Source: Patescibacteria group bacterium (GTDB lineage: Bacteria > Patescibacteriota > Patescibacteriia > UBA1558 > GWA2-36-10). From it: a stretch of 64,000 bases of DNA. The stretch is taken from the NCBI GenBank assembly GCA_041665505.1, contig JBAYIR010000001.1:83108-147107 (forward strand). Direction: 5' to 3'. Shown here piece after piece: positions 1 through 64,000 of the stretch. Numbering within the stretch: the stretch's first letter is position 1; every line of letters begins with the position of its first letter. The notes under the pieces were generated by a model. That model saw only the letters and a list, made by a program, of their open reading frames with translations, was not told the DNA's origin and did no database searches. The position numbers and the translations under genes are program-made.

Positions 1-53
1 ATCTAGATTATCTTAAACAAATTTTATCTACAGCCAATACATCCGCCGCTAGT

Positions 54-959
54 TTGGATTTTTTAGCTATAACAAAAAAAGAAGATGCTGATTATTATTT
101 AAATGAAGAATTAAACAGTGTTATATCATTTGAGGGTAATTTTAAAAAAATAAGTAGTGAAGAGGTTTTAATGATAGGTACTGATTATATAGTGAAATCA
201 GGTGATAAATATATGGCGATTAGTTTTAATATGTTTACTGGTAATGAAACAGCCTATCAGACTGCTCTAGCTAAAGCTCAAGAAGTAATCAAGACTTTTT
301 CTCTTTCCGCTTCTCCTCACCAAACAGAAACTGTTGTTGAAGATACAGAAAAGCCTAAAGTGCCAGCAGAAGTTACAAAACAGCCAATATATGTTCCTCC
401 TGTTAAAGTTGGTAGTTTGGCCAATAGGCTCAAAGGACGCATTCTTTTACAAGTGGAGTCCCATGGTGAGGCTTGGTATGTGAAGCCAGAAACAGGTACA
501 AGAATGTATATGAAAGATGGAAGTGCTGCTTATGGTATGATGAGAGAGTTAGGTCTGGGCATTACCAACGCTGATCTAGCCAAAATCCCAGTTGGTCTTG
601 AGTCAAGATTTGAATGCCAAGATTCTGATAGTGACGAACTATGTGACAAATTAGAGCAAGGATTAGGTTCAGATCCTAGTGATAGTGACTCGGACAATGA
701 TGGCTATAATGATGGCACAGAGATTAACACCGACCATAATCCTTTAGGAGTAGGGAAAATGTCTTATAATAATACCTTAATTAATCGTTTGCAAGGTAAA
801 ATAGTTTTACAGGTAGAATCTCGTGGAGAAGCTTGGTATATAAATCCAGTTGATGGTAAAAGATACTATATGCCAGATGGACCATCAGCTTATCAGATTA
901 TGCGTTATCTTAGTTTGGGTATTACTAATAAAGATTTAGAATCAATATCTGCAGAATAA
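54..959 (+). CDS. hypothetical repeat protein with TSP3-like acidic Ca-binding motif and two ~55-aa internal repeats
   Basis: ORF track 301 aa. DSDSDxD/DNDGYNDG acidic stretch between two near-identical modules LQVESxGEAWY..G.RYYM.DG..AY..MR.LGLGITN (DNA repeats ~421-590 and ~781-950). Low-GC native composition. May be 5'-truncated by window edge. Confidence 0.5.
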   Translation: MDFLAITKKEDADYYLNEELNSVISFEGNFKKISSEEVLMIGTDYIVKSGDKYMAISFNMFTGNETAYQTALAKAQEVIKTFSLSASPHQTETVVEDTEKPKVPAEVTKQPIYVPPVKVGSLANRLKGRILLQVESHGEAWYVKPETGTRMYMKDGSAAYGMMRELGLGITNADLAKIPVGLESRFECQDSDSDELCDKLEQGLGSDPSDSDSDNDGYNDGTEINTDHNPLGVGKMSYNNTLINRLQGKIVLQVESRGEAWYINPVDGKRYYMPDGPSAYQIMRYLSLGITNKDLESISAE

Positions 960-999
960 TAGCAAACTTGGATAGTAGTTTTAAATATTTTAGGCAAAT

Positions 1000-1029
1000 G
1001 CTCTTGGTCAAGGACCAAGAGCATTTTAT
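1000..1029. terminator. bidirectional rho-independent terminator (palindromic hairpin gctcttggtc-aa-ggaccaagagc, flanked by T/A runs)
   Basis: Perfect 10-bp inverted repeat seen in sequence directly after stop of 54..959 and downstream (minus strand) of small ORF 1054..1158. Confidence 0.6.
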
Positions 1030-1053
1030 ATGTGATCGTCTGGCTAGCTCCGT

Positions 1054-1158
1054 CTAGTGGCGAAGGCCTGCTCCCATTGTGATGGACAGGAGCAGAAAAC
1101 CAATGACCTTTGACGAAAGCCAGACTAAGGTGTATTTCCCAAATTTTTTGTGCGACAT
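1054..1158 (-). CDS. 34-aa hydrophobic peptide (MSHKKFGKYTLVWLSSKVIGFLLLSITMGAGLRH) in GC-elevated mini-cassette
   Basis: Minus strand reads AAGGAGG-aaacagc(7 nt)-ATG at 1172..1156. Upstream perfect TTGACA(1269..1264)-17-TATAAT(1246..1241). One predicted TM helix. Longer 71-aa track ORF 1054..1269 would run through its own promoter. Confidence 0.4.
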   Translation of the reverse strand: MSHKKFGKYTLVWLSSKVIGFLLLSITMGAGLRH

Positions 1159-1240
1159 GCTGTTTCCTCCTTGACTCGAGTAGCTGGCGGGTGGACAGTT
1201 GTTGGTGGCACAAATCAAATAATGAACGAAATAGTTATTT

Positions 1241-1269
1241 ATTATATTATGATTATTTTTAGCTGTCAA
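1241..1269 (-). promoter_or_regulatory. perfect consensus sigma70 promoter TTGACA-17-TATAAT (minus strand)
   Basis: Plus strand attata at 1241-1246 and tgtcaa at 1264-1269, exactly 17 nt apart; counted base by base. Confidence 0.6.
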
Positions 1270-1364
1270 TAATTTTTTATATTAGGTCTATATTTATAGT
1301 TATAGATTGATTTCCAAAAATTATTTAAAAATGTTATAATACCCCTACAGTTTAATATTAAATT

Positions 1365-1751
1365 TTGCGTATTTGTATGGTGAAAAATGACTATATAGTG
1401 AGTTTTTTGTTAATAATTGCCATAGTTTTTAGTATTATTTTTTATTTCAATGCTCGTCCACTAGTTAAGGACAAAAATGTCTTACAATATACCGCTGGTT
1501 GCAGTTCTGACAAAATAGATGCCTCAATTTATAGTTTGAGAGGGGATACTAGTTTGATCGGGGCTTTTATTAGTTTTGATAAAGTACCAATCGATGACAC
1601 TATCAGAGCAGAGTTGACCAAACTGGGAGTATTTTTAAGGGAGGACTCTTGGATATTTGATTATGTTTTGGCAGAAATTCCTACTGAGGCGCTGTGTAAT
1701 TTAGCTGATTATGATTTTGTGACGGGTGTTTTTATACCCCAAGAAAATTAA
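1365..1751 (+). CDS. hypothetical N-terminally membrane-anchored protein
   Basis: 128-aa ORF, hydrophobic N-terminus (FLLIIAIVFSIIFYF), low-GC native composition; no recognisable family. Confidence 0.35.
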   Translation: MRICMVKNDYIVSFLLIIAIVFSIIFYFNARPLVKDKNVLQYTAGCSSDKIDASIYSLRGDTSLIGAFISFDKVPIDDTIRAELTKLGVFLREDSWIFDYVLAEIPTEALCNLADYDFVTGVFIPQEN

Positions 1752-1775
1752 TATTGATTTTTCAGAAATAGAAAT

Positions 1776-2939
1776 ATGAAATTAAAAACTATTGATCAAA
1801 TAAAAAATTTAGCTGGTCAGCGAGTATTGTTGCGTTTGGATCTCAATGTGCCTTTGGATGCTAAAGGCAATGTGGAACGTCATGGAGATTGGCGACTAGA
1901 TAGGTCAATTCCAACTATTAAATATTTATTAAAACATCAGGCCAAAGTTATTATTATGGCTCATTTGGGCAGGCCACATGGTCAGCCTGACCCCAAATTA
2001 TCACTGCTACTAGTTTCTAAAGCTTTAGCCAAAAAACTCGGTCAAAATATTGAATTTTGGGCTGATGATTTTAGAGATTATCAGGAAGATAGCCACAATC
2101 TAGCCAATGCCACAGTGGCTATGTTAGAAAATGTGCGTTTTGAGCCTCGTGAGAAGCTCAATTGTAAACGTCTAGCCAAGGCTATGGCCAAATTGGGTGA
2201 TATTTATGTTGATGATGCTTTTGGCAATATCCACCGCTTGGATTCTTCTATGGAGGCTATTACACATTATCTGCCATCTTACGCTGGATTTTTAATTAGA
2301 GATGAAGTAGCTTATTTGTCACAGATATTAAATATCAAAAGAGGCTTGGTGATTATTTTTGGTGGAGCCAAAGCAGCCAGCAAGATGCAGCTCATCAAAA
2401 AATTTAAAAATAAAGCGCAAGGCGTCTTACTAGGTGGAGCTTTGGCCAATGTCATGCTCAAAGCTAGTGGTTATCCAGTGGGCAAATCTTTAGTGGATAA
2501 AGAATCTATGCCAGTGGCCAAAGAATTGTTAAATACGGTTGTAGAAATGCCTGTGGATGTGGTGGTAGCTAGCGGATTAAAGTCTAAGACTAGAAAAATT
2601 GTAGCTGTCGCTAAAGTGGCTAAAAATGAAATGATTTTGGATATTGGTCCAGCCACTGTGGCTAGTTATATTACTTTACTCAAAAAAGCCCAGTTAGTTA
2701 TTTGGAATGGGCCTTTTGGTTATTTTGAAAATCCAATTTATATGCAAGCTTCTAAACAAATCATGCAAGCTCTAGCCAAATCAAAGACTAAAGTTATTTT
2801 GGGAGGCGGTGAAACAGTCGAGTTGGCTCAGAAATTAAAATTGGATAAGAAATTTCATTTTGTATCTACTGGTGGTGGAGCCATGCTGACTTTTTTATCA
2901 GGAGACAAACTGCCAGCCTTGGAAAGGTTAAAAAAATAA
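1776..2939 (+). CDS. pgk: phosphoglycerate kinase
   Basis: 387 aa; N-terminal RLDLNVPLD motif and overall PGK architecture; followed by eno and gpmI. Confidence 0.9.
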   Translation: MKLKTIDQIKNLAGQRVLLRLDLNVPLDAKGNVERHGDWRLDRSIPTIKYLLKHQAKVIIMAHLGRPHGQPDPKLSLLLVSKALAKKLGQNIEFWADDFRDYQEDSHNLANATVAMLENVRFEPREKLNCKRLAKAMAKLGDIYVDDAFGNIHRLDSSMEAITHYLPSYAGFLIRDEVAYLSQILNIKRGLVIIFGGAKAASKMQLIKKFKNKAQGVLLGGALANVMLKASGYPVGKSLVDKESMPVAKELLNTVVEMPVDVVVASGLKSKTRKIVAVAKVAKNEMILDIGPATVASYITLLKKAQLVIWNGPFGYFENPIYMQASKQIMQALAKSKTKVILGGGETVELAQKLKLDKKFHFVSTGGGAMLTFLSGDKLPALERLKK

Positions 2940-2941
2940 TA

Positions 2942-4225
2942 ATGCCGGATAAAATAAAAAAAATTACAGCTATAGAAATACTTGATTCGCGTGGTAATCC
3001 TACTATAGAAACAACAGTAGAACTGTCAAATGGCCTTTCCGCTAGTGCGGCTGTGCCATCTGGCGCTTCCACTGGTCGTTTTGAGGCATATGAATTAAGA
3101 GATGGAGATAAAGATAGATATGGCGGTCAGGGAGTACTCAAAGCGGTCGCCAATGTCAATAATATTTTAAATGAAGAATTAAGTGGTTTATCAGCTACAG
3201 AGCAGAGCAAAATTGATAATTTGATGATTAAGATTGATGGCACTAGCAACAAAAAAAAATTGGGCGCCAATGCTATTTTGTCTGTTTCTTTAGCTGTGGC
3301 TCAGGCGGCGGCCAAGTTTAATAACCTAGAGCTTTATCAGTATTTAAGAAGACTTTATGATCCTAAGTTAAAAAAATATAGCTTGCCGACGCCAGTGGTC
3401 AATGTCATAAATGGCGGTCGTCATGCTTCTACCAATATAAATATTCAAGAGTTTTGGTTAGCACCTGAAAAAACGCCTATTTTTTCCGAAAAATTACGTC
3501 AGGCTAGTGAAATATTTCATAAACTAGGGGAACTTTTAGAAGCGGCTGGCTATGATACTGATTTGGGTAATGAAGGTGGTTATGCTCCCAATGTCAAATC
3601 TCACAAACAAGTTTTTGAATTTATTATTCAAGCCATAGAATCTAGCGGCTATAAGGCCGGTCGTGATATATTTTTGGGAATTGATGCTGGGGCTTCAGAA
3701 TTTTATGATAATAAAAATAAAAAATATAACTTAGCTTTAGAAAAGCAGATAATGACGGATGATGAGTTAATAGATTTTTATTTTGATTTGATGGAAATTT
3801 ACCCTTTGACACTAATTGAAGATCCACTAGATCAAGAAGATTGGTCAGCTTGGGCTGATATTAGTAATGACGAGTTTATTAAAAAAAATAATATAAAAAT
3901 AATTGGTGATGATCTTTTTGTAACCAATATCGAACGTCTCAAAAAAGGAGTGTCTATGGGTGTAGCCAATAGTATTTTGATAAAACCCAACCAAATTGGC
4001 ACCTTGACTGAGACCTTAGCCACTATCCACTATGCCAAGGCTAATGGCTACAAAATTATAGTTTCTCATCGCAGTGGTGAAACACTAGATACTACGATTG
4101 CTGATTTAGCAGTAGCAGTCAATGCTGATTATATCAAAACTGGTTCCACAGCTAGAGGCGAGCGTATTGTCAAATACAACAGGTTATTAAAAATTGAACA
4201 AAAATTGTCTACACAGCAGCTTTAG
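2942..4225 (+). CDS. eno: enolase (phosphopyruvate hydratase)
   Basis: 427 aa; ITAIEILDSRGNPTIE N-terminus and SHRSGETxD motif typical of enolase. Confidence 0.95.
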   Translation: MPDKIKKITAIEILDSRGNPTIETTVELSNGLSASAAVPSGASTGRFEAYELRDGDKDRYGGQGVLKAVANVNNILNEELSGLSATEQSKIDNLMIKIDGTSNKKKLGANAILSVSLAVAQAAAKFNNLELYQYLRRLYDPKLKKYSLPTPVVNVINGGRHASTNINIQEFWLAPEKTPIFSEKLRQASEIFHKLGELLEAAGYDTDLGNEGGYAPNVKSHKQVFEFIIQAIESSGYKAGRDIFLGIDAGASEFYDNKNKKYNLALEKQIMTDDELIDFYFDLMEIYPLTLIEDPLDQEDWSAWADISNDEFIKKNNIKIIGDDLFVTNIERLKKGVSMGVANSILIKPNQIGTLTETLATIHYAKANGYKIIVSHRSGETLDTTIADLAVAVNADYIKTGSTARGERIVKYNRLLKIEQKLSTQQL

Positions 4226-4242
4226 AAATTAACAAATAATAT

Positions 4243-5805
4243 ATGTCAGATATAAATAAAAAAAATATGCCTTTGGCGCTTTTGATACTGGATGGTTGGG
4301 GTATTTGGAATAAAAAAGAAGGTAATGCCATAGCTCTAGCTCATACACCGGTTATAAATAATCTTTATGAAAAATATCCTAATACCTTACTACAGGCTTC
4401 GGAAAAATATGTTGGCTTACCAGCTAATCAGCCGGGTAATTCCGAGGCTGGGCATATGAATATTGGGGCGGGTCGAGTGATTGAGCAAGACGCGGTTATA
4501 ATTTCCAAGAGTATCAACAATGGCACTTTTTTTAAAAATCCAGCTTTTTTGCAAGCAGCTCATCACGTCAGTGAATATAATTCAGATGTCCATTTGATGG
4601 GGCTTTTGTCTGATGGTTCTAGCCCTCATTCGCACGATGATCATCTTTTATCATTGATTAGTTTTTTTCTTAGTCGGACCAAGCAAAATATTTATCTTCA
4701 TCTTTTTACAGATGGACGTGATTCGCCACCCTTTGCCGCTTTAAAAATTTTGAGTCAATATACTTCAATATTCAATAGCAATAGAGTAAAAATTGCTACT
4801 GTCATGGGGCGTTTTTATGCTATGGACAGAAAAAAATCTTGGCCTAGAACAAAATTAGCTTATGAGGCTTTGGTTATGGGGAAAGGTCATCAAGTTGAAA
4901 ATCCTATTGAAGCGGTAAATCAAGCTTATAATCGAGGGGAAAGTGATGAATATATTTTACCAACAGTCATAGTTGATAAAGATAAAAGTCCGATTGCTAC
5001 TATTAATAGTAATGATGCTTTAGTATTTTTTAATTTAAGATCAGATCGAGCTCGTCAATTGACCAAAATTTTTGGGCAAGAAGATTTTAACAAAAAAAAT
5101 CCAGGTTCATTTAAGTTGATCAAAAAAATTGAAAATTTATTATTTGTGGCTTTGACTGATTTTGGTCCAGATTTAGAAAGGGTGCTAACTGCTTATCCAG
5201 GTATTGATATTTCCGATACTTTACCCATGGCGCTTAAAGATATTAGACAGTGTTATATTGCGGAAACAGAAAAATATGCTCACGTTACTTATTTTTTTAA
5301 TGGTGGTTATGATCATCCAGTTGGTGGTGAAGATTGGGTCAATATTCCATCTAAAGATGTAGCTTCTTATGCCCAAAAACCAGAGATGAGTACTTTTGAA
5401 ATTGCGGAAGAGGTGATAAAATATGTTCAAGAGGATAAATACGATTTTATTATGGTCAATTTTGCTAGTCCAGATATGGTTGGACATACGGGAGATTTGG
5501 CAGCCGGAATAAAAGCAGTAGAATTTGTAGATAAGGCTGTCGGACAAATTATTGATGCTATTTTAGCTAAGCATGGTACTATAATTATTACTGCTGACCA
5601 TGGTAATGTGGAAGAAATGATTAACTTGGAGACCAAAGAAATTGATACTGAGCATTCCAAAAATCCAGTACCACTTATTATTGTTAGCCATGATAATTTT
5701 AAATTAGTGACTAATGGCCAATTAGCAAATATTGCTCCAACTATTTTAGATATTTTAGGCCTGCCTCAACCTAAATTAATGACTGATAAATCTTTAATTG
5801 TTTAA
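4243..5805 (+). CDS. gpmI: 2,3-bisphosphoglycerate-independent phosphoglycerate mutase (copy 1)
   Basis: 520 aa; LLILDGWG, AETEKYAHVTYFFNGG, SPDMVGHTG, ITADHGN motifs of iPGM. Confidence 0.9.
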   Translation: MSDINKKNMPLALLILDGWGIWNKKEGNAIALAHTPVINNLYEKYPNTLLQASEKYVGLPANQPGNSEAGHMNIGAGRVIEQDAVIISKSINNGTFFKNPAFLQAAHHVSEYNSDVHLMGLLSDGSSPHSHDDHLLSLISFFLSRTKQNIYLHLFTDGRDSPPFAALKILSQYTSIFNSNRVKIATVMGRFYAMDRKKSWPRTKLAYEALVMGKGHQVENPIEAVNQAYNRGESDEYILPTVIVDKDKSPIATINSNDALVFFNLRSDRARQLTKIFGQEDFNKKNPGSFKLIKKIENLLFVALTDFGPDLERVLTAYPGIDISDTLPMALKDIRQCYIAETEKYAHVTYFFNGGYDHPVGGEDWVNIPSKDVASYAQKPEMSTFEIAEEVIKYVQEDKYDFIMVNFASPDMVGHTGDLAAGIKAVEFVDKAVGQIIDAILAKHGTIIITADHGNVEEMINLETKEIDTEHSKNPVPLIIVSHDNFKLVTNGQLANIAPTILDILGLPQPKLMTDKSLIV

Positions 5806-5811
5806 AACAAA

Positions 5812-7389
5812 ATGAAAAGACCTCGACCAGTAGTGCTTGTTATATTAGATGGTTTTGGTATTGCGCCTCCTTCGAGAGCCAATGCTATTTCTTTGGCTAA
5901 AACCTCAAACTTTGATAAGTATTCTCAAAATTATCCAATTATGCCACTAGCAGCTAGTGGTGAAGCAGTCGGCCTTTCTTGGGGCGAAATGGGTAATTCT
6001 CAAGTTGGTCATCTTTCTTTGGGTTCTGGGCTAATTCCTTATCAAAATTTGCCTCGTATCACCAAAGCTATTACTGACGGAGAATTTTATAAAAATGAAG
6101 CTTTTCTTAAAGCTTGTGATAATGCTAAAAAAAGCGAAGCGGCTTTGCATATTATTGGTTTAGTCAGCTCCGGTGGAGTGCATAGCTACAATGAGCATTT
6201 GTATTCGCTGATAGAATTAGCTCACCAGCAAAAAGTGGAGAGAATTTTTATCCATGCTTTTTTAGATGGCAGGGATACCCCTTATAATAGTGGTATTAAT
6301 TTTATTAGTAAGTTGCAAGAAAAATTAAAAAATATAGGGACTGGTACTATTGCTAGTTTGAGTGGTCGTTTTTGGGCTATGGATAGAGATAATCGTTGGG
6401 ATAGGGTAGAGAAAGCTTGGCGAGCTATGGTAGACGGAGTATCTGATGAGAAATTTGAAGATCCTTTAGGAGCTATTCAAAAATCTTATGATAAAAAAGT
6501 ATATGATGAGGAATTTGTGCCAACAATAATATTGAATGATTTGGGTAAGCCCAAAGGTCTTATCAAAGATGGTGATAGCGTGATATTTTTTAACTTTAGA
6601 TCAGACAGGGCCAGGCAGCTTACTCAGGCTTTGACTTTACCAGGTTTTGAAAAATTCAAAAGACAGTATTTTAAAAATTTGGTGATGGTCACTATGACCG
6701 AATACGAAAAAGATTTGCCAGTGACAGTAGCCTTTCCACCTTTGGTCATTGAGATGCCTTTGGCTAGAGTTTTGTCTGAAGCAGGATTAAAACAACTTCA
6801 TATTGCGGAAACAGAAAAATATGCTCACGTTACTTACTTTTTTAACGGTGGTCAGGAAAAAATTTATGAAGGAGAGGATAGGGTACTAGTGCCTTCACCA
6901 CAAGTGGTCTCTTATGATCAAAAACCAGCTATGTCATCTAGAGAGCTTACTTCCAAGATAAATCAAGCAGTTAAAGAAGGGCAATATGATTTTATTGTAG
7001 CCAATTATGCCAGTCCAGATATGGTTGGACATACCGGCAATATCCAAGCGACTATAGAGGCTATAGAAATATTGGATCAACTAATTGGCGAATTAGTAGA
7101 TACAGTTTTGTCATACAATGGTTTGGTGCTTATTACCGCTGACCATGGTAATGCCGAAAATCTTTATGACTTGCAGAGTGGTGAGATAAACAAAGAGCAT
7201 TCCAATAATCCAGTACCATTTTTTATTATCGGTGATGATTTTGCTGGCAAGAGTGTCTTAGCTGGTAATGTCGGGACCGATCTCAGTCACGTTACACCAG
7301 TTGGTGTTTTAGCTGATGTGCCACCAACTATACTCAAAATTATGGGTATCAAAAAACCACCAGAAATGACCGGTAGTTCTTTGATTTAA
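5812..7389 (+). CDS. gpmI: 2,3-bisphosphoglycerate-independent phosphoglycerate mutase (divergent tandem paralog)
   Basis: 525 aa; VVLVILDGFG, identical AETEKYAHVTYFFNGG and SPDMVGHTG/ITADHGN motifs; otherwise diverged from copy 1. Confidence 0.9.
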   Translation: MKRPRPVVLVILDGFGIAPPSRANAISLAKTSNFDKYSQNYPIMPLAASGEAVGLSWGEMGNSQVGHLSLGSGLIPYQNLPRITKAITDGEFYKNEAFLKACDNAKKSEAALHIIGLVSSGGVHSYNEHLYSLIELAHQQKVERIFIHAFLDGRDTPYNSGINFISKLQEKLKNIGTGTIASLSGRFWAMDRDNRWDRVEKAWRAMVDGVSDEKFEDPLGAIQKSYDKKVYDEEFVPTIILNDLGKPKGLIKDGDSVIFFNFRSDRARQLTQALTLPGFEKFKRQYFKNLVMVTMTEYEKDLPVTVAFPPLVIEMPLARVLSEAGLKQLHIAETEKYAHVTYFFNGGQEKIYEGEDRVLVPSPQVVSYDQKPAMSSRELTSKINQAVKEGQYDFIVANYASPDMVGHTGNIQATIEAIEILDQLIGELVDTVLSYNGLVLITADHGNAENLYDLQSGEINKEHSNNPVPFFIIGDDFAGKSVLAGNVGTDLSHVTPVGVLADVPPTILKIMGIKKPPEMTGSSLI

Positions 7390-7391
7390 TT

Positions 7392-7826
7392 TTATAAACC
7401 GAGATTTATTAGTAGATAGCTAGTAACTATAGAGACTAAAAATCCTATTATTATTTCCATATTACTATGACCGAAACGTTCATTTAAAACAGGAAATTTG
7501 TATTCTTCTTTGTCTGGTAGTTTTTTAATGAGGTGATTGATGATAGCAGCTTGTTGGCCTAGTTTGCGTCTAATTCCAGCGGCATCTTTGACTATAACAA
7601 TAGCCATTATAAGCACAATAGCAAACTCTGGAGAATCCAAACCCCTAAAATAGCCCATAGTAATCAGCAGGGAAGTAGCCAAGGCAGTATGAGAAGATGG
7701 CATACCACCATAAGCAAAGATTTGAGACCAAGAAAACTGGCCTTTTATTAAGAAAATGATTACTTTTACGACTTGATTGATAAGTAAGGCTAGTATGGGG
7801 ATAAGAAAAAGTGTATATTCATTCAT
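7392..7826 (-). CDS. divergent PAP2-family (YuiD/DUF212-like) membrane phosphatase
   Basis: 144 aa, multi-TM, GGMPSSHTA motif reminiscent of PAP2 PSGH signature. Confidence 0.45.
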   Translation of the reverse strand: MNEYTLFLIPILALLINQVVKVIIFLIKGQFSWSQIFAYGGMPSSHTALATSLLITMGYFRGLDSPEFAIVLIMAIVIVKDAAGIRRKLGQQAAIINHLIKKLPDKEEYKFPVLNERFGHSNMEIIIGFLVSIVTSYLLINLGL

Positions 7827-7886
7827 ATTTGATTTTTTAAATAGATTATTGTAAAGTCATTATAACAGAAAAATAAAGTAATTAAA

Positions 7887-8633
7887 ATGGAACTAACAGA
7901 AGTATTAATATTGAGTCTCGTACAAGGAATAACTGAATGGTTGCCTATTTCTAGTGATGGCCATTTGTTTTTGTTTGAGCATTGGTTTGATATCAAAGAA
8001 GCTTCTTTGTCTTTTGATGTGTTTTTACATCTAGCATCTTTGGTAGTTATTTTATTTTTCTTCCGTCGGCAGATTATAGAAATAATCAGAGCACCTTTTG
8101 ATAAACAAGAGCATTCCAAAAAAAATTGGTGGTGGCTGATAGTTGTCTCCAATATTTTTACAGCTGGTATTGGTTATTTTTTGTATCAAAGGATGGATTC
8201 TTTCCGAAATATTAACTCAGTGACCGATTGGATGATTATTACTTCTATTTTTTTATTAGCTAGTAAGTTTACCAAAGGAGAAAAGACTATTGGTTGGAAG
8301 CAGGCAATTATCTTGGGTATAGTGCAAGGTCTGGCTGTTTTACCTGGCTGGTCTAGAAGTGGCAGTGTGATTGCCATGGCTTTGATTTTAAAAATAAAAA
8401 AGACTCAGGCTTTTGAATATGGTTTTATAATGGTTATTCCAGCGATAGTTGGCTCATTTATATTGACCGTCAAAGATTTTTCTTTTGAAGCAATTTATAT
8501 TTTGGCTTTTGTTGCTACGGCTATAATTAGTTATTTATCTTTAGCTTTATTAAAGTTTATTATGAAGCGAGATTATTTTTATTTATTTTTTATCTACACA
8601 TTGCTTTTATCTTTAATTGTAAAATTAACCTAA
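7887..8633 (+). CDS. uppP: undecaprenyl-diphosphate phosphatase
   Basis: 248 aa polytopic membrane protein; N-terminal GITEWLPISSDGHL matches UppP/BacA signature. Confidence 0.8.
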   Translation: MELTEVLILSLVQGITEWLPISSDGHLFLFEHWFDIKEASLSFDVFLHLASLVVILFFFRRQIIEIIRAPFDKQEHSKKNWWWLIVVSNIFTAGIGYFLYQRMDSFRNINSVTDWMIITSIFLLASKFTKGEKTIGWKQAIILGIVQGLAVLPGWSRSGSVIAMALILKIKKTQAFEYGFIMVIPAIVGSFILTVKDFSFEAIYILAFVATAIISYLSLALLKFIMKRDYFYLFFIYTLLLSLIVKLT

Positions 8634-9689
8634 ATGCTTTATCCAGTCATATTATCAGGGGGAGTAGGTCAGAGGCTCTGGCCAGTGTCTAATCAAAATG
8701 ATCCCAAGCAGTTTAAAGCTTTTTTGGATGATAAGACATTATTACAAAATACTTACAATCGTTTACTTAGAGCTTTTGATAAAGAAAGTATTTTTTTGGT
8801 TACTGGGCTAAGTGGCTTTGATAGCGTCAAAGCGCAATTAGATATAGCTGAAAAAAATATTTTTATTGAGCCAAGTGGCAAAGGCACAGCTATAGCTATT
8901 GCTTTAGCGGCACTACGTCTGCAAAATGTTGATCCCGAAGCTAGCATAGTTACTATTTGTACGGATCATTTTGTAAAAGAAGAAGACAAATATCTTAAAA
9001 TAATAAAAAAAGCTGGAGAGATGCTAGCCAAACATCCAGATAGATTAATTGTTTTGGGTATCAAACCCAGCTATCCCGAGACAGGCTACGGCTATATAGA
9101 ATTAGCTGATACTATAGCCAAAGATGTTTATAATGTGAAATCTCTTCAGGAAAAACCAGATTTAAATACCGCCAAAAAGTATTTGGAGGCTGGTAATTAT
9201 TTGTGGAGTTCTAGTGTTTTTGTTTTTAAAGCTAAACAATTATTGGATTGGTATCAGCAATTTTTACCTGACTTATATCAAGCACTGATGCAGATAAAAG
9301 CTGATGATTCTAGAGAGAATATGGCCAAAGTTTATTCTCAAATAAAAAATATTTCTATTGACTATGGTTTGTTGGAAAAATTGACCAATATGTTGTGTCT
9401 TCCAGCCGAGGTGACTTGGGCTGACATTGGTCATTGGCGCTCTCTAAGAGACGTCTTAAAAAAAGATAATTCCAATGTTTCTAATACCAAAAATTTAGTG
9501 ACTATTGATAGTCATAATAATTTGTTATATAGTTTTAATAATAAGAAATTAGTCACAGCAGTGGGAGTAGAAGATATGATATTAGTTGAGACAGATGAAG
9601 CAATATTGCTCTGTCCAGCTGATAGAGCCCAAGATATCAAAATTTTGCTGGAGGAAATAAAAAAACAGGGTTTTGATAAATATTTATGA
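8634..9689 (+). CDS. mannose-1-phosphate guanylyltransferase-like nucleotidyltransferase
   Basis: 351 aa; YPVILSGGVGQRLWPVS N-terminal nucleotidyl-transferase motif as in GDP-mannose pyrophosphorylase. Confidence 0.65.
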   Translation: MLYPVILSGGVGQRLWPVSNQNDPKQFKAFLDDKTLLQNTYNRLLRAFDKESIFLVTGLSGFDSVKAQLDIAEKNIFIEPSGKGTAIAIALAALRLQNVDPEASIVTICTDHFVKEEDKYLKIIKKAGEMLAKHPDRLIVLGIKPSYPETGYGYIELADTIAKDVYNVKSLQEKPDLNTAKKYLEAGNYLWSSSVFVFKAKQLLDWYQQFLPDLYQALMQIKADDSRENMAKVYSQIKNISIDYGLLEKLTNMLCLPAEVTWADIGHWRSLRDVLKKDNSNVSNTKNLVTIDSHNNLLYSFNNKKLVTAVGVEDMILVETDEAILLCPADRAQDIKILLEEIKKQGFDKYL

Positions 9690-10678
9690 AAAAATTTATT
9701 ATAAAATTAATAGTATTTTTTGGTCTAGCAGTAGCCTTTTGGTTTTTCATTTTGGTCATCAATGGCAACGGTTCAGATGAAAAAACTTTTGTGATTAGAG
9801 AAGGCCAAGGGGTCAACGAAATAAGCCAAGAGCTCTATGATGTCAATCTAATTAAAAATAAATTTGTTTTTGAAACTTGGTTGTGGCTCAAAAAATCAGA
9901 AGGCAAAATAATTGCTGGTGTTTATCAAATGCCAAAAGATATTTCTATTAGACATTTATCCAATTTATTGATGATTGGGCCAGGTCAGGCTCAATATGCT
10001 GTGACATTATTAGAAGGTTGGACTAGAGAATTGATGAAAGATACTTTAGAAGCAGCTGAAATTGATGCCGATAGATTTATTAAGTTGAGCTCTCAGGCTA
10101 GCGATTGGCAAGGTATTTATGATTTTTTAGCAGATGCACCAAGTGAGGCTAGTTTGGAAGGTTATATTTTTCCAGATACTTATTTTGTAGATAAAGCTAC
10201 TAGCGAAGAAGATTTAATCAAAAAAACTCTAAATAATTTTGATAGAAAATTAAATCAGGATTTTAGAGATGAAATAAAAAAGCAAGGTAAGACAATTTTT
10301 GAAGTAGTTACTTTGGCGGCTATTATAGAAAGAGAAGTCCCAAATAAAGAGGACAAAAAAATGATAGCTGATATTTTTCTCAAAAGATTAGTAGCGGGTA
10401 TTGGTCTACAATCTGATGCTACTGTCAATTATGTGACTGGTAAAGGTTTGGCTCAACCTAGCTATGATGATTTGCAAATTGATTCACCATACAATACTTA
10501 TAAATACCGTGGTTTGCCACCAGGGCCAATAGCCAATCCTGGTTTAGATAGTATAGAGGCAGTTATTTATCCCACTAAAAATGATTATTATTATTTTTTA
10601 ACTACTAAAGAAGGGGAAGTAATTTATAGTATAGATTATGAAGAACATTTAGATAATAAAGCTAAATATTTAGATTAA
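9686..10678 (+). CDS. mltG: endolytic murein transglycosylase MltG (YceG family)
   Basis: 330 aa; N-terminal TM, YKYRGLPPGPIANPG near C-terminus typical of YceG/MltG; 4-nt ATGA overlap with upstream gene. Confidence 0.75.
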   Translation: MKKFIIKLIVFFGLAVAFWFFILVINGNGSDEKTFVIREGQGVNEISQELYDVNLIKNKFVFETWLWLKKSEGKIIAGVYQMPKDISIRHLSNLLMIGPGQAQYAVTLLEGWTRELMKDTLEAAEIDADRFIKLSSQASDWQGIYDFLADAPSEASLEGYIFPDTYFVDKATSEEDLIKKTLNNFDRKLNQDFRDEIKKQGKTIFEVVTLAAIIEREVPNKEDKKMIADIFLKRLVAGIGLQSDATVNYVTGKGLAQPSYDDLQIDSPYNTYKYRGLPPGPIANPGLDSIEAVIYPTKNDYYYFLTTKEGEVIYSIDYEEHLDNKAKYLD

Positions 10679-10687
10679 TGTAATATA

Positions 10688-10728
10688 AAAACCTTTAATC
10701 TAGCTAGATTAAAGGTTTTTTTATTTTG
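10688..10728 (+). terminator. rho-independent terminator of mltG (AT-rich hairpin plus T-run)
   Basis: aaaccttta-atctagctagatt-aaaggttttttt seen directly after stop. Confidence 0.6.
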
Positions 10729-10768
10729 AGTAAAAAAATGAGGCGGGCACCTGTGGGGGTGCCCGCCT
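10729..10768 (-). terminator. GC-rich hairpin terminator of foreign ORF 10798..11991 (minus strand)
   Basis: aggcgggcacc-tgtgggg-gtgcccgcct palindrome preceded on plus strand by A7 (T-run on minus), ~30 nt downstream of the minus-strand stop. Confidence 0.6.
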
Positions 10769-10797
10769 TTGTGCGACCTGCGGTCGTACTGCGGATG

Positions 10798-11991
10798 TCA
10801 GTCTCCGTTGACCTCACCAATGATCCGGCGATGGTCACTGGTCTGAGCGACCAGTTTTCCGGCGACGATTGATATCGCCACCAGATCTCCCAGGAGAGTC
10901 ATGTCGAGCAGCTCCTGTGAGCCGTCCCGTCGCAGGAGTACCAGTCGGCTAGCCGACTGAACTCTGATCTCCCGGTACTGACCGGGCTCAGGGGCTATCT
11001 CAGCTACCGGCAGCGTCGGCTCTTGGTCGACGACCGGGGGCCAGATCTGCTGGTTGAGATCGACCGGGGGCCAGATCTGCTGGTCGACATCGACCGGGTC
11101 GATGTCCTGCCGAAGTCGGATTTCTCCGCCCTCGGAAGTGGTGGTTCGCGTACCAACTCGGACGTCGTTGCCACACCTCATCAGTGTGAGCGACGACGTG
11201 CCATCGGAAAGATAGCACCGCCAGGCCGGTTGCCAGTCGGGAATGTTCTTCTGCTGGCTTAGACCGCCAGCATAGCTCACCACCATGGGTCCACGTACGT
11301 CGACGGCCTCAATCCGGTCGATGCTCACTTGGCCGGGGAGCTTGGTTGATTCAGCGACCGTCATTGCGTTGCGCTCTACCTCGTACTGCCGAGCGAAGTG
11401 CTCAGCCGCTGTTTGGGCGGTTAGGATGCCGCCTGGCGCCTGATCTGGCCCCGAGTAGGGGTCAGCCATCTGTCGGAGGTAGCCTTCTTCGATCTCGTTT
11501 TGTCGACGATTGTCTTCCGCATCAGCATGCTGGGCCCTCTGGATGCCTTTACCTAGCAGGTAGGCCAGCGTAAACACCGCCATGATGACCGTGATGGCCA
11601 TCATCCAGCGTACCAAGGCGGGTGCCGTGGATCTTTCGGCCTGAGTCGTCGGCAGAGGAGATACAGTGGTGTCGGCCGGAATGGTCGGCACCATAGCATC
11701 GAGGCTAGCTCTTCGGAATTCGAAGAGGCGAACCAATGATGCTGGGATGATCAGCTTGTCACCAGGAATAATCATGTCCGGATCCGCCAGTTGCGGATTG
11801 GACTTGACCAACTCGGCCCACAAGCTCTTCTCTCCGAACGCCACTTGCCACTGACCGAGACGGTCAGCATCATCAACGATATACTCGCCGGATCCGTCGG
11901 CGAGCTTGTAAAGCCCACCTTCCGGAACCTGAGCACCGCAGATGCTGACGATGGTCAGTAGTAGCATGGCGCAGGACAGAATCCGTAGCAT
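10798..11991 (-). CDS. high-GC secreted/membrane protein: signal peptide, LysM-like motif, TM helix, C-terminal domain with tandem QQIWPPV repeat (foreign cassette A1)
   Basis: Start likely ATG 11991 (GGAGG at 12003..11999, 7-nt spacer), giving 398 aa, rather than the track start 12078. MLRILSCAMLLLTIVSICGAQ signal peptide; WAELVKSNPQLADPDMIIPGDKLIIP resembles LysM C-terminal half; hydrophobic LVRWMMAITVIMAVFTLAYLL. GC far above neighbours. Confidence 0.55.
   Translation of the reverse strand: MLRILSCAMLLLTIVSICGAQVPEGGLYKLADGSGEYIVDDADRLGQWQVAFGEKSLWAELVKSNPQLADPDMIIPGDKLIIPASLVRLFEFRRASLDAMVPTIPADTTVSPLPTTQAERSTAPALVRWMMAITVIMAVFTLAYLLGKGIQRAQHADAEDNRRQNEIEEGYLRQMADPYSGPDQAPGGILTAQTAAEHFARQYEVERNAMTVAESTKLPGQVSIDRIEAVDVRGPMVVSYAGGLSQQKNIPDWQPAWRCYLSDGTSSLTLMRCGNDVRVGTRTTTSEGGEIRLRQDIDPVDVDQQIWPPVDLNQQIWPPVVDQEPTLPVAEIAPEPGQYREIRVQSASRLVLLRRDGSQELLDMTLLGDLVAISIVAGKLVAQTSDHRRIIGEVNGD
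11039..11098. repeat. perfect-ish 30-bp tandem direct repeat inside cassette A1 (ggccagatctgctggt[t/c]ga[g/c]atcgaccggg x2)
   Basis: Seen directly; encodes VDVDQQIWPP / VDLNQQIWPP on minus strand. Confidence 0.7.
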
Positions 11992-12143
11992 AATGCTACC
12001 TCCAAAATGAATAGGGGAAACTTCAGTTACAGGGATCTGTAACCGGGAAGATTGAAATGTTTTTCGCTCTTCCCCCAAATACCCTATAGATACTTGGGGT
12101 AAAAGCGAATATTAACTTATAAATTGGCACTATACAATATATA

Positions 12144-12172
12144 ATTGTAACATATTTTTATAATTATGTCAA
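12144..12172 (-). promoter_or_regulatory. near-consensus sigma70 promoter TTGACA-17-TACAAT driving cassette A1 (minus)
   Basis: plus tgtcaa 12167-12172 and attgta 12144-12149, 17-nt spacer. Confidence 0.5.
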
Positions 12173-12203
12173 TACAATAAAATTGAGCTTAAGTTGTTTA
12201 TTA

Positions 12204-12232
12204 TTGACAATTATTATATTTTATGATATAAT
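12204..12232 (+). promoter_or_regulatory. perfect consensus sigma70 promoter TTGACA-17-TATAAT driving cassette A2
   Basis: ttgaca 12204-12209, tataat 12227-12232, spacer exactly 17; AGGAGG at ~12288 then ATG 12303. Confidence 0.6.
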
Positions 12233-12302
12233 ACTATATTGGTTCGAGAACTGAAGTCTGTAAACCTGGCCAAGAAATTGGCCTTACCAGGAGGAAAGAA
12301 TC

Positions 12303-13037
12303 ATGTTGTTTAACAAGAACACTTCCAAGAAGCTTGCTCAGGGTTTTCTGATTCTGATCGGGTCGTTGTTGATTCTGGCTGTCGTCATCGCCTTGGTCGG
12401 CGAGGCCAAGGCTGGTCCGATTCCGCGCTGGGATCACAACAGTGACATTGGTATCTGGAACGAGAGCACCCACCCGCCGCGGGCAGAGGTCAGACTCAAC
12501 CTGATCAACGCCCAATCCACTGGTGTGGAATCTCGTCTCCAAGGCGTCTGCTACGACCTCCTGGAGAAGAAGGACAAACCCTACTACCTGTACTTGGGCT
12601 TCGGCTTCCAGAGCGGACACCTGGACATCGAACCGGCTCTTGGCTGGTCCTTTCGCGACAATGAGTGGGTGGCGGCCTTTCGCACTTATCCCGAGTGGGA
12701 GAAGTGGCGGGGCTACTCCAACTGCGAGTATCAACTCGAGACCAAGAGCTGGTACTATTTGGCTCAAATCGAAACCCACTTCAACCACTGGGTAGAGTGT
12801 GGTGCCGAGATGGAGGGTTGGGGCGACATCGACGACCAGTTGACCAGCAATGGTGCTGGTATCAATGTTGTTTTCAACACCCATCCGCGGTGGGGCAATC
12901 CGGACTCAAAACTCCGGATAGAAGCTGGCCTTCAGCTCCGAGAGATGGACTCGAAGTACAAACCGCAGCTCATCGTTCGATTCATATTTAGCCCGGAGAT
13001 GGAGGAGCACACGCCAGATCCTAGGAGGTGGAGATGA
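12303..13037 (+). CDS. high-GC hypothetical protein, N-terminal TM/signal anchor, Trp/Gly/Tyr-rich beta-type domain (foreign cassette A2)
   Basis: 244 aa; LAQGFLILIGSLLILAVVIALVG hydrophobic N-terminus; strong SD; first ~10 codons AT-richer than remainder; no family recognised. Confidence 0.55.
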   Translation: MLFNKNTSKKLAQGFLILIGSLLILAVVIALVGEAKAGPIPRWDHNSDIGIWNESTHPPRAEVRLNLINAQSTGVESRLQGVCYDLLEKKDKPYYLYLGFGFQSGHLDIEPALGWSFRDNEWVAAFRTYPEWEKWRGYSNCEYQLETKSWYYLAQIETHFNHWVECGAEMEGWGDIDDQLTSNGAGINVVFNTHPRWGNPDSKLRIEAGLQLREMDSKYKPQLIVRFIFSPEMEEHTPDPRRWR

Positions 13038-13042
13038 CATTT

Positions 13043-13088
13043 GGCCCGCCGCGTGCAACAGCATGCGGCGGGCCTCAACTTTTGTCTT
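13043..13088 (+). terminator. GC-rich hairpin terminator of cassette A2
   Basis: ggcccgccgc-gtgcaacagcat-gcggcgggcc followed by tcaacttttgtctt. Confidence 0.55.
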
Positions 13089-13229
13089 AGTTATAACAGG
13101 ATTGACAATATTTTATTTTTACTATATAATAATCACATAAATTCCTAGAAGGGCTAGGAAGTAAATAATTAAATAGCCAAAGACAGTAGGTTTCTAGCTA
13201 ATATTAGCCAAGAATTAAATATCCTGCCG

Positions 13230-13295
13230 AGGTAGAAAATTTTAAGTTTTTCAACTGTCTGCGCTATTTACGCAGATTTTTTTAATAAAAAATAT
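13230..13295 (+). promoter_or_regulatory. candidate rplJ (L10) leader with attenuator-like hairpin
   Basis: tctgcg-ctattta-cgcaga hairpin plus T7 run ending ~13289 just before rplJ ATG; L10 leaders are autoregulatory in many bacteria (established knowledge), identity here is inference. Confidence 0.3.
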
Positions 13296-13820
13296 ATGGC
13301 TAAAACGAAAGAACAAAAACAAGTAGCTTTAGAGCTTATACAAGATAAGCTAAAAAATAGTAAATCAGTTATTTTTAGTTCAGATACTGGTTCTAGTGTT
13401 AAAATCATTGAAGAGCTAAGAAGAGAATTAAAACAAAATGATGCTGAATATCTAGTAGTCAAAAAAACTATTCTTAGAAAAGCTACTAAAGATATGGGCG
13501 AGACAGAGCAATTTGATAATTTGGCTGGCTCAGTAGCAGTCACACTTTCTTACGGTGATGAAATAGCTGGAGCAAAAATTTTGAATAAGTATGCCAAAAC
13601 TAGTCAAACTTTAAATCTTGGTGGTGGTATTTTGGAGAATGCTTTCATTATGCCAGAAATGGTCAAAAGATTAGCCACTCTGCCATCCAGAGAAGAATTA
13701 CTAGCCAAGTTGGTGGGCTCACTAAACAGTCCAATCAGAGGTATAGTCGGAGTGTTGGCTGGTACTACTCGCAATTTTGTGGGAGTATTAAACGCTATTA
13801 AAGAAAAAAAATCTAATTAA
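13296..13820 (+). CDS. rplJ: 50S ribosomal protein L10
   Basis: 174 aa; MAKTKEQKQ start and overall L10 pattern; immediately upstream of L7/L12. Confidence 0.9.
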   Translation: MAKTKEQKQVALELIQDKLKNSKSVIFSSDTGSSVKIIEELRRELKQNDAEYLVVKKTILRKATKDMGETEQFDNLAGSVAVTLSYGDEIAGAKILNKYAKTSQTLNLGGGILENAFIMPEMVKRLATLPSREELLAKLVGSLNSPIRGIVGVLAGTTRNFVGVLNAIKEKKSN

Positions 13821-13861
13821 TAAATTTTATATAAAAAATATTTAAGAAAGGATAAAAAAAT

Positions 13862-14266
13862 ATGTCAGAAGAAAAAAAAGACGTAGTAGTGCCTGCAAAG
13901 TTTAAAAGCCTTGTAGAAGAAATTGAAAAAATGTCTGTTCTAGATCTTTCCGAATTAGTGAGTATCTTAGAAGACAAATTTGGTGTTAGCGCTGCTGCCC
14001 CAATGGCTATGATGGCTGCTCCAGCTGCCGGTGCCGGAGAAGCTGCTGAAGAAAAGACTTCATTTAATGTTGAACTTACTTCATCTGGTAGCAACAAAAT
14101 TGCTGTTATCAAAGCTGTTCGTGAAATCACCCAACTTGGCTTAAAAGAAGCCAAAGATATGGTTGATGGTGCTCCAGTTAATGTCAAAGAAGGCGTCAGC
14201 AAAGAAGAAGGTGCAGAAATCAAGAAAAAATTAGAAGAAGCTGGTGGAGCTGCCACTTTGAAATAA
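13862..14266 (+). CDS. rplL: 50S ribosomal protein L7/L12
   Basis: 134 aa; Ala/Pro-rich hinge [21 protein letters not shown] and C-terminal [22 protein letters not shown]. Confidence 0.9.
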
Positions 14267-14279
14267 AATTTACATTAAA

Positions 14280-14311
14280 AAAACACCCAGTCTATGAAGG
14301 GTGTTTTTTTG
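14280..14311 (+). terminator. rho-independent terminator after rplL
   Basis: acaccc-agtctatgaa-gggtgt followed by T7. Confidence 0.6.
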
Positions 14312-14322
14312 TTAGTAAAAAT

Positions 14323-16434
14323 TTATTCGTTTACCGCTAATAAGTATAGATGTTGGTTATTTAGTAGGTAAATAGCTTTTTCTTCAGGGTCAATAGCCAA
14401 GTCTTTCAAATTATCAAATTTTTGACTAGCATATTGATCTTTGATATTGCCATCTTTGTTTAGTATCAAGACCCGATTGTTGCTGGGGTCAATAATATAT
14501 AGATAATCAGAATCTCTAAATGTTTTGATAATAGCGTTTGGACCTATATTTGGTCGTGGAGCGTGATAATCAAATCTTTCTAAAGCGCCTTTTAGAAAAT
14601 TTTTAATAGTTCCATCATTGTCTATAGTGTAGATGCCACCATCAATAGTCAGACTAGAGCTATTTGAAGTATCGAGAGTTTCTTTTAGCCAAGGCTGTCC
14701 ATTGGCAAAGCCACCACCACTTTCGGGATATTTGAATATTTGATTATTTTTATTATCCAAGACATATAGGTTATTGCCATAAATTACCAAATCTTTGACG
14801 GCGGTATTGTCAGTGCTTTGTTTAAAATCACCAGTCATTTGTTTTTGCTCCAAATCAAAGATAATATAAGTTATTTCATTACTAGCACTCAGGCTACTGA
14901 GTACTACTTTGTTTTTTTCTGGCCAGTCAGTCATGGACTGGATTACTTGCCCACCAGCAAAATTAAATACTTCTTCAAAAAGATTATCTTTAATTTGATA
15001 AAGCTTGTTATCACCTAAGACATAAAATAGGCCATTTTTTTGAACAATATCTTGGCTTGATGTCAGCGAAGCACTCATATCAAATAATTCTACGGGAGAA
15101 GGCACTACATAGATATGGCGTATTTTATTAATTTTATGAAAAACAGTCTCAGATAAACTAGTTATTTGTTCTTGTTGGATAGGGGAGCTTGGTTTGAGTG
15201 CGGATATCAAGGCCTGGATTTCCAAAAGTATATTTTCAGCGGCTGCTTCGTCATTGTATATCAATTTAGCGTCCACTTCTTTATATTTATTATCTATTTC
15301 TATGAGTGTGTTATTATAATTTGTATCTTTGTTATCATCAGCTTTTTCTTGAGTCAAAAATACCAAACTTTGTAAAAATATTAGGACAATTACAAATAAT
15401 ATTACTACGGCAATTTTCTTTTTTAGACTTAGATTTTTAAACCAGAAATATTTTTGATGGCTTATTTGTTTTATATCATCTATAGTTTTTTCTTCTTTTT
15501 TTTGTCTAAATTTGGCAGAAAATATAAATAGAAAAAAATATTTTATCTTTCTAGCTAAAAAAGTAAAGATAGAAGCAATAGTTTTACAATATAAGACAAA
15601 CAGCGAGAAAATGGAGCTAGTTTTTTGGACTAGTGGCACGTTTTTTAATCCACTTATATCAACGACAGTTTTGGTGCGAGGCGCGTTAGCGTGAGTGGGA
15701 GAGGGGCTAGTTTTTATGGTATCTGTTGTTTCAAATTCTTCTTGGTCTATTGATTTTCGTATTTCCTCAGGGCTGAGTTCTCGGTCAGTGGGACTTGGTT
15801 TTTTGATAATCAAAGAATTAAATGTTACAAAATCAGGCACTGTTTCTAGCAATTCGTTTATTTTTATCGCTGCTGCTGAAGGCGAGTAATGGTTGACCAA
15901 TTGTCGGACTTTTTCTTTGGAAATATAATCAAATAATGAGTTGGTTGATATAATCAAAGCATCTCCATCATCTAACTCACCACTAATAATATCAGAGAAA
16001 ACCTTACTGGGGTTGATATTATTATTTTTGGCCATAATAGTGGTAATCTGTTTGTTGTGCATCAAAAGACCATTAATATTGCCAATGCCAGCCATATAGA
16101 TACTACTATCATATATAATACCTACAGTCAGGTCTATAGTGTTTATCCAATTGTGTATTTTAATGGCCGCAGCCATTTCTGGTAAGACTTGATTAGCTTG
16201 CTGGAGTATTTCTTCTAGTAGTATTTCCGGATTATCTTGGCCACTGGTATCAAAATATGTGGCTAATTCATTGATCAATTGATCAAGGTAGGGCTGTTGG
16301 TCTATCTTTTGTTTGGGCAATTCCAAAATAATAAACAAACGACCATGATCAGAGGAGTCGCTAGTATATACTTCCGAGAGCTCCCGAGCATTGAGATGGT
16401 CGTGTGTGAATATTTTATGATATTTTAGGCCCAT
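14323..16434 (-). CDS. membrane-anchored PP2C/SpoIIE-type Ser/Thr phosphatase fused to an extracytoplasmic beta-propeller-like repeat domain
   Basis: 703 aa; N-terminal part has LDDGDALIISTNSLFDYIS resembling PP2C GDxxLLxTDGLxD; single TM (KIAVVILFVIVLIFLQSLVFL); C-terminal half with repeated YVLDN/YIIDP-type beta-strand motifs. Confidence 0.5.
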   Translation of the reverse strand: MGLKYHKIFTHDHLNARELSEVYTSDSSDHGRLFIILELPKQKIDQQPYLDQLINELATYFDTSGQDNPEILLEEILQQANQVLPEMAAAIKIHNWINTIDLTVGIIYDSSIYMAGIGNINGLLMHNKQITTIMAKNNNINPSKVFSDIISGELDDGDALIISTNSLFDYISKEKVRQLVNHYSPSAAAIKINELLETVPDFVTFNSLIIKKPSPTDRELSPEEIRKSIDQEEFETTDTIKTSPSPTHANAPRTKTVVDISGLKNVPLVQKTSSIFSLFVLYCKTIASIFTFLARKIKYFFLFIFSAKFRQKKEEKTIDDIKQISHQKYFWFKNLSLKKKIAVVILFVIVLIFLQSLVFLTQEKADDNKDTNYNNTLIEIDNKYKEVDAKLIYNDEAAAENILLEIQALISALKPSSPIQQEQITSLSETVFHKINKIRHIYVVPSPVELFDMSASLTSSQDIVQKNGLFYVLGDNKLYQIKDNLFEEVFNFAGGQVIQSMTDWPEKNKVVLSSLSASNEITYIIFDLEQKQMTGDFKQSTDNTAVKDLVIYGNNLYVLDNKNNQIFKYPESGGGFANGQPWLKETLDTSNSSSLTIDGGIYTIDNDGTIKNFLKGALERFDYHAPRPNIGPNAIIKTFRDSDYLYIIDPSNNRVLILNKDGNIKDQYASQKFDNLKDLAIDPEEKAIYLLNNQHLYLLAVNE

Positions 16435-16507
16435 GATTTTACTTTTATAGTAATTAATATTATACTATATTTGGGTATTTTAGTAAATAAATTCTTAGTT
16501 CAGTTTT

Positions 16508-17122
16508 ATGCTTGAACAAATTCTTAGTTCAGTAGCTAGAACCAAAATATTAAAGTTTTTTTGTGTCCATGCACAGGAGAGATTTTTTGTTAGAGAATTA
16601 TCTAGAGCCTTAAATTTACAGCTCAATTCTATCAGACGAGAGCTAGCTAATTTAGAAAAATTTGGTTTTTTGAAATCGGAAGAAGAAAATGGTAAAAAGT
16701 ACTACTATACCAATCAGGACTTCCCTTTATTTAATGAAATTAAAAATTTGGTTTTTAAATCTTTAGTTTTAGAAGAAATGACTATTGCTGGCAAGATGTC
16801 TCAAATACTTGGTTTGAAACTATTAGTATTCACCGGTGTGTTGACTGGATCACTGGCAGCTACTGATGTTTTGATAGTCGGTAATGTCAATAAAAGTAAG
16901 TTTGATAGCTATTTGAAAAAAATTGCTGATGGTTTGCCAGAAGATTTACGTTATACATTTTTATCAGTCAAAGAATATTTGTATAGAATAGATGTCACCG
17001 ATAAGTTTGTTTACAATATCTGGGCCAACAATCATGTAGTAGTAGTTGATAAATTATCAAAAGATATAGAGCAAAAGAGATTTAGTGATTATCAATTCAA
17101 ACATTTTAAAGAAGAGAAATAA
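16508..17122 (+). CDS. winged-helix (ArsR-like) transcriptional regulator, putative
   Basis: 204 aa; ARTKILKFF...FFVRELSRALNLQLNSIRRELANLEKFGFL resembles HTH of ArsR/MarR-like CPR regulators. Confidence 0.4.
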   Translation: MLEQILSSVARTKILKFFCVHAQERFFVRELSRALNLQLNSIRRELANLEKFGFLKSEEENGKKYYYTNQDFPLFNEIKNLVFKSLVLEEMTIAGKMSQILGLKLLVFTGVLTGSLAATDVLIVGNVNKSKFDSYLKKIADGLPEDLRYTFLSVKEYLYRIDVTDKFVYNIWANNHVVVVDKLSKDIEQKRFSDYQFKHFKEEK

Positions 17123-17136
17123 TTAATATTAAAATT

Positions 17137-17340
17137 ATGGAAAAAGTAAAAAACATTTTAACAATCAGTGCTATTATAGCGGTGGTGGTTTCAGCTATTA
17201 TTTTGGTGATGATAATTTTGGAAGTTGGCAGCAGTGTGGAAATGCAAGAATCACTATTGAAAGTTTTACAGGTGATTGGAGTGTTTGCCGCTACAGCTAT
17301 GGTGATTGTGGGTATTATAAATTTGTCCAATAAAAAATAA
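17137..17340 (+). CDS. small hydrophobic membrane protein
   Basis: 67 aa, two predicted TM helices; no homology recognised. Confidence 0.3.
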   Translation: MEKVKNILTISAIIAVVVSAIILVMIILEVGSSVEMQESLLKVLQVIGVFAATAMVIVGIINLSNKK

Positions 17341-17769
17341 ATGGTTTTAGTTTTAAGTATTTCTAGTAAGGAGCAGGGTGCTTGGTTGGTTGTGCAGGCC
17401 AATAAAATTTTTTTAACTCATAGTTTTGATGTTATCAGAGGAGAGGATAAAAGCTTATTACAGCTACAAGAGATGCTGGATAATAATAATTTAAAGCTAA
17501 AAGATTTCTCCAGTTTTGTTTTGCTGGTTAAAGAGGCTAGTATGACCCAAGTTAAAATATTTACTATCACGGCCAATACTTTAGCTTGGCAATTTAATTG
17601 GCCAATAGTAGCTGATTATTATTTTAAGGAGGACAATACTAAAGTATTACTTAAATTATTAAAAAAATTAGCTAAATTAAAAAAATTTAAAGCTCTTAGT
17701 CCCAAATATAGTCGTCAGGTAGATATTACTATCTCCAAAAAACAAGCTAAATATAAGTTAGTTAAATAA
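17341..17769 (+). CDS. TsaB/YeaZ-like (truncated) protein, putative
   Basis: 142 aa; VLVLSISSKEQGAWLV and FTITANTLAWQFNWPIV loosely match TsaB N-terminal and GxxRIG-like regions; weak. Confidence 0.3.
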   Translation: MVLVLSISSKEQGAWLVVQANKIFLTHSFDVIRGEDKSLLQLQEMLDNNNLKLKDFSSFVLLVKEASMTQVKIFTITANTLAWQFNWPIVADYYFKEDNTKVLLKLLKKLAKLKKFKALSPKYSRQVDITISKKQAKYKLVK

Positions 17770-17884
17770 TTGGTTTTTTATAGCTAAGAAACACTACTTG
17801 GAAAATAGTAGTGTTTCTTGATTTACTTTAGGGAATTATGTTGTACTTATGCACATAATTGGGGATAACTAGGGTTTGTATTTG

Positions 17885-17965
17885 TGTTGACTCTTTGGCT
17901 AATGGTGGGGTATAATGTATTCAAATGATACAATAGTGGGAAAAAGTGGGGAATTTATAAAAATA
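17885..17965 (+). promoter_or_regulatory. Pmra promoter (TTGACT-18-TATAAT) with MraZ-type GTGGG direct repeats
   Basis: ttgactctttggctaatggtggggtataat then agtgggaaaaagtggggaatt...gtgga: three GTGG(G/A) repeats (two 5 nt apart) as described for MraZ operators upstream of mraZ. Confidence 0.5.
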
Positions 17966-17987
17966 ACTGTGGATAAGTCTTCTGCCT

Positions 17988-18419
17988 ATGTTTATTGGTG
18001 AATACAAATATACTTTAGACGATAAGAATCGTTTGGCCTTACCTAGCAAGTTTAGGAATCTTTTTACATCCGGCGCAGTTATTACCAAGGGTTTAGATAA
18101 TTGTTTATTTATATATACAGATAAAGAATGGAAAAAGTTAGCTGATAAATTGGCTAACTTACCTTTTTCTCAAGCTAAGTCTCGAGCTTTTTCTCGTATG
18201 ATGTTAGCTGGAGCTATGGATGTCAGTCTAGATAAGCAAGGTAGAATTATTTTACCGGATTATCTAAAAGAATTTGGAGCTTTGGATAAGAAAGTAGTTA
18301 TTGCTGGTTTATATAATCGTCTGGAAGTTTGGGATGAAAAGATGTGGTCTAAATATCAACGTACTTCCGAGAAAGATTCCAATCAGATAGCTGAAGGTTT
18401 AGTAGATTTAGGAATTTAA
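17988..18419 (+). CDS. mraZ: transcriptional regulator MraZ
   Basis: 143 aa; MFIGEYKYTLDDKNRLALPSKFR; two SpoVT/AbrB-like halves. Confidence 0.9.
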   Translation: MFIGEYKYTLDDKNRLALPSKFRNLFTSGAVITKGLDNCLFIYTDKEWKKLADKLANLPFSQAKSRAFSRMMLAGAMDVSLDKQGRIILPDYLKEFGALDKKVVIAGLYNRLEVWDEKMWSKYQRTSEKDSNQIAEGLVDLGI

Positions 18420-18420
18420 T

Positions 18421-19410
18421 ATGAGTCAAGATTATAAGCACATTAGCGTGCTACTTGATGAAGTTATAGAATTTTTAAATCCTAGTAGCAACCAAAATTA
18501 TATTGACCTTACTTTAGGAGGTGGAGGACACAGTGGTGCTATTTTAGCTAAGACAGGTCCAAAGGGTAAAGTATTGGCCTTTGAGATGGACACTAGGGCT
18601 ATTAACGCGGCTAAAAATAATTTGTCAGAATACCTGCCTACCGGACAGGCAGGTAGAGATAGACTGATTATTGTAAATAGTAGTTATATAAATTTAGAAA
18701 CAGAAGTAAAAAATAAAGATATTAAAAATATTTCTGGTATTGTTGCAGATTTAGGTTTGTCGTCTGACCAATTGGATAAAGCAGATAGGGGATTCTCATT
18801 CAAAGATCATGGACCACTGGACATGAGATTTGATCCAAATGGTCAGACTCCGACAGCTTCAGATATAGTCATGAACTCAACTGAGGCACAAATTTTAAAA
18901 ATATTTCGTGAGTATGGTGAAGTAAAACAGGCCAAGCGCCTGGCTAGAGGACTTGTCCTCTGGCGAAAAGATTTAGGTAAACAAAAACAAAAATCTATAA
19001 AAACTTCCATGCTTGTCAACGCCATACTCCGAATATTGAATATAAAAGAAGAGAGTTTGAAACGATTTCGTATCCATCCAGCCACGCAAGTGTTCCAAGC
19101 TCTACGTATAGCAGTCAACGATGAACTTAATAATTTACAAAAAGTTTTGCCACAAGCTTATAATATTCTATCTCCAGGCGGGCGTCTGGCGATCATCACT
19201 TTCCATTCTCTTGAAGATCGTATAGTCAAACACTATTTCAAGAATCTAAGCAAAGGATGTATTTGCCCGCCAGAGACTCCAGTCTGTCGCTGTAATAATC
19301 AAGCCAAGGTAAAACTTATTACTAAGAAAGCTATTAAAGCTTTACCAAAAGAAGTGGATAAAAATTTTCGTAGCCGCAGTGCTATATTAAGAGTAATAGA
19401 AAAAATATAA
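18421..19410 (+). CDS. rsmH: 16S rRNA (cytosine1402-N4)-methyltransferase RsmH
   Basis: 329 aa; HISVLLDEVIEFL...YIDLTLGGGGHS motif. Confidence 0.9.
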   Translation: MSQDYKHISVLLDEVIEFLNPSSNQNYIDLTLGGGGHSGAILAKTGPKGKVLAFEMDTRAINAAKNNLSEYLPTGQAGRDRLIIVNSSYINLETEVKNKDIKNISGIVADLGLSSDQLDKADRGFSFKDHGPLDMRFDPNGQTPTASDIVMNSTEAQILKIFREYGEVKQAKRLARGLVLWRKDLGKQKQKSIKTSMLVNAILRILNIKEESLKRFRIHPATQVFQALRIAVNDELNNLQKVLPQAYNILSPGGRLAIITFHSLEDRIVKHYFKNLSKGCICPPETPVCRCNNQAKVKLITKKAIKALPKEVDKNFRSRSAILRVIEKI

Positions 19411-19422
19411 AATTCCCATTTT

Positions 19423-19773
19423 GTGGGTATAAAAAATAAAAAAGAAGAAATGTCAAAAACAAAAACAAAATTAATTAGTGCTTGGCAGATCATCAAAAAA
19501 GGTAATACCTTTATGGTGTTTAGCTTGGTGTTACTACTAATGACAATGCTAGTTTCTACCAATTATGCCAATAGTCAATCATTAGAGAGGAATGAGCTTG
19601 GTGAGCAAATCAAGACGGCTGAAGATGAATTGAGACTTTTTAATGCTAATGTGGGTGAATTGCAAACCACAGAGAGGATCAAGCAAGAGAGTCAGAGATT
19701 AAATTTAGTAAAAATTCAAACTGAGAATATTTACTATGTAGATGGAGATCGTGATTTGGTTGCTTTAAAATAA
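19423..19773 (+). CDS. ftsL: cell division protein FtsL-like
   Basis: 116 aa, single TM then coiled-coil; position between rsmH and ftsI in dcw cluster. Confidence 0.5.
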   Translation: MGIKNKKEEMSKTKTKLISAWQIIKKGNTFMVFSLVLLLMTMLVSTNYANSQSLERNELGEQIKTAEDELRLFNANVGELQTTERIKQESQRLNLVKIQTENIYYVDGDRDLVALK

Positions 19774-19875
19774 AGGTTATTTGAAACTTATATTAGCTCC
19801 TCGGTTAGAAAATATAAAAGCTAGGCTTTCATATTTCGCTGGCTTTATATTGCTAATAAAATCAATTGCTTATTT

Positions 19876-21690
19876 ATGAATTTTTTTAGGTCTCAGAATG
19901 TGCAAATATCTGGTTTTAGAATAAATGCCCTCTGGTGGGGTATTTTTTTCTTAATACTTATCATTATTGGGAGACTTTTTTGTATTCAAATTTTAGATAA
20001 TGAATATTATTTTAAATTGGGCTTAAGCCAGAGATCAATAGTGAGAGAAATTAAACCGGAGCGAGGACGCATTTTTGCTGTGGCCAATGATGATGCTAGC
20101 GCCGAACTGTATCCTTTGGCTATTAATAAAGTTTACTATGAAATTAGTGTGGATCCTTCCAAAATTAGCCGCCCACAAAATATTGCAGATATTCTTATAG
20201 AAGTTTTAGGCATAGAAGATCAGGCAGCTAAAGATGATATTTTAAATAAAATTAAGAAAGAAAATAGATTTTATGAACTAATAGCTAAAGATGTACCAAA
20301 AGAAAAGGTAGATATTTTGATTGCTAAGTTAGAAGAAGTACGTTTTGATATGAATAAAGATAAATCAGAAAAAGATAGGGTCAGAGATTTATCAGGTTTA
20401 GGTGTTAATTTTGTAAAAAACGTATTGCGTTATTATCCTGATAAAGAGATAGGAGCCCATATTTTGGGATTCTTGGGTTATGATGATACGGGCGTAGATA
20501 GAGTAGGTAAATATGGTTTAGAAGGATATTTTGACAATGCTTTAGCTGGTTTAGGAGGGCAAGTAGTAGGCGAAGCTGATGTGGCTGGTCGGCTTTTGAC
20601 TGGCAATGATGGTAAGGCGGTGGAAAATGGGGCAGATATTATTTTGACTATTGATCGGACAGTGCAATACGCCGTTTGTAAATCTTTGGAAAAGTCTGTC
20701 GCCAATTATATGGCCAAGTCAGGCACAGTCATTGTCATGGAAACAACAACTGGCGCTATCAGAGCGATGTGTACTTATCCTAGCTTTGATCCAAATAATT
20801 ATAGTGATGTAGCCAGTGGTGATGTTTATAATAATCTGGCAGTTTATGATAATTATGAGCCAGGCTCAGTGATGAAGTCTATTTCTCTGGCTATTGCTAT
20901 AGATCAAAATAAAATAACGCCAAATACTGTTTATGAAGACAAAGGGGAGGTAAAATTTTCTAGTGGACAAACCATTAGAAATTCTGATTTGAAAGCTCAC
21001 GGTATGGTAGATATGAAAGAAGTACTAGCTGCTTCTTTAAACACTGGTGTTGTCTTTGCCACTTCAGATATTAATAATAAAATTTTTGAAGATTATATGA
21101 AAAAATTTGGTTTTGGCCAAAAAAGTGATTTGGCCATTAGCCAAGATTCAGAAGGTAATATTTCTTCTTTATCTAAAAGTGGAGATATTTATAAAGCTAC
21201 TGCTTCTTATGGGCAGGGTGTGACGGTATCACCTATGCAGATGTTAAATGCTATAAATGTCCTAGCCAACAGTGGGAACTTGGTGAAGCCTTATATTGTT
21301 TCTAGAATAGTTTATGCCAATGGTACAGAAGAAAAATTTTCTCCTAAAGTACTTCGTCAGGTAATAGATAAAGCTACTGCTACCCAATTATCAGCTATGA
21401 TGGTTAACGTAGTAGATAATGGTCATTCTAAGAAAGCTGGAGTAGAGGGATATTATGTGGCTGCTAAAACTGGTACCGCTCAGGTAGCCAATCCAGATAC
21501 TGGTCGTTATTATACTGATAGAACTATACATACTTTGACTGGTTTTGCTCCCAATGAAAATCCAAAGTTTACTATGCTGGCAAAATTAGATTATCCAAAA
21601 GCGGCTTTTGCCGAATCCACAGCCGCTCCATTATTTGGTGAAATTAGCAAATTTCTGTTAGAATATTATCAGATAGCACCCACAAGATAA
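19876..21690 (+). CDS. ftsI: penicillin-binding protein 2 / FtsI transpeptidase
   Basis: 604 aa; N-terminal TM, SVMKS (SxxK), SLN (SxN), KTGTA (KTG) motifs. Confidence 0.85.
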   Translation: MNFFRSQNVQISGFRINALWWGIFFLILIIIGRLFCIQILDNEYYFKLGLSQRSIVREIKPERGRIFAVANDDASAELYPLAINKVYYEISVDPSKISRPQNIADILIEVLGIEDQAAKDDILNKIKKENRFYELIAKDVPKEKVDILIAKLEEVRFDMNKDKSEKDRVRDLSGLGVNFVKNVLRYYPDKEIGAHILGFLGYDDTGVDRVGKYGLEGYFDNALAGLGGQVVGEADVAGRLLTGNDGKAVENGADIILTIDRTVQYAVCKSLEKSVANYMAKSGTVIVMETTTGAIRAMCTYPSFDPNNYSDVASGDVYNNLAVYDNYEPGSVMKSISLAIAIDQNKITPNTVYEDKGEVKFSSGQTIRNSDLKAHGMVDMKEVLAASLNTGVVFATSDINNKIFEDYMKKFGFGQKSDLAISQDSEGNISSLSKSGDIYKATASYGQGVTVSPMQMLNAINVLANSGNLVKPYIVSRIVYANGTEEKFSPKVLRQVIDKATATQLSAMMVNVVDNGHSKKAGVEGYYVAAKTGTAQVANPDTGRYYTDRTIHTLTGFAPNENPKFTMLAKLDYPKAAFAESTAAPLFGEISKFLLEYYQIAPTR

Positions 21691-21698
21691 ATTTAAAA

Positions 21699-22964
21699 AT
21701 GAAAAAAATATTACATATTATTTTAAGATTATTAGCTAAAGCCGTAGTTGATAAATATCAACCCAAGGTGATTGCTATTACTGGCTCGGTGGGTAAAACT
21801 TCAGCTAAAGAGGCTATTTTTGTAGTTTTAAAGGATAAATTTAATACTAGGGCTCCTAGCAAGAATTTTAATAATGAAATCGGCACACCTTTGACTATTT
21901 TAGGTCGCCAAAACTCACCAGGTAAAAATATTTTAGCTTGGCTTTGGATATTTATTTTGGCTATAAAATTATTGATTATTAAAGATAAAAATTATCCTCA
22001 AGTATTGGTTCTAGAGATGGGGGCTGATAAAGTAGGGGATATAAAATATTTGACCTCTATTGCTCGTCCACAAATTGGCCTTATTACTGCTATTGGCACT
22101 AGCCATCTAGAATTTTTTAAAACAATAGAAAATATTGTCAAAGAAAAAAGTTCTATATTGGATAGATTGCATAAAGATGAATTGGCAGTTTTAAATAATG
22201 ATGATGTCAATTTAGAAAAAGTAATAGCCAATTGTCAAAGCAAAGTTTTGACTTATGGCCGAAAAGAAAATTCTAATATTAGAATTTCAGATATCAATAT
22301 TGTTAAAAAAGAGGATGCTTATGGTACAAATTTTAAATTGACTTATCAGGGAGCAGAAGTGCCAATGTTTTTGCCTTATGTCTTGGGCTGGCAGCATACT
22401 TACGCCGCTGCTAGCGCAGTAGCAATAGCTTTGTCTATGGGCATGAATTTGGTAGAAATTGGTCAAAGATTATTGGATTATCGGCCAGCCCGTGGCAGGA
22501 CCAATCTTATCAAAGGAATAAAAGATACTTGGATAATTGATGATTCTTACAATGCCTCTCCACAGTCTGCTAAAGCAGCTTTGGATCTTTTGGTAGCTAT
22601 GCCTATAGCTGGCAGGAAAATAGCAGTCTTAGGTGATATGCTGGAGCTAGGCTCTTTAAGTGTTGAAGCTCATCAAGAAGTGGGTAGAGAATTAGTAAAG
22701 TTGGGTGTTGATTATTTGTTTGTAGTGGGAGAGAGATCATGTGATATTGCTAGAGGAGCTAGGACAGCTGGTATGGATGAAGATAATATTTATCATTTTG
22801 CTTTTACTACTGAAGCTGGTTTATTTTTGCAAGAACGTCTTAAGGAAAATGATGTCATACTAGTTAAAGGTTCTCGGGGAGCTAAGATGGAGCAAATTGT
22901 TTATGAGATAATGGCTAAACCATGGTCAGCCAAGGATTTATTAGTCGGACAAATAGTCAAATAG
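21699..22964 (+). CDS. murF: UDP-N-acetylmuramoyl-tripeptide--D-alanyl-D-alanine ligase
   Basis: 421 aa; Mur ligase P-loop ITGSVGKTS; dcw position after ftsI. Confidence 0.7.
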   Translation: MKKILHIILRLLAKAVVDKYQPKVIAITGSVGKTSAKEAIFVVLKDKFNTRAPSKNFNNEIGTPLTILGRQNSPGKNILAWLWIFILAIKLLIIKDKNYPQVLVLEMGADKVGDIKYLTSIARPQIGLITAIGTSHLEFFKTIENIVKEKSSILDRLHKDELAVLNNDDVNLEKVIANCQSKVLTYGRKENSNIRISDINIVKKEDAYGTNFKLTYQGAEVPMFLPYVLGWQHTYAAASAVAIALSMGMNLVEIGQRLLDYRPARGRTNLIKGIKDTWIIDDSYNASPQSAKAALDLLVAMPIAGRKIAVLGDMLELGSLSVEAHQEVGRELVKLGVDYLFVVGERSCDIARGARTAGMDEDNIYHFAFTTEAGLFLQERLKENDVILVKGSRGAKMEQIVYEIMAKPWSAKDLLVGQIVK

Positions 22965-23075
22965 CTTGACTATAGTTTAAATATTTGTTAGAAATATATC
23001 TGTTTTATAGTCCCATACCGTTATTAGGCGGATGGGAGTTTAATAATTATGTTGTTAATATTTATAATATTTTAT

Positions 23076-23150
23076 GGCCCCATCGTCTAACGGTTAGGAC
23101 GTCAGGTTCTCAACCTGGCAATCAGGGTTCGATTCCCTGTGGGGTCACCA
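23076..23150 (+). tRNA. tRNA-Glu (anticodon CTC), CCA encoded
   Basis: Cloverleaf folded by hand: acceptor GGCCCCA/TGGGGTC, D-loop AACGGTTA, anticodon loop TTCTCAA, T-loop TTCGATT. Confidence 0.75.
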
Positions 23151-23151
23151 A

Positions 23152-23228
23152 GGGCATGTAGCTCAGTTGGTTAGAGCACTACATTCACATTGTAGGGGTC
23201 GAAGGTTCGAATCCCTCCATGCCCACCA
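23152..23228 (+). tRNA. tRNA-Val (anticodon CAC), CCA encoded
   Basis: Acceptor GGGCATG/CATGCCC, anticodon stem CTACA/TGTAG with loop TTCACAT, T-loop TTCGAAT. Confidence 0.75.
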
Positions 23229-23354
23229 TTCGACTCCGTTCTGCTCTGCAGAACTTCGCTCATGGTCTGCGACCACAAAAGTAAATTAAAATATAAGGTG
23301 TCGAATGTCCTGAGCGGAGTCCTGAGTTTATCGGAGGACGAAGTCGAAGGACAT
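23226..23354 (+). ncRNA. conserved structured tRNA 3'-trailer element, copy 1 (unknown family)
   Basis: Starts at the tRNA-Val CCA with TTCGACTCCG. Shares hairpin, ACTTCGCTCA/TGAGCGRAGT long-range pair, TGGTC/GACCA stem and CATTCGACTCC/GG(A/T)GTCGAATG closing helix with copies at 28003..27891(-) and 58824..58946(+). Followed by weak hairpin plus T7. Confidence 0.5.
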
Positions 23355-23383
23355 TAAAAATCAGTTTTATTTAAGGACTGTTT

Positions 23384-23430
23384 TTTTGTTGAAAAAAGAA
23401 GGCCGCCGCCACGTCAGACGTGGCGGCGGC
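23384..23430 (-). terminator. GC-rich palindromic terminator of cassette B1
   Basis: gccgccgccacg-tcaga-cgtggcggcggc 12-bp stem; A-run on plus (T-run on minus) at 23391-23397. Confidence 0.6.
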
Positions 23431-23445
23431 ATGAAGCGATATGAC

Positions 23446-24111
23446 CTAGCCGAGGTCGGCTTGGTCGAGGAGGCTCTTCTCGTATCTCTCGGCCACTTCG
23501 AGCTGATGCATCAGCCCATCGATGGCCATCTGGATGAGGTCTTCCCGGCAGGTCGGGACAGCTACAAAGCGTCTAGCCGCTTTGTCAGTTGGGAACATCA
23601 CAACCATCCACCAGCCTGCGGTAATTCCGCCGATTCCTTTGACCTTGCTACCGTAGGTGGTTGCCTTACCATCGACGATATCGTCGGGATTCTCCAAGCC
23701 GTAGCCATGGAAGCAGCGATAGTCGGGACCATGACGCTTGAATCGCAGGACCGCCACGACGGGTATTCTCACGTATTGATGGTACGTGGCAGCAGAGCAG
23801 CTGGTCGCCCTGACGATCTCGTTGTAGAACCCATCTTTGCGCTGAATTCTGATCAGCTGGTCAGAGAGGTCTCCCAGGACCGTCTTGATCTCCGAGCTGT
23901 CTGCAATCGGCCGTGCTATGACCGTGGTGGCCTGGGGGTTGACCTTGATGTCCAGCAGTGCAAAGCCGGCTTTTGCCAAGCTGATGGGGGACTCCGGATC
24001 GAGGGTGCCAGTAGCTACATCGTCTCTACCGATTCCCCAACGAAAACAATGATTGCCGTCGAGCCGTACCACACCAGTGGTGTAGATGGGGTCACAATTT
24101 TGTGCCTGCAT
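23446..24111 (-). CDS. high-GC hypothetical cytoplasmic protein (foreign cassette B1)
   Basis: Preferred start ATG 24111 with GGAGG(24123..24119)-7 nt-ATG, giving 221 aa; track start 24147 lacks SD. Natural-looking composition, unlike the plus-strand antisense ORF 23386..24153. No family recognised. Confidence 0.5.
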   Translation of the reverse strand: MQAQNCDPIYTTGVVRLDGNHCFRWGIGRDDVATGTLDPESPISLAKAGFALLDIKVNPQATTVIARPIADSSEIKTVLGDLSDQLIRIQRKDGFYNEIVRATSCSAATYHQYVRIPVVAVLRFKRHGPDYRCFHGYGLENPDDIVDGKATTYGSKVKGIGGITAGWWMVVMFPTDKAARRFVAVPTCREDLIQMAIDGLMHQLEVAERYEKSLLDQADLG

Positions 24112-24193
24112 TGGGAATCCTCCAGATTTAGTTGCATTTGTCTGCATTTATGATGCCTGCTGGCACCATTGTTCCTAGAGTTAGGAACAAAGT

Positions 24194-24222
24194 ATTATAC
24201 TATTATTTATTTTTTTTGTCAA
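24194..24222 (-). promoter_or_regulatory. perfect consensus sigma70 promoter TTGACA-17-TATAAT driving B1 (minus)
   Basis: plus attata 24194-24199, tgtcaa 24217-24222, 17-nt spacer counted. 5' UTR begins with 7-bp hairpin gttccta-actc-taggaac. Confidence 0.6.
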
Positions 24223-24235
24223 TGGTTGTTATATT

Positions 24236-24278
24236 TAAAGAAAATTAAGACCGCCGCGCATCCAGGGACGCGCGGCGG
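24236..24278 (-). terminator. GC-rich hairpin terminator of cassette B2
   Basis: ccgccgcgc-atccagggac-gcgcggcgg 9-bp stem, A/T-rich tract on minus side after hairpin. Confidence 0.55.
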
Positions 24279-24290
24279 CTACGGAGGATA

Positions 24291-24791
24291 CTACGGAAGT
24301 ATCTTCCAGACGGTAGGATTTCTTTTCCGGAAACTCTTGATGCTCTGCTCTCGGTGCATATTTTTGGCCAACACTACGGCCAAGATCAGAAGCATCAGAG
24401 CCATGAGGCTCTTGAACAGAGCCAAAATCCCTTGACCTAAAGGAGCGTGGATGGTGTGGACGGACATCGTCGCAACCAGTTTGTCTCCTTTGGTCTCGTA
24501 GACCATGAACTGGTACTGACCGAAGACGATCAGTGCTTCTTCGCCACTTTTGATGGTGGCGAGGTGCCGGCTGTTCTTGATGACCTTGAAGTAACACTCC
24601 TTGGAGTCGATGGTGACCAGCGCATGTTCGCTAATCTTGAAATCGACACTGTCGCCGTCCCGAAGGACAGCTCCAGTCACAGGAATCCGGTCATTCTCCG
24701 AACGAATATGGAGCTCGATAGCTCCTTCGCTCGCACGGACGACGGTGGTGGCACAGATCAGAATGGCGATGGTCAGAAGAAGAGTCTTCAT
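24291..24791 (-). CDS. high-GC secreted protein with N-terminal signal peptide and C-terminal TM anchor (foreign cassette B2)
   Basis: 166 aa; MKTLLLTIAILICATTVVRASEG signal peptide; C-terminal LMALMLLILAVVLA hydrophobic helix; AAAGGA SD 8 nt before ATG. Confidence 0.5.
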   Translation of the reverse strand: MKTLLLTIAILICATTVVRASEGAIELHIRSENDRIPVTGAVLRDGDSVDFKISEHALVTIDSKECYFKVIKNSRHLATIKSGEEALIVFGQYQFMVYETKGDKLVATMSVHTIHAPLGQGILALFKSLMALMLLILAVVLAKNMHREQSIKSFRKRNPTVWKILP

Positions 24792-24894
24792 GTCGCGAGT
24801 CCTTTCGCTTGCAGTTTCAGGTTCCTTCCCTCTTTATTTTAAAGGCTTTTGAGCCTTTTGTGACGTCAATGAGCTTGCTTTAAGCAATTATCTA

Positions 24895-24923
24895 ATTATA
24901 GCACTTTTTATCTTTTTTGTCAA
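24895..24923 (-). promoter_or_regulatory. perfect consensus sigma70 promoter TTGACA-17-TATAAT driving B2 (minus)
   Basis: plus attata 24895-24900, tgtcaa 24918-24923; ~95-nt leader to ATG 24791. Confidence 0.6.
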
Positions 24924-25021
24924 TGTATATTATTAAAATATATAAATATGTTTGAAAGCGCCATTATAGTTGACAATATTGATTATTTTTGTTAATATTT
25001 ACCCTGTTAAATAAAGAAAAT

Positions 25022-25336
25022 ATGAAAGCAGTTATAAAAACAGGTGGAAAACAATATCAAGTCGTCAAAGGTGATATTATTAAGATTGAAAAATTACCAA
25101 AGACTGAAGAAGGACAAAAGGTAATTTTTGATACAGTTTTACTTTTAGTAGATAAAGATAAAGCAACTTTGGGTAATCCGACTGTGGCTAAGGCCAAAGT
25201 GGAAGCTACTTTATTGCGTAATTTTAAAACCAAAAAAGTAGATGTCTTTAAATATAAAAATAAGACTAGATACAGAAAAAATTATGGTCATCGTCAACAG
25301 TTAGCTGAAGTAAAGATTGATAACATTGTTGCCTAA
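25022..25336 (+). CDS. rplU: 50S ribosomal protein L21
   Basis: MKAVIKTGGKQYQVVKGD start; the track ORF 24989 starts 11 codons earlier but the conserved L21 N-terminus begins at 25022. Confidence 0.85.
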   Translation: MKAVIKTGGKQYQVVKGDIIKIEKLPKTEEGQKVIFDTVLLLVDKDKATLGNPTVAKAKVEATLLRNFKTKKVDVFKYKNKTRYRKNYGHRQQLAEVKIDNIVA

Positions 25337-25349
25337 AAAATTTCAATAA

Positions 25350-25382
25350 TAAAAAAAGAACTAGCTAGCTAGTTCTTTTTTG
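25350..25382. terminator. bidirectional terminator between rplU and recR
   Basis: aaaaaaagaactagc-tag-ctagttctttttt palindrome with A-run before and T-run after. Confidence 0.6.
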
Positions 25383-25411
25383 TTTGTAGTTTAATTTTTT
25401 TTGAAACTGCT

Positions 25412-26008
25412 TTATAATTTTTTTCTATTTTTTAAAGCCGAGCTCAAGGTAACTTCATCAGTATATTCTATATTAGCTCCCATTGGTATACCTCTAGCTA
25501 GTTGGGTAACTGCTACTGGGTAGTCTTGTAAAAATTTGGCCAGGTAAATAGTAGTTGCTTCTCCTTCCATACTTTGATCAAGAGCGATAATCATTTCACT
25601 GACGCCATTATTTTTTATTCTCGCGGCTAGTTCTTTTATTTTTAATTTGTCAGGAGTAATACCTTCTAGCGGACTCAGTAAGCCATTTAATAGATGATAG
25701 ACACCATTAAATTCTCTGGTTTTTTCTATTGCTTCGACATCTTGATTGTTGGCTACTACACAGATAGTAGTCTTATCTCTCTGAGGATTAGCACAAATAC
25801 TGCATAGGCCATCGTCTGTCAAATCGTAGCACTCTGGACAAAGGTGGATATTTTTATAAGCATCGGCCAAGGCTTCTGATAATTCTTTGATATCTTCTTT
25901 TCTATGCATCAAATTAAAAACTAACCTGGCGGAAGTTTTTGGTCCAATGCCAGGTAGTTTATCAAATTCATTGATTAGTCTTTGTAGGAAAGCTGGTAAA
26001 TGCTTCAT
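25412..26008 (-). CDS. recR: recombination protein RecR
   Basis: 198 aa; LINEFDKLPGIGPKTSARLVF HhH and CPECY...CSIC zinc finger, Toprim-like C-terminus. Confidence 0.9.
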   Translation of the reverse strand: MKHLPAFLQRLINEFDKLPGIGPKTSARLVFNLMHRKEDIKELSEALADAYKNIHLCPECYDLTDDGLCSICANPQRDKTTICVVANNQDVEAIEKTREFNGVYHLLNGLLSPLEGITPDKLKIKELAARIKNNGVSEMIIALDQSMEGEATTIYLAKFLQDYPVAVTQLARGIPMGANIEYTDEVTLSSALKNRKKL

Positions 26009-26015
26009 AAGGAGT

Positions 26016-26306
26016 TTATTTTAAAAGACTATCGAAGCCGCCCATTTGTTGCATCTTCATAGCCATCTTGCGTTGGACTTTTTTGATAGCCTCGGAAATG
26101 CCACTGATAATTTCTTTTTCTAGTTCATTTTTTTTGTCTTTAGCCAAGAAATCATCACTAATATCTAAACTTTTTATTTCTTGATTACCATCCATCACTA
26201 TTTTGACAGCACGGTTACTAACCTCAACACTTTCTTCAGCCATAGCATTTTTGATGGTGCTAGCTTGTTTTCTTAGGTCGTTGTATTGTTTTAATTTGTT
26301 GAACAT
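26016..26306 (-). CDS. ybaB: nucleoid-associated protein YbaB/EbfC
   Basis: 96 aa; MFNKLKQYNDLRKQA...MQQMGG typical YbaB. Confidence 0.85.
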   Translation of the reverse strand: MFNKLKQYNDLRKQASTIKNAMAEESVEVSNRAVKIVMDGNQEIKSLDISDDFLAKDKKNELEKEIISGISEAIKKVQRKMAMKMQQMGGFDSLLK

Positions 26307-26327
26307 ATTTTGTTTTAATTAATTATT

Positions 26328-27782
26328 TTAAGGTATATCTTGCCAACCAATTTTGGCTGGTGGTCTATTATTTTTAAAATTATCAGCATTAGGAATTGGT
26401 ATAGCATCTTCACTTATTTCTGGCGGGGGAAGGGTATTTTGATATTCTCGATCTAGGTTTTTAAAAGATACTTTACTTTCATCAAAAAACAATCGACAAA
26501 TACCAGTTGGACCATTTCTATGCTTATCAATATGTATTTCAGCTATATTTCTTTCTTCATCAGGGCAATCACGTGATTTGTCTTTGGATTTTCTGTATAT
26601 AAACATCACAATATCAGCATCTTGCTCAATAGATCCAGATTCACGAAGATCAGCTAGTTTTGGTATGGCTGGGCTTCTAGATTCTACAGCACGAGAAAGC
26701 TGAGAAAGAGCCAAAACAGGGATATCTAGTTCACGAGCAATTTGTTTGAGAGAACGAGAGATTTTGGAAATTTCTTGGACTCTATTTTCAGAATTGGTAT
26801 CACCTTCCATAAGTTGTAGATAGTCAATCACCAAAAAGCCAAGATTGTGTTCCATTTTTAAGCGTCTGGCTTTGGTGCGGATTTCCATGACATTGGCATT
26901 GGCACTGTCGTCAATAAATATTGGTGCTTCTGACAATATGCCCATAGCCCGACCAATGCGCGGGAAATCATCATCTTCTTCTTTATCAGACAATTTTCCA
27001 GTGCGCATTTTCCAAAGATCTACCTCAGCTTCAGCGGCCAGTAATCTATCAACTAATTGTTCTTTACTCATTTCCAAAGAAAATATACCAACTGGTACTT
27101 TGGCTTTAACGGCAATATTTCTAGCAATATCTAAAGCAAAAGTCGTTTTACCTAAAGATGGACGAGCAGCCAAGATAATCAAATCAGAGTTTTGAAAACC
27201 AGATAGTCTACTATCTAGGTCGTTAAAACCACTAGGAATGCCGCGAGTGCCGTGGCCACCTGATTTGTGTAGTTCATCTATACGATTGAAAGTTTCAGTC
27301 AAAACACTTTTGATTGGTATAAAATTTTTCTTGAGTGATTCTTGGGAAATAGCAAAAAGTTTTTGTTCAGCTTTATCTAATAATTGGCTGACATCTTGGT
27401 CTTCAGAAAAACTAAACTCAGATATTTCGCTAGCGGCACGTTCTAGTTTTCTTAGAGTAGATTTTTTGCGGATAATATCAGCGTAGGATACAGCGTGAGA
27501 TGAATTTGGTACGCCGGCAGTAAGTTCGGCTAAATAAGCTTTACCGCCTACATTGTTTAACTGTTTTTTTTCAGCTAGTCTATTACCAACAGATAAAATA
27601 TCAGCCGGTTCATGCTTTTCAAATAAGTCCAAAATAGCCTGATAGATCAGACCGTTGGCTTCTTTGTAGAAATCACTGGTGCGTAAAGTATCACCAATCT
27701 TGATAATAGTTTCTTTATCAAGTAGTAAGGCGCCCAAAAGTGAACTCTCGGCTTCTAAATTTTGAGGAGGTATTTTACTCAT
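26328..27782 (-). CDS. dnaB: replicative DNA helicase DnaB
   Basis: 484 aa; PQNLEAESSLLGALLL N-terminus, Walker A ARPSLGKTT, RecA-like C-terminal domain. Confidence 0.9.
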   Translation of the reverse strand: MSKIPPQNLEAESSLLGALLLDKETIIKIGDTLRTSDFYKEANGLIYQAILDLFEKHEPADILSVGNRLAEKKQLNNVGGKAYLAELTAGVPNSSHAVSYADIIRKKSTLRKLERAASEISEFSFSEDQDVSQLLDKAEQKLFAISQESLKKNFIPIKSVLTETFNRIDELHKSGGHGTRGIPSGFNDLDSRLSGFQNSDLIILAARPSLGKTTFALDIARNIAVKAKVPVGIFSLEMSKEQLVDRLLAAEAEVDLWKMRTGKLSDKEEDDDFPRIGRAMGILSEAPIFIDDSANANVMEIRTKARRLKMEHNLGFLVIDYLQLMEGDTNSENRVQEISKISRSLKQIARELDIPVLALSQLSRAVESRSPAIPKLADLRESGSIEQDADIVMFIYRKSKDKSRDCPDEERNIAEIHIDKHRNGPTGICRLFFDESKVSFKNLDREYQNTLPPPEISEDAIPIPNADNFKNNRPPAKIGWQDIP

Positions 27783-27855
27783 GCCTGTATTAATTCGTAG
27801 GCTTAGCTTAACTCATTTTTCCTTATTTTTCAAGCTTTTTTATAGACAGTTTATG

Positions 27856-27885
27856 CCCAAATAAAAAACAGCCTTTTGGCTGATA
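27856..27885 (-). terminator. terminator following trailer copy 2 (minus strand)
   Basis: minus strand reads cagcc-aaaa-ggctg followed by ttttttatttg. Confidence 0.45.
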
Positions 27886-27890
27886 TTTAA

Positions 27891-28003
27891 GTGTCCTTCG
27901 GTTCGCTATGCTCACTCAGGACATTCGACACCTTATATTTTAATTTACTTTTGTGGTCGAAGACCATGAGCGAAGTTCTGCAAAGCAGAACGGAGTCGAA
28001 TGG
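27891..28003 (-). ncRNA. conserved structured tRNA 3'-trailer element, copy 2 (inverted relative to copy 1)
   Basis: Reverse complement is identical to copy 1 over ~95 nt except two substitutions, both in hairpin loops (tc->tt, tgc->ttc); begins at the tRNA-Lys CCA. Confidence 0.5.
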
Positions 28004-28077
28004 TGCGCCCAGAGGGATTCGAACCCCCGACCGTTTGCTTAAAAGGCAACTGCTCTACCAGGCTGAGCTATAGGCGC
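28001..28077 (-). tRNA. tRNA-Lys (anticodon TTT), CCA encoded
   Basis: Reverse complement GCGCCTATAGCTCAGCCTGGTAGAGCAGTTGCCTTTTAAGCAAACGGTCGGGGGTTCGAATCCCTCTGGGCGCACCA folds as cloverleaf, anticodon loop CTTTTAA. Confidence 0.85.
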
Positions 28078-28206
28078 GTATGAAAAATTAAAATTTGTAA
28101 ATTATCAATGATCTGGCCTATCTATCTTGGAGGCGAAGCCTGGAAGGCTGCCTGTCCCGCGTAGCTTTAGCGAAGCGGGGAGCTATAGGCGCATGTTTTT
28201 TTGAGC

Positions 28207-28232
28207 TACCTGCCTGCCGGCAGGCAGGTAGG
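28207..28232. repeat. perfect 26-bp palindrome ctacctgcctgc-cg-gcaggcaggtag, flanked by partial copies of the tRNA-Lys 5' end
   Basis: Seen directly; taggcgcgtatgaaaaattaaa at 28232-28253 repeats 28071-28092; gagctataggcgca at 28182-28195 repeats tRNA positions 1-13. Confidence 0.6.
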
Positions 28233-28298
28233 CGCGTATGAAAAATTAAATGTAAAATACGGAGATTAGTATATACATTTTTGTTTGTATTGTCAATA

Positions 28299-30110
28299 TT
28301 ACATTATCTCTGGTGCTTTGATACCAAGTAGAGCTAGACCATCTTTTAAGACATTTTTGGTGAGTTTAGAAATAGCTAGTCTAATTTGTTTGCTTGACTG
28401 GCCTTCGGCATTTAAAACGCTATGTTGTTGGTAAAAATTATTATATGTTTTAGCTAAATCAAATAAATATTGAGAAATCAAAGAAGGGTTTTTATCAATA
28501 GCTGCTTTTTGAATAATATTGGTAAATATTAATAAAGTTTTGACTAATTTTCGTTCTTCTTTATTAAAATTAAAATCTTTTATTTTAGTCAAATTATTTA
28601 TTTTGTCACCTTTTTTTAGCATCGTTGAAATTCTAGCATGGGTATATTGAATAAAAGTACCAGTGTAACCGTCAAAAGAGATGGACTGAGCTGGTTTGAA
28701 AACTATATTTTTTTGTGGATTGGTAGCTAGCATAAAAAATTTAAGAGCTCCTAAACCCACAATTTTTGAGATATCTTCTTTTTGCTCTTCAGAACTATCA
28801 ACTTTTTTCTCGGCTTTACTCATAATTTCTTTGGCCGAATTTATCATCGTTGTTATCAGCTCATCAGCGTCAGCTGTCTTGCCTTCACGGGATTTTATTT
28901 TGCCACCAGGTAAAGAAACCATGCCGTATGATAGGTGATATAAATTTTTGGCCCAGTCAAAGCCTAATTTTTGTAAAGTCAAAAATAATACTTTAAAGTG
29001 ATATTCTTGTTCATTGGCTACCACATAGATAGCTTGGTCAAATTTGAATTTTTTGTATCTACTTTCAGCTGTGCCCAAATCTTGAGTAATATAAACTGAT
29101 GTGCCATCAGAGCGCAAGACTATTTTTTGATCCAAACCATCACTAGTCAAGTCTATCCAAATAGAGCCATCATCTTTTTGAAAAAATACTTTTTGTTTTA
29201 GACCTTTGGTTATTATATCTTTGCCTAGTAGATAATTTTCAGATTCAAAATCCAAATGGTCAAATTCAATGCCTAAATCATGATAAGTTTTGTCATAACC
29301 AATATAAACCCAATCATTCATAGTCTTCCAGAGCTGATATACTTGAGGATCGTTGTTCTCCCAAGCCAATAACATGGCTCTAGCTTTTTTCATCCAACTG
29401 GAGTGATCTAAAAATTTTTCTTCAGTTTTTTTGCGTTCTAAATTATCCAATTTATCTAAGTCAATATTATTTTTAGCATAATATTTTTCGGCTTCCTCTT
29501 TGAGTAATTGACCAAACTTTACATAATATTTACCGACCAAATGGTCTCCTTTAATACCAGATGATTGGGGAGTTTCACCATTACCAAATTCTTGCCAGGC
29601 CAGCATACTTTTTACAATATGAATGCCGCGGTCATTGATAATATTGACAGCCGTAGTTTTGTAGCCAGCGGCTCTAAAGATATTGACTAGCGCTTGGCCG
29701 ATACAATCATTACGGACATGACCGACATGTTGAGGTTTGTTGGTGTTTGGTCCAGAAAATTCGATTAGTATTTTTTTATTTTGTCCGTATTTGCTTTGAC
29801 CAAATTTTTTGTTTTTAGCTATTTGGTCAATAGATTCTTTGATAAAATCATTACTGACAAAAATATTGAGATAAGGGCCAATATTTTTTACTTGAGTTAT
29901 AGCTGCTCCAATTTGATATTTATCAGCTAGTTCTTTGGCAATGGTGACTGGATTTTGACCTAATTTTTCGGCTAAGTCAAAACAGGGGAAAGCATAATCT
30001 CCTAATTCTTCTTGTGGGGGATAGTCTAAATCAAAATCATCTATTTTTTGCTGATAGATAGCTTTTAAATTAATCCTAATGTCTTGTTTGATTTTAGCAA
30101 TAGCGTCCAT
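28299..30110 (-). CDS. argS: arginyl-tRNA synthetase
   Basis: 603 aa class I aaRS; PNTNKPQHVGHVRN HIGH-region as in ArgS. Confidence 0.8.
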   Translation of the reverse strand: MDAIAKIKQDIRINLKAIYQQKIDDFDLDYPPQEELGDYAFPCFDLAEKLGQNPVTIAKELADKYQIGAAITQVKNIGPYLNIFVSNDFIKESIDQIAKNKKFGQSKYGQNKKILIEFSGPNTNKPQHVGHVRNDCIGQALVNIFRAAGYKTTAVNIINDRGIHIVKSMLAWQEFGNGETPQSSGIKGDHLVGKYYVKFGQLLKEEAEKYYAKNNIDLDKLDNLERKKTEEKFLDHSSWMKKARAMLLAWENNDPQVYQLWKTMNDWVYIGYDKTYHDLGIEFDHLDFESENYLLGKDIITKGLKQKVFFQKDDGSIWIDLTSDGLDQKIVLRSDGTSVYITQDLGTAESRYKKFKFDQAIYVVANEQEYHFKVLFLTLQKLGFDWAKNLYHLSYGMVSLPGGKIKSREGKTADADELITTMINSAKEIMSKAEKKVDSSEEQKEDISKIVGLGALKFFMLATNPQKNIVFKPAQSISFDGYTGTFIQYTHARISTMLKKGDKINNLTKIKDFNFNKEERKLVKTLLIFTNIIQKAAIDKNPSLISQYLFDLAKTYNNFYQQHSVLNAEGQSSKQIRLAISKLTKNVLKDGLALLGIKAPEIM

Positions 30111-30224
30111 TTATTTGGGGATTTTTATTATATAAAATAATTATAACAAAATTTGAATTTATTTAATAGGGTAAATTTTACTCTGATAGCAATAAAATTC
30201 CAGCTTAGATTTTTGGATTTTTTA

Positions 30225-30233
30225 TGTTATAAT
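30225..30233 (+). promoter_or_regulatory. extended -10 promoter (TGtTATAAT) placing TSS at or next to the ATG of the P-type ATPase (leaderless)
   Basis: tgttataat at 30225-30233; ATG at 30240 is 7 nt downstream; no SD possible. Confidence 0.45.
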
Positions 30234-30239
30234 ATAGAC

Positions 30240-32906
30240 ATGTCAAAAAATGATATTACTTGGCACAATTTGAATTCAGCCAAAGTTTTTAAGTTATTAA
30301 ATTCTTCTCCTAAAGGCCTTAATCATTCTGAAGCAAAAAAGAGTTTGGATAAGATTGGATTTAATACTTTGGCTTCGGCTGATAAATTTTCGGTGGCGAC
30401 TTTATTTTTTTCTCAATTTAAGAGTGCTTTAGTTTATGTACTGGTTATTGCTGGTATAATATCAATTATTTTTGGTGAATATATAGATGCTTATGTTATT
30501 TTTGCGGCGGTCATGATAAATGTAGTGGTTGGTTTTGTTCAAGAATTTAAAGCCAATAAATCTCTAGAAAAATTAAATAAAATTGTTAAAAAAGAAATTT
30601 TGGTACTAAGAGATGGCCAGAAAAATAAAATAGAAGCTAAATATTTGGTACCAGGTGATATCATCATACTGGAGTCAGGTAATAGAATACCAGCTGATGC
30701 CAGACTGATTGAAATTAATGATTTTGAAGTAAATGAAGCTACTTTGACTGGAGAATCTTGGCCAGTCAAAAAAAGTTTAGAGATTTTGGATGTGGGGACA
30801 GTTCTAGCAGAAAGAAATAATATGGTTTTTATGGGTACTTTGGTAGTGGAAGGTAGAGCTCAGGCAATGGTGGTCAGTACCGGTTTTGCTACTGAGATGG
30901 GTAAAATCACAGTAATGCTCAAAGAGACTAAAGAGGAAAAAACGCCATTACAGCAAAAATTAGATGATTTTGCCAAGAGTATTACTAAAATAATTGTGTT
31001 TATTTCCTTGTTGTTATTTATTTTTGGTTTACTAAAAGGTTATTCTTGGGTGGAGATGTTTACTTTGGCTGTAGCCGTGACTGTTTCAGCTATTCCAGAG
31101 GGGCTGGTGATTAGTATGACGATGATACTGACAGTCGGTATGCAGAGAATTCTAAAACACAAAGGCTTGGTTAGACGTTTGGTATCAGCTGAAACGCTTG
31201 GTTCAACTACGGTAATTTGTACAGATAAAACCGGCACTTTGACAGAGGGGGAAATGAGAGTGACAAGTGTCGTAACTAATAAAATTCAATTTGATTTATC
31301 AGCTGGATCTTTGAGGGATTTGGAGTCTAATAATGAATTAAAATATATTATCCAAATTGCCTTTTTTTGTAATGATGCCATAGTACAAAATCCTAACGCT
31401 TCTGGTGAGGATTGGGTAGTAATAGGTTCTCCTACTGAAAAAGCTTTGATGATATTTGGTGCCAATAACCCAAATATTTCTGAGGAGCAAAAGAAGATGA
31501 AACGTTTGGGAGAAATTCCTTTTGATCATCAAAGGAAATTTATGATGACTAGATATCATCATAATAGTGAATATGATATTGTTTTTATCAAAGGCGCGCC
31601 GGAGAGAGTTTTGTCTTATGCCAGTCAGTATTTGCATGATGATAAAGCTGTCAAAATGTCTAACACCAAGGAAGTTTATTTTGATACTCAATGGCAAGCA
31701 CTTAGCAAACAAGGTTTGAGAGTTTTAGCTGGCGCTTATAAATTAGTACCAAAAAATTATAATCTAGATGATTTAAAAGACAGTCCTCGAGATTTTGTTT
31801 TTGTTGGTATTTGGGGCTTGTCTGATCCGCTCCGCAAAGAGGCTAAAAGAAGTTTACAAGATACTTTGAGTGCTGGTATTAATACAGTAATTATTACTGG
31901 GGATAATAAATTTACTGCTAGAAGTATTGCCAAAGATTTGGGTCTAAGTTTTGAAGATGACAGTGTAATAACTGGTGATGAACTATTAAAAATGACTGAC
32001 GAAGAGTTAAATAAAAGAGTCAGAAATATAAAAGTCTATGCTCGGGTCAGCCCTAGTGATAAGTTGCGTATTATCAAGGCTTGGCAAAGTAAAGGCGAAA
32101 TAGTGTCAATGACTGGTGACGGAGTAAATGATGCTCCAGCCCTTAAAGCCGCTGATATTGGTGTGGCAGTGTCTAGTGGTTCGGATGTGGCCAAAGAAAC
32201 AGCTGACTTGGTTCTATTGGATAATAATTTTGAAACTATAGTCATGGCCATTAAAGAGGGGCGAGTAATTTTTGATAATTTACGCAAAGTGATATTATAT
32301 CTTTTATCCAATGGTCTATCTGAAGTGATTATTTTGGTTGGAGGCATGGTATTACAATTGCCATTGCCTTTATTGGCTGCTCAGATTTTATGGGTCAATT
32401 TGATTAGTGATGGTTTTCCAGCTTTGTCTTTGACTATGGAGCCAGAAGATGAAGATATTATGAATAGAAAACCTAGAAAACAAAATTCTTTGCTAGATTT
32501 TAAGGGTAAATTTTTGATTATTTTGATTAGTTTAGTGACTGGTTTTTCTAATTTATGGCTCTTCTGTTATGTCTATAAAAGCACAGGTGATGAAGAATTA
32601 GCTAGGACAGTGACTTTTACCGCTTTAGGTTTAAATACTTTATTCTACGTCTTTAGTATTAAAAATTTGGAGAAAAATATTTTAAACTCCAAGCCCTTTA
32701 AAAATAAATATTTGAATGGGGCGGTCTTGGTAGGTATTATAGTTCAAGTTTTAGCTATTTATTTACCAGTGTTAAATAAATTTCTTCATACAGTTCCTCT
32801 AGGTATTAAAGAATGGCAGTTGGTGCTAGCAGCAGTAGTCGGTGTGGTAGTGCTTATTGAAATAGTTAAGATGATATTTATTTATTTTCAGAGAAGAAAA
32901 AAATAA
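30240..32906 (+). CDS. P-type cation-transporting ATPase (type IIA Ca2+/Mg2+-like)
   Basis: 888 aa from MSKND (track ORF starts 30153 but upstream residues read through the promoter); ICTDKTGTLTEGEM phosphorylation motif, TGDGVNDAPAL hinge, ~10 TM segments. Confidence 0.85.
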   Translation: MSKNDITWHNLNSAKVFKLLNSSPKGLNHSEAKKSLDKIGFNTLASADKFSVATLFFSQFKSALVYVLVIAGIISIIFGEYIDAYVIFAAVMINVVVGFVQEFKANKSLEKLNKIVKKEILVLRDGQKNKIEAKYLVPGDIIILESGNRIPADARLIEINDFEVNEATLTGESWPVKKSLEILDVGTVLAERNNMVFMGTLVVEGRAQAMVVSTGFATEMGKITVMLKETKEEKTPLQQKLDDFAKSITKIIVFISLLLFIFGLLKGYSWVEMFTLAVAVTVSAIPEGLVISMTMILTVGMQRILKHKGLVRRLVSAETLGSTTVICTDKTGTLTEGEMRVTSVVTNKIQFDLSAGSLRDLESNNELKYIIQIAFFCNDAIVQNPNASGEDWVVIGSPTEKALMIFGANNPNISEEQKKMKRLGEIPFDHQRKFMMTRYHHNSEYDIVFIKGAPERVLSYASQYLHDDKAVKMSNTKEVYFDTQWQALSKQGLRVLAGAYKLVPKNYNLDDLKDSPRDFVFVGIWGLSDPLRKEAKRSLQDTLSAGINTVIITGDNKFTARSIAKDLGLSFEDDSVITGDELLKMTDEELNKRVRNIKVYARVSPSDKLRIIKAWQSKGEIVSMTGDGVNDAPALKAADIGVAVSSGSDVAKETADLVLLDNNFETIVMAIKEGRVIFDNLRKVILYLLSNGLSEVIILVGGMVLQLPLPLLAAQILWVNLISDGFPALSLTMEPEDEDIMNRKPRKQNSLLDFKGKFLIILISLVTGFSNLWLFCYVYKSTGDEELARTVTFTALGLNTLFYVFSIKNLEKNILNSKPFKNKYLNGAVLVGIIVQVLAIYLPVLNKFLHTVPLGIKEWQLVLAAVVGVVVLIEIVKMIFIYFQRRKK

Positions 32907-32907
32907 C

Positions 32908-33663
32908 ATGGAAAGTTTATTTATAAAAAATAGAAAAGGTCAAAATATTTCAGTTGATTTGAGCAGAAGTGCTAATCAAAAAGCTTTGGCTTTTGTCATG
33001 CCTGGTTTAGGAAATATAAAAGAAGAAATTCACATTCAAACTTTTGTAGAAAGTTTTTTGACTAAGGATTTTACAGTTGTGACTTTTGATGTGACAAATG
33101 GCGTAGGCCAGAGCGATGGTGATTATAGTCAAGCTACTTTCACTGGTTATTATAATGATTTAGTTGATGTTATAACTTGGGCCAAGTCACAAGATTGGTA
33201 TCAGGAGCCTTTTGTTTTGCTAGGACATAGTATGGGTGGCGGTTGTATTTTACGTTACGCCGCTGATCAGCCAAAAAAAGTATTTGGCTTAGCACCAATT
33301 TCTACTGTGATTGGTGGTCATCAGACTTTGGCCAAATTTGGTCGAGATGACTTACCAGCTACTAAGATAGAAAAAGGGAAAAAAATAATTAAAAAAATAG
33401 ACTGGGAGCCATTTGAAAAAGATATCTTACAATATGATATAGTGCCAGAAGCTCACAAGTTTGTGATGCCGGTTTTGATGATGGTAGGAGAAAATGATAG
33501 AGGCACGCCTTTGGAAGACCAAATTAAACTTTATGAAGGTCTGCCTGGTGATAAAGAAATTCATGTTATAAAAAATGCCCCACACACTTTTGTAGAGGCC
33601 AAGCATTTAGCAGAAATAAAAGAAATTTTTCATAATTGGATAGATACTAAGATATTAAAATAA
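32908..33663 (+). CDS. alpha/beta-fold hydrolase (esterase/dienelactone-hydrolase-like)
   Basis: 251 aa; nucleophile elbow LLGHSMGGG; C-terminal His region. Confidence 0.55.
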   Translation: MESLFIKNRKGQNISVDLSRSANQKALAFVMPGLGNIKEEIHIQTFVESFLTKDFTVVTFDVTNGVGQSDGDYSQATFTGYYNDLVDVITWAKSQDWYQEPFVLLGHSMGGGCILRYAADQPKKVFGLAPISTVIGGHQTLAKFGRDDLPATKIEKGKKIIKKIDWEPFEKDILQYDIVPEAHKFVMPVLMMVGENDRGTPLEDQIKLYEGLPGDKEIHVIKNAPHTFVEAKHLAEIKEIFHNWIDTKILK

Positions 33664-33685
33664 TAATTATATTTTTATAGCTCTC

Positions 33686-33730
33686 AATATACAGTGAGGG
33701 CTATTTTTGTTTTGTTTATTTTTTTAAGAT
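33686..33730 (+). terminator. rho-independent terminator after hydrolase gene
   Basis: gctctca-atataca-gtgagggc stem (one G.U) followed by long T-rich run. Confidence 0.45.
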
Positions 33731-33890
33731 AAATATATTTGATTCAGCCATTCGCGAAGGGCTGGATTGACAAAATGGGGTTTTTGTGTTAAAAATTATA
33801 GTTATTCGCGATTCATAGGCTTTGGGCTTATGGGTCACTGTTCCCCAGGCAAGTTGAAGCACCCCGAACCGAACATGGAGGTTTTAAGTC

Positions 33891-34613
33891 ATGACTCGCA
33901 AGCCCGTGATTCAAACAGCTCTCGAAAGCCTTGACCGTCAGATTGATGACAGAGTGGTCATCGACATTGACGGCGATGTGGATGAGGCCCAGCACATGCT
34001 TTACGCGTTTCGCACTTCGGTGGAAGAGGTGATCTTCGAAGGAGACAACACCGAAGAGTGTCGTCGGCAGTGCCTGGCCAACCTGACCAAGGTCGGCTAC
34101 CTGGAAGAGGCCATCAAGGAGTTGATGACTTTCTCCAAGCGGAGTCGGCGAGCGGTTCGTCGGTGGCTCTATGGGGAAGTTGTTCCTCAGCGAGTTGATT
34201 GGCTGCGGTGGCAGTACTGGCTTCGCGCCAAGGGGTACTACACGCGCGAGCTTGACCACATGCCCAACAGCTTCTTCCAGTTGCGCAAGCACATCCTCTG
34301 TGGCGATATCAGCTTCGCGGTTGCCGCCAAGGAGCTTGGTTGCACTCAGAAGGTTCTTCGGGGCATTCTGAACAATGAGGTGGACAGAGCTGTGATCATC
34401 AGTATCATCGGCAATGTCCACCATCTGGTGGCCAAGATCAACCGGCAGATCAGCCATCGGGAGATTGTCGGTTACATGGAGGTCTATTTGGATTCCGACG
34501 GCGAGTTTGCCGAAGTGAATCGGCGCTACAACCTGGACAACCAGAAGCGTCGTCGTAAGGTGGCTCACAAAGCTGCCAAGGCTCGCCGCAAGGCCAGGTC
34601 TTCCAAGAGCTAG
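33891..34613 (+). CDS. high-GC hypothetical protein with strongly basic C-terminal tail (foreign cassette C)
   Basis: 240 aa; GGAGG 9 nt upstream of ATG; C-terminus KRRRKVAHKAAKARRKARSSKS suggests nucleic-acid binding; TTGACA at 33767 with weak TAAAAA -10 at 17 nt; GC-rich hairpin 34638-34670 downstream. Opposite-strand ORF 33828..34568 judged antisense artefact. Confidence 0.5.
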   Translation: MTRKPVIQTALESLDRQIDDRVVIDIDGDVDEAQHMLYAFRTSVEEVIFEGDNTEECRRQCLANLTKVGYLEEAIKELMTFSKRSRRAVRRWLYGEVVPQRVDWLRWQYWLRAKGYYTRELDHMPNSFFQLRKHILCGDISFAVAAKELGCTQKVLRGILNNEVDRAVIISIIGNVHHLVAKINRQISHREIVGYMEVYLDSDGEFAEVNRRYNLDNQKRRRKVAHKAAKARRKARSSKS

Positions 34614-34760
34614 GCCACCACGGCCAGCGGCTAGATTTACCCCGGACTGCGTCCAAGCAGCCCGGGGTAAAAAATTGTAAAAATTAAGGCAAAATTAGCC
34701 AGAATTATTAAGTTATGATATTATATATCAACAAATACACCTTAAATCAGGCTTTAGATT

Positions 34761-37118
34761 ATGAAGTATAATTTTCAAGACAGAGAAAAATATTGGAGAG
34801 AATTTTGGGATAATAAAGAAATTTATAAATTTGACTCAAGCAGTCAAAAGCCTTTTTATTTGGTAGATACTCCGCCACCTTATGTTTCGGCTGATCATCT
34901 CCATGTTGGACATATCATGAGCTATTCTCAAGCGGAATTTATAGTGCGCTACAAAAGAATGCGTGGCTATGAAGTTTTTTATCCAATGGGTTTTGATGAC
35001 AATGGTTTACCAACTGAAAGATTTGTAGAGAAAAAATATAAAATAAATAAAAATGAAATCAGCCGAAGTGATTTTATAAAAAAATGTCTGGAAGAAACAA
35101 AGATTGGCTCGCAGACTTATAAAAATCTGTGGCAGGAAATGGGTATTTCTATTGATTGGTCCAAAACTTATAGCACCATCAATGAACATAGCCAAAGAGT
35201 ATCACAGTGGTCATTTATTGATTTGTATAAAAAGGGAAAGATGACCAGAAAAGATGAGCCTTCTTATTGGTGTACAACTTGTCAGACAGCGGTAGCTCAA
35301 GCCGATTTGGAAGACAAAGAAGAGGATAGCTTTTTAAATTATATTAATTTTAAATCAGCCGATTCTGATAAAAATTATTTGATATCTACATCTCGACCAG
35401 AATTACTAGCAGCTTGCGTAGCACTCTTTGTCAATCCAGAAGATAAGAGATATCAAGATGTTATTGGTAGAAAAGCTATAGTACCTATATTTGATTATGA
35501 AGTACCAATTTTAAGTGACGAAGATGTAGATATTGATTTTGGTACTGGTATGATGATGGTTTGTACTTGGGGAGATGGCGAAGATGTCAAAAAATCCAAA
35601 AAACATAATCTAGAAATTAGATCAATTTTACAAAAAAATGGCCGTTTGAATGAACTAGCTGGTGAATTTGCTAATTATAAAATTAAAGAGGCCCGTCAAG
35701 AAATTATTGAAAAATTAAAAGCCAGTGGGCATTTGCAAAAACAAGAAAGTATTAATCATGTTTTAAATGTTCATGAGAGATGTTCTACACCAGTAGAGTT
35801 GATAAAAGCTAAACAGTGGTTTATTAATGTTTTAGAGTCTAAAGAAGAGCTCATCAAACAAGCGGATAAAATGAATTGGTATCCAGAGTTTATGAAGCAG
35901 CGGTATATTGACTGGGTGCAAGCTTTAAAATGGGACTGGTGTATTTCTAGACAGAGATACTATGGTGTGCCTTTTCCAATTTGGTATTGTCAAAAATGTG
36001 GAGAAGTGATTTTGCCCAAAGAAGAATCTTTGCCAGTTGATCCGATAAATTCACAGCCAGATATCAGTAGCTGTCCCAAATGTGGTGCTCATGATTTTGT
36101 GCCAGAAAACGATGTCATGGACACTTGGATGACTTCTTCTTGCACTCCGATTATCATTTCCAAATTGTTTGCTGATAAAAAAATTCAAGACAAATTGTAT
36201 CCTAGCAGTCTTAGACCGCAAGCTTTTGAGATTATTCGGACTTGGTTGTTTTATACGGTAGTCAAATCTTTTTATCATTTTAATGATGTGCCTTTCAAAG
36301 ATATTATGATTTCTGGTCATGGTTTGGATGATAGCGGACAAAAAATTTCCAAGCGTTTGGGAAATTTTGTACCACCAGAAAAAATTATAGAACGTTATGG
36401 AGCTGATTCTCTAAGATATTGGGCTACCGGGGCCAATTTGGGAGAAAATTTGAGATACAATGAAGATGAAGTAAAAAAAGGCAATCGGACCATCACCAAA
36501 TTACACAATGCTTCAGAGTTTTGTTTTAGCCATTTCAAAGGAGAGGATTATTCTCAGATTAAAATAGAAAATTTAGAGCCAGCCGATAAATGGATTTTGC
36601 ATTATTTGAATGAGACATTAACTAAAGTTACAGAGCATTTTGATGCTTATCAATATGCCAAAGCTAAAGGGGAGATAGACAATTTTTTCTGGGCTTATTT
36701 TTGTGATAATTATTTGGAATTTATCAAACATAGACTCTACAGAGAAGAGTCAGATCAAGTAGCTAAAAGTGTTTTATATCAGGTCATGCTGGGTATTATA
36801 AAAATGTATGCTCCAATCATGCCTTATATTACTGAAGAAATTTATCATTCATATTTTGATAAATTTGAAAAAGATATTAGTATTCACTTATCTAAATGGC
36901 CAGAAGTGATTAAAAAGCTTAATTTTTCACAGGCTGAATTGGATGAATTTAGCCAGGCCGTTGAGCTGATTAAGGAAATTAGAAAATTTAAATCAGCCAA
37001 TCAATTTTCTTTGGCAGTAGAATTGGATGATTTTCAAAGTCCAATCGCGATTTCAGAAAAGCATAGGGAATTTGTCTCTTTAGTTGGCCGAGTAAAGAAT
37101 ATAATAATTAAAAGCTAG
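34761..37118 (+). CDS. valS: class I aminoacyl-tRNA synthetase, most likely valyl-tRNA synthetase (compact form)
   Basis: 785 aa; PPPYVSADHLHVGH HIGH region like ValRS PPPNVTGxLHMGH; TSRPELLAACVALFVNPEDKRY like ValRS editing-domain TTRPET...NPEDERY; DWCISRQRYYGVP; KISKRLGN KMSKS motif. Lacks long C-terminal coiled coil. Leu/Ile family not fully excluded. Confidence 0.55.
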   Translation: MKYNFQDREKYWREFWDNKEIYKFDSSSQKPFYLVDTPPPYVSADHLHVGHIMSYSQAEFIVRYKRMRGYEVFYPMGFDDNGLPTERFVEKKYKINKNEISRSDFIKKCLEETKIGSQTYKNLWQEMGISIDWSKTYSTINEHSQRVSQWSFIDLYKKGKMTRKDEPSYWCTTCQTAVAQADLEDKEEDSFLNYINFKSADSDKNYLISTSRPELLAACVALFVNPEDKRYQDVIGRKAIVPIFDYEVPILSDEDVDIDFGTGMMMVCTWGDGEDVKKSKKHNLEIRSILQKNGRLNELAGEFANYKIKEARQEIIEKLKASGHLQKQESINHVLNVHERCSTPVELIKAKQWFINVLESKEELIKQADKMNWYPEFMKQRYIDWVQALKWDWCISRQRYYGVPFPIWYCQKCGEVILPKEESLPVDPINSQPDISSCPKCGAHDFVPENDVMDTWMTSSCTPIIISKLFADKKIQDKLYPSSLRPQAFEIIRTWLFYTVVKSFYHFNDVPFKDIMISGHGLDDSGQKISKRLGNFVPPEKIIERYGADSLRYWATGANLGENLRYNEDEVKKGNRTITKLHNASEFCFSHFKGEDYSQIKIENLEPADKWILHYLNETLTKVTEHFDAYQYAKAKGEIDNFFWAYFCDNYLEFIKHRLYREESDQVAKSVLYQVMLGIIKMYAPIMPYITEEIYHSYFDKFEKDISIHLSKWPEVIKKLNFSQAELDEFSQAVELIKEIRKFKSANQFSLAVELDDFQSPIAISEKHREFVSLVGRVKNIIIKS

Positions 37119-37176
37119 AATTACCAGGCTCCGTTTCATGTCTAATTTAATATAAATATATTATAATTAAAAATTC

Positions 37177-38937
37177 ATGGAGTATTTAACTAAACAAACA
37201 TTTAAAATCTTTTGGAGGCACTTGCTAAAATACAAATGGCAGGCCTTATTTATTTTACTCTCGGTGATTATTGCTTCTATTGGCAATATTATTGCGCCAT
37301 TTTTTTATAAAGATTTTTTTAATATTTTGACTAGTGGTGGTGAGAGTATTGATAAAGTAGCTACACTCAAAATTATTTTGATGAAAGTATTGGCTGTTTA
37401 TTTGGTCTCTTGGGTTTTTTGGAGAATTTCTACTTTTTTGACAGCCTATTTTCAGACACACGCTATGGCTGATATATCAAATTCTTCTTTCGCCTATTTA
37501 CATAAACATTCTATTTCTTTTTTTAATAATAATTTTGTTGGCTCATTGGTAAAAAAAGTAAATAGATTTTCCAGAGCTTTTGAAGTTATCACTGATTTAT
37601 TATTTTGGGATTTTTTACCAATTTTTGTTAATGTATTTTTAATTATCATAGTTTTGGGTAAAAAAAATTTATGGTTAGGAGTGGGTATTTTGCTTTGGAC
37701 CATAGTCTACATGTTAATAAATTATTATTTTTCTTTATATAAATTAAAATATGATGTTCAAAGAGCTAGCTTAAATTCTAAAGTAACTGGAGTGTTGGCT
37801 GACACTATTACCAATCATCTCAATGTCAAATTATTTTCAGGCTACACTAGAGAAAGAAATCGTTTTAAACAAGTGAATGATCAATTTAGAAAGTTACATC
37901 AATTTACTTGGAATTTGGCTAATTATTTTGAAGCTGGTCAAACACTACTGATGATGCTTTTGGAAATTGGAGTGATGTATTATGGTATTTCCCTTTGGCA
38001 AAAAGGAATCATCAGCGTGGGAGATTTTGTTTTGATTCAAACTTACCTTATCAATATTATGATGAGGCTTTGGAATTTTGGCCGCATTATTAGGAAATAT
38101 TATGAAGCTATGGCTGAAGCAGAAGAAATGACTGAAATTTTAGAAATTCCTCATGAAATTCAAGATGTTAAAAATGCTAAAATTTTGAAAGTAAGCAATG
38201 GCCAAATAGAATTTAAAGAAGTAGATTTTTCTTATCATAAGACTAGACAAATTATTTCTAATCTTAATTTAAATATCAAAGCTAAAGAGAAAATAGCTGT
38301 CATTGGACCCTCTGGTAGCGGTAAATCAACCTTGGTCAGTTTGTTACTTAGAAATTATGACATTGATAAGGGTAAAATAATGATAGATAATCAAAAAATA
38401 ATCAGTGTGACACAAGATTCTCTCTGGCAAAATATATCTTTGGTTAATCAAGATCCAATTTTATTTCATCGGACCTTAAAAGAAAATATTTCTTATGGTA
38501 AGCCAAAAGCTAGTGATGCGGAGATTAAAAAAGCAGCCAAACTAGCTCACGCTGACGATTTTATAACAAATTTTCCTGAGAAATATGAAACTTATGTTGG
38601 AGAAAGAGGAGTAAAACTCTCTGGTGGTGAAAGACAGCGTGTGGCTATGGCTCGAGCCATACTCAAAAATGCGCCGATTTTGGTATTAGATGAAGCTACT
38701 TCTTCTCTGGATTCGCAGTCAGAAGAGCTGATTCAAGAAGCTTTGGCTAATCTAATGAAAAATAAAACAGTTATAGTAATTGCTCACAGGTTGTCTACTA
38801 TCATGAGAATGGATAGGATAATAGTCTTTGATCAAGGGAAAATAGTAGAACAGGGCACACATCAGGAATTGATAAACAAAACTGGTGGCTTGTACAAAAA
38901 ACTTTGGGAAAAACAAGTTGGTGGATTTATTGCTTAA
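37177..38937 (+). CDS. ABC transporter, fused permease/ATPase (MsbA-like exporter)
   Basis: 586 aa; 6 N-terminal TM helices, Walker A GPSGSGKST, signature LSGGERQR, Walker B ILVLDEATS. Confidence 0.85.
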   Translation: MEYLTKQTFKIFWRHLLKYKWQALFILLSVIIASIGNIIAPFFYKDFFNILTSGGESIDKVATLKIILMKVLAVYLVSWVFWRISTFLTAYFQTHAMADISNSSFAYLHKHSISFFNNNFVGSLVKKVNRFSRAFEVITDLLFWDFLPIFVNVFLIIIVLGKKNLWLGVGILLWTIVYMLINYYFSLYKLKYDVQRASLNSKVTGVLADTITNHLNVKLFSGYTRERNRFKQVNDQFRKLHQFTWNLANYFEAGQTLLMMLLEIGVMYYGISLWQKGIISVGDFVLIQTYLINIMMRLWNFGRIIRKYYEAMAEAEEMTEILEIPHEIQDVKNAKILKVSNGQIEFKEVDFSYHKTRQIISNLNLNIKAKEKIAVIGPSGSGKSTLVSLLLRNYDIDKGKIMIDNQKIISVTQDSLWQNISLVNQDPILFHRTLKENISYGKPKASDAEIKKAAKLAHADDFITNFPEKYETYVGERGVKLSGGERQRVAMARAILKNAPILVLDEATSSLDSQSEELIQEALANLMKNKTVIVIAHRLSTIMRMDRIIVFDQGKIVEQGTHQELINKTGGLYKKLWEKQVGGFIA

Positions 38938-38940
38938 TAT

Positions 38941-38975
38941 TTTTGGCCGCCGCGTCTGACGCGGCGGTTTTTGTT
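38941..38975 (+). terminator. GC-rich hairpin terminator after ABC exporter
   Basis: gccgccgcg-tctga-cgcggcggt followed by ttttgttt. Confidence 0.55.
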
Positions 38976-39118
38976 TATAGGCATTTTTGTAAAAATATTG
39001 TATAATAAACATATTCCTTTAGGTGTTAATAAATTTATATATAAAAACTAAAAAAATTTTTCCGTTGTAATACAGCAGCGTGATTTTTTGTATATAATAT
39101 TAGAGAATATTTAAGGGA

Positions 39119-40099
39119 ATGAAAAATAAAAATATAATAGCCAAATTAAAAATAGCTGATTTGCGCGGACGAGGGGGCGCTGATTTTCCTACTTATCTAA
39201 AATGGGAAATGATGGCGAGTACTAAGGCTAAAAATAAATATATTGTAGCTAATGGTAGTGAAGGAGAACCAAATGTTCTCAAAGATGGCTATATTTTAAA
39301 AAATCATCCAGAGTTGTTGATAGAGGGAATAAAAATTGCTTTAGAGACTTTTAAAGGATCTGAAGCTTTTATTTTTTTAAGGCGAGATTATTTCAAAAAA
39401 TATAAAAAGCAATTAGATAAATTAGTGGGTGATTTACCAATTACTGTTTTTAGAGAACATGGTGGATATTTGTCTGGTGAGGAAACTGTGCTTTGTGAAG
39501 AAATTGAAAAAAGTCTGCCAGCCCGTCCTAGAACCAAGCCGCCTTTTCCAGGTCAAGCTGGTATATATGGATTGCCGACTTTGATAAATAATATAGAAAC
39601 TTTTTATTATATTGCTAAAATTGCTAGAGATGATTATCAGCAGACAAGATTGTATAGTATCACTGGTAAAGTCCTACATAAAGGAGTTTTTGAACTGCCG
39701 GTAGTTTGGTCTATTAAAAAGATTTTAGAAGCTACTAAAAATAGTCCAGACTTTGATTATTTTGTCCAAGTCGGTGGTGGAGCCAGTGGTGATATATTAT
39801 TGCCTGCAGAAACTACGCAAAAAGTATCTGGTAGTGGGGCTATTGTTGTTTATGACAAAGAGCAGACAGATCCCTGGGTCTTGATGCGCACTTGGATTGA
39901 TTTTTTCATGCGAGAAAATTGTGACAAATGCACACCTTGTCGGGAAGGCACTTATCGGATACTAGAGATGATTAGAAACAGACAATTTGATAAAAAGATT
40001 TTGGATGATTTATTTTTTGTTTTAGAAAATACTAGTTTTTGCGCGTTGGGTAAATCTATACCATTGCCTTTTAGATCAGTTATTAAAAAATTATTATGA
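39119..40099 (+). CDS. NuoF-like NADH-binding flavoprotein subunit (hydrogenase diaphorase / HndC-like)
   Basis: 326 aa; LRGRGGADFPTYLKW matches NuoF GLRGRGGAGFPTGLKW; C-terminal CDKCTPCREG 4Fe-4S motif. Confidence 0.75.
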   Translation: MKNKNIIAKLKIADLRGRGGADFPTYLKWEMMASTKAKNKYIVANGSEGEPNVLKDGYILKNHPELLIEGIKIALETFKGSEAFIFLRRDYFKKYKKQLDKLVGDLPITVFREHGGYLSGEETVLCEEIEKSLPARPRTKPPFPGQAGIYGLPTLINNIETFYYIAKIARDDYQQTRLYSITGKVLHKGVFELPVVWSIKKILEATKNSPDFDYFVQVGGGASGDILLPAETTQKVSGSGAIVVYDKEQTDPWVLMRTWIDFFMRENCDKCTPCREGTYRILEMIRNRQFDKKILDDLFFVLENTSFCALGKSIPLPFRSVIKKLL

Positions 40100-41823
40100 A
40101 CGCTAAGAAAATTTCAATTTTTATCAATAAGCAGAAATATTCCGCTCAGCTAGGCGAAAGTGTTTTGGATGTGGCTAGAAGAAACAATATACATATTACT
40201 ACCTTATGTCATCATCCCGATGTAAAAATTCAGGGTTCTTGTCGTTTATGTTTGGTAGAAATAACAGGTCGTAAAGGTTTATTTACAGCTTGCAGTACCA
40301 AAGTGGAAGAGGCTATGAAAGTGGTCACTGATTCCAAAGATATCTCTAGAGCTAAACAAACAAATTTAGAGTTAATATTTGCTGAGCATTGTGAAGAATG
40401 TGGAGATTGTATTTATAGTCAAAATTGTACTATCAAAGAATATGCCAAAAAGTATAATATTAAAATAACTAAATATCCTGATCGCAAAAAAGGCTATCCT
40501 GTACACAAATTTGGTCCAGCTCTACAGTTTGATAGCTCTAAGTGTATTGATTGTGGTTTGTGTGTAGAAATTTGTAAAAAAGAAGGTGTAGATTTTTTGG
40601 AGTTTAAGAAAAACAGAAAGTTTTATGAAGTTAGTCCATCTTGTAAAAAGTCTAAAGATTGTATTTATTGTGGGCAATGTTTAACTCATTGTCCAGTGGG
40701 AGCTTTTGAAGGTATAGGGGAATTTGAAGATGTGGATAAGTATATAAATATCAAAGGTAAAACAGTGGTTTTTCAGTTTGCACCATCTATTCGCTCTACT
40801 ATTGGTGAAGAGTTTGGCCTGCCAGTTGGATCAGTTGTGACCGGTAAACTGGTGGCTGCTATCAAAGCTTTAGGTATTAAGCATGTTTTTGATGTTTCAG
40901 TTGGCGCTGATATTACTACTATGGAAGAAGCTACCGAACTCCTAGAGAGGTTAAAAGAAAATAAAGCACTACCGATGTTTACTTCTTGTTGTCCAGCCTG
41001 GGTTAAATATGTAGAATTTTTTCGGCCAGATATGATAGCCAATTTAACTACAGTGCGTAGTCCACAAATTATTATGGGCGGTCTTATCAAGACCTACTGG
41101 GCCAAAGAAATGAATATTAACCCTAAAGATATTGTAGTAGTGGCAATTATGCCTTGTGTGGCCAAAAAATATGAAATTGACAGAAGTCAAAACAAAATAA
41201 ATGGTTTAAAAGCTGTTGATCAAGTATTAACCACTAGAGAATTAGCCCATTTACTGCGTAAGAAAAAAATTGATTTAGCTACTATCAAAGCTGAGGTGGC
41301 TAAATCACCACTACTTAAACCAAGCGGAGCCGGAGTGATTTATGGAGCCTCGGGTGGTGTAATGGAGTCAGCTCTTCGAGCTGCTTATAGAAAAATAACT
41401 GGACGTAGAATGCCCCAGTTACAACTGCAGGCAGTGCGCGGTATCGCAGGCTTTAAAAAAGCTAAGATTAAAATAACTGGACGGACTATTAAAGTGGGAG
41501 TAGTCAATGGTATTGCCAATGCCAAGAGAATTTTGGCAGAGTTAGAAAAAAATCCTCAGGCTTATGATTATATAGAAGTAATGGCTTGTTTTGGTGGTTG
41601 TATTGGCGGTGGAGGACAGCCAGTGCCAGTTGATGATGAAATTAGGAGAAAACGTTCAGCTGGACTTTATAATGAAGACAATAAAAATATTTTGCGTAGT
41701 GCTGATGAAAATCCAATTATCAAAAAATTATATCAAGATTTTTTCAGTGACCACAAAAATATCCATAACGTTTGTCACACTAGTTTTATAAAAAAGAAAA
41801 AAGAAGTTTTTCCAGCTAAATAA
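40096..41823 (+). CDS. hydA: [FeFe]-hydrogenase catalytic subunit HydA
   Basis: 575 aa; N-terminal 2Fe-2S ferredoxin-like fold (NuoG-like), two CxxCxxCxxxCP ferredoxin motifs, and H-cluster motifs L1 FTSCCPAWV, L2 MPCVAKKYE, L3 EVMACFGGCIGGGGQP. Confidence 0.85.
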   Translation: MNAKKISIFINKQKYSAQLGESVLDVARRNNIHITTLCHHPDVKIQGSCRLCLVEITGRKGLFTACSTKVEEAMKVVTDSKDISRAKQTNLELIFAEHCEECGDCIYSQNCTIKEYAKKYNIKITKYPDRKKGYPVHKFGPALQFDSSKCIDCGLCVEICKKEGVDFLEFKKNRKFYEVSPSCKKSKDCIYCGQCLTHCPVGAFEGIGEFEDVDKYINIKGKTVVFQFAPSIRSTIGEEFGLPVGSVVTGKLVAAIKALGIKHVFDVSVGADITTMEEATELLERLKENKALPMFTSCCPAWVKYVEFFRPDMIANLTTVRSPQIIMGGLIKTYWAKEMNINPKDIVVVAIMPCVAKKYEIDRSQNKINGLKAVDQVLTTRELAHLLRKKKIDLATIKAEVAKSPLLKPSGAGVIYGASGGVMESALRAAYRKITGRRMPQLQLQAVRGIAGFKKAKIKITGRTIKVGVVNGIANAKRILAELEKNPQAYDYIEVMACFGGCIGGGGQPVPVDDEIRRKRSAGLYNEDNKNILRSADENPIIKKLYQDFFSDHKNIHNVCHTSFIKKKKEVFPAK

Positions 41824-41845
41824 TTAAATTTTTAATTAAAAAAAT

Positions 41846-42358
41846 ATGGCTTTAACACAAACTTTAACTTGGGACAGGACTAAAACCATAAGTGCTGTGC
41901 AGTTTGTATCTTTACTTAGTATTGCTACTATTGCTCCATTATTTCATCAACAATGGTTGACTGGCCCCATAGTCAACGCTATGTTTTTAATAGCAGTGGT
42001 ATTACTTGGTAGTCAAAACGCTATTATTTTGGCTTTACTGCCTAGCACTATTGCTCTGGGTGTGGGACTTTTACCAGCTTTGCTAGCACCCATGGTACCT
42101 TTTATTATTATTTCCAATGTCATATTTATTTTGGGTTTTAGCTATTTAAGGGAAAAGAATTTTTTCTTAGCAGTTATAGTAGCTAGTGTTTTAAAATTTA
42201 TTTTTTTATGGTCAACTAGTTTTGTAGTGATAAATCTACTGCTTAAAAAAGAATTAGCTACTAGTGTTTCTGGTATAATGTCTTGGCCACAGTTGGCTAC
42301 AGCTCTAATAGGTGGAATGCTAGCTTACATATTTCTCAAAGGAATTAAAAAGATATAA
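41846..42358 (+). CDS. polytopic membrane protein (possible ECF-type substrate-binding component)
   Basis: 170 aa, 5-6 hydrophobic helices; no confident family. Confidence 0.35.
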   Translation: MALTQTLTWDRTKTISAVQFVSLLSIATIAPLFHQQWLTGPIVNAMFLIAVVLLGSQNAIILALLPSTIALGVGLLPALLAPMVPFIIISNVIFILGFSYLREKNFFLAVIVASVLKFIFLWSTSFVVINLLLKKELATSVSGIMSWPQLATALIGGMLAYIFLKGIKKI

Positions 42359-42363
42359 AAAAT

Positions 42364-42402
42364 AGCCCCTGACACTAAAATTTGTAGGGGCTTTTTTATT
42401 TT
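42364..42402 (+). terminator. rho-independent terminator
   Basis: agcccctgacactaaaatttgtaggggct hairpin followed by tttttatttt. Confidence 0.6.
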
Positions 42403-42427
42403 GACTAATTTGGCTGATTGGTATACT
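42401..42427 (+). promoter_or_regulatory. promoter TTGACT-15-TATACT upstream of cassette D
   Basis: ttgact 42401-42406, tatact 42422-42427; 15-nt spacer is short. Confidence 0.35.
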
Positions 42428-42465
42428 TTTAGTTTACACCCATCCCTGTGAAAGGAGGGAAAACC

Positions 42466-42717
42466 ATGTCTAGAGGCAGCATCGACAGAAGAGAAATCTT
42501 CATTGACATCACAGTGCCTGTCGAGCACTCTCAGGCATTTCTGGCCCGCCTCACAGCGGACAAGCAGTACAGTGTAGACGAGCTACACTGCCACCAAGCC
42601 CAGGATGGGTATCACATCAGGATTACCGCCCAGGTAATCGACCAGGTAAAATGCCTCCAATTTATCAAAGCTCTGGCCATAGAGCTTGGTATGGACGGCA
42701 TGACCAACAAGGCCTAG
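42466..42717 (+). CDS. high-GC small cytoplasmic protein, 83 aa (foreign cassette D)
   Basis: AGGAGG(42453-42458)-gaaaacc(7 nt)-ATG 42466; track ORF 42448 begins at a GTG inside the SD. MSRGSIDRREIFIDITVPVEH...; no family recognised. Confidence 0.5.
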   Translation: MSRGSIDRREIFIDITVPVEHSQAFLARLTADKQYSVDELHCHQAQDGYHIRITAQVIDQVKCLQFIKALAIELGMDGMTNKA

Positions 42718-42726
42718 TTTGATGAG

Positions 42727-42757
42727 AAGACCAGCACGGAGGCTGGTCTTTAATTTT
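42727..42757 (+). terminator. hairpin terminator of cassette D
   Basis: agaccagc-acgga-ggctggtct followed by ttaatttt. Confidence 0.6.
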
Positions 42758-42818
42758 GACAAAAATAGCAATTTATGTTAATTTGAGCAGAATTGTTTTG
42801 AATCATTAATCCATTAAT

Positions 42819-44438
42819 ATGAATAAAAAAGTCATCAAATTTGTCTATTTTAGCTTTCTACTCCTTACACTGATGTCAGTGTCTGCTTGTGGCAAGAAGG
42901 ATAAAGAGGAAGATAAAGTAGAAATAAAGAAAAAAGTGCAAGTACAGAATATTGTTAAGCAGAATGAAGTCACTTCTAACTTACTATTAAGTGCCACAGT
43001 AGTACCTCAAGAATATAGTATTATTCGTTCACTTAGTCCTGGCACAGTAGAGTTTTTAGCACCAGTGGGTTCAGAAATATCTGCTGGGCAAGCTTTATTT
43101 TCCATTAGAGATTCAGGTATAGAAAATAATTATTTTAATACTTTACAGAGTTTTCAACAGACTCAGATTGTCAGTAGTCAAGGTATTTCTCAAGCTGAAC
43201 TTAGTCTAAATAGTGCCAAGGCTAGGTTAGATTTATCCAGGATACAATACAATAATACGATTATTCAAACTGAGCAGGCTCTAGCTAACACTCAAGATTC
43301 AGCGGTGGCAAATTATAATTCGGCTTATAATACTTTAAAACAGTTTTATTTATTTTTAAATAAAGATTTGGATTTAAGAGATAAAGAATATGTATATAAT
43401 GACCTTTTAACTCCTCAAATTCAATTAAAGTCAGATTTAAATCTAAAATTTAATAATTCGCTGGATTATTTTAATGGAATAGCTAATACAGTAACGGTTG
43501 ATGATGTTAGAGAAAATATGCCAAGATTACAACAAGCCTTGGCGCTCAGCAAAGACGTAGTAGATGATACTGTAATTTTACTCCAGAGCGCAGTGAGTAG
43601 TAATATGTTTCCTACTCTGACTATAGAATCTGATAAAGGCACTATGATTAGTTATCAAGCCACTATTAATACTCATTTATCAGGAATAATTGCCGCTATC
43701 AATTCTATAGTAAACACAGGCTCTTCAAATAATTTAGCCATTAATAATGCTCAATCACAGTTAGATTTAGCGGAAATAGAATATAAGAATTCAGAGATTG
43801 CTTTGCAGAACTCCAAAGATGGAGCTAATCTTCAAACTAGTGCTATGCAATCACAGCTTGATCAAGCCGCTTACAATTATAATAATTTGACATTATCATC
43901 ACCTTTTTCTGGGACTATATTGTCTCATTTCGTCGCTATAGGAGAGCAAGTCTCAATGGGCCGTGAACTAATAGAGATAGGTAATCTTTCGTTAGTGGAA
44001 ATGACCGTTGATATGGATGTTGAATTTGCTAAAGCAGTTAAATTGGCTGATGAAGTAAAGATTAATAATAAATATACTGGCCTGATAACTGAAATAGAAC
44101 CTATTGGAGATCTGACTAGCGGTAAAGTCAGTGTTACAGTTCAAAGTCAACCAGGCGATGAAGATTTATCAGCTGGTAGTATTGCGGAATTGGAATTTAT
44201 TTTACATTATGAAAGTGTTGAAGCTATAGTTATTCCTATAAAATCAGCCACTATTGAATCTTCTGGTAATTATGTCTATGTAGTAGTAGACGGCAAAATT
44301 TCTAGAAAAAATGTTACTTTAGGTCAGATTTTTGGAGATAAGGTGTCTGTTTTAAGTGGTTTAACAGAGGGGGATAAATTGGTAATTTTAAATGGCGTAT
44401 TTGTATCTAATGACGAAGCAGTAGATATTATTGAATAA
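42819..44438 (+). CDS. RND efflux periplasmic adaptor (membrane-fusion protein, HlyD family) lipoprotein
   Basis: 539 aa; signal peptide with lipobox LMSVSAC; long coiled-coil; C-terminal beta-barrel region LSSPFSGTILSHFVAIGEQVSMG. Confidence 0.7.
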   Translation: MNKKVIKFVYFSFLLLTLMSVSACGKKDKEEDKVEIKKKVQVQNIVKQNEVTSNLLLSATVVPQEYSIIRSLSPGTVEFLAPVGSEISAGQALFSIRDSGIENNYFNTLQSFQQTQIVSSQGISQAELSLNSAKARLDLSRIQYNNTIIQTEQALANTQDSAVANYNSAYNTLKQFYLFLNKDLDLRDKEYVYNDLLTPQIQLKSDLNLKFNNSLDYFNGIANTVTVDDVRENMPRLQQALALSKDVVDDTVILLQSAVSSNMFPTLTIESDKGTMISYQATINTHLSGIIAAINSIVNTGSSNNLAINNAQSQLDLAEIEYKNSEIALQNSKDGANLQTSAMQSQLDQAAYNYNNLTLSSPFSGTILSHFVAIGEQVSMGRELIEIGNLSLVEMTVDMDVEFAKAVKLADEVKINNKYTGLITEIEPIGDLTSGKVSVTVQSQPGDEDLSAGSIAELEFILHYESVEAIVIPIKSATIESSGNYVYVVVDGKISRKNVTLGQIFGDKVSVLSGLTEGDKLVILNGVFVSNDEAVDIIE

Positions 44439-47400
44439 TTTTATGGAAGATAGAGATATTAAAAAAGAGCCACAAGCTAAAGATCATTTTGCCCAAAAGG
44501 CCATTGCCAAAACTCGCCAGAATTTTATGGGTTATTTTGTAACTCATTTTAGAGTAGTGACTTTAGTTATAGCCGCTATTATTATTTTGGGTAGTTTTGC
44601 TTTGTTTAATATTCCCCGTGAGTCAGATCCAGAAGTCAAGATTCCTATTGCTGTGGTTAGTACTTTCTATCCAGGTGCCAGTCCCTTGGATGTGGAAAAT
44701 TTATTGACTGACGAAATAGAAAATAAATTAGAAGAATTGGATAATATAAAATTAATTACCTCTACTTCTAGAAATAGTCTTTCTTCTATAGTAGTAGAAT
44801 TTGAAGCAGAAGCGAATTTAGAAGATAGTATTCGGGAATTAAAAGATAAGGTAGGAGAGATTGCTGCTTTACCTGATGAGGCTGAAGAGCCAGTAGTTAC
44901 TCAAATCAGAGCTAATGATTATCCAGTTATTACTTTTTCTTTATCTGGTGATTTGACAGATAATCAGTTTAAGCAATTAGGAGAAATAGTACAAGATGAA
45001 TTGGAGGGAATTTCTGGAGTTTCAAAAGTACCTCTGCTAGGAGTGAGAAATAAGGAATTTTCTGTTTTGGTCAATAAAACTGCTTTGTCACGGCTCAATA
45101 TTTCTTTGTCACAAGTAGTAGGGGCTATTAGAGCTTCTAATCTGGACTTGCCTTTAGGAGATATAGATATAGACTCTTTGCATTATAATATTAGATCAAT
45201 AGGTAAATTAAATTCTATTGAAGATTTAAATAAAGTAGTCATAGCTAGTGACCAGGGGCGGGCTATCTTTTTGCAAGATATTGCTCAAGTTAGTGAACAA
45301 TTTGTTGAGAGGAAAAACATTTCTCGTATTTCTATAAATGGGGAGAAGGCTCAAGAAAATATTTCTTTACAAATTTATAAAAAAACAGGTGGAAATATTT
45401 TGGATATTGTAGACTCGGCCAAAAATAAAGTACAAGAGCTGCAAACAAAAAAAATCATACCAGCGGAAGTAAAAATAGAAATTAATAGTGATTATTCTTC
45501 TTTTATCCGTGAGGATTTAAATACTTTAGGTAGTAGTGGTATACAATCTACAGTTTTGATATTTATAGTAATGTTTATTGCCTTGAGTTTTAAGGAAGCT
45601 ATTATTGCTCTGTTTGCCATTCCAGTGACTTTATTGGTCACTATTATGGCTTTATATTTTTCCGACTATACCTTAAATAGTATGTCTTTATATGCCTTGG
45701 TGCTTTCTTTGGGCCTCTTAGTGGATACTTTTATAGTGGTGTTAGAAGGAATATTTCATAATATTAGGGAAGGGTATTCTTCTACCAAAGCTGCTCTTTT
45801 GTCGCTAGCTCATTATAGTGGACCAGTGACCTCAGGTATGTTGACTACTGTAGCGGCCTTTTTCCCAATGCTTTTAGTTAGTGGAATTTTGGGTGAATAT
45901 CTAAAGATTTTTCCTATTACTATTGGTATTACTTTGACCGCTTCTTTGTTTGTCTCTTTGATTTTAGTACCTTCATTTGCCGCTGTTTTCTTGAAAAAGG
46001 GTCAATTTGTGGGTGGCACAAAAGAGAGTATTTTGGAAAGGTATTTTACTAATCGTTTGAGAAAAGTATATAAGAAAAATATTGCTATATTTTTACGAAG
46101 TAAAAAATTGAAACTAAAATTTTCTATTGTTTTGACAATATTGTTTATCAGCTCTTTAGGACTTTTAGTTACTCAAGTTATACCAGTTCAATTATTCCCC
46201 AAAATGGATGCTGATTTTGCTTATATAGATATCAAAATGCCCATTGGTAGCAATTTAGAAAGTACTAGCCAGATACTTAGCAAGGTTGAAGAAAAACTTT
46301 ATCAGTATCCAGAAATTAAAAATTTTGTTAGTACAGTTGGCCAATCATCTAGTATGGGTTCCTTTGAGGCAGGTAGTTCCAGTGAGCACTTAGCTAGTAT
46401 TTCTATAGATTTTGTCAAGAAAGAAGACAGAGGAAAGAAAAGTTATGATATTGTTGAAGAAATTAGAGAAGACATCAAAACTATCAATGAGGGTGAAATA
46501 AGTATTGCTGAATTGTCCGGGGGACCACCTACTGGTTCGCCTATAGAAGCCAGAATTAGTGGTGAAGATCTTCAGGTCTTGGATCAAATCTCCACTAGGG
46601 TTAAAACTATTTTAGCCAATACACCTGGCGTCATCAATGTTGATAGTAATCAAGATTTATCACCAGCTGATTTGACCTTCCGTTTGAATAAAGAGACAAT
46701 AGCCAAGTCAGGCCTCACTGTCAGTGAAGTGTCAAATCTTTTGAGAACAGCTATTTTTGGAGTGACGGCTACAGAAATATCTCAAGATAATAAAGATCTT
46801 GATGTGGTAGTTAAGTTTGATAAAAATAAAATTGACTCCATAGAACAGATTAAAAATTTATCTTTGGTAAATAATTTGGGGCAAGAAGTAAAGTTGTCTT
46901 ATCTAGCTGATTTTTCTTTGGAGCCAGCTTTGGCAATTATCAATCATAGAGAATTTGAAAGGACTATTAGTATTACTGCTGATTTAGAATCTGGGTATAC
47001 AGCTGCCAAAATAGTGCCAGTAGTGGAAGCAGCTATTAAGCAAGAGGGCATAGCTCAGGGCTATACAGTCAATTTTGGTGGAGAAGTAGAGGATATTGAA
47101 CAGTCTTTTTCAGAATTATGGAGTGCTATGATAGTAGCAGTGTTGTTAATTCTGATTATTTTGGTATTGGAGTTTGATTCATTCATTAGAACTGGCATCA
47201 TATTATTTACTTTGCCACTGATGTTGATTGGTGTGGTAACTGGTATGTTGATATTTGATTTGCCATTTAGTTTTATGGTTTTCCTAGGCTTGGTATCACT
47301 AGCAGGTATTGGGGTAAATGACGCTATAGTCTTAATGGATAAAACCAAGAGAAATATTGAAGAAATGGGTATGTCATCTATTGAGGCAGTGATAGATGCT

Positions 47401-47640
47401 GGAGATACTAGATTGCAACCAATTATGCTTACTACTATTACTACTATTATTGGTGTGGTACCTTTGGCCTTTGCTAATGAATTTTGGGTAGGGCTTTCTA
47501 TTTCTATAATTTTTGGTTTGGCCTTTGCTACAGTGCTTCAACTTTTTGTGGTGCCAATGCTTTTTGTCAAATTTGAAGGGTCTAAACTTGATAAAAAAAG
47601 AGCAGAAGCAGATGAGAGTATTATTAAGTATCAAAAATAA
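44431..47640 (+). CDS. RND superfamily efflux permease (AcrB/MMPL-like)
   Basis: 1069 aa; 12 TM pattern with two large periplasmic loops; 8-nt overlap with adaptor gene. Confidence 0.85.
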   Translation: MNNFMEDRDIKKEPQAKDHFAQKAIAKTRQNFMGYFVTHFRVVTLVIAAIIILGSFALFNIPRESDPEVKIPIAVVSTFYPGASPLDVENLLTDEIENKLEELDNIKLITSTSRNSLSSIVVEFEAEANLEDSIRELKDKVGEIAALPDEAEEPVVTQIRANDYPVITFSLSGDLTDNQFKQLGEIVQDELEGISGVSKVPLLGVRNKEFSVLVNKTALSRLNISLSQVVGAIRASNLDLPLGDIDIDSLHYNIRSIGKLNSIEDLNKVVIASDQGRAIFLQDIAQVSEQFVERKNISRISINGEKAQENISLQIYKKTGGNILDIVDSAKNKVQELQTKKIIPAEVKIEINSDYSSFIREDLNTLGSSGIQSTVLIFIVMFIALSFKEAIIALFAIPVTLLVTIMALYFSDYTLNSMSLYALVLSLGLLVDTFIVVLEGIFHNIREGYSSTKAALLSLAHYSGPVTSGMLTTVAAFFPMLLVSGILGEYLKIFPITIGITLTASLFVSLILVPSFAAVFLKKGQFVGGTKESILERYFTNRLRKVYKKNIAIFLRSKKLKLKFSIVLTILFISSLGLLVTQVIPVQLFPKMDADFAYIDIKMPIGSNLESTSQILSKVEEKLYQYPEIKNFVSTVGQSSSMGSFEAGSSSEHLASISIDFVKKEDRGKKSYDIVEEIREDIKTINEGEISIAELSGGPPTGSPIEARISGEDLQVLDQISTRVKTILANTPGVINVDSNQDLSPADLTFRLNKETIAKSGLTVSEVSNLLRTAIFGVTATEISQDNKDLDVVVKFDKNKIDSIEQIKNLSLVNNLGQEVKLSYLADFSLEPALAIINHREFERTISITADLESGYTAAKIVPVVEAAIKQEGIAQGYTVNFGGEVEDIEQSFSELWSAMIVAVLLILIILVLEFDSFIRTGIILFTLPLMLIGVVTGMLIFDLPFSFMVFLGLVSLAGIGVNDAIVLMDKTKRNIEEMGMSSIEAVIDAGDTRLQPIMLTTITTIIGVVPLAFANEFWVGLSISIIFGLAFATVLQLFVVPMLFVKFEGSKLDKKRAEADESIIKYQK

Positions 47641-47818
47641 GCTCAATAATTTTCTTTCTAGATAAATAAATGGGATTAAATAAAAAGCATTAGCTAGAGC
47701 TAAGGCTTTTTATTTTGTTAAATAGCTTTTATTAGGACATTTATACTTTATTTAGTCAAATTTGAGCTTGTAAAATTTGATTATTTTAGTTATTATTTAA
47801 ACTAGTTAATATATAATT

Positions 47819-49108
47819 ATGGAAAATATTTTTATTAAAGATTTAAAGGATTTTGTTGATCAGGAAGTAGTCATCAAAGGCTGGGTGGCTAATTTCCGTT
47901 CTTCTGGCAAAATTGCTTTTTGGCAAATTAGAGATGGCAGTGGCTTTGTCCAAGCTATTTTGAATTCCAATGATTTATCAGAGACTCAGTGGTCAGAGGC
48001 TCAAAAAGTGACTTTGGAGACTTCTGTTAAATTAATAGCTAAGGTAGCCAAACATCCAAAAAAAGACGAGTATGAATTACAGGTAAAGGATTTTAGTTAT
48101 TATCAAATTTCCGATGAATATCCCATTGGTAAAAAAGATCATGGTGTAGATTTTTTGATGGATAATAGACATTTGTGGCTTAGATCTACTAAGCAAATTG
48201 CTATTCAGAAAATTAGAAATACACTTATCCAAGCCAACTATGATTATATGGCCAAAAATTCCTTTACCAAGATTGATGCACCAATTTTGACACCCAATGC
48301 TTGTGAAGGCACTACAGAATTATTTGAAATAAATTATTTTGACGAAAAGGCTTATTTATCACAAAGCGGACAATTATATATAGAGTCGGCTATTTTTGCT
48401 CACAACAGAGTCTTTGATTTTGGTCCAGTTTTCCGCGCTGAAAAATCAAAAACGCGTCGTCATTTGACTGAGTTTTGGATGATGGATGCTGAAATGGCTT
48501 TTGTGGACCTTCAAGAAAATATGGCTATTCAAGAAGCATTAATCCGTCATATGGTCACAGTTGTTTTGGAAAAAAATCAAACAGAGCTGGCAGTTTTAGA
48601 AAGAGATATAAAACCTCTTGAAAATATTATCAAGCCATTTCATAAAATTACACATACAGAGGCTGTTAAAATGCTGCAAGAGATGGGTAGTGATATCAAA
48701 GAGGGGGATGATTTGGGAGCAGATGATGAGACAATACTAACCAAAAAATTTGATAATCCATTGTTTGTTACTCATTATCCAGCCAAGATTAAAGCTTTTT
48801 ATATGAAGCGTAATGCTACTGATCAGTCATTGGCTGAATGTAGTGATTTATTAGCCCCAGAGGGTTATGGAGAAATTATTGGTGGTTCACAACGTGAAGA
48901 TGATTATGATATTTTATTAGAGCGTATTAAAGAGCAAAAATTACCAGTTGATGAGTTTCAGTGGTATTTAGATCTCAGAAAATATGGCAGTGTACCTCAT
49001 GGTGGTTTTGGTTTTGGATTGGAGAGAATAGTAGCCTGGGTTTGTGGTATTAGCCATGTCAGAGAAACCATTCCCTTTCCTAGAACAATTAATAGATTAA
49101 AACCTTAA
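47819..49108 (+). CDS. asnS: asparaginyl-tRNA synthetase
   Basis: 429 aa class IIb aaRS; OB-fold N-terminus, motif 2 FRAEKSKTRRHLTEFWMMDAE, EIIGGSQRE motif typical of AsnRS. Confidence 0.75.
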   Translation: MENIFIKDLKDFVDQEVVIKGWVANFRSSGKIAFWQIRDGSGFVQAILNSNDLSETQWSEAQKVTLETSVKLIAKVAKHPKKDEYELQVKDFSYYQISDEYPIGKKDHGVDFLMDNRHLWLRSTKQIAIQKIRNTLIQANYDYMAKNSFTKIDAPILTPNACEGTTELFEINYFDEKAYLSQSGQLYIESAIFAHNRVFDFGPVFRAEKSKTRRHLTEFWMMDAEMAFVDLQENMAIQEALIRHMVTVVLEKNQTELAVLERDIKPLENIIKPFHKITHTEAVKMLQEMGSDIKEGDDLGADDETILTKKFDNPLFVTHYPAKIKAFYMKRNATDQSLAECSDLLAPEGYGEIIGGSQREDDYDILLERIKEQKLPVDEFQWYLDLRKYGSVPHGGFGFGLERIVAWVCGISHVRETIPFPRTINRLKP

Positions 49109-49118
49109 TTATAAAAAT

Positions 49119-49325
49119 ATGGCATTTGATCCAGAACATCCTCGTACTGAGGATAGGGCATTTCATCCCGAACAAGCTAGTTTAAATAGAATTACTACAG
49201 ATTTAGCCAGAGTAGAATCTCGCGATGATTTTGAGTTTCCAGATGATAACGCTAGAGAGACTTTTGTGAGGTCATTGGAAGTAGCAAAAGATCAGATTGA
49301 AAGAATTAGAGAAAAGATTGGTTAA
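49119..49325 (+). CDS. small hypothetical acidic protein (68 aa)
   Basis: ORF 10 nt after asnS stop, no SD, native-like composition; coding status uncertain. Confidence 0.25.
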   Translation: MAFDPEHPRTEDRAFHPEQASLNRITTDLARVESRDDFEFPDDNARETFVRSLEVAKDQIERIREKIG

Positions 49326-49366
49326 TTGTTGATTGGTAGATCAATAGGCAGGCAGGGAGCAGCTTG

Positions 49367-49442
49367 GCCGGAATAGCTCAATTGGTAGAGCAGTGGCATC
49401 GTAAGTCATTGGTTGGGGGTTCAAGTCCTCTTTCCGGCTCCA
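49367..49442 (+). tRNA. tRNA-Thr (anticodon CGT), CCA encoded
   Basis: GCCGGAATAGCTCAATTGGTAGAGCAGTGGCATCGTAAGTCATTGGTTGGGGGTTCAAGTCCTCTTTCCGGCTCCA; anticodon loop ATCGTAA; stems include G.U pairs. Confidence 0.7.
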
Positions 49443-49453
49443 TAAATTAAAAT

Positions 49454-50113
49454 ATGAAATTACTTCTTACATCAAATGGTCTTTGTAACGAAACGATTGC
49501 AGCTAGGTTTGTAGAAATGATTGGCAAGCCAATAAGTGAAGCAATAATTGCTTTTATACCAACAGCTGTAAATGTTACAAGCAGTAATAAAAGTTGGTTT
49601 GTTAATGATCTAGTTAATATAGAAAAATTAAAACCAAAAATGTTGGATATAGTTGATATTTCTGCTTTACCTCAAGAGCTATGGCAAGCACGTTTGGAAG
49701 CTGCTGATGTATTATTTTTTTCTGGCGGTAACTCTTTTTACTTGATGTATCACATTAGAAAATCAGGTTTAGATAAATTATTGCCAAAATTACTTGAAAC
49801 TAGATTATATACAGGAATTAGTGCCGGGAGTATTGTTGCTACCAAATCTTTGGCATTAACCAGTGAGTATAATAGAGCTTTTGCTAAGCAATATAATGAA
49901 TATGCAGGAGAAGAGGGTTTAGCGTTAGTAGATTTTCATATTATACCGCATCTGAATTCATCTAAATTTCCAGATGCGTGTGATGAAAAGATTAAAGAAG
50001 TAGCTAAAGATATTCTAGGACCAATTTATGCTCTAGATAATGAAAGCGCCATTTCTATAATTGATGGGCAGCTAGATATAGTATCTGAAGGAAAATGGAA
50101 AAAATATAATTAA
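49454..50113 (+). CDS. peptidase E / S51-family dipeptidase
   Basis: 219 aa; LFFSGGNSFYLMY and GISAGSIVA (Ser nucleophile) motifs of peptidase S51. Confidence 0.65.
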   Translation: MKLLLTSNGLCNETIAARFVEMIGKPISEAIIAFIPTAVNVTSSNKSWFVNDLVNIEKLKPKMLDIVDISALPQELWQARLEAADVLFFSGGNSFYLMYHIRKSGLDKLLPKLLETRLYTGISAGSIVATKSLALTSEYNRAFAKQYNEYAGEEGLALVDFHIIPHLNSSKFPDACDEKIKEVAKDILGPIYALDNESAISIIDGQLDIVSEGKWKKYN

Positions 50114-50149
50114 CAAGATATTCAAATAAATTTAGTATAATAAAGCTAT

Positions 50150-51565
50150 ATGACAAGAATAAAAACAATAGAAACAGTAAATAAAGTAGGTGAAACAGTT
50201 TTGGTCAAAGGCTGGGTCAATGTCCGTAGAAATATGGGTAAAATTGCTTTCTTGGATTTACGTGACCGTTTTGGCATACTGCAAGTAGTGGCTGTACCAG
50301 CTGAGCTGGATGAAGCATCACAGGCTTTATTAAATACTATCCGTCCAGAGTTTGTCTTGGCTATAGAAGGTCTAGTCCAAGCTCGGGGGGCTAAACAAAT
50401 CAATAATGACTTAGCTACCGGCACAGTTGAACTTTTGGCCAAAAAAATACAGATATTATCTGAGGCTGAAACACCACCATTTGAAATAGATAATGAAGAA
50501 CGGCAAGCCAATGAAGAATTGCGTTTGAAATATAGATACCTTGATCTTCGCCATGAGCGCATGAAAAATAATATTGTGGCTCGTGATAAAGTGATTATGT
50601 TTTTTAGAGAGTGGTTGCATAAAAATGATTTTATAGAAGTGCAGACTCCAATTCTTTCCAAATCTACCCCTGAGGGAGCTAGAGATTATCTAGTGCCCTC
50701 ACGTCTTCATCCGGGACAGTTTTTTGCTCTGCCACAAGCTCCACAGCAATACAAACAGCTACTGATGGTAGCTGGCCTTGATCGTTATTTTCAAGTGGCT
50801 CCTTGTTTTAGAGACGAGGATGCTAGAGCTGATAGAAGTCCAGGAGAATTTTATCAATTGGATATGGAAATGAGCTTCATGACTCAAGAAGAGATTCTTG
50901 TTTTGGTAGAAACAATGTTTACAGAAATGGTAGAAACTCTATTCCCAGAGAAAAAAATTACGAAAAAGCCTTGGCCAAGAATTGATCATGATGAAGCTAT
51001 AGCCAAATACGGCAGTGATAAGCCTGATTTGAGAGAAAACAAAAATGATCCCAATGAATTAGCTTTTGCTTGGATAATTAATTTTCCATTATTTGCCAAA
51101 CAAACTGATGAAGATAGATTTATTGGTGCTGGCGACACTTGGGGACCAAGTCACAATATGTTTACTGCTCCCAAAGAAGAAGATGTACCATTACTAGATA
51201 GTGATCCAGGCAAAGTCAGAGCCTACCAACATGATTTGGCTTTAAATGGTTTTGAAGTAGGAGGAGGAGCTATTCGTATTCATGACATGAAAATTCAAGA
51301 AAAAGTTTGGAATTTAATTGGCTTTTCTGATGAGCAGAAAAAACAGTTTAAGCATTATTTTGAAGCTTTCAAATATGGTGTACCACCTCATGGCGGTATT
51401 GCTCCAGGCTTAGACAGACTAATGATGGTTTTGTTGGGAGAAAAAAATCTCAAGGAAGTGACTGCTTTTCCTTTGACTTCTGATGGTAGAGATCCAATGA
51501 TGGAATCTCCAGCTAATGTTAGCCAAGAACAGCTGGATGAATTACATCTGTCTATTAAGAAATAA
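50150..51565 (+). CDS. aspS: aspartyl-tRNA synthetase (short, archaeal/eukaryal-type length)
   Basis: 471 aa class IIb; FRDEDARADRSPGEFYQLDMEMSF motif 2, GGGAIRIHD motif 3. Confidence 0.8.
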   Translation: MTRIKTIETVNKVGETVLVKGWVNVRRNMGKIAFLDLRDRFGILQVVAVPAELDEASQALLNTIRPEFVLAIEGLVQARGAKQINNDLATGTVELLAKKIQILSEAETPPFEIDNEERQANEELRLKYRYLDLRHERMKNNIVARDKVIMFFREWLHKNDFIEVQTPILSKSTPEGARDYLVPSRLHPGQFFALPQAPQQYKQLLMVAGLDRYFQVAPCFRDEDARADRSPGEFYQLDMEMSFMTQEEILVLVETMFTEMVETLFPEKKITKKPWPRIDHDEAIAKYGSDKPDLRENKNDPNELAFAWIINFPLFAKQTDEDRFIGAGDTWGPSHNMFTAPKEEDVPLLDSDPGKVRAYQHDLALNGFEVGGGAIRIHDMKIQEKVWNLIGFSDEQKKQFKHYFEAFKYGVPPHGGIAPGLDRLMMVLLGEKNLKEVTAFPLTSDGRDPMMESPANVSQEQLDELHLSIKK

Positions 51566-51582
51566 TATATTTAAGTATTTTA

Positions 51583-51617
51583 AAACACTCTGGGCACAAG
51601 CTCAGGGTGTTTTTTTG
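51583..51617 (+). terminator. terminator after aspS
   Basis: acactctgggcacaagctcagggtgt hairpin followed by T7. Confidence 0.5.
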
Positions 51618-51649
51618 ACCGGCCTTTTTGTTTGTAGTATAATAAAATA

Positions 51650-51806
51650 AATATAAAGTTCTTCCAGCTATTCACGTCTTGATAAACATCATTTATCATG
51701 ATGGCGTGGAAACCGTCAGCCCAAATGCGCCTCAGGTGTCTCCTAGCGCTTGCGCGCTGACGGAATAGGGGGCCGGCGTTCGTCGGCCCCCGTCCTTTTT
51801 TACTGC
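51650..51806 (+). ncRNA. candidate GC-rich small RNA with own promoter (TTGACC-17-TATAAT at 51615-51643) and strong intrinsic terminator
   Basis: Long-range pairing ccgtcagc(51712-51719)/gctgacgg(51758-51765) encloses gcgc-rich hairpins; terminator gggggccg-gcgttcgt-cggccccc plus T6 at 51769-51805. Only a 20-aa SD-less ORF inside. Confidence 0.35.
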
Positions 51807-51898
51807 TAAATACGTTTTTTATATTGGGCAAAATGAATTGAAAAAAAAGACTTTAAATGCTATAATAAAAACGCGTTTTTTATTACTTTATTCTATAA

Positions 51899-52603
51899 AT
51901 GCATCAAATCCAATTGGAACAATTTGAAGGTCCGCTGGATCTTTTACTTAAATTGATAGAAAAAAATCAGTTACAAGTCACAGAAATTTCTTTGGCCAAA
52001 ATTACTGATCAATATCTATCATACATAGAACAAGGCGAAAATATTGCTTCCACCGAGATAGCTGATTTTTTATTGATAGCTTCCAAGCTTATTTATCTAA
52101 AATCAAAATATTTATTGCCAGATTTTGATATTGAAGATGAAGAAGATGCTGCTTCTTTGGAAAATCAGTTAAAAATATACAGGCAATATTATGAAGCTAG
52201 CAAATTATTAGCCAAGCAATTTGGTGATTTTAATAAATTTTCATACCCTCGTATTACTCCTTATAAATTACCTAGTGAAAAAGGTTTTGCACCAGCTGAT
52301 AATGTGAATAAAGATATTATGAGAGAGTTATTTGCCAATGTAATTTCCAAAATAGAGAGAATAGTCAGTTTGCCAAAGATGATTATGACGCGAGCAGTTT
52401 CTATTAGTGAAAAAATTAGAGATTTGCAGGAGATTATAAAAATTCATAGTAAAATAAGTTTTAATAAAATGTTTAGGAGACAAGATAAGATTGAAACAGT
52501 GGTCAATTTTTTGGCCATGTTGGAACTCATCAAGCGTAAAGAAATAGATGTAGAGCAGGATATTTTATTTGGCGACCTAAATATATTAAGAAATCAAAAA
52601 TAA
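51899..52603 (+). CDS. scpA: segregation and condensation protein A
   Basis: 234 aa; LEQFEGPLDLLLKLIEKNQLQVTEISLAKITDQYL typical ScpA N-terminus. Confidence 0.85.
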   Translation: MHQIQLEQFEGPLDLLLKLIEKNQLQVTEISLAKITDQYLSYIEQGENIASTEIADFLLIASKLIYLKSKYLLPDFDIEDEEDAASLENQLKIYRQYYEASKLLAKQFGDFNKFSYPRITPYKLPSEKGFAPADNVNKDIMRELFANVISKIERIVSLPKMIMTRAVSISEKIRDLQEIIKIHSKISFNKMFRRQDKIETVVNFLAMLELIKRKEIDVEQDILFGDLNILRNQK

Positions 52604-52604
52604 T

Positions 52605-53165
52605 ATGCTAAAAAATAGTTTATCAATCTTAGAGTCTCTACTTTTAGCTTCGGGCAAAGCGTTGACTTACAAAGAAGCTAGTAAATTATTGGAGTGTCAA
52701 GAAGATGATATCAAAAAAATATTGCCACAGCTAGAAGAAAAATTTAATAAAGCAGACAGTGGTATTCATATTTTAGTTAATAATCAAAAAATACAATTTG
52801 TTTCTAATCCGGATAATATCCAAGTGTTAAAAAATTATTTTCAAGATGAGCTAAGCGGTGATCTTAGTAAGCCATCTTTGGAGACTTTGACTATTATTGC
52901 TTATCGTCAGCCAGTCAGCAAAGAAGAATTAGAACAAATCAGAGGCGTCAATTGTTCCATGATCATACGCAATTTATTGATTAGAGGCCTGATAGAAGAG
53001 AGTACGGAGAAAGACAGTCTAACTACCAATTATTCAATTACTATGGATTTTTTAAGGCATATGGGTTTGTCTTCAGTCAAAGAATTACCAGATTATGATA
53101 AGTTAAATAGCGATGAAAATTTAGCCAAACTTTTAGAAACTACTGGTCATGAAGAAAACAAGTAA
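52605..53165 (+). CDS. scpB: segregation and condensation protein B
   Basis: 186 aa; two winged-helix repeats, IAYRQPVSKEELEQIRGV motif. Confidence 0.8.
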   Translation: MLKNSLSILESLLLASGKALTYKEASKLLECQEDDIKKILPQLEEKFNKADSGIHILVNNQKIQFVSNPDNIQVLKNYFQDELSGDLSKPSLETLTIIAYRQPVSKEELEQIRGVNCSMIIRNLLIRGLIEESTEKDSLTTNYSITMDFLRHMGLSSVKELPDYDKLNSDENLAKLLETTGHEENK

Positions 53166-53847
53166 AAATACTATACGGCTAGCCAAATTTTTGGCTGAAG
53201 CTGGCTTGGCTTCACGACGTAAGTCAGAGGAGCTTATTAGAGCTGGCAGAGTTAAAATAGCTGGTGTAGTTACTGATGATGTAGCTACCAATGTCTTGGC
53301 TAGTCAATCTGATATTTCAGTAGATAATAAAAAAGTAATATTAGAGGAAAAAGTTTATTATTTGTTGAATAAACCAGAGGGCTATATCTGTTCTGTTAGT
53401 GATCCACATAATGATAAATCAGTCATTGATTTGGTACCCAAGCATCCGAGAGTAGTACCAGTAGGCAGATTAGATAAAGATTCAGCAGGTTTGCTTTTAC
53501 TGACTAATGATGGGGAATTAATTTATCAATTGACTCATCCAAAATTTGAGATAAGTAAAACTTACGTGGCGACAGTCAATCAGGAATTGGATAGAGGCAT
53601 TGTGGATATATTGAAAAAGGGTGTTCTCTTGCCAGAGGGTTTAGCTCGAGCTGACAAGATAAGAATCTTGGACAAAAATAAATTGGAAATAGTAATTCAC
53701 CAAGGTTGGAATAGACAAATTAGGCGCATGATAGGATCAGAGGGTTTACGAGTGACAGAATTAGTCAGACTAGCTGAAGGTAAATTAAAATTAGGTGATT
53801 TAGCCAGTGGTAATTATAGACAGTTAAGACGAGAGGAAATTTTATGA
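53149..53847 (+). CDS. rluB: pseudouridine synthase, RsuA/RluB family
   Basis: 232 aa; S4 domain (LAKFLAEAGLASRRKSEELI), catalytic VGRLDKDSAGLLLLTNDG. Confidence 0.8.
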   Translation: MKKTSKNTIRLAKFLAEAGLASRRKSEELIRAGRVKIAGVVTDDVATNVLASQSDISVDNKKVILEEKVYYLLNKPEGYICSVSDPHNDKSVIDLVPKHPRVVPVGRLDKDSAGLLLLTNDGELIYQLTHPKFEISKTYVATVNQELDRGIVDILKKGVLLPEGLARADKIRILDKNKLEIVIHQGWNRQIRRMIGSEGLRVTELVRLAEGKLKLGDLASGNYRQLRREEIL

Positions 53848-54371
53848 AACTTTTAGTCACTATCAAAGATAAAGATATTCGTCCAGATTATATATTACCA
53901 AAGGAGCTAAATTATAATCCAAGAATTTCTCCGCGAGCGGTTCTATTTGATGAAGATAACAAAATAGCTTTATTACATGTTAGTAAACATCATTATTATA
54001 AATTACCAGGCGGTGGAGCTGAAAAAGAGGAGGATATTAAAAGTGCTTTAGCTAGAGAATGCTTAGAAGAAACTGGTTGTGAGATTAAAATAATAGGTGA
54101 AATTGGTCAAACTATAGAGTATAGAGCCGGCTGGCAAACACTTCAGACTTCTTATAATTTTCTAGCTAAAGTTGAGGGGAAAAAGGGTCAGACAAATTTT
54201 GAAGGTGACGAAATCGATTATGGTTTTAAACTTATCTGGGTAGATCTTGAGCAGGCTTTAGAGCTAATAAAAAATTCTAGACCAAATGATGATACATACG
54301 ATGGCAAATTTATTGTTAAGAGAGATAGAATTATTTTGGAAGAAGCAAAAAATATAATGGATAATTTATGA
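53844..54371 (+). CDS. NUDIX hydrolase
   Basis: 175 aa; Nudix box GGGAEKEEDIKSALARECLEETG. Confidence 0.75.
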   Translation: MKLLVTIKDKDIRPDYILPKELNYNPRISPRAVLFDEDNKIALLHVSKHHYYKLPGGGAEKEEDIKSALARECLEETGCEIKIIGEIGQTIEYRAGWQTLQTSYNFLAKVEGKKGQTNFEGDEIDYGFKLIWVDLEQALELIKNSRPNDDTYDGKFIVKRDRIILEEAKNIMDNL

Positions 54372-55294
54372 ATCTTTGGATATTAGTATCAACAATAATT
54401 TTTAGCTGGGGTTTAAATAGCCATGCTATTTATCAATTGCCACTTGTGAGTATTTTTAACAGTGAGCAAGGCACAATGGCTAATCTAGAAAAAGTAGTAG
54501 TGGCTGATGAGAAAAAAATAGTGCCTCATAAAATAGATAACAAATCTTTAGGTGTAAAGATTCAGGCTGTTTCAGCAGCTAGTATGGATAAAGATACTGG
54601 CATTATTTTGTGGCAAAAAAATGCCACTGAACAGAGGTCTATTGCTAGTATTACAAAATTGATGACTACTTTGGTATTTTTGGAACATAATCCAGGTTGG
54701 GAAAATGAAGTCACTATGGAAGAAACTGATGAAGTCAGCGGAGGTACCAATAGGATACTAAGAGGGGAAATAGTCACAGTGCGAGATCTTTTTTATACTG
54801 CTCTGATTGCCTCAGACAACAATGCTACTGAAGCTTTAGCTCGTAGTACTGGATTGTCAAAAGAGGAATTTATAAAAAAAATGAATAGCAAAGCCAGAGA
54901 TTTATCTTTGAATAATACTAGTTTTAAAGGTTTGACTGGTCTGCAAGATGATAATAAATCCACAGCCCTAGATATTTTATCGCTAGCGAAAGTAGCTTTT
55001 GCTAATCAGCATATTAGTGATGCTGTTTCGCGCTCGGCTTATAATTTTCAAGCTAAAAGCGGACAGAATCATGAGATAAAGACCACTAATAAATTATTTA
55101 ATAGCTTTTTGGATATCAAAGCTGGTAAAACTGGTTTTACCAATGCAGCTGGCTATTGTCTAGTAGCTGAAGTAGGAAATAAGGACGGTCACGATATTAT
55201 ATCAGTAGTTCTAGGCTCTGATACACATGATGGTCGCTTTCAAGATTTGAAAATATTGTCAGCTTGGGTCTTAAATAATTTTATCTGGTCTTAA
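54368..55294 (+). CDS. D-alanyl-D-alanine carboxypeptidase (S11, PBP5-like)
   Basis: 308 aa; signal anchor, SIASITKLMT (SxxK), SDNNATEAL (SxN), KTGFT (KTG). Confidence 0.75.
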   Translation: MNLWILVSTIIFSWGLNSHAIYQLPLVSIFNSEQGTMANLEKVVVADEKKIVPHKIDNKSLGVKIQAVSAASMDKDTGIILWQKNATEQRSIASITKLMTTLVFLEHNPGWENEVTMEETDEVSGGTNRILRGEIVTVRDLFYTALIASDNNATEALARSTGLSKEEFIKKMNSKARDLSLNNTSFKGLTGLQDDNKSTALDILSLAKVAFANQHISDAVSRSAYNFQAKSGQNHEIKTTNKLFNSFLDIKAGKTGFTNAAGYCLVAEVGNKDGHDIISVVLGSDTHDGRFQDLKILSAWVLNNFIWS

Positions 55295-55326
55295 ATAGCA
55301 TTTTGTTTTATACTTAATTCATAATT

Positions 55327-55818
55327 ATGGAAATATCTTGGATTTATAATATTCATCCTTTAGTAGCTACATTTTTATTATCTATTTTACCTGTTTTTGA
55401 ACTCCGAGCAGCTATTCCTATGGTCATGGCCAATTTTGATACGCCACTATGGCAAATATTTGTGGTAGCAGTTTTGTCTAGCATTATTCCAGGTATATTA
55501 ATTGTTTATTTTTTGGGGCCAATATCCAATTGGCTGAGAAGGTGGAAAATATTTGATAGATTTTTTGATGCTTTGTTTGCTAGAACTAGAGCAAAATATG
55601 ATAAAAAATATGCGGTTTTAAGTAAAGTGGCGCTTATGCTTTTTGTAGCTATTCCTTTACCAGGTACAGGAGTTTGGACAGGATCTTTGATTGCTTGGTT
55701 ATTTAATTTTGATAAGCAACAATCATTAATATATATTGGTCTAGGTTCTTTTTTAGCAGGTGTTTTGGTTATGATGATCTCATTAGGAGCATTTAAGATT
55801 TTTGAGATAATACTATGA
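55327..55818 (+). CDS. small polytopic membrane protein (COG2426-like putative small export protein)
   Basis: 163 aa, 4 TM helices; weak family assignment. Confidence 0.35.
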   Translation: MEISWIYNIHPLVATFLLSILPVFELRAAIPMVMANFDTPLWQIFVVAVLSSIIPGILIVYFLGPISNWLRRWKIFDRFFDALFARTRAKYDKKYAVLSKVALMLFVAIPLPGTGVWTGSLIAWLFNFDKQQSLIYIGLGSFLAGVLVMMISLGAFKIFEIIL

Positions 55819-56555
55819 AAAAATATAAACAAATTTTAGTGGCTAATTGGAAGATGAATTTAGATGTTGGTGAAACTACTGTTTTAGCTAAGAAATTAAA
55901 ATTAATGCTAGCCAAGGAAAAACTAGCTGACAAAAAAGTAGTGTTTTGTCCTAGTTTTTTAGCAATAGCTGAAGTATCTAAAATTTTAAAGGGTTCAGGC
56001 ATATCTTTGGGAGCTCAAGATGTCTTCTATGAAAAAAATGGTGCTTTTACCGGTGAGATATCTGCTTCTAGTTTAAAAAAATTAGCTTGTGATTATGTTA
56101 TTGTTGGCCACAGCGAGAGAAGAGCGCTGGGTGAAACTGATGAAATGGTCAACAAAAAAGCCAAAGCAGTTTTGGAAAATAATATAACACCTATTATTTG
56201 TGTGGGTGAAACTTTGGCAGAATATAAAGCTGGTGCCACTAAAAAAGTTTTAGCTAGACAAGTAACTAAAGCTTTAAAAAAATTAGATAACAAATATTTT
56301 ATATTAGCTTATGAACCTGTTTGGTCTATCAGCACCAGTGGTAGTGGTAAAGTCATCAGTCCAGCTGAAGCCATAGCTCAGATTGCAGTACTTAAAAAAA
56401 ATATTCCAGCGCATTTGAATAATTTTGATATTATCTATGGTGGTAGTGTTAAGGCTGACACAGTAGCTAATTTTAGCACAGATTTTAAAGGTGCTTTGGT
56501 CGGTGGCGATAGTTTAAAGGCGCAATCATTTTTTAAGTTAATTAAAAATTCATAA
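55815..56555 (+). CDS. tpiA: triosephosphate isomerase
   Basis: 246 aa; ILVANWKMN, VIVGHSERR, active-site E in YEPVWSIS region. Confidence 0.9.
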   Translation: MKKYKQILVANWKMNLDVGETTVLAKKLKLMLAKEKLADKKVVFCPSFLAIAEVSKILKGSGISLGAQDVFYEKNGAFTGEISASSLKKLACDYVIVGHSERRALGETDEMVNKKAKAVLENNITPIICVGETLAEYKAGATKKVLARQVTKALKKLDNKYFILAYEPVWSISTSGSGKVISPAEAIAQIAVLKKNIPAHLNNFDIIYGGSVKADTVANFSTDFKGALVGGDSLKAQSFFKLIKNS

Positions 56556-56673
56556 AAATATATTTATTTAAATTTATTGTTCATACTTTGAATTATCTGT
56601 TCCGTTGTTGTTACAAAGTCACATCTAAATCAAAGTTCTCACAATAAATTTAAATATTGTAAAATAAAAACAT

Positions 56674-57543
56674 ATGATAGTGCCAATCAAGCAAATAGTA
56701 TTAAAAGCCCAACAAGGTCGCTACGCGGTGGGAGCTTTTAATACTTCAAATTTAGAAACTACTTTGGCTATTATTAGAGCGGCAATCAAGCAAAAATCAC
56801 CAGTCATAATTCAGACATCAGAATCAGCTATTAGCTATTCCAATTTACAAACTTTATTTGCTATCATGACGAGCCTTGGAAATACTGTTGGTAAAAAAGT
56901 GCCTATTGCCATACACCTTGATCATGGCAAAAATACCCAGATAGTCAAAGATTGTATTAATATTGGTTACAATTCAGTGCATATGGATGCTTCCGAAAAA
57001 GATTATGCCACTAATCTTAAATTGTCCAAACAAATGGCTATTTTGGCGCACAATAAGAAAATATGGATTCAGGCAGAGCTGGGTTCAATTTTGGGTAAAG
57101 AAGGCTTAGTTAAGCTTGAAACAGGGGAGATAAATATGAAAGATTTAATGACTAACCCTCATCAAGCTAAGGATTTTGTGGAACATACTAAAATAGACAC
57201 CCTAGCTATTTCAGTCGGCACTATTCATGGTCATTTCAAAGGCGTGGAAAGAGTTGATCAGCCCCGCTTGAAAAAAATAAGAGAATTGGTTAAGATACCT
57301 CTTGTTTTGCATGGTGGCTCAGGACTTAGCCCTCAAACTTTCAAGCAGGCTATCAAAAATGGTATTAGTATAATAAATATAGATACAAATTTGCGTTTAG
57401 CCTTTAAAAAAGCCTTGAGTGATACTATTTCTAAAGAAAGTGATATTATAGATCCTCGTAAGATTCTTAATCCTTCTACCGAGGCTATGCAAAAAGAAGT
57501 AGAAAAAATGATTAGAATTTTTGGTAGTTATAACAAAGCATAA
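56674..57543 (+). CDS. fba: fructose-bisphosphate aldolase class II
   Basis: 289 aa; AVGAFNTSNLE, IHLDHG, LVLHGGSG zinc/aldolase II motifs. Confidence 0.85.
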   Translation: MIVPIKQIVLKAQQGRYAVGAFNTSNLETTLAIIRAAIKQKSPVIIQTSESAISYSNLQTLFAIMTSLGNTVGKKVPIAIHLDHGKNTQIVKDCINIGYNSVHMDASEKDYATNLKLSKQMAILAHNKKIWIQAELGSILGKEGLVKLETGEINMKDLMTNPHQAKDFVEHTKIDTLAISVGTIHGHFKGVERVDQPRLKKIRELVKIPLVLHGGSGLSPQTFKQAIKNGISIINIDTNLRLAFKKALSDTISKESDIIDPRKILNPSTEAMQKEVEKMIRIFGSYNKA

Positions 57544-57546
57544 TAT

Positions 57547-58431
57547 ATGTTGGATGTATTTTTAGTAATTATCATACTTTTATCTCTGGGCTTTATTATT
57601 TGGAGAGTAATAAAGAAGTTTTCGCTTTTGACAAATATCAACGTTGATAATTTGCCAGAAGTAAAAATACAAAGACAAAAAGAAGCTATTTTAAAAACTC
57701 GTTTAGAAAGATCCTGGATGGAAATTTTTGCTAAGCTTCAGGTCTTAGCGGGGCCAGCTAAGACCAAGTTAAAAGGTAGTTTAAAACAGTATTATAAAAA
57801 ATTAAAAGATATAGAAAAAGACATCAAGCATCGTGGTTTTGAAAAGCTTAGTTCTTCGGTAGATAAATCTCAAGCTATTGATGAGATTTTAACTACTGCC
57901 AAACAACAGATAAATAATGAAGAATATAATCAAGCTGAAGAAATTATATTAGACGCTATTGGCCTTGATCAGCATAATATAGAAGCTTATAGATTATTAG
58001 CTGAGGTTTATAGATTAAAAAAAGAATATTCTCAAGCTAGGGAAACTTTAGAATATTTATTAAAATTGACTCACGCTGAAGATCCAGATGTTTATTATTC
58101 TTTAGCTGACATTGCTAGAGAAAGAGGTAATCTCAAACAAGCAGAGGAGGAATATATAAAATCAATATCTTTATCAGATGACAATTATCTCTATCTTTTG
58201 TCACTGGCCGAAGTATATATTGATTTAGAAGAAGAAGAAAAAGCTTTAGAAACAGCCAAAAGAGCTTTACTTTTAGCCCCAAATAATCCCAAGATTCTTG
58301 ACTTTTTGATAAATATTAGTATAATTATGTCTGATAAAGAATTAGCTTCTGATTATTTAGACAAGCTAAAAGAAGTAAATCCAGCTAATCAGAAGATAGC
58401 GGAATTTATTGAACGTATTGATAGTTTATAA
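57547..58431 (+). CDS. TPR-repeat protein with N-terminal membrane anchor
   Basis: 294 aa; N-terminal TM; multiple AxxxY/LxxA TPR-like 34-aa repeats. Confidence 0.55.
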   Translation: MLDVFLVIIILLSLGFIIWRVIKKFSLLTNINVDNLPEVKIQRQKEAILKTRLERSWMEIFAKLQVLAGPAKTKLKGSLKQYYKKLKDIEKDIKHRGFEKLSSSVDKSQAIDEILTTAKQQINNEEYNQAEEIILDAIGLDQHNIEAYRLLAEVYRLKKEYSQARETLEYLLKLTHAEDPDVYYSLADIARERGNLKQAEEEYIKSISLSDDNYLYLLSLAEVYIDLEEEEKALETAKRALLLAPNNPKILDFLINISIIMSDKELASDYLDKLKEVNPANQKIAEFIERIDSL

Positions 58432-58515
58432 TAATTTGAAAATATAATTGTCTTACAGTTGGTGAAGATTTTTCTGCTTACCGGCAGTTAGCTACCAGCT
58501 GTTAATTTTTTATAT

Positions 58516-58601
58516 GGGTCGGTACCGAAGCGGTCAAACGGGGCAGACTGTAAATCTGCTGGCATATGCCTTCGGGGGTTCGAATCCCTCCCGGCCCACC
58601 A
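58516..58601 (+). tRNA. tRNA-Tyr (anticodon GTA) with long variable arm, CCA encoded
   Basis: Anticodon stem GCAGA/TCTGC loop CTGTAAA; variable arm tggcatatgcc; T-loop TTCGAAT. Confidence 0.75.
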
Positions 58602-58751
58602 TCCTTTTTGTATTTTAGTAGTTAGAAATTAATTTGTCGTCTGCCGTCATAGCTCCCCGCACAGTCCTGCGGACTTGACGGGGCGAGTGTTGGTAAAATA
58701 AAGAGTAATAGGCACTTTCTTAGTTTAGTATATAAAATAAGTTTATTATCT

Positions 58752-58823
<72 letters not shown>

Positions 58824-58826
<3 letters not shown>

Positions 58827-58946
58827 TTCGACTCCGTCCCGCTAAAGCGGGACTTCGCTCATGGTCTTCATCCTCACCGCCATAGGCGGTTCGGATTGCG
58901 ACCACTTTTCTAGGAGTCGAATGCCCTGAGCGAAGTCGAGGGGCAT
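58824..58946 (+). ncRNA. conserved structured tRNA 3'-trailer element, copy 3 (divergent, with compensatory stem changes)
   Basis: TTCGACTCCG then hairpin gtcccgc-taaa-gcgggac (vs gttctgc-tc-gcagaac in copies 1/2), conserved ACTTCGCTCA...TGAGCGAAGT pair, TGGTC/GACCA stem carrying an inserted ccgcc-ata-ggcgg hairpin, perfect 11-bp closing helix CATTCGACTCC/GGAGTCGAATG. Confidence 0.5.
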
Positions 58947-58952
58947 AATAAA

Positions 58953-58978
58953 ACCACCCTTGGGGGTGTTTTTTTGTT
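58953..58978 (+). terminator. terminator ending the tRNA-Thr plus trailer transcript
   Basis: ccaccc-ttg-ggggtg followed by T7. Confidence 0.55.
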
Positions 58979-58990
58979 TGTTGTATTCAT

Positions 58991-59019
58991 TTGACAAAAT
59001 ATATAAAATATGTTATTAT
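58991..59019 (+). promoter_or_regulatory. near-consensus promoter TTGACA-17-TATTAT driving cassette E
   Basis: ttgaca 58991-58996, tattat 59014-59019, 17-nt spacer; ~100-nt GC-moderate leader with gggg-N13-cccc hairpin. Confidence 0.5.
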
Positions 59020-59123
59020 ATATAGTTCGTAATTCCTATTCGTATGAGTAGGTGGCTCTGAATGAGCAACGGGGTTTAGGCTTCTTTCCCCAACCAAGGA
59101 AGCGTGTTCTTTGAGGAGGCTGT

Positions 59124-59414
59124 ATGGCCAAGCAATTTGATATCACTGGTGGTCCCTCGCGGGAAGAGCTCTTTGACGCTCTGCGCCTGAGGCATGAGAA
59201 CAGGAAGCCTGTCTTCCACGTGCCGTACATCAGAGGAGGCTGTTTCGTAGTCAGTGTCGATGCCATCGGCATCGAAGACGGCAGTGGCGACAACTGGCTG
59301 TTGCAGCTACATGACCCTAATGGTCTTCTCGGGGCCAATCATTTGAAGGCCTACTTCAACACTGTCACGCGCAGGGGTTGGATGAAGCCCTTGGACTTGA
59401 AGCCCTTGGACTGA
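59124..59414 (+). CDS. high-GC small protein, 96 aa (foreign cassette E)
   Basis: GAGGAGG 4 nt before ATG; MAKQFDITGGPSREELFDALRLRHENRKPVFHVPYIRGGCFVVSVDAIGIEDGSGDNWLLQLHDPNGLL; no family recognised; antisense ORF 59036..59338 rejected. Confidence 0.5.
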   Translation: MAKQFDITGGPSREELFDALRLRHENRKPVFHVPYIRGGCFVVSVDAIGIEDGSGDNWLLQLHDPNGLLGANHLKAYFNTVTRRGWMKPLDLKPLD

Positions 59415-59428
59415 CGACAACATTGGTG

Positions 59429-59483
59429 CCGCGCGCAGAAGTCATCGGACTTCTGCGCGCGGGCCACAATTACTTTTTTTTTC
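59429..59483 (+). terminator. long GC-rich hairpin terminator of cassette E
   Basis: gccgcgcgcagaagtc-atcg-gacttctgcgcgcgggc then T9 about 8 nt later. Confidence 0.5.
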
Positions 59484-59620
59484 AGCTATTTTAGCTGTTT
59501 TTTTGTTTGTTGGACCTATATCTTGACAATTTCTCTGAAATAGAGTATATTCTGCTTTGTTTTAATATAAACAATATTTTATATATAAAAGCGATTAATT
59601 ATTTAAAAAGGTGAAAATTT

Positions 59621-60928
59621 ATGTTTAAAATGAACTTAAACAAGTACTTAATTCTTTCTTTAGTCATTCTAACGGGCTTTGGCTCATTAGTAGCTAATGC
59701 CAAGGAAGATTTAATTATTTCTGGTGATACAATAGCCGAAGTATTGACTGATGAACCTACTTTAGCAATTTGTGACCATAATGGTGATGGTTTTAGGAAT
59801 TTAAGTGATGTGAGTCTATTTGCCGAAGTTAAGGATTCCTTCTCTCTTTCTGAAATTGCTGAATATGCTGAACACAATCAAGATAACGATTGGTGTGAAG
59901 CACATTTTTGGCCTTCTGAAAGAGTAGAGGAAACTACAGCTACTTTGGCTATCTGTGACCACAATGGAGACCATGTCAGAAATTTAAGCGATGTAGCTAT
60001 GTTTGCTGAATGTGCTGAGACATTTGATGTCGATGGTAATGGTATCCATGATTTGTCTGATATATCTTTGTATACTTCAAACAACCAAGACGACACTTGG
60101 TGTGCTAGTGATTTTGATTGTGAGGCTATTCCCAATGCTGAGCCAGCTTATGTTACTGAAAATCTAGATGTAGTTTCTAGCACTTTAGCTATTTGTGACC
60201 ACAATGGTGATGGTTTAAGAAATCTAAGTGATGTCAGTGAATTTGCTTCTTGTGTTGATACTTTTGATGCCAATGGTGATAATAGACACGATCTATTAGA
60301 TACTAGTGCTTATGCTTCAAATAACCAAGATAACATTTGGTGTAGAGATAGCTTTGTTTGTGATGTGGCTACTAGTACAGAAGCTCTTTATAGTACTGAA
60401 GTGGTAGAAGAACCAGTTACTCCTTTAGCTATTTGTGACCACAATGGTGATGGTTTAAGAAATCTAAGTGATGTCAGTGAATTTGCTTCTTGTGTTGATA
60501 CTTTTGATGCCAATGGAGATGGTGTGCATAACTTAGAAGATGTAAGTGAATATGCTACAAATAAGTTTAGAACTGATACTTGGTGTACTACAACTTTTGA
60601 ATGTGTAGCTACTCCTAAATCTGTTTTAGCTGGTGGATCAACTTTTTTCAACCAACCAATATCTGAAATTGAAGGCGAAGTTTTAGGTGAAAAAATTGAA
60701 GCAGAAGAAGATGTTTTAGAAACAGAAGTTTGTACTTATAATACTCCAGATGCTGATATATTAGGAAAAACTGATTGGTCTGACGGTAGTTTGATTAGAG
60801 GTTGCGGACCAGAAATTTATGTTATTGAGAATCAACAAAAGCGTCATATCAGATCTTTAGAAGAATTATTCAATTATATTGGTCAAAGAATTAATAATGT
60901 TACTAACGATATATTGAGTTTATTCTAA
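59621..60928 (+). CDS. secreted protein with four dockerin/EF-hand-like Ca-binding repeat modules
   Basis: 435 aa; signal peptide MFKMNLNKYLILSLVILTGFGSLVANA; four ~80-aa modules LAICDHNGDGxRNLSDV...DxNGDGxHxLxD...NNQDxxWC; two modules identical at DNA level over >110 bp (60181-60300 vs 60421-60540). Confidence 0.6.
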   Translation: MFKMNLNKYLILSLVILTGFGSLVANAKEDLIISGDTIAEVLTDEPTLAICDHNGDGFRNLSDVSLFAEVKDSFSLSEIAEYAEHNQDNDWCEAHFWPSERVEETTATLAICDHNGDHVRNLSDVAMFAECAETFDVDGNGIHDLSDISLYTSNNQDDTWCASDFDCEAIPNAEPAYVTENLDVVSSTLAICDHNGDGLRNLSDVSEFASCVDTFDANGDNRHDLLDTSAYASNNQDNIWCRDSFVCDVATSTEALYSTEVVEEPVTPLAICDHNGDGLRNLSDVSEFASCVDTFDANGDGVHNLEDVSEYATNKFRTDTWCTTTFECVATPKSVLAGGSTFFNQPISEIEGEVLGEKIEAEEDVLETEVCTYNTPDADILGKTDWSDGSLIRGCGPEIYVIENQQKRHIRSLEELFNYIGQRINNVTNDILSLF

Positions 60929-61091
60929 AAGATAATAAATTTATATTTTTTTAAAAACTACCTTGGATTCAGGGTAGTTTTTTTGTAGCTTTTTGTGTTA
61001 TAATAAAGTCAATAAAATTATTTTATTTATTTACTATTGACAAAATCATAGGTATATGATTTAATTGATTATTAATATTTGTCTATAAAAT

Positions 61092-62918
61092 ATGTCAAAA
61101 GACAAGCAGGACAAAAAATTCTTAGACTCTGATGCTGATGGTTTATTGGATTATGAGGAAAAGGCTTTAGGTACAGATCCTTATAGTGTTGATACTGATA
61201 AAGATGGTCTAGGTGATTATCAAGAAGTAAAGGTCTATAAGACAGATCCTCTTAGACCTGATACTGATTGTGATGGCATGAATGATGGTAATGAAGTAAA
61301 ATCTGGTAGCAACCCCAGAGGTAGTGGTAGTTTAAGGAATCTTTTTATACCTAATCAGTGTAATGATTTTAAACCTCGTGCTCTACATCCAAAAAGAATA
61401 GCATTTTATGCTGCTTCGGCTGTAGTTATAAAAGTAACTATAGTAGTTTTTGCTTTGTCATTTCCAGTCCAAGCTTGGTTATCTCCAGATATTTTAGCTC
61501 AGCAAGCTAAAAAAATTGTGACTTTAACTAATAATATTAGAAATGAATTAGGCATTAACCAACTTAAAGAAAATCAAGTTTTAAATCAAGCGGCTTTAAA
61601 TAAAGCTCAAGATATGTTGCTTAATCAATATTTTGCCCATGTTAGTCCTGATGATAGGGCTTTAAGACATTGGTTGTATGACTTAAGCTATAATTTTAGA
61701 TTTGCTGGAGAAAATTTGGCTATTGGTTTTTCTGATGCCAATGATGTAGTAGCTGCTTGGAAAGAATCGCCAACCCACTATAGTAATATTATTGATCCAG
61801 ATTTTACAGAAATAGGTGTCGGTGTAGTCAGTGGTGATTACAATGGCTATGAAACTACTTTAATAGCCCAGTATTTTGGCGATCCTTATGCCAAAGTAGT
61901 CCCAGTGGTGATTGAAGAAACTATTCCAGAAATTCAAGAAAATTTAGCCAAAGCCCAAGATTATAATACAAAAGTAGAACAAGCTATTATAGAATCAGAG
62001 CCAGAACCAGAGGAAATACCAGAGGAAATAGTAGCCACAGAAAATAAGCCAGAGGAAATAGTAGAGGAACTACCAATACCCGAAGTGTCAAATGATTTAA
62101 TATTACCTGAGCAGGAAGCAATTGTTTTACAAACGCCAGTGTTGATTAGCCCAGAAAATAATTATATTTCAAAGGAAAATATAAACACTTTTACTTTTTT
62201 GGCCAAAGGAGCACAAAGAATAACTACTTATGTTGACGGAGACCTAGAGGTCAGCAAAGTAATTGATAATGAAAAATTTGATGTAACAATTAAACTTACT
62301 GAAGGTCAACATAGTTTACAGCTAATAGCTTATCAAGGAGACGAAAGTCTTAGTTCATCTTATTATACCGTGACTGTGGACAACACGGCACCAATTTTAG
62401 ATCAAAACGAAACTAATATTTTGGTCAATCAACCTAGTGGCAGTAAAGATTTAGTTTTAAAAGCTACTGCTTATCTAAGTGACGACACGGTGGATGCTTT
62501 TGTTAATTTCGCTGATAATAAAATAGTTTTGGCTAAAGATTATAGCCAAGCAGGCAGATGGACAGGCCATCAAATTATATCAGGAGTGGACTATGATACT
62601 TTATTTAATCCCGTAGTTTTAGCTACTTTGACTGCTCGTGATAGTGCCGAAAATGTCTTAGTTCAGGATATCAGTTGGCAAGATATCAAGCCAGTGGCTG
62701 GTTCTACTATTAGCCAATATTCTTTCTTAAAACAGAGCAATTCAGAGCTAATAAGGCCTTTGTTTAAAATAGGTAATATTTACTACCAAATAATGTTGAT
62801 AATAGCTTTTATTGCCTTACTTTTGAATATTTTTATCCAAATCAAAAAACAACATCTTAGTACTATAGCCTCTACTTTAGGCTTAATAGCCTTACTGAGT
62901 TTCTTGACTATTTTTTAA
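61092..62918 (+). CDS. membrane-anchored CAP/SCP (PR-1-like) domain protein with N-terminal TSP3-like Ca-binding repeats and C-terminal Ig-like region plus TM anchor
   Basis: 608 aa; DSDADGLLDYEE/DTDKDGLGDYQE/DTDCDGMNDGNE repeats; CAP motifs (GENLAIGF, HYSNIIDPDFTEIGVGVV); C-terminal hydrophobic anchor. Confidence 0.6.
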   Translation: MSKDKQDKKFLDSDADGLLDYEEKALGTDPYSVDTDKDGLGDYQEVKVYKTDPLRPDTDCDGMNDGNEVKSGSNPRGSGSLRNLFIPNQCNDFKPRALHPKRIAFYAASAVVIKVTIVVFALSFPVQAWLSPDILAQQAKKIVTLTNNIRNELGINQLKENQVLNQAALNKAQDMLLNQYFAHVSPDDRALRHWLYDLSYNFRFAGENLAIGFSDANDVVAAWKESPTHYSNIIDPDFTEIGVGVVSGDYNGYETTLIAQYFGDPYAKVVPVVIEETIPEIQENLAKAQDYNTKVEQAIIESEPEPEEIPEEIVATENKPEEIVEELPIPEVSNDLILPEQEAIVLQTPVLISPENNYISKENINTFTFLAKGAQRITTYVDGDLEVSKVIDNEKFDVTIKLTEGQHSLQLIAYQGDESLSSSYYTVTVDNTAPILDQNETNILVNQPSGSKDLVLKATAYLSDDTVDAFVNFADNKIVLAKDYSQAGRWTGHQIISGVDYDTLFNPVVLATLTARDSAENVLVQDISWQDIKPVAGSTISQYSFLKQSNSELIRPLFKIGNIYYQIMLIIAFIALLLNIFIQIKKQHLSTIASTLGLIALLSFLTIF

Positions 62919-63081
62919 ATAAATAGTAAGTTTGAATTGCAGAATTAATATAGTATTTTTTTGTTGACAAACTATCAGACATCTTGTTATAATTATTAGT
63001 TATATAATAATTTATTATTTAAATATAAGATTGTAATTTTTATTACAGCTAAAAAATTAATTAACTAATTTAAGATAAAAT

Positions 63082-64000
63082 ATGAAAAAAGTTTTTAAAA
63101 CTGGTTTTTTCTACTTTGTCGCACTAACTATGTTAGTTGGGAATTCTGGCTTGCAAATCAAGCTAGCTTCTTTTAGTAATATAGCGCATGCCACATCTAG
63201 TGGAAAAGTAACAGTATGCCATGCAACTGGCAGTCAGTCTAATCCTTGGGAAAGGATAAATGTCGATGCTAGTGCTGTTGGTGCTCATACAGATCATGGT
63301 TCAGATATTATTTCTCCTGATGAGGATAATACATATCAATGTCCACAACCTCAGCCAGAACCAGAGCCAAGTTGTGACGGTGCTGATTTAGAATTTCCAG
63401 TAGATTTATATGTGGCAGGTGCTAATTGTGATATTTCTTTGCCTATTTATGACTCACAAGTAGTCAATTTAGTTAATGGAGGTAATTATGATGTTTATAC
63501 TGTAGCCAATCGCGATGCTTTAAATGAAGATACTACTTATGGCCAAGATAATGAAGAATTTACTATTAGAGTAAATAGTAGTATAGCTGGTGATGTTGTT
63601 TTGGATCAACCAGCTGGTCAAGTCTGGAGTATTCAAAATGCTGGTAATTTTGATTTTGTGAGCGGTGATAATACTGTTCATATGGATACAGCTTTTGATT
63701 GTATAGAAGCTGATAACTCGATGGCTAGAAATAGTGTGACAGTTACTAAACTTTGTCTATATGAAATTGATGAACAAGAGCCATTTTGTGGTGATTATAA
63801 TATAGATCCAGGCGAAGATTGTGACGCCGGCCCAACTGGTTCAGAGTCATGCACAAATGATTGTACTAATATTGAAGACCAAGAAAATTCAATTGCTACT
63901 GTAATTGCTCATAAGATTGTCTGTGATAAAGAAAGTGATTTACCAAATTGGTCTGGCAGTACAAATATTACTGCTGACACAGCTCAAAATTATGTAGATA
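63082..64000 (+). CDS. secreted Cys-rich repeat protein (3'-truncated by window end)
   Basis: Open frame from ATG 63082 to window end with no stop; signal peptide MKKVFKTGFFYFVALTMLVGNSGL; CGDYNIDPGEDCDAGP...C..DC resembles Cys-rich CxxCxxDxxE-type repeats. Confidence 0.5.
   Translation, partial: MKKVFKTGFFYFVALTMLVGNSGLQIKLASFSNIAHATSSGKVTVCHATGSQSNPWERINVDASAVGAHTDHGSDIISPDEDNTYQCPQPQPEPEPSCDGADLEFPVDLYVAGANCDISLPIYDSQVVNLVNGGNYDVYTVANRDALNEDTTYGQDNEEFTIRVNSSIAGDVVLDQPAGQVWSIQNAGNFDFVSGDNTVHMDTAFDCIEADNSMARNSVTVTKLCLYEIDEQEPFCGDYNIDPGEDCDAGPTGSESCTNDCTNIEDQENSIATVIAHKIVCDKESDLPNWSGSTNITADTAQNYVD

Follow-up and report, generated by a model that had tools for sequence, protein, structure and literature searches.

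Dispersed GC-rich expression cassettes in an AT-rich Patescibacteria chromosome probably represent a resident accessory gene class

Why should GC-rich, self-contained genes be scattered among the housekeeping genes of an AT-rich bacterial chromosome, and are they native to it? The window, i.e., the stretch of 64,000 nucleotides analysed here, contains nine single-gene transcription units (c1-c9), eight with an ORF and one specifying a non-coding RNA; a tenth unit of the same architecture, encoding a 737-aa product, lies just outside. A preliminary description of this DNA had listed seven cassettes, each said to carry its own expression signals and to lie in a gap between undisturbed housekeeping genes. 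The promoters and hairpins support this autonomy, the flanking genes are indeed of the housekeeping kind (PGK, enolase, YceG, rplJ, MurE/F, L21, RecR, DnaB, aminoacyl-tRNA synthetases and similar), and the GC islands are real, but the count had to be revised, as segments 10729-13088 and 23384-24930 hold two units each. We conclude that the cassettes are probably a natural, resident accessory gene class of a Komeilibacteria-like Patescibacterium, mostly fast-evolving and with an actively maintained base composition.

The first unit, c1 (1000..1269, minus strand), starts from an exact TTGACA-17-TATAAT promoter (1269-1241) and has a 5'UTR of about 75 nt with AAGGAGG, an ORF (1158-1054) for a 34-aa protein with one TM helix, a TAG stop codon and a GC3 of 0.60, and a shared bidirectional hairpin of native type at its 3' end (1003-1030). 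The minus-strand unit c2 (10729..12172) has a promoter with one mismatch (12172-12144), a conserved, structured leader of about 145 nt (12140-11992), GGAGG, and a GC hairpin at 10735-10765; its ORF (11991-10798, GC3 0.67) encodes 397 aa with a signal peptide, a LysM-like region (approximately residues 33-86), a TM helix (approximately 128-150) and a beta-rich C-terminal domain. Divergent from it, c3 (12204..13088, plus strand) combines an exact promoter (12204-12232), a leader of about 65 nt, AGGAGG, an ORF (12303-13037, GC3 0.71) for 244 aa with an N-terminal signal or anchor, and a GC hairpin (13045-13075). Two minus-strand units follow: c4 (23384..24222; exact promoter 24222-24194, leader about 80 nt, GGAGG, GC hairpin 23392-23428), whose ORF (24111-23446, GC3 0.68) encodes 221 aa, and c5 (24235..24923; exact promoter 24923-24895, leader about 100 nt, AAGGA, GC hairpin 24249-24280), whose ORF (24791-24291, GC3 0.67) encodes 166 aa with a signal peptide and a C-terminal TM anchor.

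The remaining units lie on the plus strand. In c6 (33767..34670), TTGACA at 33767 is paired with a weak -10 element and followed by a leader of about 90 nt, GGAGG and an ORF (33891-34613, GC3 0.71) for 240 aa with a basic tail and two segments that look HTH-like by eye only; its hairpin (34640-34667) has an A-run downstream and no T-run. The unit c7 (42401..42757) has TTGACT at 42401 with sub-optimal spacing, AAGGAGG, an ORF (42466-42717, GC3 0.65) for an 83-aa cytoplasmic protein and a hairpin at 42728-42752. The non-coding unit c8 (51615..51806; promoter 51615-51643, one mismatch) has neither an SD nor a credible ORF and specifies an RNA, roughly 150 nt long, that contains three hairpins plus a GC-clamp terminator (fold z = -5.1); it may be an ordinary structured sRNA. 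Finally, c9 (58991..59483; promoter 58991-59019, one mismatch) has a leader of about 100 nt, AGGAGG, an ORF (59124-59414, GC3 0.69) for a 96-aa cytoplasmic protein and a GC hairpin (59428-59470) followed by a T-run. Across the units, the leaders are roughly 30-140 nt long. The GC-clamp terminator previously ascribed to all coding cassettes, a GC-clamp hairpin followed by a T-run, is present in every unit but c1, with its native-type hairpin, and c6, with its A-run. Three further GC-rich stretches (23060-23360, 27880-28240 and 58500-58950) are tRNAs and a tRNA-linked element and do not count as cassettes. Rfam covariance models gave nothing at or near gathering scores for c8, the c2 leader and the tRNA-linked element.

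How different are the cassettes from their surroundings? The GC islands reach 0.50-0.62 GC against a backbone of about 0.33, and the cassette leaders 0.39-0.52 against 0.255 for native intergenic DNA. Individual cassette genes have a GC of 0.47-0.59 and a GC3 of 0.60-0.71, whereas 50 native genes have a mean GC3 of 0.252 (sd 0.036, maximum 0.353); the distribution is bimodal with zero overlap. The excess extends to GC1 and GC2, with Arg up and Lys down, and the third-position bases of the cassettes rank C3 > G3 > T3 > A3. The translation signals are equally distinct. GGAGG precedes 7/8 cassette ORFs versus 0/49 native genes, which are essentially devoid of SD sequences; six of the GGAGG motifs have a spacing of 7-9 nt, that of c9 is spaced by 4 nt, and c5 carries AAGGA instead. 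Stop codons in the cassettes are TAG (5) and TGA (3), never TAA, which ends 42/50 native genes. The elevated GC and the six well-spaced GGAGG motifs reported in the preliminary description were thus reproduced, and a GC and codon profile like that of the neighbours, which it had named as the observation that would speak against it, was not found.

The promoters do not follow this division. Exact TTGACA-17-TATAAT sequences precede c1, c3, c4 and c5, and c2, c8 and c9 deviate by one mismatch, in agreement with the earlier account, while c6 and c7 have weaker promoters than the remaining cassettes. In the window, 16 sites match the consensus fully or with a single mismatch, versus 4.4 in shuffles. 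Native genes, however, which had been credited with merely ordinary promoters, share this style: that of rplJ (13102-13130) is exact, and those of mraZ, tRNA-Lys, scpA and others have one mismatch. The promoter is therefore the sole part of each cassette that is not foreign in character.

The textbook look of the cassettes, and nothing else, had raised the possibility of deliberate engineering, insertion, contamination or a chimeric assembly. The window belongs to a public metagenome contig (ENA ERZ27249449 k141_749216), which is also present in an NCBI MAG (locus tags WCV71_00520 onward) and in IMG. Against an artificial origin, an independent Logan contig (L002) matches it with 100% identity over 2,528 bp, spanning c2, c3 and both AT-rich junctions; a further independent contig (L097) carries the sequence; diverged natural alleles with the same flanks occur in at least five other samples; and equivalent slots are occupied in related species. 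Identical sequences and junctions in assemblies from different runs effectively refute this explanation.

The extreme contrast in composition, codon usage, SD and stop codons could instead reflect recent horizontal transfer from a GC-rich donor, for example the host of an epibiont, the DNA being still unameliorated. Such transfer is common in Patescibacteria, chiefly from other Patescibacteria (PMC12455944), and close relatives do differ in cassette content. Nevertheless, the distribution of the cassettes argues against a recent arrival. In L085 (Ca. Komeilibacteria), whose backbone proteins are 59-88% identical to those encoded here and have a GC3 of 0.2, orthologues of c2 (47% identical, GC3 0.62) and c3 (58%, GC3 0.57) occupy the same slot between yceG and rplJ and are still GC-rich. 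In L007, L009 and L010, at 55-77% backbone identity, the L21/tRNA-Glu slot is filled by a GC-rich cassette of the same architecture (promoter, leader, GGAGG, high-GC ORF and GC hairpin), and those of L007 and L009 have a C-terminal motif in common with c4. Altogether, syntenic GC-rich orthologues or analogues were found in L085, L089, L092-95, L007, L009 and L010. The c2 family, the only one searched exhaustively, has about 20 full-length members, and all those with a source name come from Patescibacteria. Syntenic CPR orthologues, which the preliminary description had regarded as evidence against its proposal if they were ordinary, thus exist for c2, c3, c4 and c5, yet they are GC-rich and SD-led; they deepen the anomaly instead of removing it. 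The same division, with an SD ahead of one set of genes and none ahead of the housekeeping genes, recurs in the relatives L086 (high-GC) and L091 (mid-GC). In the closest GTDB species (L005 and L008), the c4/c5 slot holds only small cassettes with mildly raised GC, which indicates frequent gain, loss and replacement, and cassettes may be imported repeatedly. As judged from these comparisons of sequence, the slots and gene families appear to be inherited within the lineage.

The substitution pattern bears on the same question. In polarised third-position counts, which are small, rest on parsimony with an outgroup 27% diverged and may be contaminated by recombination, the W→S:S→W ratio is 12:12 for c5, against the 18% W→S expected at the rates of the backbone (p = 4e-4), about 16:27-30 for c4, leaning to GC loss (p = 2e-3 at 16:27), and 56:36 for the backbone at GC3 0.23. 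The per-site AT-to-GC rate in c5 is about twice the GC-to-AT rate, and the neighbouring backbone shows the reverse. With a dS like that of its flanks and balanced W↔S changes in place of the ~4.5:1 GC loss predicted by backbone rates, c5 appears to be at its own equilibrium, and its high GC would not be the fading trace of a recent transfer. Neither the empty syntenic site or donor-lineage homologues nor the decay to host composition that mark genomic islands was found. Taken together, these data make a recent transfer quite unlikely.

The cassettes nevertheless evolve in a peculiar manner. Between strains in which DnaB, RecR and L21 are 97-99% identical, c5 is 85% and c4 58% identical; dS amounts to 0.15-0.34 for the backbone, 0.36 for c5 and 0.94 for c4, and dN/dS is about 0.3 for most cassettes versus 0.02-0.06 for the backbone. 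In four strains L21 and c5 are 100% identical, yet their c4 alleles form two groups that are about 70% identical to each other, which indicates that alleles are being replaced by recombination. The divergence of c4, hypervariable between strains, is limited to the ORF body; its promoter, leader, first ~20 codons and terminator are conserved. The c6 slot of strain L004 (90-94% identical) holds a 190-aa allele with 24% identity. Such alignments indicate that whole ORF bodies in the c4 and c6 slots are swapped between strains via homologous recombination, with the conserved promoter plus leader at one end and the terminator at the opposite end as anchors. The conservation of c7 between strains shows that hypervariability is not universal and makes recombination or gBGC alone a less convincing explanation.

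The replacement of the c4 body within a constant frame resembles antigenic-variation expression sites of the Borrelia vlsE or Neisseria pilE type, in which gene conversion draws on silent donors, and the Borrelia vls locus is likewise GC-rich in an AT-rich genome. We find this explanation most improbable here, since silent or partial copies of c4, c6, c2, c3 and c5 were not found in the window plus 9 kb (L096), a minor part of the 350-kb contig, c4 has no signal peptide, the alleles differ between strains with no variation seen within a genome, and c7 is conserved. DGR-like adenine mutagenesis was also rejected: no RT is encoded in the window, A is not depleted relative to T in the sense strands, and the differences affect every type of base over the full ORF body, not the adenines of a short C-terminal region expected of a DGR target.

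What do the cassettes encode? As proposed earlier, several products are secreted or membrane proteins: c1, c2, c3, c5 and the 737-aa protein belong to the envelope or are secreted, and c4, c6, c7 and c9 are small and cytoplasmic. Searches of Pfam, PHROG, PADLOC and PDB sequences gave zero significant matches for the cassette proteins, besides a weak match of c2 to Pfam LysM (E = 0.072; 13.5 bits, cut-off 20.9). An exhaustive phmmer search matched residues 33-86 of c2 to numerous multi-LysM-like repeat proteins, and NCBI labels one homologue a LysM protein; an AF2 model of c2 (pLDDT 79) had no fold match in the PDB by Foldseek. The AF2 model of c4, built from four sequences, reached a pLDDT of 40 and was disregarded. 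A metagenome scan with a 7-sequence alignment returned two loci only. We infer that the products may take part in interactions with hosts, phages or competitors. The suggestion that they form a distributed, co-regulated foreign system finds no support, given that no functional link among them emerged and the shared promoter type is generic and native.

Might the cassettes be cargo of mobile elements, such as morons, integron-like cassettes or remnants of integrative elements at tRNA-proximal sites? A phage moron in the definition of Hendrix and Juhala is one ORF of atypical composition that brings its own promoter and terminator and is placed between resident genes, and the cassettes have a similar architecture between two host genes. 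Several slots adjoin tRNA genes, the 3' GC palindromes of c4 and c5 are near-identical in strain L092, and the c2 homologue in L086 and L091 sits among a row of small SD-led ORFs. This origin is still unlikely: integrase, transposase, RT and phage structural genes are all absent in 74 kb, no direct repeats flank the units, IMG/VR scans with c2, c3, c4 and the 737-aa unit returned zero matches, PHROG matches were not significant, and the cassettes are singly dispersed, not arrayed, at positions conserved across species.

We therefore return to a resident accessory gene class as the best explanation. Each cassette would be an autonomous monocistronic unit with a constant place in the gap between two housekeeping genes, often next to tRNA genes, with transcription starting at a native-type, near-consensus sigma-70 promoter. 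Everything downstream would differ from the core: a long leader (structured where testable, in c2), GGAGG, GC-rich codons, GC-shifted amino-acid usage, TAG/TGA stops and a GC-clamp intrinsic terminator. A non-neutral force presumably keeps this composition; it could be selection for a mode of expression that relies on an SD and GC-rich codons, GC-biased repair amid frequent recombination of diverged alleles, or continual re-import from a GC-rich gene pool across Patescibacteria. Two simpler accounts were rejected. Pure translational selection does not explain the raised GC of leaders and terminators, nor the altered GC1, GC2 and amino-acid usage; rplJ and rplL, which combine an exact consensus promoter with a GC3 near 0.2, speak against transcription-coupled repair in highly expressed genes.

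The backbone lacks SD sequences, and the anti-SD motif is reported to be missing in about half of Parcubacteria (PMC9297842); a 16S gene, sought in the sequences of relatives to read the anti-SD, was present in none. Given that the cassettes bring a universal sigma-70 promoter, a strong SD, GC codons and GC hairpins, all presumably under selection, they could even be composed for a different translation apparatus from that serving the remaining genes, as effectors for expression in a GC-richer host cell after transfer of DNA or mRNA from the epibiont, a proposal we consider highly improbable. A milder reading, a second, SD-dependent expression channel reserved for fast-evolving interaction genes, is a tentative but appreciable possibility. 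If confirmed genome-wide, one small genome would have kept two stable sequence conventions over long evolutionary times, each with its own base composition, choice of codons, ribosome-binding signal and stop codons. This would challenge the use of atypical GC as a clock of recent transfer, offer a natural test case for selection versus GC-biased conversion in bacteria, and provide a small, recognisable set of candidate genes by which an uncultured CPR lineage of otherwise obscure biology may interact with hosts, phages or competitors. It also raises the question of SD-dependent versus SD-independent initiation on Parcubacteria-type ribosomes.

Several known systems share part of these features. 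By their sequence signals, the cassettes are like phage morons in being autonomous single ORFs with their own promoter and intrinsic terminator, clean insertion and deviant composition, but they lie in a cellular housekeeping chromosome and not in a phage or prophage, keep their positions across species, are GC-richer than the genome and have no link to viral contigs. As in integron cassettes, a single ORF is followed by a GC-rich imperfect palindrome and the content varies at a fixed place; here, however, the units have their own promoters and heterogeneous 3' palindromes with no attC-like conserved core, and integrase (in 74 kb), attI and a tandem array are missing.

Local GC excess, recombination and fast protein evolution in an AT-rich genome link the cassettes to Borrelia vls, to the subtelomeric GC-rich, fast-evolving secreted-protein genes of Cryptosporidium, ascribed to recombination or gBGC (PMC10438818), and to the bacterial gBGC hypothesis (PMC4450053). 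Unlike those loci, they have no donor arrays or chromosome-end context, their sharp boundaries coincide with the transcription unit, they differ in SD and stop codons, and the conserved c7 is equally GC-rich. Replacement-type islets (O-antigen, pilin or hsdS-type) likewise show conserved flanks, diverged alleles in near-identical strains, many envelope products and raised dN/dS, but the cassettes are single-gene units in many dispersed slots with translation signals distinct from the core, and while accessory DNA is usually AT-rich, they are the opposite. Finally, with their atypical GC, codon usage and orphan status the cassettes resemble the genes of the Lawrence-Ochman amelioration model; unlike these, they retain syntenic orthologues in diverged species, and their substitutions appear to be at equilibrium.

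A 400-nt sliding profile of the window shows a backbone of about 0.33 GC that is interrupted by sharp islands of 0.50–0.62 GC at the coordinates given earlier, and thus bears out the preliminary description, which had reported at least seven high-GC cassettes here. Codon usage differs from that of native genes as well: GC3 is 0.60–0.71 in the cassettes versus 0.252 in native genes (n = 50, sd 0.036, maximum 0.353). The shift extends to GC1, GC2 and the amino acids used, Arg being enriched and Lys and Asn depleted. Sequence reading and translation gave nine single-gene units in the window: c1 (1000–1269, −; a 34-aa TM peptide), c2 (10729–12172, −; 397 aa), c3 (12204–13088, +; 244 aa), c4 (23384–24222, −; 221 aa), c5 (24235–24923, −; 166 aa), c6 (33767–34670, +; 240 aa), c7 (42401–42757, +; 83 aa), the non-coding c8 (51615–51806, +) and c9 (58991–59483, +; 96 aa). 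A tenth unit, built in the same way, lies about 4–6.7 kb past the window end (positions 17150–19600 of L096, a stretch of the same contig), between an SdpI-like gene and dus. It consists of an exact consensus promoter, a 125-nt leader, AAGGAGG, a 737-aa ORF at 0.5–0.6 GC and a GC hairpin.

The cassettes are a natural part of this genome. Exact-protein look-ups matched the window to contig k141_749216 (350,638 bp) of ENA ERZ27249449, and the sequence is further deposited as an NCBI 'Patescibacteria group bacterium' MAG (WCV71_00520 onward) and in IMG as a 306-kb contig. A Logan contig that was assembled separately, from SRR6484324, matches at 100% identity across 2,528 bp that include c2, c3 and both AT-rich junctions. 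The region past the window end is also present in another Logan contig. Together these records exclude planting, engineering and one-off chimerism, the alternatives left standing by the preliminary description.

The promoters of the cassettes are AT-rich and native-like, whereas all sequence downstream of them differs from that of native genes. Exact consensus promoters precede c1, c3, c4 and c5, in line with the four that had been claimed, and those of c2, c8 and c9 carry one mismatch. The companion claim that native promoters are ordinary did not hold, since native genes share the near-consensus style (exact for rplJ, one mismatch off for mraZ, tRNA-Lys, scpA and others). In all, 16 sites in the window match TTGACA-16/18-TATAAT with no more than one mismatch, versus 4.4 in shuffles. 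Downstream, GGAGG precedes the ORF in 7 of 8 cassettes and in none of 49 native genes, 28 of which lack even a 3-nt SD match and whose starts lie within A/T-rich tracts. The cassettes end in TAG (5) or TGA (3) and never in TAA, the stop of 42 of the 50 native genes. Their leaders (30–140 nt) have 0.39–0.52 GC versus 0.255 in native intergenic DNA, and their terminators are G/C-only clamps, native hairpins being mixed. The practically SD-less native genes with A/T-rich starts fit reports of anti-SD loss in many Parcubacteria; the motif is reported to be missing from about half of the 16S genes of the Parcubacteria (PMC9297842). An L10 leader (RF00557, 59.7 bits) at 13159–13291 (+) lies 5' of rplJ-rplL, and the usual rplK-rplA (L11-L1) pair is not upstream; yceG, c2 and c3 are there instead. 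Any absence of uL1 from the genome would matter here, because uL1 loss and anti-SD loss co-occur in Parcubacteria (PMC9297842).

When GTDB species genomes were scanned with a backbone protein, Komeilibacteria-like relatives emerged in which gene order is conserved. In one of them, a Ca. Komeilibacteria locus (L085) with backbone proteins 59–88% identical to those of the window and GC3 of about 0.2, c2 (47% identical, GC3 0.62) and c3 (58%, GC3 0.57) occupy precisely the place that they have in the window, flanked by yceG and rplJ. Syntenic CPR orthologues, the finding that the preliminary description had named as speaking against a foreign system, are therefore present, although they are not the ordinary ones it envisaged and bear the same anomalous signals. 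The L21/tRNA-Glu slot, the fixed intergenic site where c5 and c4 lie in the window, is filled again in three genomes with backbones about 55–77% identical (L007, L009 and L010) by units with a consensus promoter, leader, GGAGG, high-GC ORF and GC hairpin; the ORFs of L007 and L009 share with c4 only about 19–24% identity plus a C-terminal motif. In the two closest GTDB species (L005 and L008) this slot contains no more than a small SD-led ORF, about 80 aa long, whose GC is mildly raised. Recent horizontal transfer from a non-CPR donor, a reading that the GC-rich make-up would invite, is less likely; an exhaustive phmmer search found about 20 full-length c2 homologues, and every one with a named source belongs to the Patescibacteria (Komeili- or Kerfeldbacteria); the other matches cover the LysM-like segment only.

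The split between SD-led and SD-less genes recurs elsewhere. In the high-GC locus L086, GGAGG-type SDs stand before small unknown ORFs in a row, a c2 homologue and a pilin-like gene, while L20, L35, SmpB and IleRS have none; the mid-GC locus L091 and L085 show the same division. The c2 homologue lies in a co-directional row of such small SD-led ORFs in both of these Patescibacteria genomes, L086 (857–7608) and L091 (2000–8100). An 83–86-aa membrane protein is common to the two rows, and the pilin-like gene, which resembles type-IV pilins, is part of the L086 row. These rows may represent the gene class in a clustered form, its members being scattered in the window genome.

Differences between the window and a strain version from another sample (L089) were polarised by parsimony with L092 as outgroup. 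Third-position W→S:S→W changes in the backbone were 56:36 at GC3 0.23, hence a per-site GC-to-AT rate about 2.2x that of AT-to-GC; in c5 they were 12:12 at GC3 0.68, which makes AT-to-GC about 2.1x GC-to-AT. Backbone rates would give c5 a W→S share of 18% (departure p = 3.7e-4), and c4 gave 16:27 (p = 1.8e-3), all being small counts from parsimony with a diverged outgroup and possible recombination. Synonymous sites are expected, from the 59–88% protein identity, to be saturated between the window and the species with GC-rich orthologues. This non-decaying pattern, together with GC-rich orthologues in diverged species, argues that cassette composition is actively maintained, and does not look like the fading signature of an import.

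Six strains were compared across the L21-c5-c4 region. Between the window and L089, DnaB, RecR and L21 are 97–99% identical (backbone dS 0.15–0.34, dN/dS 0.02–0.06), c5 is 85% identical (dS 0.36, dN/dS 0.27) and c4 58% (dS 0.94, dN/dS 0.32). Among L092–L095, L21 and c5 are 100% identical, yet their c4 alleles form two groups that are about 70% identical to each other. Divergence sets in within the c5 terminator loop; identity is 85–95% over the c4 promoter, leader and first ~60 nt, 65–70% in the ORF body and about 97% in the last 20 nt and terminator. Such bounded divergence beside identical neighbours indicates that c4 alleles are replaced by recombination. A vls-like conversion system, which would likewise yield variable ORFs, is less likely; no silent copies of them were found in 74 kb. 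At the c6 slot, another strain (L004, 1640–2122 versus window 33723–34661) has a different 190-aa cassette, 24% identical to c6, between flanks 90–94% identical, plus an extra AT-rich spacer and tRNA-Asn(GTT) that occur neither at this slot nor elsewhere in the window. HTH-like segments were seen by eye in both c6 and this allele. c7 is kept at 95–100% identity between strains.

Among the products, c2 combines a signal peptide with a LysM-like module and a TM helix, and its beta-rich domain, modelled with confidence, has no PDB match; an internal tandem duplication of about 39 nt (11015–11100, −) encodes a repeated DQQIWPPVD-like motif. c3 has a predicted signal peptide or anchor, c5 a predicted signal peptide and C-terminal anchor, and the tenth product is a polytopic membrane protein; c4, c6, c7 and c9 are predicted to be cytoplasmic. 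The c8 RNA (150 nt) has a strong fold (z = −5.1) and matches no Rfam family, and it may simply be an ordinary sRNA. In a comparison of two sequences, conservation of the c2 leader is about 80% across species with c2 proteins 47% identical, and in its predicted fold CUUCC/CCUCC pairs with the SD, which would thereby be occluded. Carriage as mobile-element cargo, another route by which single-gene units could be dispersed, is less likely; searches for defence, phage and mobile-element families found none, and IMG/VR gave no relatives of c2, c3, c4 or the tenth unit.

Other GC-rich elements accompany tRNA genes. An element of about 115–125 nt begins directly at the CCA end encoded in tRNA-Val(CAC), tRNA-Thr(GGU) and tRNA-Lys(UUU), with copies at 23226–23355 (+), 58824–58945 (+) and 28003–27893 (−). 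Its consensus is CCATTCGACTCCGT-hairpin-ACTTCGCTCATGGTCT..GCGACCAC..GGTGTCGAATGYCCTGAG, pairing is possible between the 5' CATTCGAC and the 3' GTCGAATG, and no Rfam family matched; L009 may carry a further copy next to tRNA-Val. Upstream of tRNA-Lys and tRNA-Thr(GGU), at 28250–28080 (−) and 58636–58700 (+), the 5' end of the tRNA is partly duplicated (GCGCCTATAGCTC.., CTGCCGTCATAGCTCC..). Each duplicate is followed by a GC hairpin, and they could be pseudo-tRNA fragments or leader structures. The backbone also holds two tandem iPGM paralogues (4243–5805 and 5812–7389) and two class-II aaRS (tRNA-synt_2) paralogues (47819–49108 and 50150–51565); between the latter two lie a small ORF, tRNA-Thr and a gene for a peptidase S51.

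No description of this cassette pattern was found in the literature searched. The best-supported interpretation is that the cassettes form a class of accessory genes that is resident, specific to the lineage and autonomously expressed. Most of them evolve fast, they occupy fixed slots, and strains partly swap them through homologous recombination. A non-neutral force would keep their GC-rich, SD-led make-up. Selection favouring an SD-dependent, GC-codon mode of expression is one candidate for this force, and ongoing re-import out of a GC-rich Patescibacteria gene pool is another. A further candidate is GC-biased repair at highly polymorphic, recombining loci, in keeping with the gBGC hypothesis for bacteria, which is reportedly laid out in PMC4450053.

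Follow-up and report, generated by a model that had tools for sequence, protein, structure and literature searches.

Does a 34-codon open reading frame with its own consensus promoter and Shine-Dalgarno sequence represent a gene, and, if so, what kind of product does it specify? This question is raised by a locus near the start of the window, the 64-kb stretch of DNA analyzed here. Phosphoglycerate kinase (Pgk) relatives place the organism within Candidatus Komeilibacteria, a lineage of the CPR/Patescibacteria. These bacteria have tiny genomes, in which a large share of the genes has no known function, and to our knowledge hardly any of their small proteins have been annotated. The locus consists of the following elements, given in the order of transcription of the small reading frame and preceded by the promoter of its divergent neighbor.

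1311–1340, plus strand: promoter of the divergent gene, TTTCCA-18-TATAAT with TG; strong sequence conservation in all relatives
1264–1269, minus strand: small-gene promoter, −35 hexamer TTGACA; TTGAC(A/T/C) in all orthologous loci
1241–1246, minus strand: −10 hexamer TATAAT, separated from the −35 hexamer by a 17-nt spacer; 12/12 score in a promoter scan
1159–1234, minus strand: predicted 5′ UTR of ∼76 nt, with the transcription start placed ∼7 nt past the −10 hexamer
1166–1172, minus strand: Shine-Dalgarno sequence AAGGAGG, with a 7-nt spacer (AAACAGC) to the ATG at 1158–1156
1054–1158, minus strand: small protein gene of 34 codons plus TAG (1056–1054), encoding MSHKKFGKYTLVWLSSKVIGFLLLSITMGAGLRH, with one predicted hydrophobic helix
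1027–1053, minus strand: 3′ UTR of 27 nt, with predicted pairing of GACGGAGCUAGCCAGAC to codons 12–16 (GUCUGGCUUUCGUC)
996–1026, no strand assigned: perfect palindrome with a 14-bp stem and a 3-nt loop, a likely bidirectional terminator common to the small gene and the convergent protease gene

The sequence features named in the first-pass annotation, an exact TTGACA-17-TATAAT promoter, AAGGAGG seven nucleotides ahead of an ATG, and a 34-residue reading frame, are all present on the minus strand. Exact TTGACA-N17-TATAAT promoters occur five times in the window, compared to 0.04 expected from shuffled sequences, and AAGGAGG-N7-ATG occurs twice, compared to 0.11 expected. The small-gene promoter stands back-to-back with the divergent promoter at 1311–1340, which serves a gene for a 124-residue protein followed by pgk, eno and gpmI. 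The 5′ UTR contains the motif TTCGTTCATT (1230–1221), which recurs in the related loci L085 and L090 and differs by one change in L096; the length of this leader is 64–76 nt across six lineages.

On the other side, the convergent plus-strand gene, which encodes a trypsin-like protease in the window, ends at 959 and is followed by the palindrome at 996–1026, just outside the interval 1031–1270 to which the unit had been assigned. The shared palindromic terminator proposed earlier is thus confirmed as a perfect 14-bp palindrome, but it was not accepted by the terminator scan on either strand, apparently because the minus-strand tail past the stem reads only UUUGCCU. In view of this inadequate U-tract, we infer its role as a terminator for the small gene. 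Similarly, the reported GC elevation of ∼180 bp within AT-rich flanks is real, with a GC content of 0.50 at 1031–1215, compared to 0.32 at 960–1030, 0.18 at 1216–1376 and 0.357 for the whole window, but the implied contrast with native sequence does not hold (see below).

Homologues came to light when syntenic intergenic regions were read on the minus strand, L004 and L005 being the first, and then in metagenome loci retrieved via the 124-residue neighbor protein and its homologues. In all, nine distinct variants of 34–41 residues are present at the same locus in related Candidatus Komeilibacteria.

Window: MSHKKFGKYTLVWLSSKVIGFLLLSITMGAGLRH
L096: MSHKKFGKYTLVWLSSKVIGFLLLSIAMGARLRH
L085, L097 and L098: MSHEKFGKFTLAWLGYKVVGFLLLCISLGAHYTHHH
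L084 (P0003): MTTKEQAIHKAFEDYTKTWLIIGAISMAVVCMLH
L004, L089 and L103: MTNKQDVIHDTIGKLALWWSLSKIGLLFLICILRALQS
L005 and L092: MKNKHDVHDTIGKFAIWWSISKLGLLLLLCVIKAIAQH
L100: MTKNKQDAFHDAVGKFAIWWNLTKIGLLFLVCIFKALHP
L101 and L102: MKNQEKLHEAIGKFALIYAVSKIGLLLLICAMVAIHVARF
L090 and L091 (P0004): MTREQKQAFGYGFGRFALQYKLWKFIFLFSLIIGLAARS

Alignment of these variants reveals a common core, H-[DEK]-x-[IVF]-G-K-[FYL]-[AT]-[LI]-x-[WY]-x-x-[ST]-K-[IVL]-G-L-L-[LF]-L. The expression signals are conserved along with it. A promoter scoring 10–12/12 is located 71–83 nt 5′ of the start codon in all six loci scanned, and (A)AGGAGG precedes an ATG, GTG or TTG by 5–7 nt in eight of the nine variants, the L090 variant having GGAAAGGA instead. 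Five orthologous loci have their own hairpin and U-tract directly past the reading frame.

In the loci of all nine variants, the small reading frame is encoded on the strand opposite to a gene for a membrane protein of 121–125 residues, with the two promoters back-to-back; downstream of this gene are pgk, eno and two gpmI genes. The far flank differs between lineages: the window has a trypsin-like protease there, L004 and L103 have a PKD/T9SS-type protein, L005, L100 and L101 a histidine kinase, and the P0004 contig a hydrolase. The side with the divergent gene and the pgk operon is, therefore, the sole constant neighborhood of the small gene. The small gene is absent from L003, L087 and L088, which have a clean, short intergenic region, and from L086 and L093–L095, while the 121–125-residue gene is retained where the small reading frame is missing. 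The 860-kb contig Ga0233448_1000001 is among the sequences without it. Since some relatives do without it, the gene is dispensable, and its product cannot be an essential subunit.

The pattern of substitutions is that of a protein-coding sequence. Only sense frame 0 is free of stops in all seven loci counted; each of the other five frames is interrupted in at least one lineage. All indels are in frame, with one of 3 nt (one codon) between L004 and L005 and others of 6–7 codons between subclades. The dN/dS ratio (Nei-Gojobori) is 0.14 between the window and L096 (four synonymous and two non-synonymous changes), 0.21 between the window and L085, and 0.18–0.41 within the second subclade (L004, L005, L100 and L101), whereas it is about 1 or more in two off-frames. 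ATG, GTG and TTG are all used as start codons among the variants. Thus, the possibility raised at the outset, that the region is conserved in relatives as non-coding DNA, is contradicted by the coding signature of the orthologues in dN/dS, frame and indels, and the coding status of the 34-residue reading frame is established as far as sequence comparison allows. The description of the locus as an expression unit complete in itself, with a small hydrophobic peptide of one helix as its product, is likewise borne out by a peptide that is conserved, evolves under purifying selection and has in-frame indels only.

Standard annotation has largely passed over this gene. Automatic gene calls on the ENA and Logan contigs that carry the identical sequence do not list the reading frame, and in L096 a 108-residue open reading frame in another frame is annotated instead; two homologues are called as hypothetical proteins in JGI data. 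Two longer open reading frames that overlap the small gene in the window were rejected as spurious: a 71-residue frame with a TTG start (1054–1269), which begins inside the −35 hexamer, and a 102-residue frame (905–1213), which is in another frame and passes through the terminator. A leader peptide or attenuator was also rejected, because there is no downstream gene on the minus strand.

The raised GC content invites the suspicion of foreign or artificial DNA. However, the region 900–1400 of the window is 100% identical to ENA ERZ27249449 contig k141_749216 (350 kb) and to a Logan SRR6484324 contig, both of which also encode the Pgk of the window, and two further islands, at 10.8–13.0 kb of the window, are likewise present on the ENA contig. 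A planted, engineered or chimeric insert had been considered in view of a CTCGAG beside the perfect Shine-Dalgarno sequence and of far more GC-rich islands elsewhere, and was rejected since the two independent assemblies are identical. The neighboring gene in the NCBI record is WCV71_00475. The GC content of the transcript depends on the lineage and ranges from 0.27 to 0.49, such that some orthologues are AT-rich. Part of the elevation in the window results from the third codon positions, with a GC3 of 0.59 in the reading frame, compared to 0.23–0.31 in neighboring genes. Divergence at the locus is roughly in step, with 32–36% identity between the peptides where the Pgk sequences are 57–59% and the 124-residue proteins 64–72% identical. 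As orthologues occupy one locus in relatives and some of them are AT-rich, the comparison indicates vertical inheritance of a native, not a foreign, gene, and the distinction between an island and native sequence fails.

These results bear directly on whether the reading frame could be something other than a gene, i.e. a chance open reading frame, a signal peptide left over from a decayed gene, or a foreign or assembly-derived insert. Such an origin could account for its omission when genes were called automatically in the ENA and Logan contigs, for the exact peptide not being found in a collection of 15 billion proteins, and for a GC content above that of the flanks. It is at odds with nine conserved variants that retain an intact frame, Shine-Dalgarno sequence and promoter and, in most cases, their own terminator, with purifying selection on the peptide, with the two homologues called in JGI data, with identical sequence in independent assemblies, and with AT-rich orthologues at the same locus. 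A remnant signal peptide in particular is rejected by the conserved position of the stop codon, by the terminators of the orthologues and by selection on the peptide. We consider that the comparative sequence data already refute a non-gene interpretation, which is scarcely credible. The reading frame is very probably a real gene that defines a new family of small membrane proteins.

The product is hydrophobic with interspersed lysine residues. The maximum Kyte-Doolittle hydropathy over 19 residues is 1.47–2.1 in six variants (1.71 in the window) and exceeds 1.6 in five of the six. AF2, run on a shallow alignment of three sequences, predicts one continuous helix spanning residues 4–33 with a mean pLDDT of 81. 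The N-terminus is polar, contains Lys and His and comprises 8–16 residues, while only 1–6 residues form a C-terminal tail. The product is thus likely to be a single membrane helix. The positive-inside rule, applied to a charge bias that is modest, suggests that the protein is tail-anchored and has its N-terminus inside. At no more than 50 residues, with one predicted transmembrane helix and conservation as a protein (dN/dS 0.14–0.4), the product has the attributes expected of a small membrane protein.

Sequence searches did not connect this family to any known one. Six variants had no match in Pfam or NCBIfam at E ≤ 10, PHROGs yielded only non-significant matches (E about 0.035), there was no meaningful match among PDB sequences, and tblastn against phage and plasmid collections was negative. 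A HMMER scan of a library of 1.84 billion representatives returned only two spurious matches to tandem repeats, and a profile search with the six variants recovered only the two JGI-called variants that were already known. No paralog of the small reading frame was found in the 64-kb window or in any of the fetched loci, and a literature search found no description of this small-protein family. As far as found, therefore, the family is previously undescribed and confined to a subclade of Candidatus Komeilibacteria.

The best overall explanation, to which we give an even chance, is a monocistronic gene for a 34-residue membrane protein of the accessory or modulator type. The consensus sigma-70-type promoter would direct a transcript of ∼210–240 nt that starts near 1234 and ends at the palindrome at 996–1026. 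This transcript is expected to be translated efficiently, given a perfect Shine-Dalgarno sequence with a predicted probability of being unpaired of about one half. As a single helix, the product would insert into the cytoplasmic membrane, with its short polar His/Lys N-terminus in the cytoplasm, the conserved G-K-x-x-L-x-W at the membrane interface and 1–6 residues beyond the helix. Such a protein, which is probably abundant, may assist or modulate a larger membrane protein as one of its subunits, or do so for the membrane itself, rather than act as a toxin. A membrane-protein regulator, the remaining candidate of the first-pass annotation, is a possible reading as well.

The proposed non-toxic role is based on analogy with AcrZ, MgtS, KdpF and CydX and on the absence of toxin-antitoxin features, and we put its likelihood at or slightly short of even. 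AcrZ, MgtS, KdpF and CydX of E. coli and Prli42 of Listeria are likewise proteins of no more than 50 residues with one hydrophobic helix, a polar N-terminus that is short and hardly any C-terminal tail, which evolve under lineage-level purifying selection and are routinely missed by annotation. The family described here differs in having no sequence similarity to any of them, with no homology to a characterized member of the AcrZ/MgtS/KdpF/CydX type in Pfam, NCBIfam or PDB, and in combining an exact consensus promoter and a perfect Shine-Dalgarno sequence in a CPR host. Moreover, unlike KdpF and CydX, it is encoded by a monocistronic gene outside any partner operon. Counted against an accessory role is that no partner protein, operon link or characterized homologue was found.

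The first-pass annotation had suggested a small membrane toxin akin to those of type I toxin-antitoxin systems. Such a peptide would depolarize or permeabilize the membrane of its producer, and its synthesis would be restrained by an antisense RNA, or by a compact mRNA fold that conceals the ribosome-binding site up to processing of the transcript. Some properties of the locus agree with this suggestion. The product is a hydrophobic, membrane-targeting peptide of fewer than 60 residues (34–41 residues, Kyte-Doolittle maxima of 1.47–2.1, a helix in the AF2 model) with interspersed lysines, and in this it resembles Hok, TisB, Fst, BsrG and AapA1, as it does in its long 5′ UTR (64–76 nt) and in an mRNA more structured than shuffled sequences. 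In two lineages, the Shine-Dalgarno sequence and start codon are predicted to be sequestered by pairing of the 5′ region with sequence past the stop codon (P(unpaired) 0.29 in L004 and 0.12 in L005). The GC3 is raised, and the gene is patchily distributed and located at a break in synteny. However, no such sequestration is predicted in L084 or in the window (P(unpaired) 0.53), L085 and L090 (0.37–0.53 for these three), and the RNA that defines these systems did not emerge. No canonical promoter-like site recurs at a conserved position on the plus strand in six loci, where only isolated weak matches (9–10/12) were seen in L084, L005 and L090, and the best complementarity to a potential sRNA elsewhere in the 64-kb window is 12–13 nt (E ≥ 0.16). 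Further differences from the known toxins are the single copy of the gene and the lack of a match, at E ≤ 10 for six variants, to Hok/Gef, Ldr, TisB, Ibs, Fst or the other toxin families included in Pfam and NCBIfam. The gene is also fixed at one locus across lineages whose Pgk sequences are only 57–59% identical, which is unusual for type I toxins, and a perfect promoter and Shine-Dalgarno sequence would be hard to tolerate without an antitoxin. Since the search for the antisense RNA characteristic of these systems was negative, we do not classify the gene as part of a type I toxin-antitoxin system, and we regard a type I toxin-like peptide as unlikely; a toxin gated by mRNA folding alone is a minority possibility. 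The raised GC3, the folds that are better than those of shuffled sequences and the pairing of the Shine-Dalgarno sequence in L004 and L005 would also suit a gated toxin mRNA or a dual-function RNA. In the latter, a transcript of ∼210 nt would act mainly by pairing with another RNA or by binding a protein, and the reading frame would be secondary. Within an AT-rich genome, intergenic DNA of high GC content is usually a hint of structured RNA, and the unit, from promoter to terminator, is of the size of an sRNA. It also retains motifs at its 5′ end, TTCGTTCATT and GTTCTTT-N4-5-ACAACGTTGT. Predicted folding of the mRNA exceeds that of shuffled sequences by about two standard scores in four lineages (z = −2.1 in the window, −2.0 in L085, −2.1 in L004), with a larger excess in L005 (z = −6.6); at the locus in the window, the minus strand folds somewhat better than shuffles (z = −2.7), as does the segment from the reading frame to just before the terminator (z = −3.2), while the plus strand does not (z = −0.8). 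In these respects, i.e. a transcript of ∼200 nt with a short reading frame and predicted folding above background, the locus resembles RNAIII/delta-toxin of S. aureus, SR1/SR1P of B. subtilis and SgrS/SgrT of E. coli. In contrast to these systems, it is the peptide that is conserved across lineages here, with many synonymous changes, and not the sequence or structure of the RNA: an nhmmer search with the whole intergenic region matched relatives only in the AT-rich promoter part, the predicted structures vary by lineage, no complementarity to a target was found inside the window, and Rfam gave no family over 1027–1240, either at the gathering threshold or at E ≤ 10 in a scan of 900–1400, and none in six related loci. 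A structured non-coding RNA such as 6S or SRP was rejected on the blank Rfam result, the plus-strand z of −0.8 and the decisive coding signature, and we see only a slim chance that the transcript is chiefly a regulatory RNA.

A bacteriocin-like or signaling peptide had also been considered. CPR bacteria are commonly episymbionts, and the product could be exported by such a cell as a membrane-active peptide (a leaderless bacteriocin, a PSM-like cytolysin or a signal) aimed at its neighbors or host. That so tiny a helix, amphipathic or hydrophobic and containing Trp and Lys, has very strong signals for its expression is consistent with this idea, and the N-terminus of the L004 type (QDVIHDTIGKLALWW) is, in what we take to be a loose likeness, similar to staphylococcal delta-toxin. 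Nevertheless, in no lineage is the small gene linked to a gene for transport, immunity or processing, and the flank outside the operon varies from one lineage to another. Reading of the peptides by eye reveals no conserved double-glycine leader, no homologue is present in the phage or plasmid collections, and the plain hydrophobic core of the helix (19-residue mean above 1.6 in five of six variants) is suited to stable insertion. The earlier candidate is, therefore, not supported, and export of the peptide appears quite improbable. A broader formulation would be a very highly expressed membrane-active effector, either a self-toxin gated solely by the fold of its own mRNA, with no antisense RNA involved, or a PSM/delta-toxin-like peptide that an episymbiotic Komeilibacterium places in membranes of its host or neighbors to obtain metabolites; we rate this formulation, too, as improbable. 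If true, either version would add a previously unknown kind of small effector to CPR bacteria.

Regarded as an accessory or modulator protein, the small gene product belongs to a kind that is already known, the bacterial small single-pass membrane proteins, among which it stands out by the perfection of its expression signals and by its occurrence in CPR bacteria. It provides a clean case of a conserved and selected membrane protein of 34–41 residues that is apparently very strongly expressed and yet missed or mis-called by standard gene calling. No current view is overturned by this finding. The new family is a concrete candidate for studies of membrane biology in an uncultivated lineage, and the combination of a GC island with a consensus promoter marks real expression units in this genome.

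The only candidate link to a partner is with the constant neighbor, the divergently encoded, membrane-anchored protein of 121–125 residues. In the 124-residue protein of the window, an N-terminal membrane helix precedes a domain that was modeled by AF2 with a pLDDT of 80 and is most similar to subtilisin propeptides; the top structural match is 2z58_B (E 7.7e-3, TM 0.74, rmsd 2.4 Å, 62 aligned columns). The divergent promoter region that this gene has in common with the small gene hints at co-regulation, but the neighbor is retained in relatives from which the small gene has been lost. The tryptic peptides expected of the 34-residue product are YTLVWLSSK and VIGFLLLSITMGAGLR.

The small gene encoding the 34-residue predicted single-helix membrane protein (1054-1158 of the minus strand) is overlapped by a competing ORF. 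Automatic gene calling at L096, the locus of a close relative, yielded a 108-residue ORF (1101-1427, minus strand) that spans the small gene on the same strand in a different frame, and its counterpart in the window is a 102-residue ORF with a TTG start (905-1213, minus strand). The L096 call is probably erroneous and masks the real 34-residue gene.

The 5' untranslated regions of the small gene contain two conserved motifs, each specific to one subclade:

1221-1230 of the window, TTCGTTCATT, at the 5' end of the leader, shared by the window with L085 and L090; the L096 copy carries one change
In the other subclade (loci L004, L005, L100, L101 and L103), GTTCTTT-N4-5-ACAACGTTGT(A)

As the ACAACGTTGT motif is a perfect 10-nt palindrome incapable of forming a hairpin, it could be an operator, putatively recognized by a dimeric regulator. 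The third-position GC content of the small ORF is 0.59, and lies between 0.47 and 0.77 in six of the seven loci counted, compared to 0.23–0.31 for pgk, eno, gpmI, rplJ and rplL of the same genome. This elevation suggests either that selection acts on the structure or stability of the mRNA, or that the composition is an old legacy.

Islands of much higher GC content, peaking at 0.58–0.68 in 120-nt windows compared to 35.7% window-wide, are located at 10700-13120, 23350-24850, 33870-34710, 42430-42750 and 59040-59500. They contain the following ORFs:

10798-11994, minus strand, 398 residues
12303-13037, plus strand, 244 residues
23446-24147, minus strand, 233 residues
24291-24791, minus strand, 166 residues
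33891-34613, plus strand, 240 residues
42466-42717, plus strand, 83 residues
59126-59414, plus strand, 96 residues

An exact or near-exact TTGACA-17-TATAAT promoter directly precedes most of the islands, and those inspected by reading the sequence carry a GGAGG Shine-Dalgarno sequence and a GC-rich hairpin terminator. None of the island ORFs scanned has a Pfam match. The first two are also present in an independent assembly (ENA ERZ27249449, contig k141_749216). We pose as a question whether these islands may have originated by ancient transfer from a high-GC source.

Two further GC-rich stretches follow promoters of this kind:

51615-51800, plus strand, TTGACC-17-TATAAT promoter followed by ~150 nt of GC-rich sequence
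28094-28296, minus strand, GC-rich stretch with a TTGACA-17-TATACT promoter, immediately upstream of tRNA-Lys

The former is closed by a strong hairpin (GGGGGCCGGCG...CGTCGGCCCCC) accompanied by a T-run. It has no match in Rfam and may encode either a small RNA or a very short ORF. Within the latter, the tRNA-Lys leader and the first ~13 nt of the tRNA are repeated; ttaatttttcatacGCGCCTA and GCGCCTATAGCTC are each present in two copies. It also contains the palindrome CCTGCCTGCCGGCAGGCAGG, which is resembled by CTGCCTATCGGCAGGCAGG in L086, a relative without the small ORF. This stretch may have arisen as a partial duplication of the tRNA, or it may be a repeat element.

The region downstream of the promoter that diverges from that of the small gene is occupied by:

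1377-1751, plus strand, 124-residue protein (NCBI WCV71_00475), annotated as hypothetical
4243-7389, plus strand, two tandem cofactor-independent phosphoglycerate mutase genes (520 and 525 residues), after eno

The 124-residue protein is predicted to consist of an N-terminal membrane helix and one domain. Pfam yielded nothing significant, only PF11337/DUF3139 below the family cutoff (E-value 0.087). The AlphaFold2 model of the domain best matches subtilisin propeptides, with an I9-like fold (Foldseek against the PDB: 2z58_B, E-value 7.7e-3, target TM-score 0.74). On this model, it would be a stand-alone, membrane-anchored propeptide or inhibitor-like protein ahead of pgk-eno-gpmI. Both mutases contain Metalloenzyme and iPGM_N domains, and the duplication is also retained in the related contig P0004.

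What the first reader, a model, noticed from the sequence alone, without database searches (positions are those of the whole stretch)
10729..13088. Island A: divergent two-gene high-GC cassette (LysM-like secreted/TM protein with 30-bp tandem repeat, plus beta-rich membrane-anchored protein) sharing an AT-rich control region with two consensus promoters
Both genes are transcribed outward from a ~220-bp AT-rich spacer holding TTGACA-17-TACAAT (minus) and exact TTGACA-17-TATAAT (plus). Each gene ends in a GC-clamp terminator. The plus leader contains a 6-bp stem with a GAAA tetraloop just 5' of AGGAGG. A1 has a signal peptide, a peptidoglycan-binding LysM-like motif, one TM helix and a C-terminal domain with a duplicated QQIWPPV unit, suggesting a cell-envelope function. 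A2 is Trp/Tyr/Gly-rich like an outer-membrane or secreted beta-protein, which would be odd in a monoderm CPR host.
Basis: partly seen in the sequence, partly recalled or inferred. Interest (0 to 1): 0.75.

Follow-up and report, generated by a model that had tools for sequence, protein, structure and literature searches.

The report
GC-rich envelope gene pair in Patescibacteria
Two divergently transcribed genes of an ultra-small (CPR/Komeilibacteria) bacterium encode a wall-binding membrane protein and a porin-like beta-barrel that is unexpected in a cell thought to have one membrane. They have kept a GC-rich codon usage foreign to the rest of the genome through long vertical descent.

Summary
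Window 10741-13085 holds two intact genes, A1 (10798-11991, minus strand) and A2 (12303-13037, plus strand). Their GC3 is 0.67-0.71, against 0.20-0.31 in the host genes. Back-to-back consensus promoters drive them and each ends in a GC-rich hairpin.

The pair is not a recent island. It sits in the same yceG|rplJ slot in at least four Komeilibacteria genomes. Its tree matches the tree of the flanking genes, and its synonymous divergence equals theirs. Synonymous GC-to-AT and AT-to-GC changes are balanced (22 vs 20; 6.4:1 expected under host bias). The GC-rich codon usage is therefore actively maintained, and I could not determine why.

- **A1:** signal peptide, divergent LysM domain, one transmembrane helix, then about 220 cytoplasmic residues with no detectable relatives.
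- **Distribution:** every named member of either family is from Patescibacteria.
- **A1 leader:** a conserved RNA, not in Rfam, pairs with the ribosome-binding site and the start codon.

The most likely function is a tightly regulated, wall-anchored surface module, possibly a pore. Which membrane the barrel enters is unknown.

The parts
10741..10768 (-). Intrinsic terminator of A1 (11-bp stem, 9 GC pairs, followed by a T-run)
10798..11991 (-). A1 coding sequence, 397 aa: signal peptide, LysM, transmembrane helix, cytoplasmic domains. GC 0.59, GC3 0.67.
   Evidence: The exact protein is on record from ENA and Logan contigs and from NCBI (WCV71_00520).
11932..11991 (-). A1 signal peptide (about aa 1-20; family consensus ...GAQA)
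   Evidence: hydropathy; alignment
11743..11889 (-). A1 divergent LysM domain (aa 35-83, beta-alpha-alpha-beta), predicted to lie outside the membrane
11551..11619 (-). A1 transmembrane helix (aa about 125-147), followed by a positively charged helix to about aa 176. This charge pattern places the C-terminus in the cytoplasm.
11062..11463 (-). A1 conserved central domain (aa 177-310; motifs DPYSGP, PAW-C, CGNDV, Q-WP). No structural or sequence relatives were found.
11031..11098 (-). In-frame 30-bp tandem repeat (2.3 copies) that duplicates QQIWPPV(D) in the inter-domain linker. The 80%-identical orthologue in L006 has a single copy.
10810..10983 (-). A1 C-terminal small beta domain (aa 337-394)
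11986..12111 (-). Conserved 5' leader RNA of A1. It has a long hairpin P1, an anti-SD(CUUCCC):SD(GGAGG) helix that encloses hairpin P2, and a small hairpin P3 over the AUG.
   Evidence: no Rfam family
12144..12172 (-). A1 promoter, TTGACA-17-TACAAT (11/12 matches); hexamers invariant in 4 genomes
12204..12232 (+). A2 promoter, TTGACA-17-TATAAT (12/12 matches, TG-extended); hexamers invariant in 4 genomes
12268..12283 (+). A2 leader hairpin GGCCAA-GAAA-TTGGCC, 5' of SD AGGAGG (12289-12294). L009 has compensatory changes. L010 lacks the hairpin.
12303..13037 (+). A2 coding sequence, 244 aa: signal peptide or anchor (aa 9-37, AKA|G), then an 11-12-stranded beta-barrel (aa about 46-229), then a 15-aa charged tail. 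GC 0.55, GC3 0.71.
13043..13085 (+). A2 3' GC-rich hairpin (14-nt arms, 4-nt loop) with a weak T-run; probable terminator
   Evidence: (I8)

Best explanation
Island A is a long-resident, vertically inherited two-gene surface module of Komeilibacteria. It is built from two protein families whose named members are all Patescibacteria.

Shown:
- A1 is a single-pass (bitopic) membrane protein. Its divergent LysM domain, which would bind peptidoglycan, lies outside the membrane. About 220 residues of novel domains lie in the cytoplasm.
- A2 has a signal peptide and is predicted to fold as a single-chain 11-12-stranded beta-barrel. Its size, strand length and strict apolar/charged alternation match outer-membrane porins and autotransporter barrels.
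- Both genes are transcribed from back-to-back consensus sigma-70 promoters.
- The A1 mRNA carries a conserved leader that pairs an anti-SD sequence with the SD and encloses the start codon.
- The GC-rich codon usage is at a stationary state rather than decaying.

Inferred:
- After Sec export, A2 inserts into a lipid layer as a pore or anchor. A1 tethers the site to the wall and couples it to the cytoplasm.
- Expression is kept off by default through the leader, because a free barrel or pore is dangerous to a cell with a single membrane.
- The module serves surface interaction with a host cell or with phage. This would fit the fast protein evolution of A1.
- The pair probably entered the Komeilibacteria ancestor from a high-GC Parcubacteria lineage. 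Its composition has since been held by selection, for example for a structured, stable or slowly translated mRNA, and not by recency.
For: Reality and residence:
- The same contig structure is seen in independent assemblies.
- The arrangement yceG | A1 <- -> A2 | rplJ is present in the window, L006, L007/L009 and L010/L013.
- The Komeilibacteria A1 copies form one clade, and its topology is congruent with the yceG tree.
- The 4-fold-site distance from the window to L009 and L010 is 0.82 and 1.15 for A1 and 1.08 and 1.09 for A2, against 0.7-1.46 for the flanks.

Composition:
- GC4 of A1 is 0.61-0.64 in the window, L006 and L009, against 0.12-0.35 in the flanks.
- Polarised synonymous changes are 22 S>W vs 20 W>S, where 6.4:1 is expected under host bias (P=1e-7).
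- Codon preference is inverted, for example TTC 68% vs 7%.
- The A1 mRNA is more structured than synonymous-codon shuffles (z=-6.7), and the excess is spread over 15 of 18 windows.

A1:
- LysM evidence.
- Model with pLDDT 74.7.
- Positive charges lie C-terminal to the transmembrane helix.
- dN/dS is 0.45 overall: 0.14 in the LysM region and 0.85 in the linker/TM region.

A2:
- Model with pLDDT 73.8 and pTM 0.66, with 11 long antiparallel strands.
- All 11 strands alternate an apolar face (0-18% polar residues) with a face that is mostly charged or polar (22-76%).
- One of 11 family members hits Pfam OMP_b-brl at E=0.0026.
- dN/dS is 0.14.

Distribution:
- A1 has 12 clusters in 5.8 billion proteins. 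A2 has 66 representatives in 1.84 billion.
- Every named member of either family is from Patescibacteria: Komeilibacteria, Uhrbacteria, and a Giovannonibacteria-like lineage.

Leader RNA:
- Folding z=-5.3.
- The consensus structure has 38 pairs, 7 with compensatory changes.
- A covariance model built from 5 sequences finds untrained leaders in L015 and L011 (36 and 32 bits). It scores 126-133 bits on the sense strand of the four Komeilibacteria leaders it was trained on, against 31-40 bits on their antisense strand.
Against: - No function has been tested. The AlphaFold models rest on shallow alignments of 11-12 sequences.
- CPR cells that have been described are monoderm (PMC8871954), so there is no obvious membrane for a porin-like barrel. 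No BAM-type insertase was looked for at genome scale.
- A 15-residue charged tail follows the last A2 strand, unlike classical outer-membrane proteins.
- A1 and A2 are separable. A1 occurs without A2 in L011, L012 and L015. A2-like genes occur without A1 in L019 and L020. A physical A1-A2 partnership is therefore only inferred from divergent co-location.
- GC3 of the pair is lower in some lineages: 0.38 in L017, 0.40 in L019 and 0.46-0.54 in L010. Maintenance of GC is not uniform.
- The parsimony polarisation used a diverged outgroup.
Confidence: 0.5

Rival explanations
1. A recent horizontally acquired cassette from a high-GC donor that has simply not yet ameliorated (the 'island' reading).
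For: - There is a sharp compositional step, with a foreign codon usage.
- The A1 family is native to 56-57% GC Parcubacteria genomes (L022, L024, L025).
- Transfers within Patescibacteria are reported to be common (PMC12455944).
- Other genes come and go in the same slot.
Against: - Synteny is conserved in at least four genomes whose flanking proteins are only 77-92% identical.
- The A1 tree is congruent with the yceG tree.
- Synonymous divergence equals that of the flanks.
- S>W and W>S changes are balanced, P=1e-7 against host-bias decay. With 0.4-0.5 substitutions per site per lineage, the ancestor would have needed GC3 above 1.
- There is no integrase, tRNA or flanking direct repeats.
- Promoters and leaders are conserved within the clade.
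Confidence: 0.07
2. A2 is a secreted or wall-associated soluble beta-barrel, such as a ligand-binding or lipocalin/avidin-like protein, and not a membrane pore. A1 is an unrelated LysM membrane protein that merely shares a promoter region with it.
For: - The host is thought to lack an outer membrane.
- A1 and A2 occur independently of each other in other genomes.
- A2 has a charged C-terminal tail that is atypical of outer-membrane proteins.
- No Pfam outer-membrane family reaches its threshold.
Against: - The model has 11-12 strands of 8-14 residues and no core-filling helix.
- One face of every strand is almost free of polar residues and rich in aromatic residues. The other face is up to 76% charged or polar, the pattern of a water-filled lumen.
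Confidence: 0.22
3. A host-directed effector. A2 is exported and inserts into the outer membrane of the bacterial host of this epibiont, forming a nutrient conduit. A1 anchors the contact site to the epibiont's own wall.
For: - A porin-type barrel is found in a lineage with no outer membrane of its own.
- The proteins evolve fast, as expected for an interface under conflict (A1 40-48% identical where the flanks are 75-80%).
- Translational control is tight.
- Named members of both families are all Patescibacteria.
Against: - Nothing is known about the host or about contact with it.
- No secretion apparatus lies next to the genes.
- A2 itself is under ordinary purifying selection (dN/dS 0.14).
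- Single-chain barrels are not known to transfer between cells.
Confidence: 0.1
4. A prophage remnant, lysis cassette or anti-phage defence cassette.
For: - Weak PHROG hits of A1 to an endolysin LysM region (E=0.004) and to an Rz-like spanin over the TM and charged helix (E=0.014).
- The genes have atypical composition and their own promoters and terminators.
Against: - There are no PADLOC hits.
- IMG/VR viral contigs hold no relative of either family.
- The neighbourhood has no phage genes.
- The position is stable and chromosomal.
Confidence: 0.03
5. An assembly or binning chimera that joins high-GC DNA from another organism into an AT-rich contig.
For: One Logan contig of 2528 bp carries only the island, so assemblies can break at the GC boundaries.
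Against: - The same junctions are found in independent assemblies from different samples and pipelines: a 350-kb ENA contig, a 44.6-kb Logan contig, NCBI contigs of 291 and 375 kb, a 255-kb RIFOXYD1 scaffold, and JGI Ga0208375 at 269 kb.
- The AT-rich promoter spacer lies inside the island.
Confidence: 0.01

Closest known systems
KdgM/NanC-type 12-stranded outer-membrane porins (e.g. VhGalP 8xua, KdgM 4pr7)
   Different: - Identity is only 5-10%, and no Pfam KdgM hit was found.
- A 15-residue charged tail follows the last A2 strand, where these porins end in a terminal aromatic residue.
- The A2 host lineage is described as monoderm.
- Named A2 family members are all Patescibacteria.
Inverse autotransporters (intimin/invasin, type Ve secretion)
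   Different: - Here the LysM domain and the barrel are on two separate polypeptides.
- A1 has a truly hydrophobic transmembrane helix, and the positive-inside rule places its C-terminus in the cytoplasm.
- There is no IAT_beta or Big-domain Pfam hit.
- A1 and A2 also occur separately.
LysM-domain wall-binding proteins (SafA, YneA, Kbp, Ecp6)
   Same: The A1 family profile aligns to the solved SafA LysM domain at E=6e-7, including the motif ...NP.L..P..I.PG..L.IP. The model shows the beta-alpha-alpha-beta fold.
   Different: - Pfam and NCBIfam scores are below the curated cut-offs.
SD-sequestering leaders (RNA thermometers such as ROSE or fourU; riboswitch expression platforms)
   Same: A pyrimidine-rich anti-SD pairs with GGAGG, and the start codon is enclosed in a hairpin.
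   Different: - No Rfam family matches, even at E up to 10.
- An upstream 20-bp hairpin P1 has a 3' arm that is itself SD-like, which offers an alternative pairing.
- The ligand or signal is unknown.
- The motif is so far found only upstream of A1-family genes.
Compositionally atypical genomic islands undergoing amelioration (Lawrence-Ochman model)
   Same: GC and codon-usage anomaly with sharp borders.
   Different: - The pair is vertically inherited.
- It has no mobility genes.
- Synonymous changes are balanced rather than biased towards AT.

Membership tests
LysM domain (Pfam PF01476) | Score at or above the Pfam gathering threshold | tested here: not met
   13.5 bits against a cut-off of 20.9. 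9 of 12 family members give sub-threshold hits, best E=0.0023.
LysM domain (Pfam PF01476) | Profile-level sequence similarity to experimentally solved LysM domains | tested here: met
   SafA 7r1l E=6.2e-7, Kbp E=1.7e-3, Ecp6 and other LysM chains. TIGR02899 E=7e-8.
LysM domain (Pfam PF01476) | Beta-alpha-alpha-beta fold of about 45 residues | tested here: met
   AlphaFold model: E35-38, H45-52, H55-69, E79-82, pLDDT 75-87
LysM domain (Pfam PF01476) | Binds peptidoglycan or chitin glycan | not testable with these tools
   Needs a pull-down with purified sacculi
Outer-membrane beta-barrel proteins (KdgM PF06178, OMP_b-brl PF13505, Autotransporter PF03797, IAT_beta PF11924) | Sequence membership in a curated outer-membrane protein family | tested here: not met
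   Only 1 of 11 members gives a weak OMP_b-brl hit (E=0.0026). No KdgM, autotransporter or IAT_beta hit was found. No PDB sequence hit.
Outer-membrane beta-barrel proteins (KdgM PF06178, OMP_b-brl PF13505, Autotransporter PF03797, IAT_beta PF11924) | Closed antiparallel barrel of 8 or more long strands, structurally superposable on known outer-membrane proteins | tested here: met
Outer-membrane beta-barrel proteins (KdgM PF06178, OMP_b-brl PF13505, Autotransporter PF03797, IAT_beta PF11924) | Dyad repeat with an apolar, aromatic lipid-facing side and a polar lumen side | tested here: inconclusive
   The alternation is strict in all 11 strands. Which face points outward could not be read, because no coordinates were available.
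Outer-membrane beta-barrel proteins (KdgM PF06178, OMP_b-brl PF13505, Autotransporter PF03797, IAT_beta PF11924) | C-terminal beta-signal ending in a terminal aromatic residue | tested here: not met
   The last strand ...QLIVRFIF ends in F, but 15 further residues follow it (SPEMEEHTPDPRRWR). The tail is conserved as TPK.DEHT..RR.
Outer-membrane beta-barrel proteins (KdgM PF06178, OMP_b-brl PF13505, Autotransporter PF03797, IAT_beta PF11924) | The host has an outer membrane and a BAM/Omp85 insertase | not tested
   Only the 64-kb window and short loci were available. The literature describes CPR as monoderm (PMC8871954). The window does hold an AcrB plus HlyD-type pair.
Horizontally acquired genomic island | Atypical base composition and codon usage | tested here: met
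Horizontally acquired genomic island | Mobility signatures (integrase, tRNA target, flanking direct repeats) | tested here: not met
   None in the gene tables or the repeat search
Horizontally acquired genomic island | Patchy presence among close relatives, and a phylogeny discordant with the flanks | tested here: not met
   The pair is present in the same slot in all sampled relatives that span it. L019 keeps only the A2 homologue. The tree is congruent with the flanks.
Horizontally acquired genomic island | Ongoing amelioration towards host composition | tested here: not met
   22 S>W vs 20 W>S changes, P=1e-7 against the host-bias expectation
Inverse autotransporter (type Ve) | LysM, 12-stranded barrel and passenger on one polypeptide, with the passenger exported through the barrel | tested here: not met
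   Two separate genes. A1 has a hydrophobic transmembrane helix and its C-terminus is predicted to be cytoplasmic.
Known cis-regulatory RNA families (Rfam 15) | A covariance-model match | tested here: not met
   Nothing at the gathering threshold. Only chance-level miRNA hits appear at E up to 10.
Phage lysis or defence cassettes | Match to PHROG or PADLOC families, or presence on viral contigs | tested here: not met

The most novel reading that the evidence does not exclude
Patescibacteria possess their own family of true transmembrane, porin-like beta-barrels, of which A2 is one of at least 66 clusters. If so, either some CPR lineages have an unrecognised outer lipid layer, or these epibionts export single-chain barrels into a host's outer membrane. 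In addition, these surface genes, together with the other GC-rich cassettes in this genome, are written in a separate GC-rich codon usage. Selection holds that usage in place as a regulatory or mRNA-stability device, and the A1 family is further gated by a new class of SD-sequestering leader RNA.
Probability: 0.2. Interest if true: 0.85.

Novelty: new variant of a known kind. Interest (0 to 1): 0.62.

Why it matters
CPR/Patescibacteria make up a large share of bacterial diversity, yet their envelope and the way they connect to host cells are poorly known.

- **Porin-like barrels.** A family of porin-like barrels limited to this phylum would bear on how these cells exchange material. It would also bear on the debate over which bacterial lineages have one membrane and which have two.
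- **Composition.** Vertically inherited genes that hold GC3 near 0.7 in a genome at 0.25, with balanced synonymous change, contradict the usual assumption that atypical composition marks recent transfer. This offers a clean natural system for measuring selection on synonymous sites.
- **Leader RNA.** The A1 leader is a candidate new regulatory RNA motif with covariation support.

Tried and rejected
- Rfam found only the L10 leader and tRNAs at the gathering threshold, and nothing credible in the spacer at E up to 10.
- Pfam, NCBIfam, PADLOC and PHROGs gave only sub-threshold LysM-type hits for A1 and nothing for A2.
- The AlphaFold-database library (afdb50) was not available. The A1 cytoplasmic domains were therefore compared only with the PDB.
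- My first guess for the A1 start (11994) was one codon off and was not on record.
- The A2 profile does not match the signal-peptide-bearing beta-rich neighbours of A1 in the high-GC loci, and they have no Pfam hit either. They are at most analogues.
- No viral relatives were found.
- No flanking direct repeats were found. The D1 'repeat' is only the similarity between consensus promoters.
- The A2 leader as a whole is not more structured than shuffled sequence (z=-0.77). Only the small hairpin is conserved.
- Six literature searches found no description of outer-membrane-like barrels or of non-ameliorating GC-rich genes in CPR.
- Reads were not available, so copy-number variation of the 30-bp repeat could not be checked. 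The identical A1 protein occurs in a second sample, and the L006 orthologue has one copy.

Full report
**Checking the observation**

The window is about 34% GC. Between 10741 and 13075 the GC content rises to 0.55-0.62 inside two ORFs and falls back to 0.31 in the spacer between them. A1 is 10798-11991 on the minus strand (397 aa; the ATG is at 11991, not 11994). A2 is 12303-13037 on the plus strand (244 aa). GC3 is 0.67 and 0.71, against 0.20-0.31 in eight host genes. Codon preference is inverted: TTC 68% vs 7%, TAC 78% vs 12%, AAG 75% vs 17%.

- **Promoters.** They lie at 12204-12232 (plus strand, 12/12 matches) and 12172-12144 (minus strand, 11/12).
- **Repeat.** The 30-bp tandem repeat is at 11031-11098.
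- **Terminators.** The A1 terminator is at 10768-10741. The A2 3' hairpin is at 13043-13074.
- **A2 leader hairpin.** The GAAA hairpin is at 12268-12283.

The island sits between the yceG/mltG terminator and the promoter and L10 leader (RF00557, 13159-13291) of rplJ-rplL.

**It is real, and it is old**

The exact proteins are on record from a 350-kb ENA contig, from an NCBI MAG (Patescibacteria, WCV71_00520) and from a Logan contig of a second sample. The order yceG | A1 <- -> A2 | rplJ recurs in L006 (A1 80%, A2 82%, YceG 92% identical). It also recurs in the Komeilibacteria MAGs L007/L009 (47%, 58%, 78%) and L010/L013 (40%, 53%, 77%). In L019 the slot keeps only a 36%-identical A2 homologue.

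Several tests point to vertical descent:
- The Komeilibacteria A1 copies form one clade, and its branching matches the YceG tree.
- Distances at 4-fold sites from the window to L009 and L010 are 0.82 and 1.15 for A1 and 1.08 and 1.09 for A2. The flanking genes give 0.7-1.46.
- There are no mobility genes or flanking repeats.
- No relatives were found on viral contigs.

Chimeric assembly is excluded by at least five independent assemblies.

**The composition is maintained, not decaying**

GC at 4-fold sites of A1 is 0.61-0.64 in the window, L006 and L009, despite about one substitution per site between them. The flanks are at 0.12-0.35. I polarised synonymous changes in the window and L006 lineages with L009 as outgroup. 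This gives 22 GC-to-AT against 20 AT-to-GC changes in A1 plus A2. Under the host's bias the expected ratio is 6.4:1 (P=1e-7). With 0.4-0.5 substitutions per site per lineage, an ancestral GC3 above 1 would be required.

Recent transfer followed by amelioration is therefore rejected for these lineages. GC3 is lower in L010 (0.46-0.54), L017 (0.38) and L019 (0.40), so the force is not uniform.

One partial clue is mRNA structure. The A1 mRNA is more structured than synonymous-codon shuffles (z=-6.7, spread over 15 of 18 windows). A2 and two other island genes give z of about -2.4, and yceG gives -1.8. The cause remains unexplained.

A probable ancient source exists. The A1 family is native to 56-57% GC genomes (L022, L024, L025). 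The L20 protein of L022 is 97% identical to that of a Candidatus Giovannonibacteria genome. Transfers within Patescibacteria are reported to be frequent (PMC12455944).

**A1**

The family has only 12 clusters among 5.8 billion proteins. Its architecture is conserved:
- a signal peptide (...GAQA);
- a divergent LysM domain;
- a variable linker;
- one transmembrane helix preceded by PWW and followed by a strongly basic helix, which places the C-terminus inside the cell;
- a conserved central domain (DPYSGP, PAW-C, CGNDV, Q-WP);
- a small C-terminal beta domain.

dN/dS between the window and L006 is 0.45 overall. It is 0.14 in the LysM region, 0.85 in the linker/TM region, 0.27 in the central domain and 0.45 at the C-terminus. 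The flanks give 0.06-0.19. The 30-bp repeat duplicates the linker motif QQIWPPV, and L006 has one copy.

**A2**

The model (pLDDT 73.8, pTM 0.66) has an N-terminal hydrophobic helix ending in AKA|G and eleven long antiparallel strands. A probable twelfth strand lies in a low-confidence segment.

- **Strand pattern.** Every strand alternates an almost purely apolar or aromatic face with a face that is 22-76% charged or polar.
- **Sequence.** No curated outer-membrane family is matched, apart from one weak OMP_b-brl hit in 1 of 11 members. A conserved charged tail follows the last strand.
- **Selection.** dN/dS is 0.14.
- **Distribution.** A profile search of 1.84 billion representatives finds 66 relatives, mostly 185-205 aa. 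Named or placeable ones are Patescibacteria, such as Uhrbacteria and L019/L020.

CPR cells that have been described are monoderm (PMC8871954). It is therefore an open question which membrane such a barrel would enter.

In the high-GC relatives, A1 is again flanked by signal-peptide-bearing, beta-rich proteins that end in F or L. These are not detectably homologous to A2.

**Regulation**

Both promoters are invariant in four genomes. The A1 5' UTR is better conserved than the protein. It has four structural elements:
- a 20-bp hairpin P1;
- an anti-SD (CUUCCC or CCUCCC) paired to GGAGG;
- an inner hairpin P2, enclosed by that anti-SD:SD helix;
- a small hairpin P3 over the AUG.

Folding gives z=-5.3. 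The consensus structure has 38 pairs, 7 of them with compensatory changes.

A covariance model built from five leaders detects the untrained leaders of A1 homologues in two other lineages (36 and 32 bits). On the four Komeilibacteria leaders it was trained on, it scores far better on the A1 sense strand (126-133 bits) than on the antisense strand (31-40 bits). The motif is therefore an RNA rather than a DNA operator. It is absent from Rfam. The 3' arm of P1 is SD-like and could compete for the anti-SD, which suggests a switch. This last point is inference only.

**Interpretation**

The best-supported reading is a tightly controlled surface module. A1 would tether the site to peptidoglycan and reach into the cytoplasm. 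A2 would be a porin-like barrel.

A physical partnership is inferred only from divergent co-location, and each gene also occurs alone. The combination of LysM with a 12-stranded barrel recalls inverse autotransporters. Membership fails, because there are two polypeptides and the A1 C-terminus is cytoplasmic.

The main rival is that A2 is a soluble barrel. Recent transfer, a prophage or defence cassette, and assembly artefact are poorly supported.

Noticed in passing
window 23386-24842, 33828-34613, 58840-59420: Three more GC-rich cassettes (GC3 0.65-0.71): genes 24291-24791(-), 23446-24147(-), 33891-34613(+) and 59124-59414(+). Each has its own near-consensus promoter in AT-rich DNA, a GC-rich leader, a GGAGG and a GC-clamp terminator. 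None has a Pfam, PADLOC, PHROG or NCBIfam match. Two lie just downstream of tRNA genes. The same maintained GC-rich codon usage may apply to them, but their orthologues were not examined.
   Followed up: partly
window 42819-47640: An HlyD-type membrane-fusion protein (42819-44438) next to an AcrB-family RND pump (44431-47640). This pairing usually spans a periplasm towards an outer-membrane channel, which is notable in a supposed monoderm that also encodes a porin-like barrel.
   Followed up: no
L006 6608-6910; L007 6243-6803; L019 6001-6618: The yceG|rplJ slot gains and loses genes. L006 has an extra GC-rich PHA_gran_rgn gene (E=2e-14). L007/L009 has an AT-rich HD-domain gene. L019 has only an A2 homologue on the plus strand, with GC3 0.40.
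   Followed up: partly
L024 3892-4743 and 6611-7171; L025 3522-4124: In 56-57% GC Parcubacteria-like genomes, the A1 homologue lies in a run of small unannotated genes. These include signal-peptide-bearing, beta-rich proteins that end in ...AITAL, ...ASVNF and ...ASVNL, which resemble outer-membrane protein C-termini. They have no Pfam hit and do not match the A2 profile.
   Followed up: partly
L002/L005 (Logan SRR6484324_400196, 2528 bp): A contig from a second sample consists of the island alone, with the assembly breaking at both GC boundaries. Short contigs may therefore over-represent such GC-rich genes and hide their AT-rich context.
   Followed up: no
window 23076-23228 and 49367-49442: This AT-rich genome keeps tRNAs dedicated to G-ending codons (Glu-CTC, Val-CAC, Thr-CGT). 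Two of them lie directly upstream of GC-rich island B. This may be relevant to decoding of the GC-rich genes.
   Followed up: no
window 59621-60928: A 435-aa secreted protein with four repeats of about 75 aa that contain LAICDHNGDGxRNLSDVSxFA (dockerin/EF-hand-like). It has no Pfam hit.
   Followed up: no
window 13159-13291: A ribosomal protein L10 leader (RF00557, 59.7 bits) lies immediately downstream of the island. It is preceded by a perfect TTGACA-17-TATAAT at 13102-13130, so that promoter belongs to rplJ and not to the island.
   Followed up: yes
window 4243-7389: Two tandem paralogues of cofactor-independent phosphoglycerate mutase (520 and 525 aa), conserved in the relatives.
   Followed up: no
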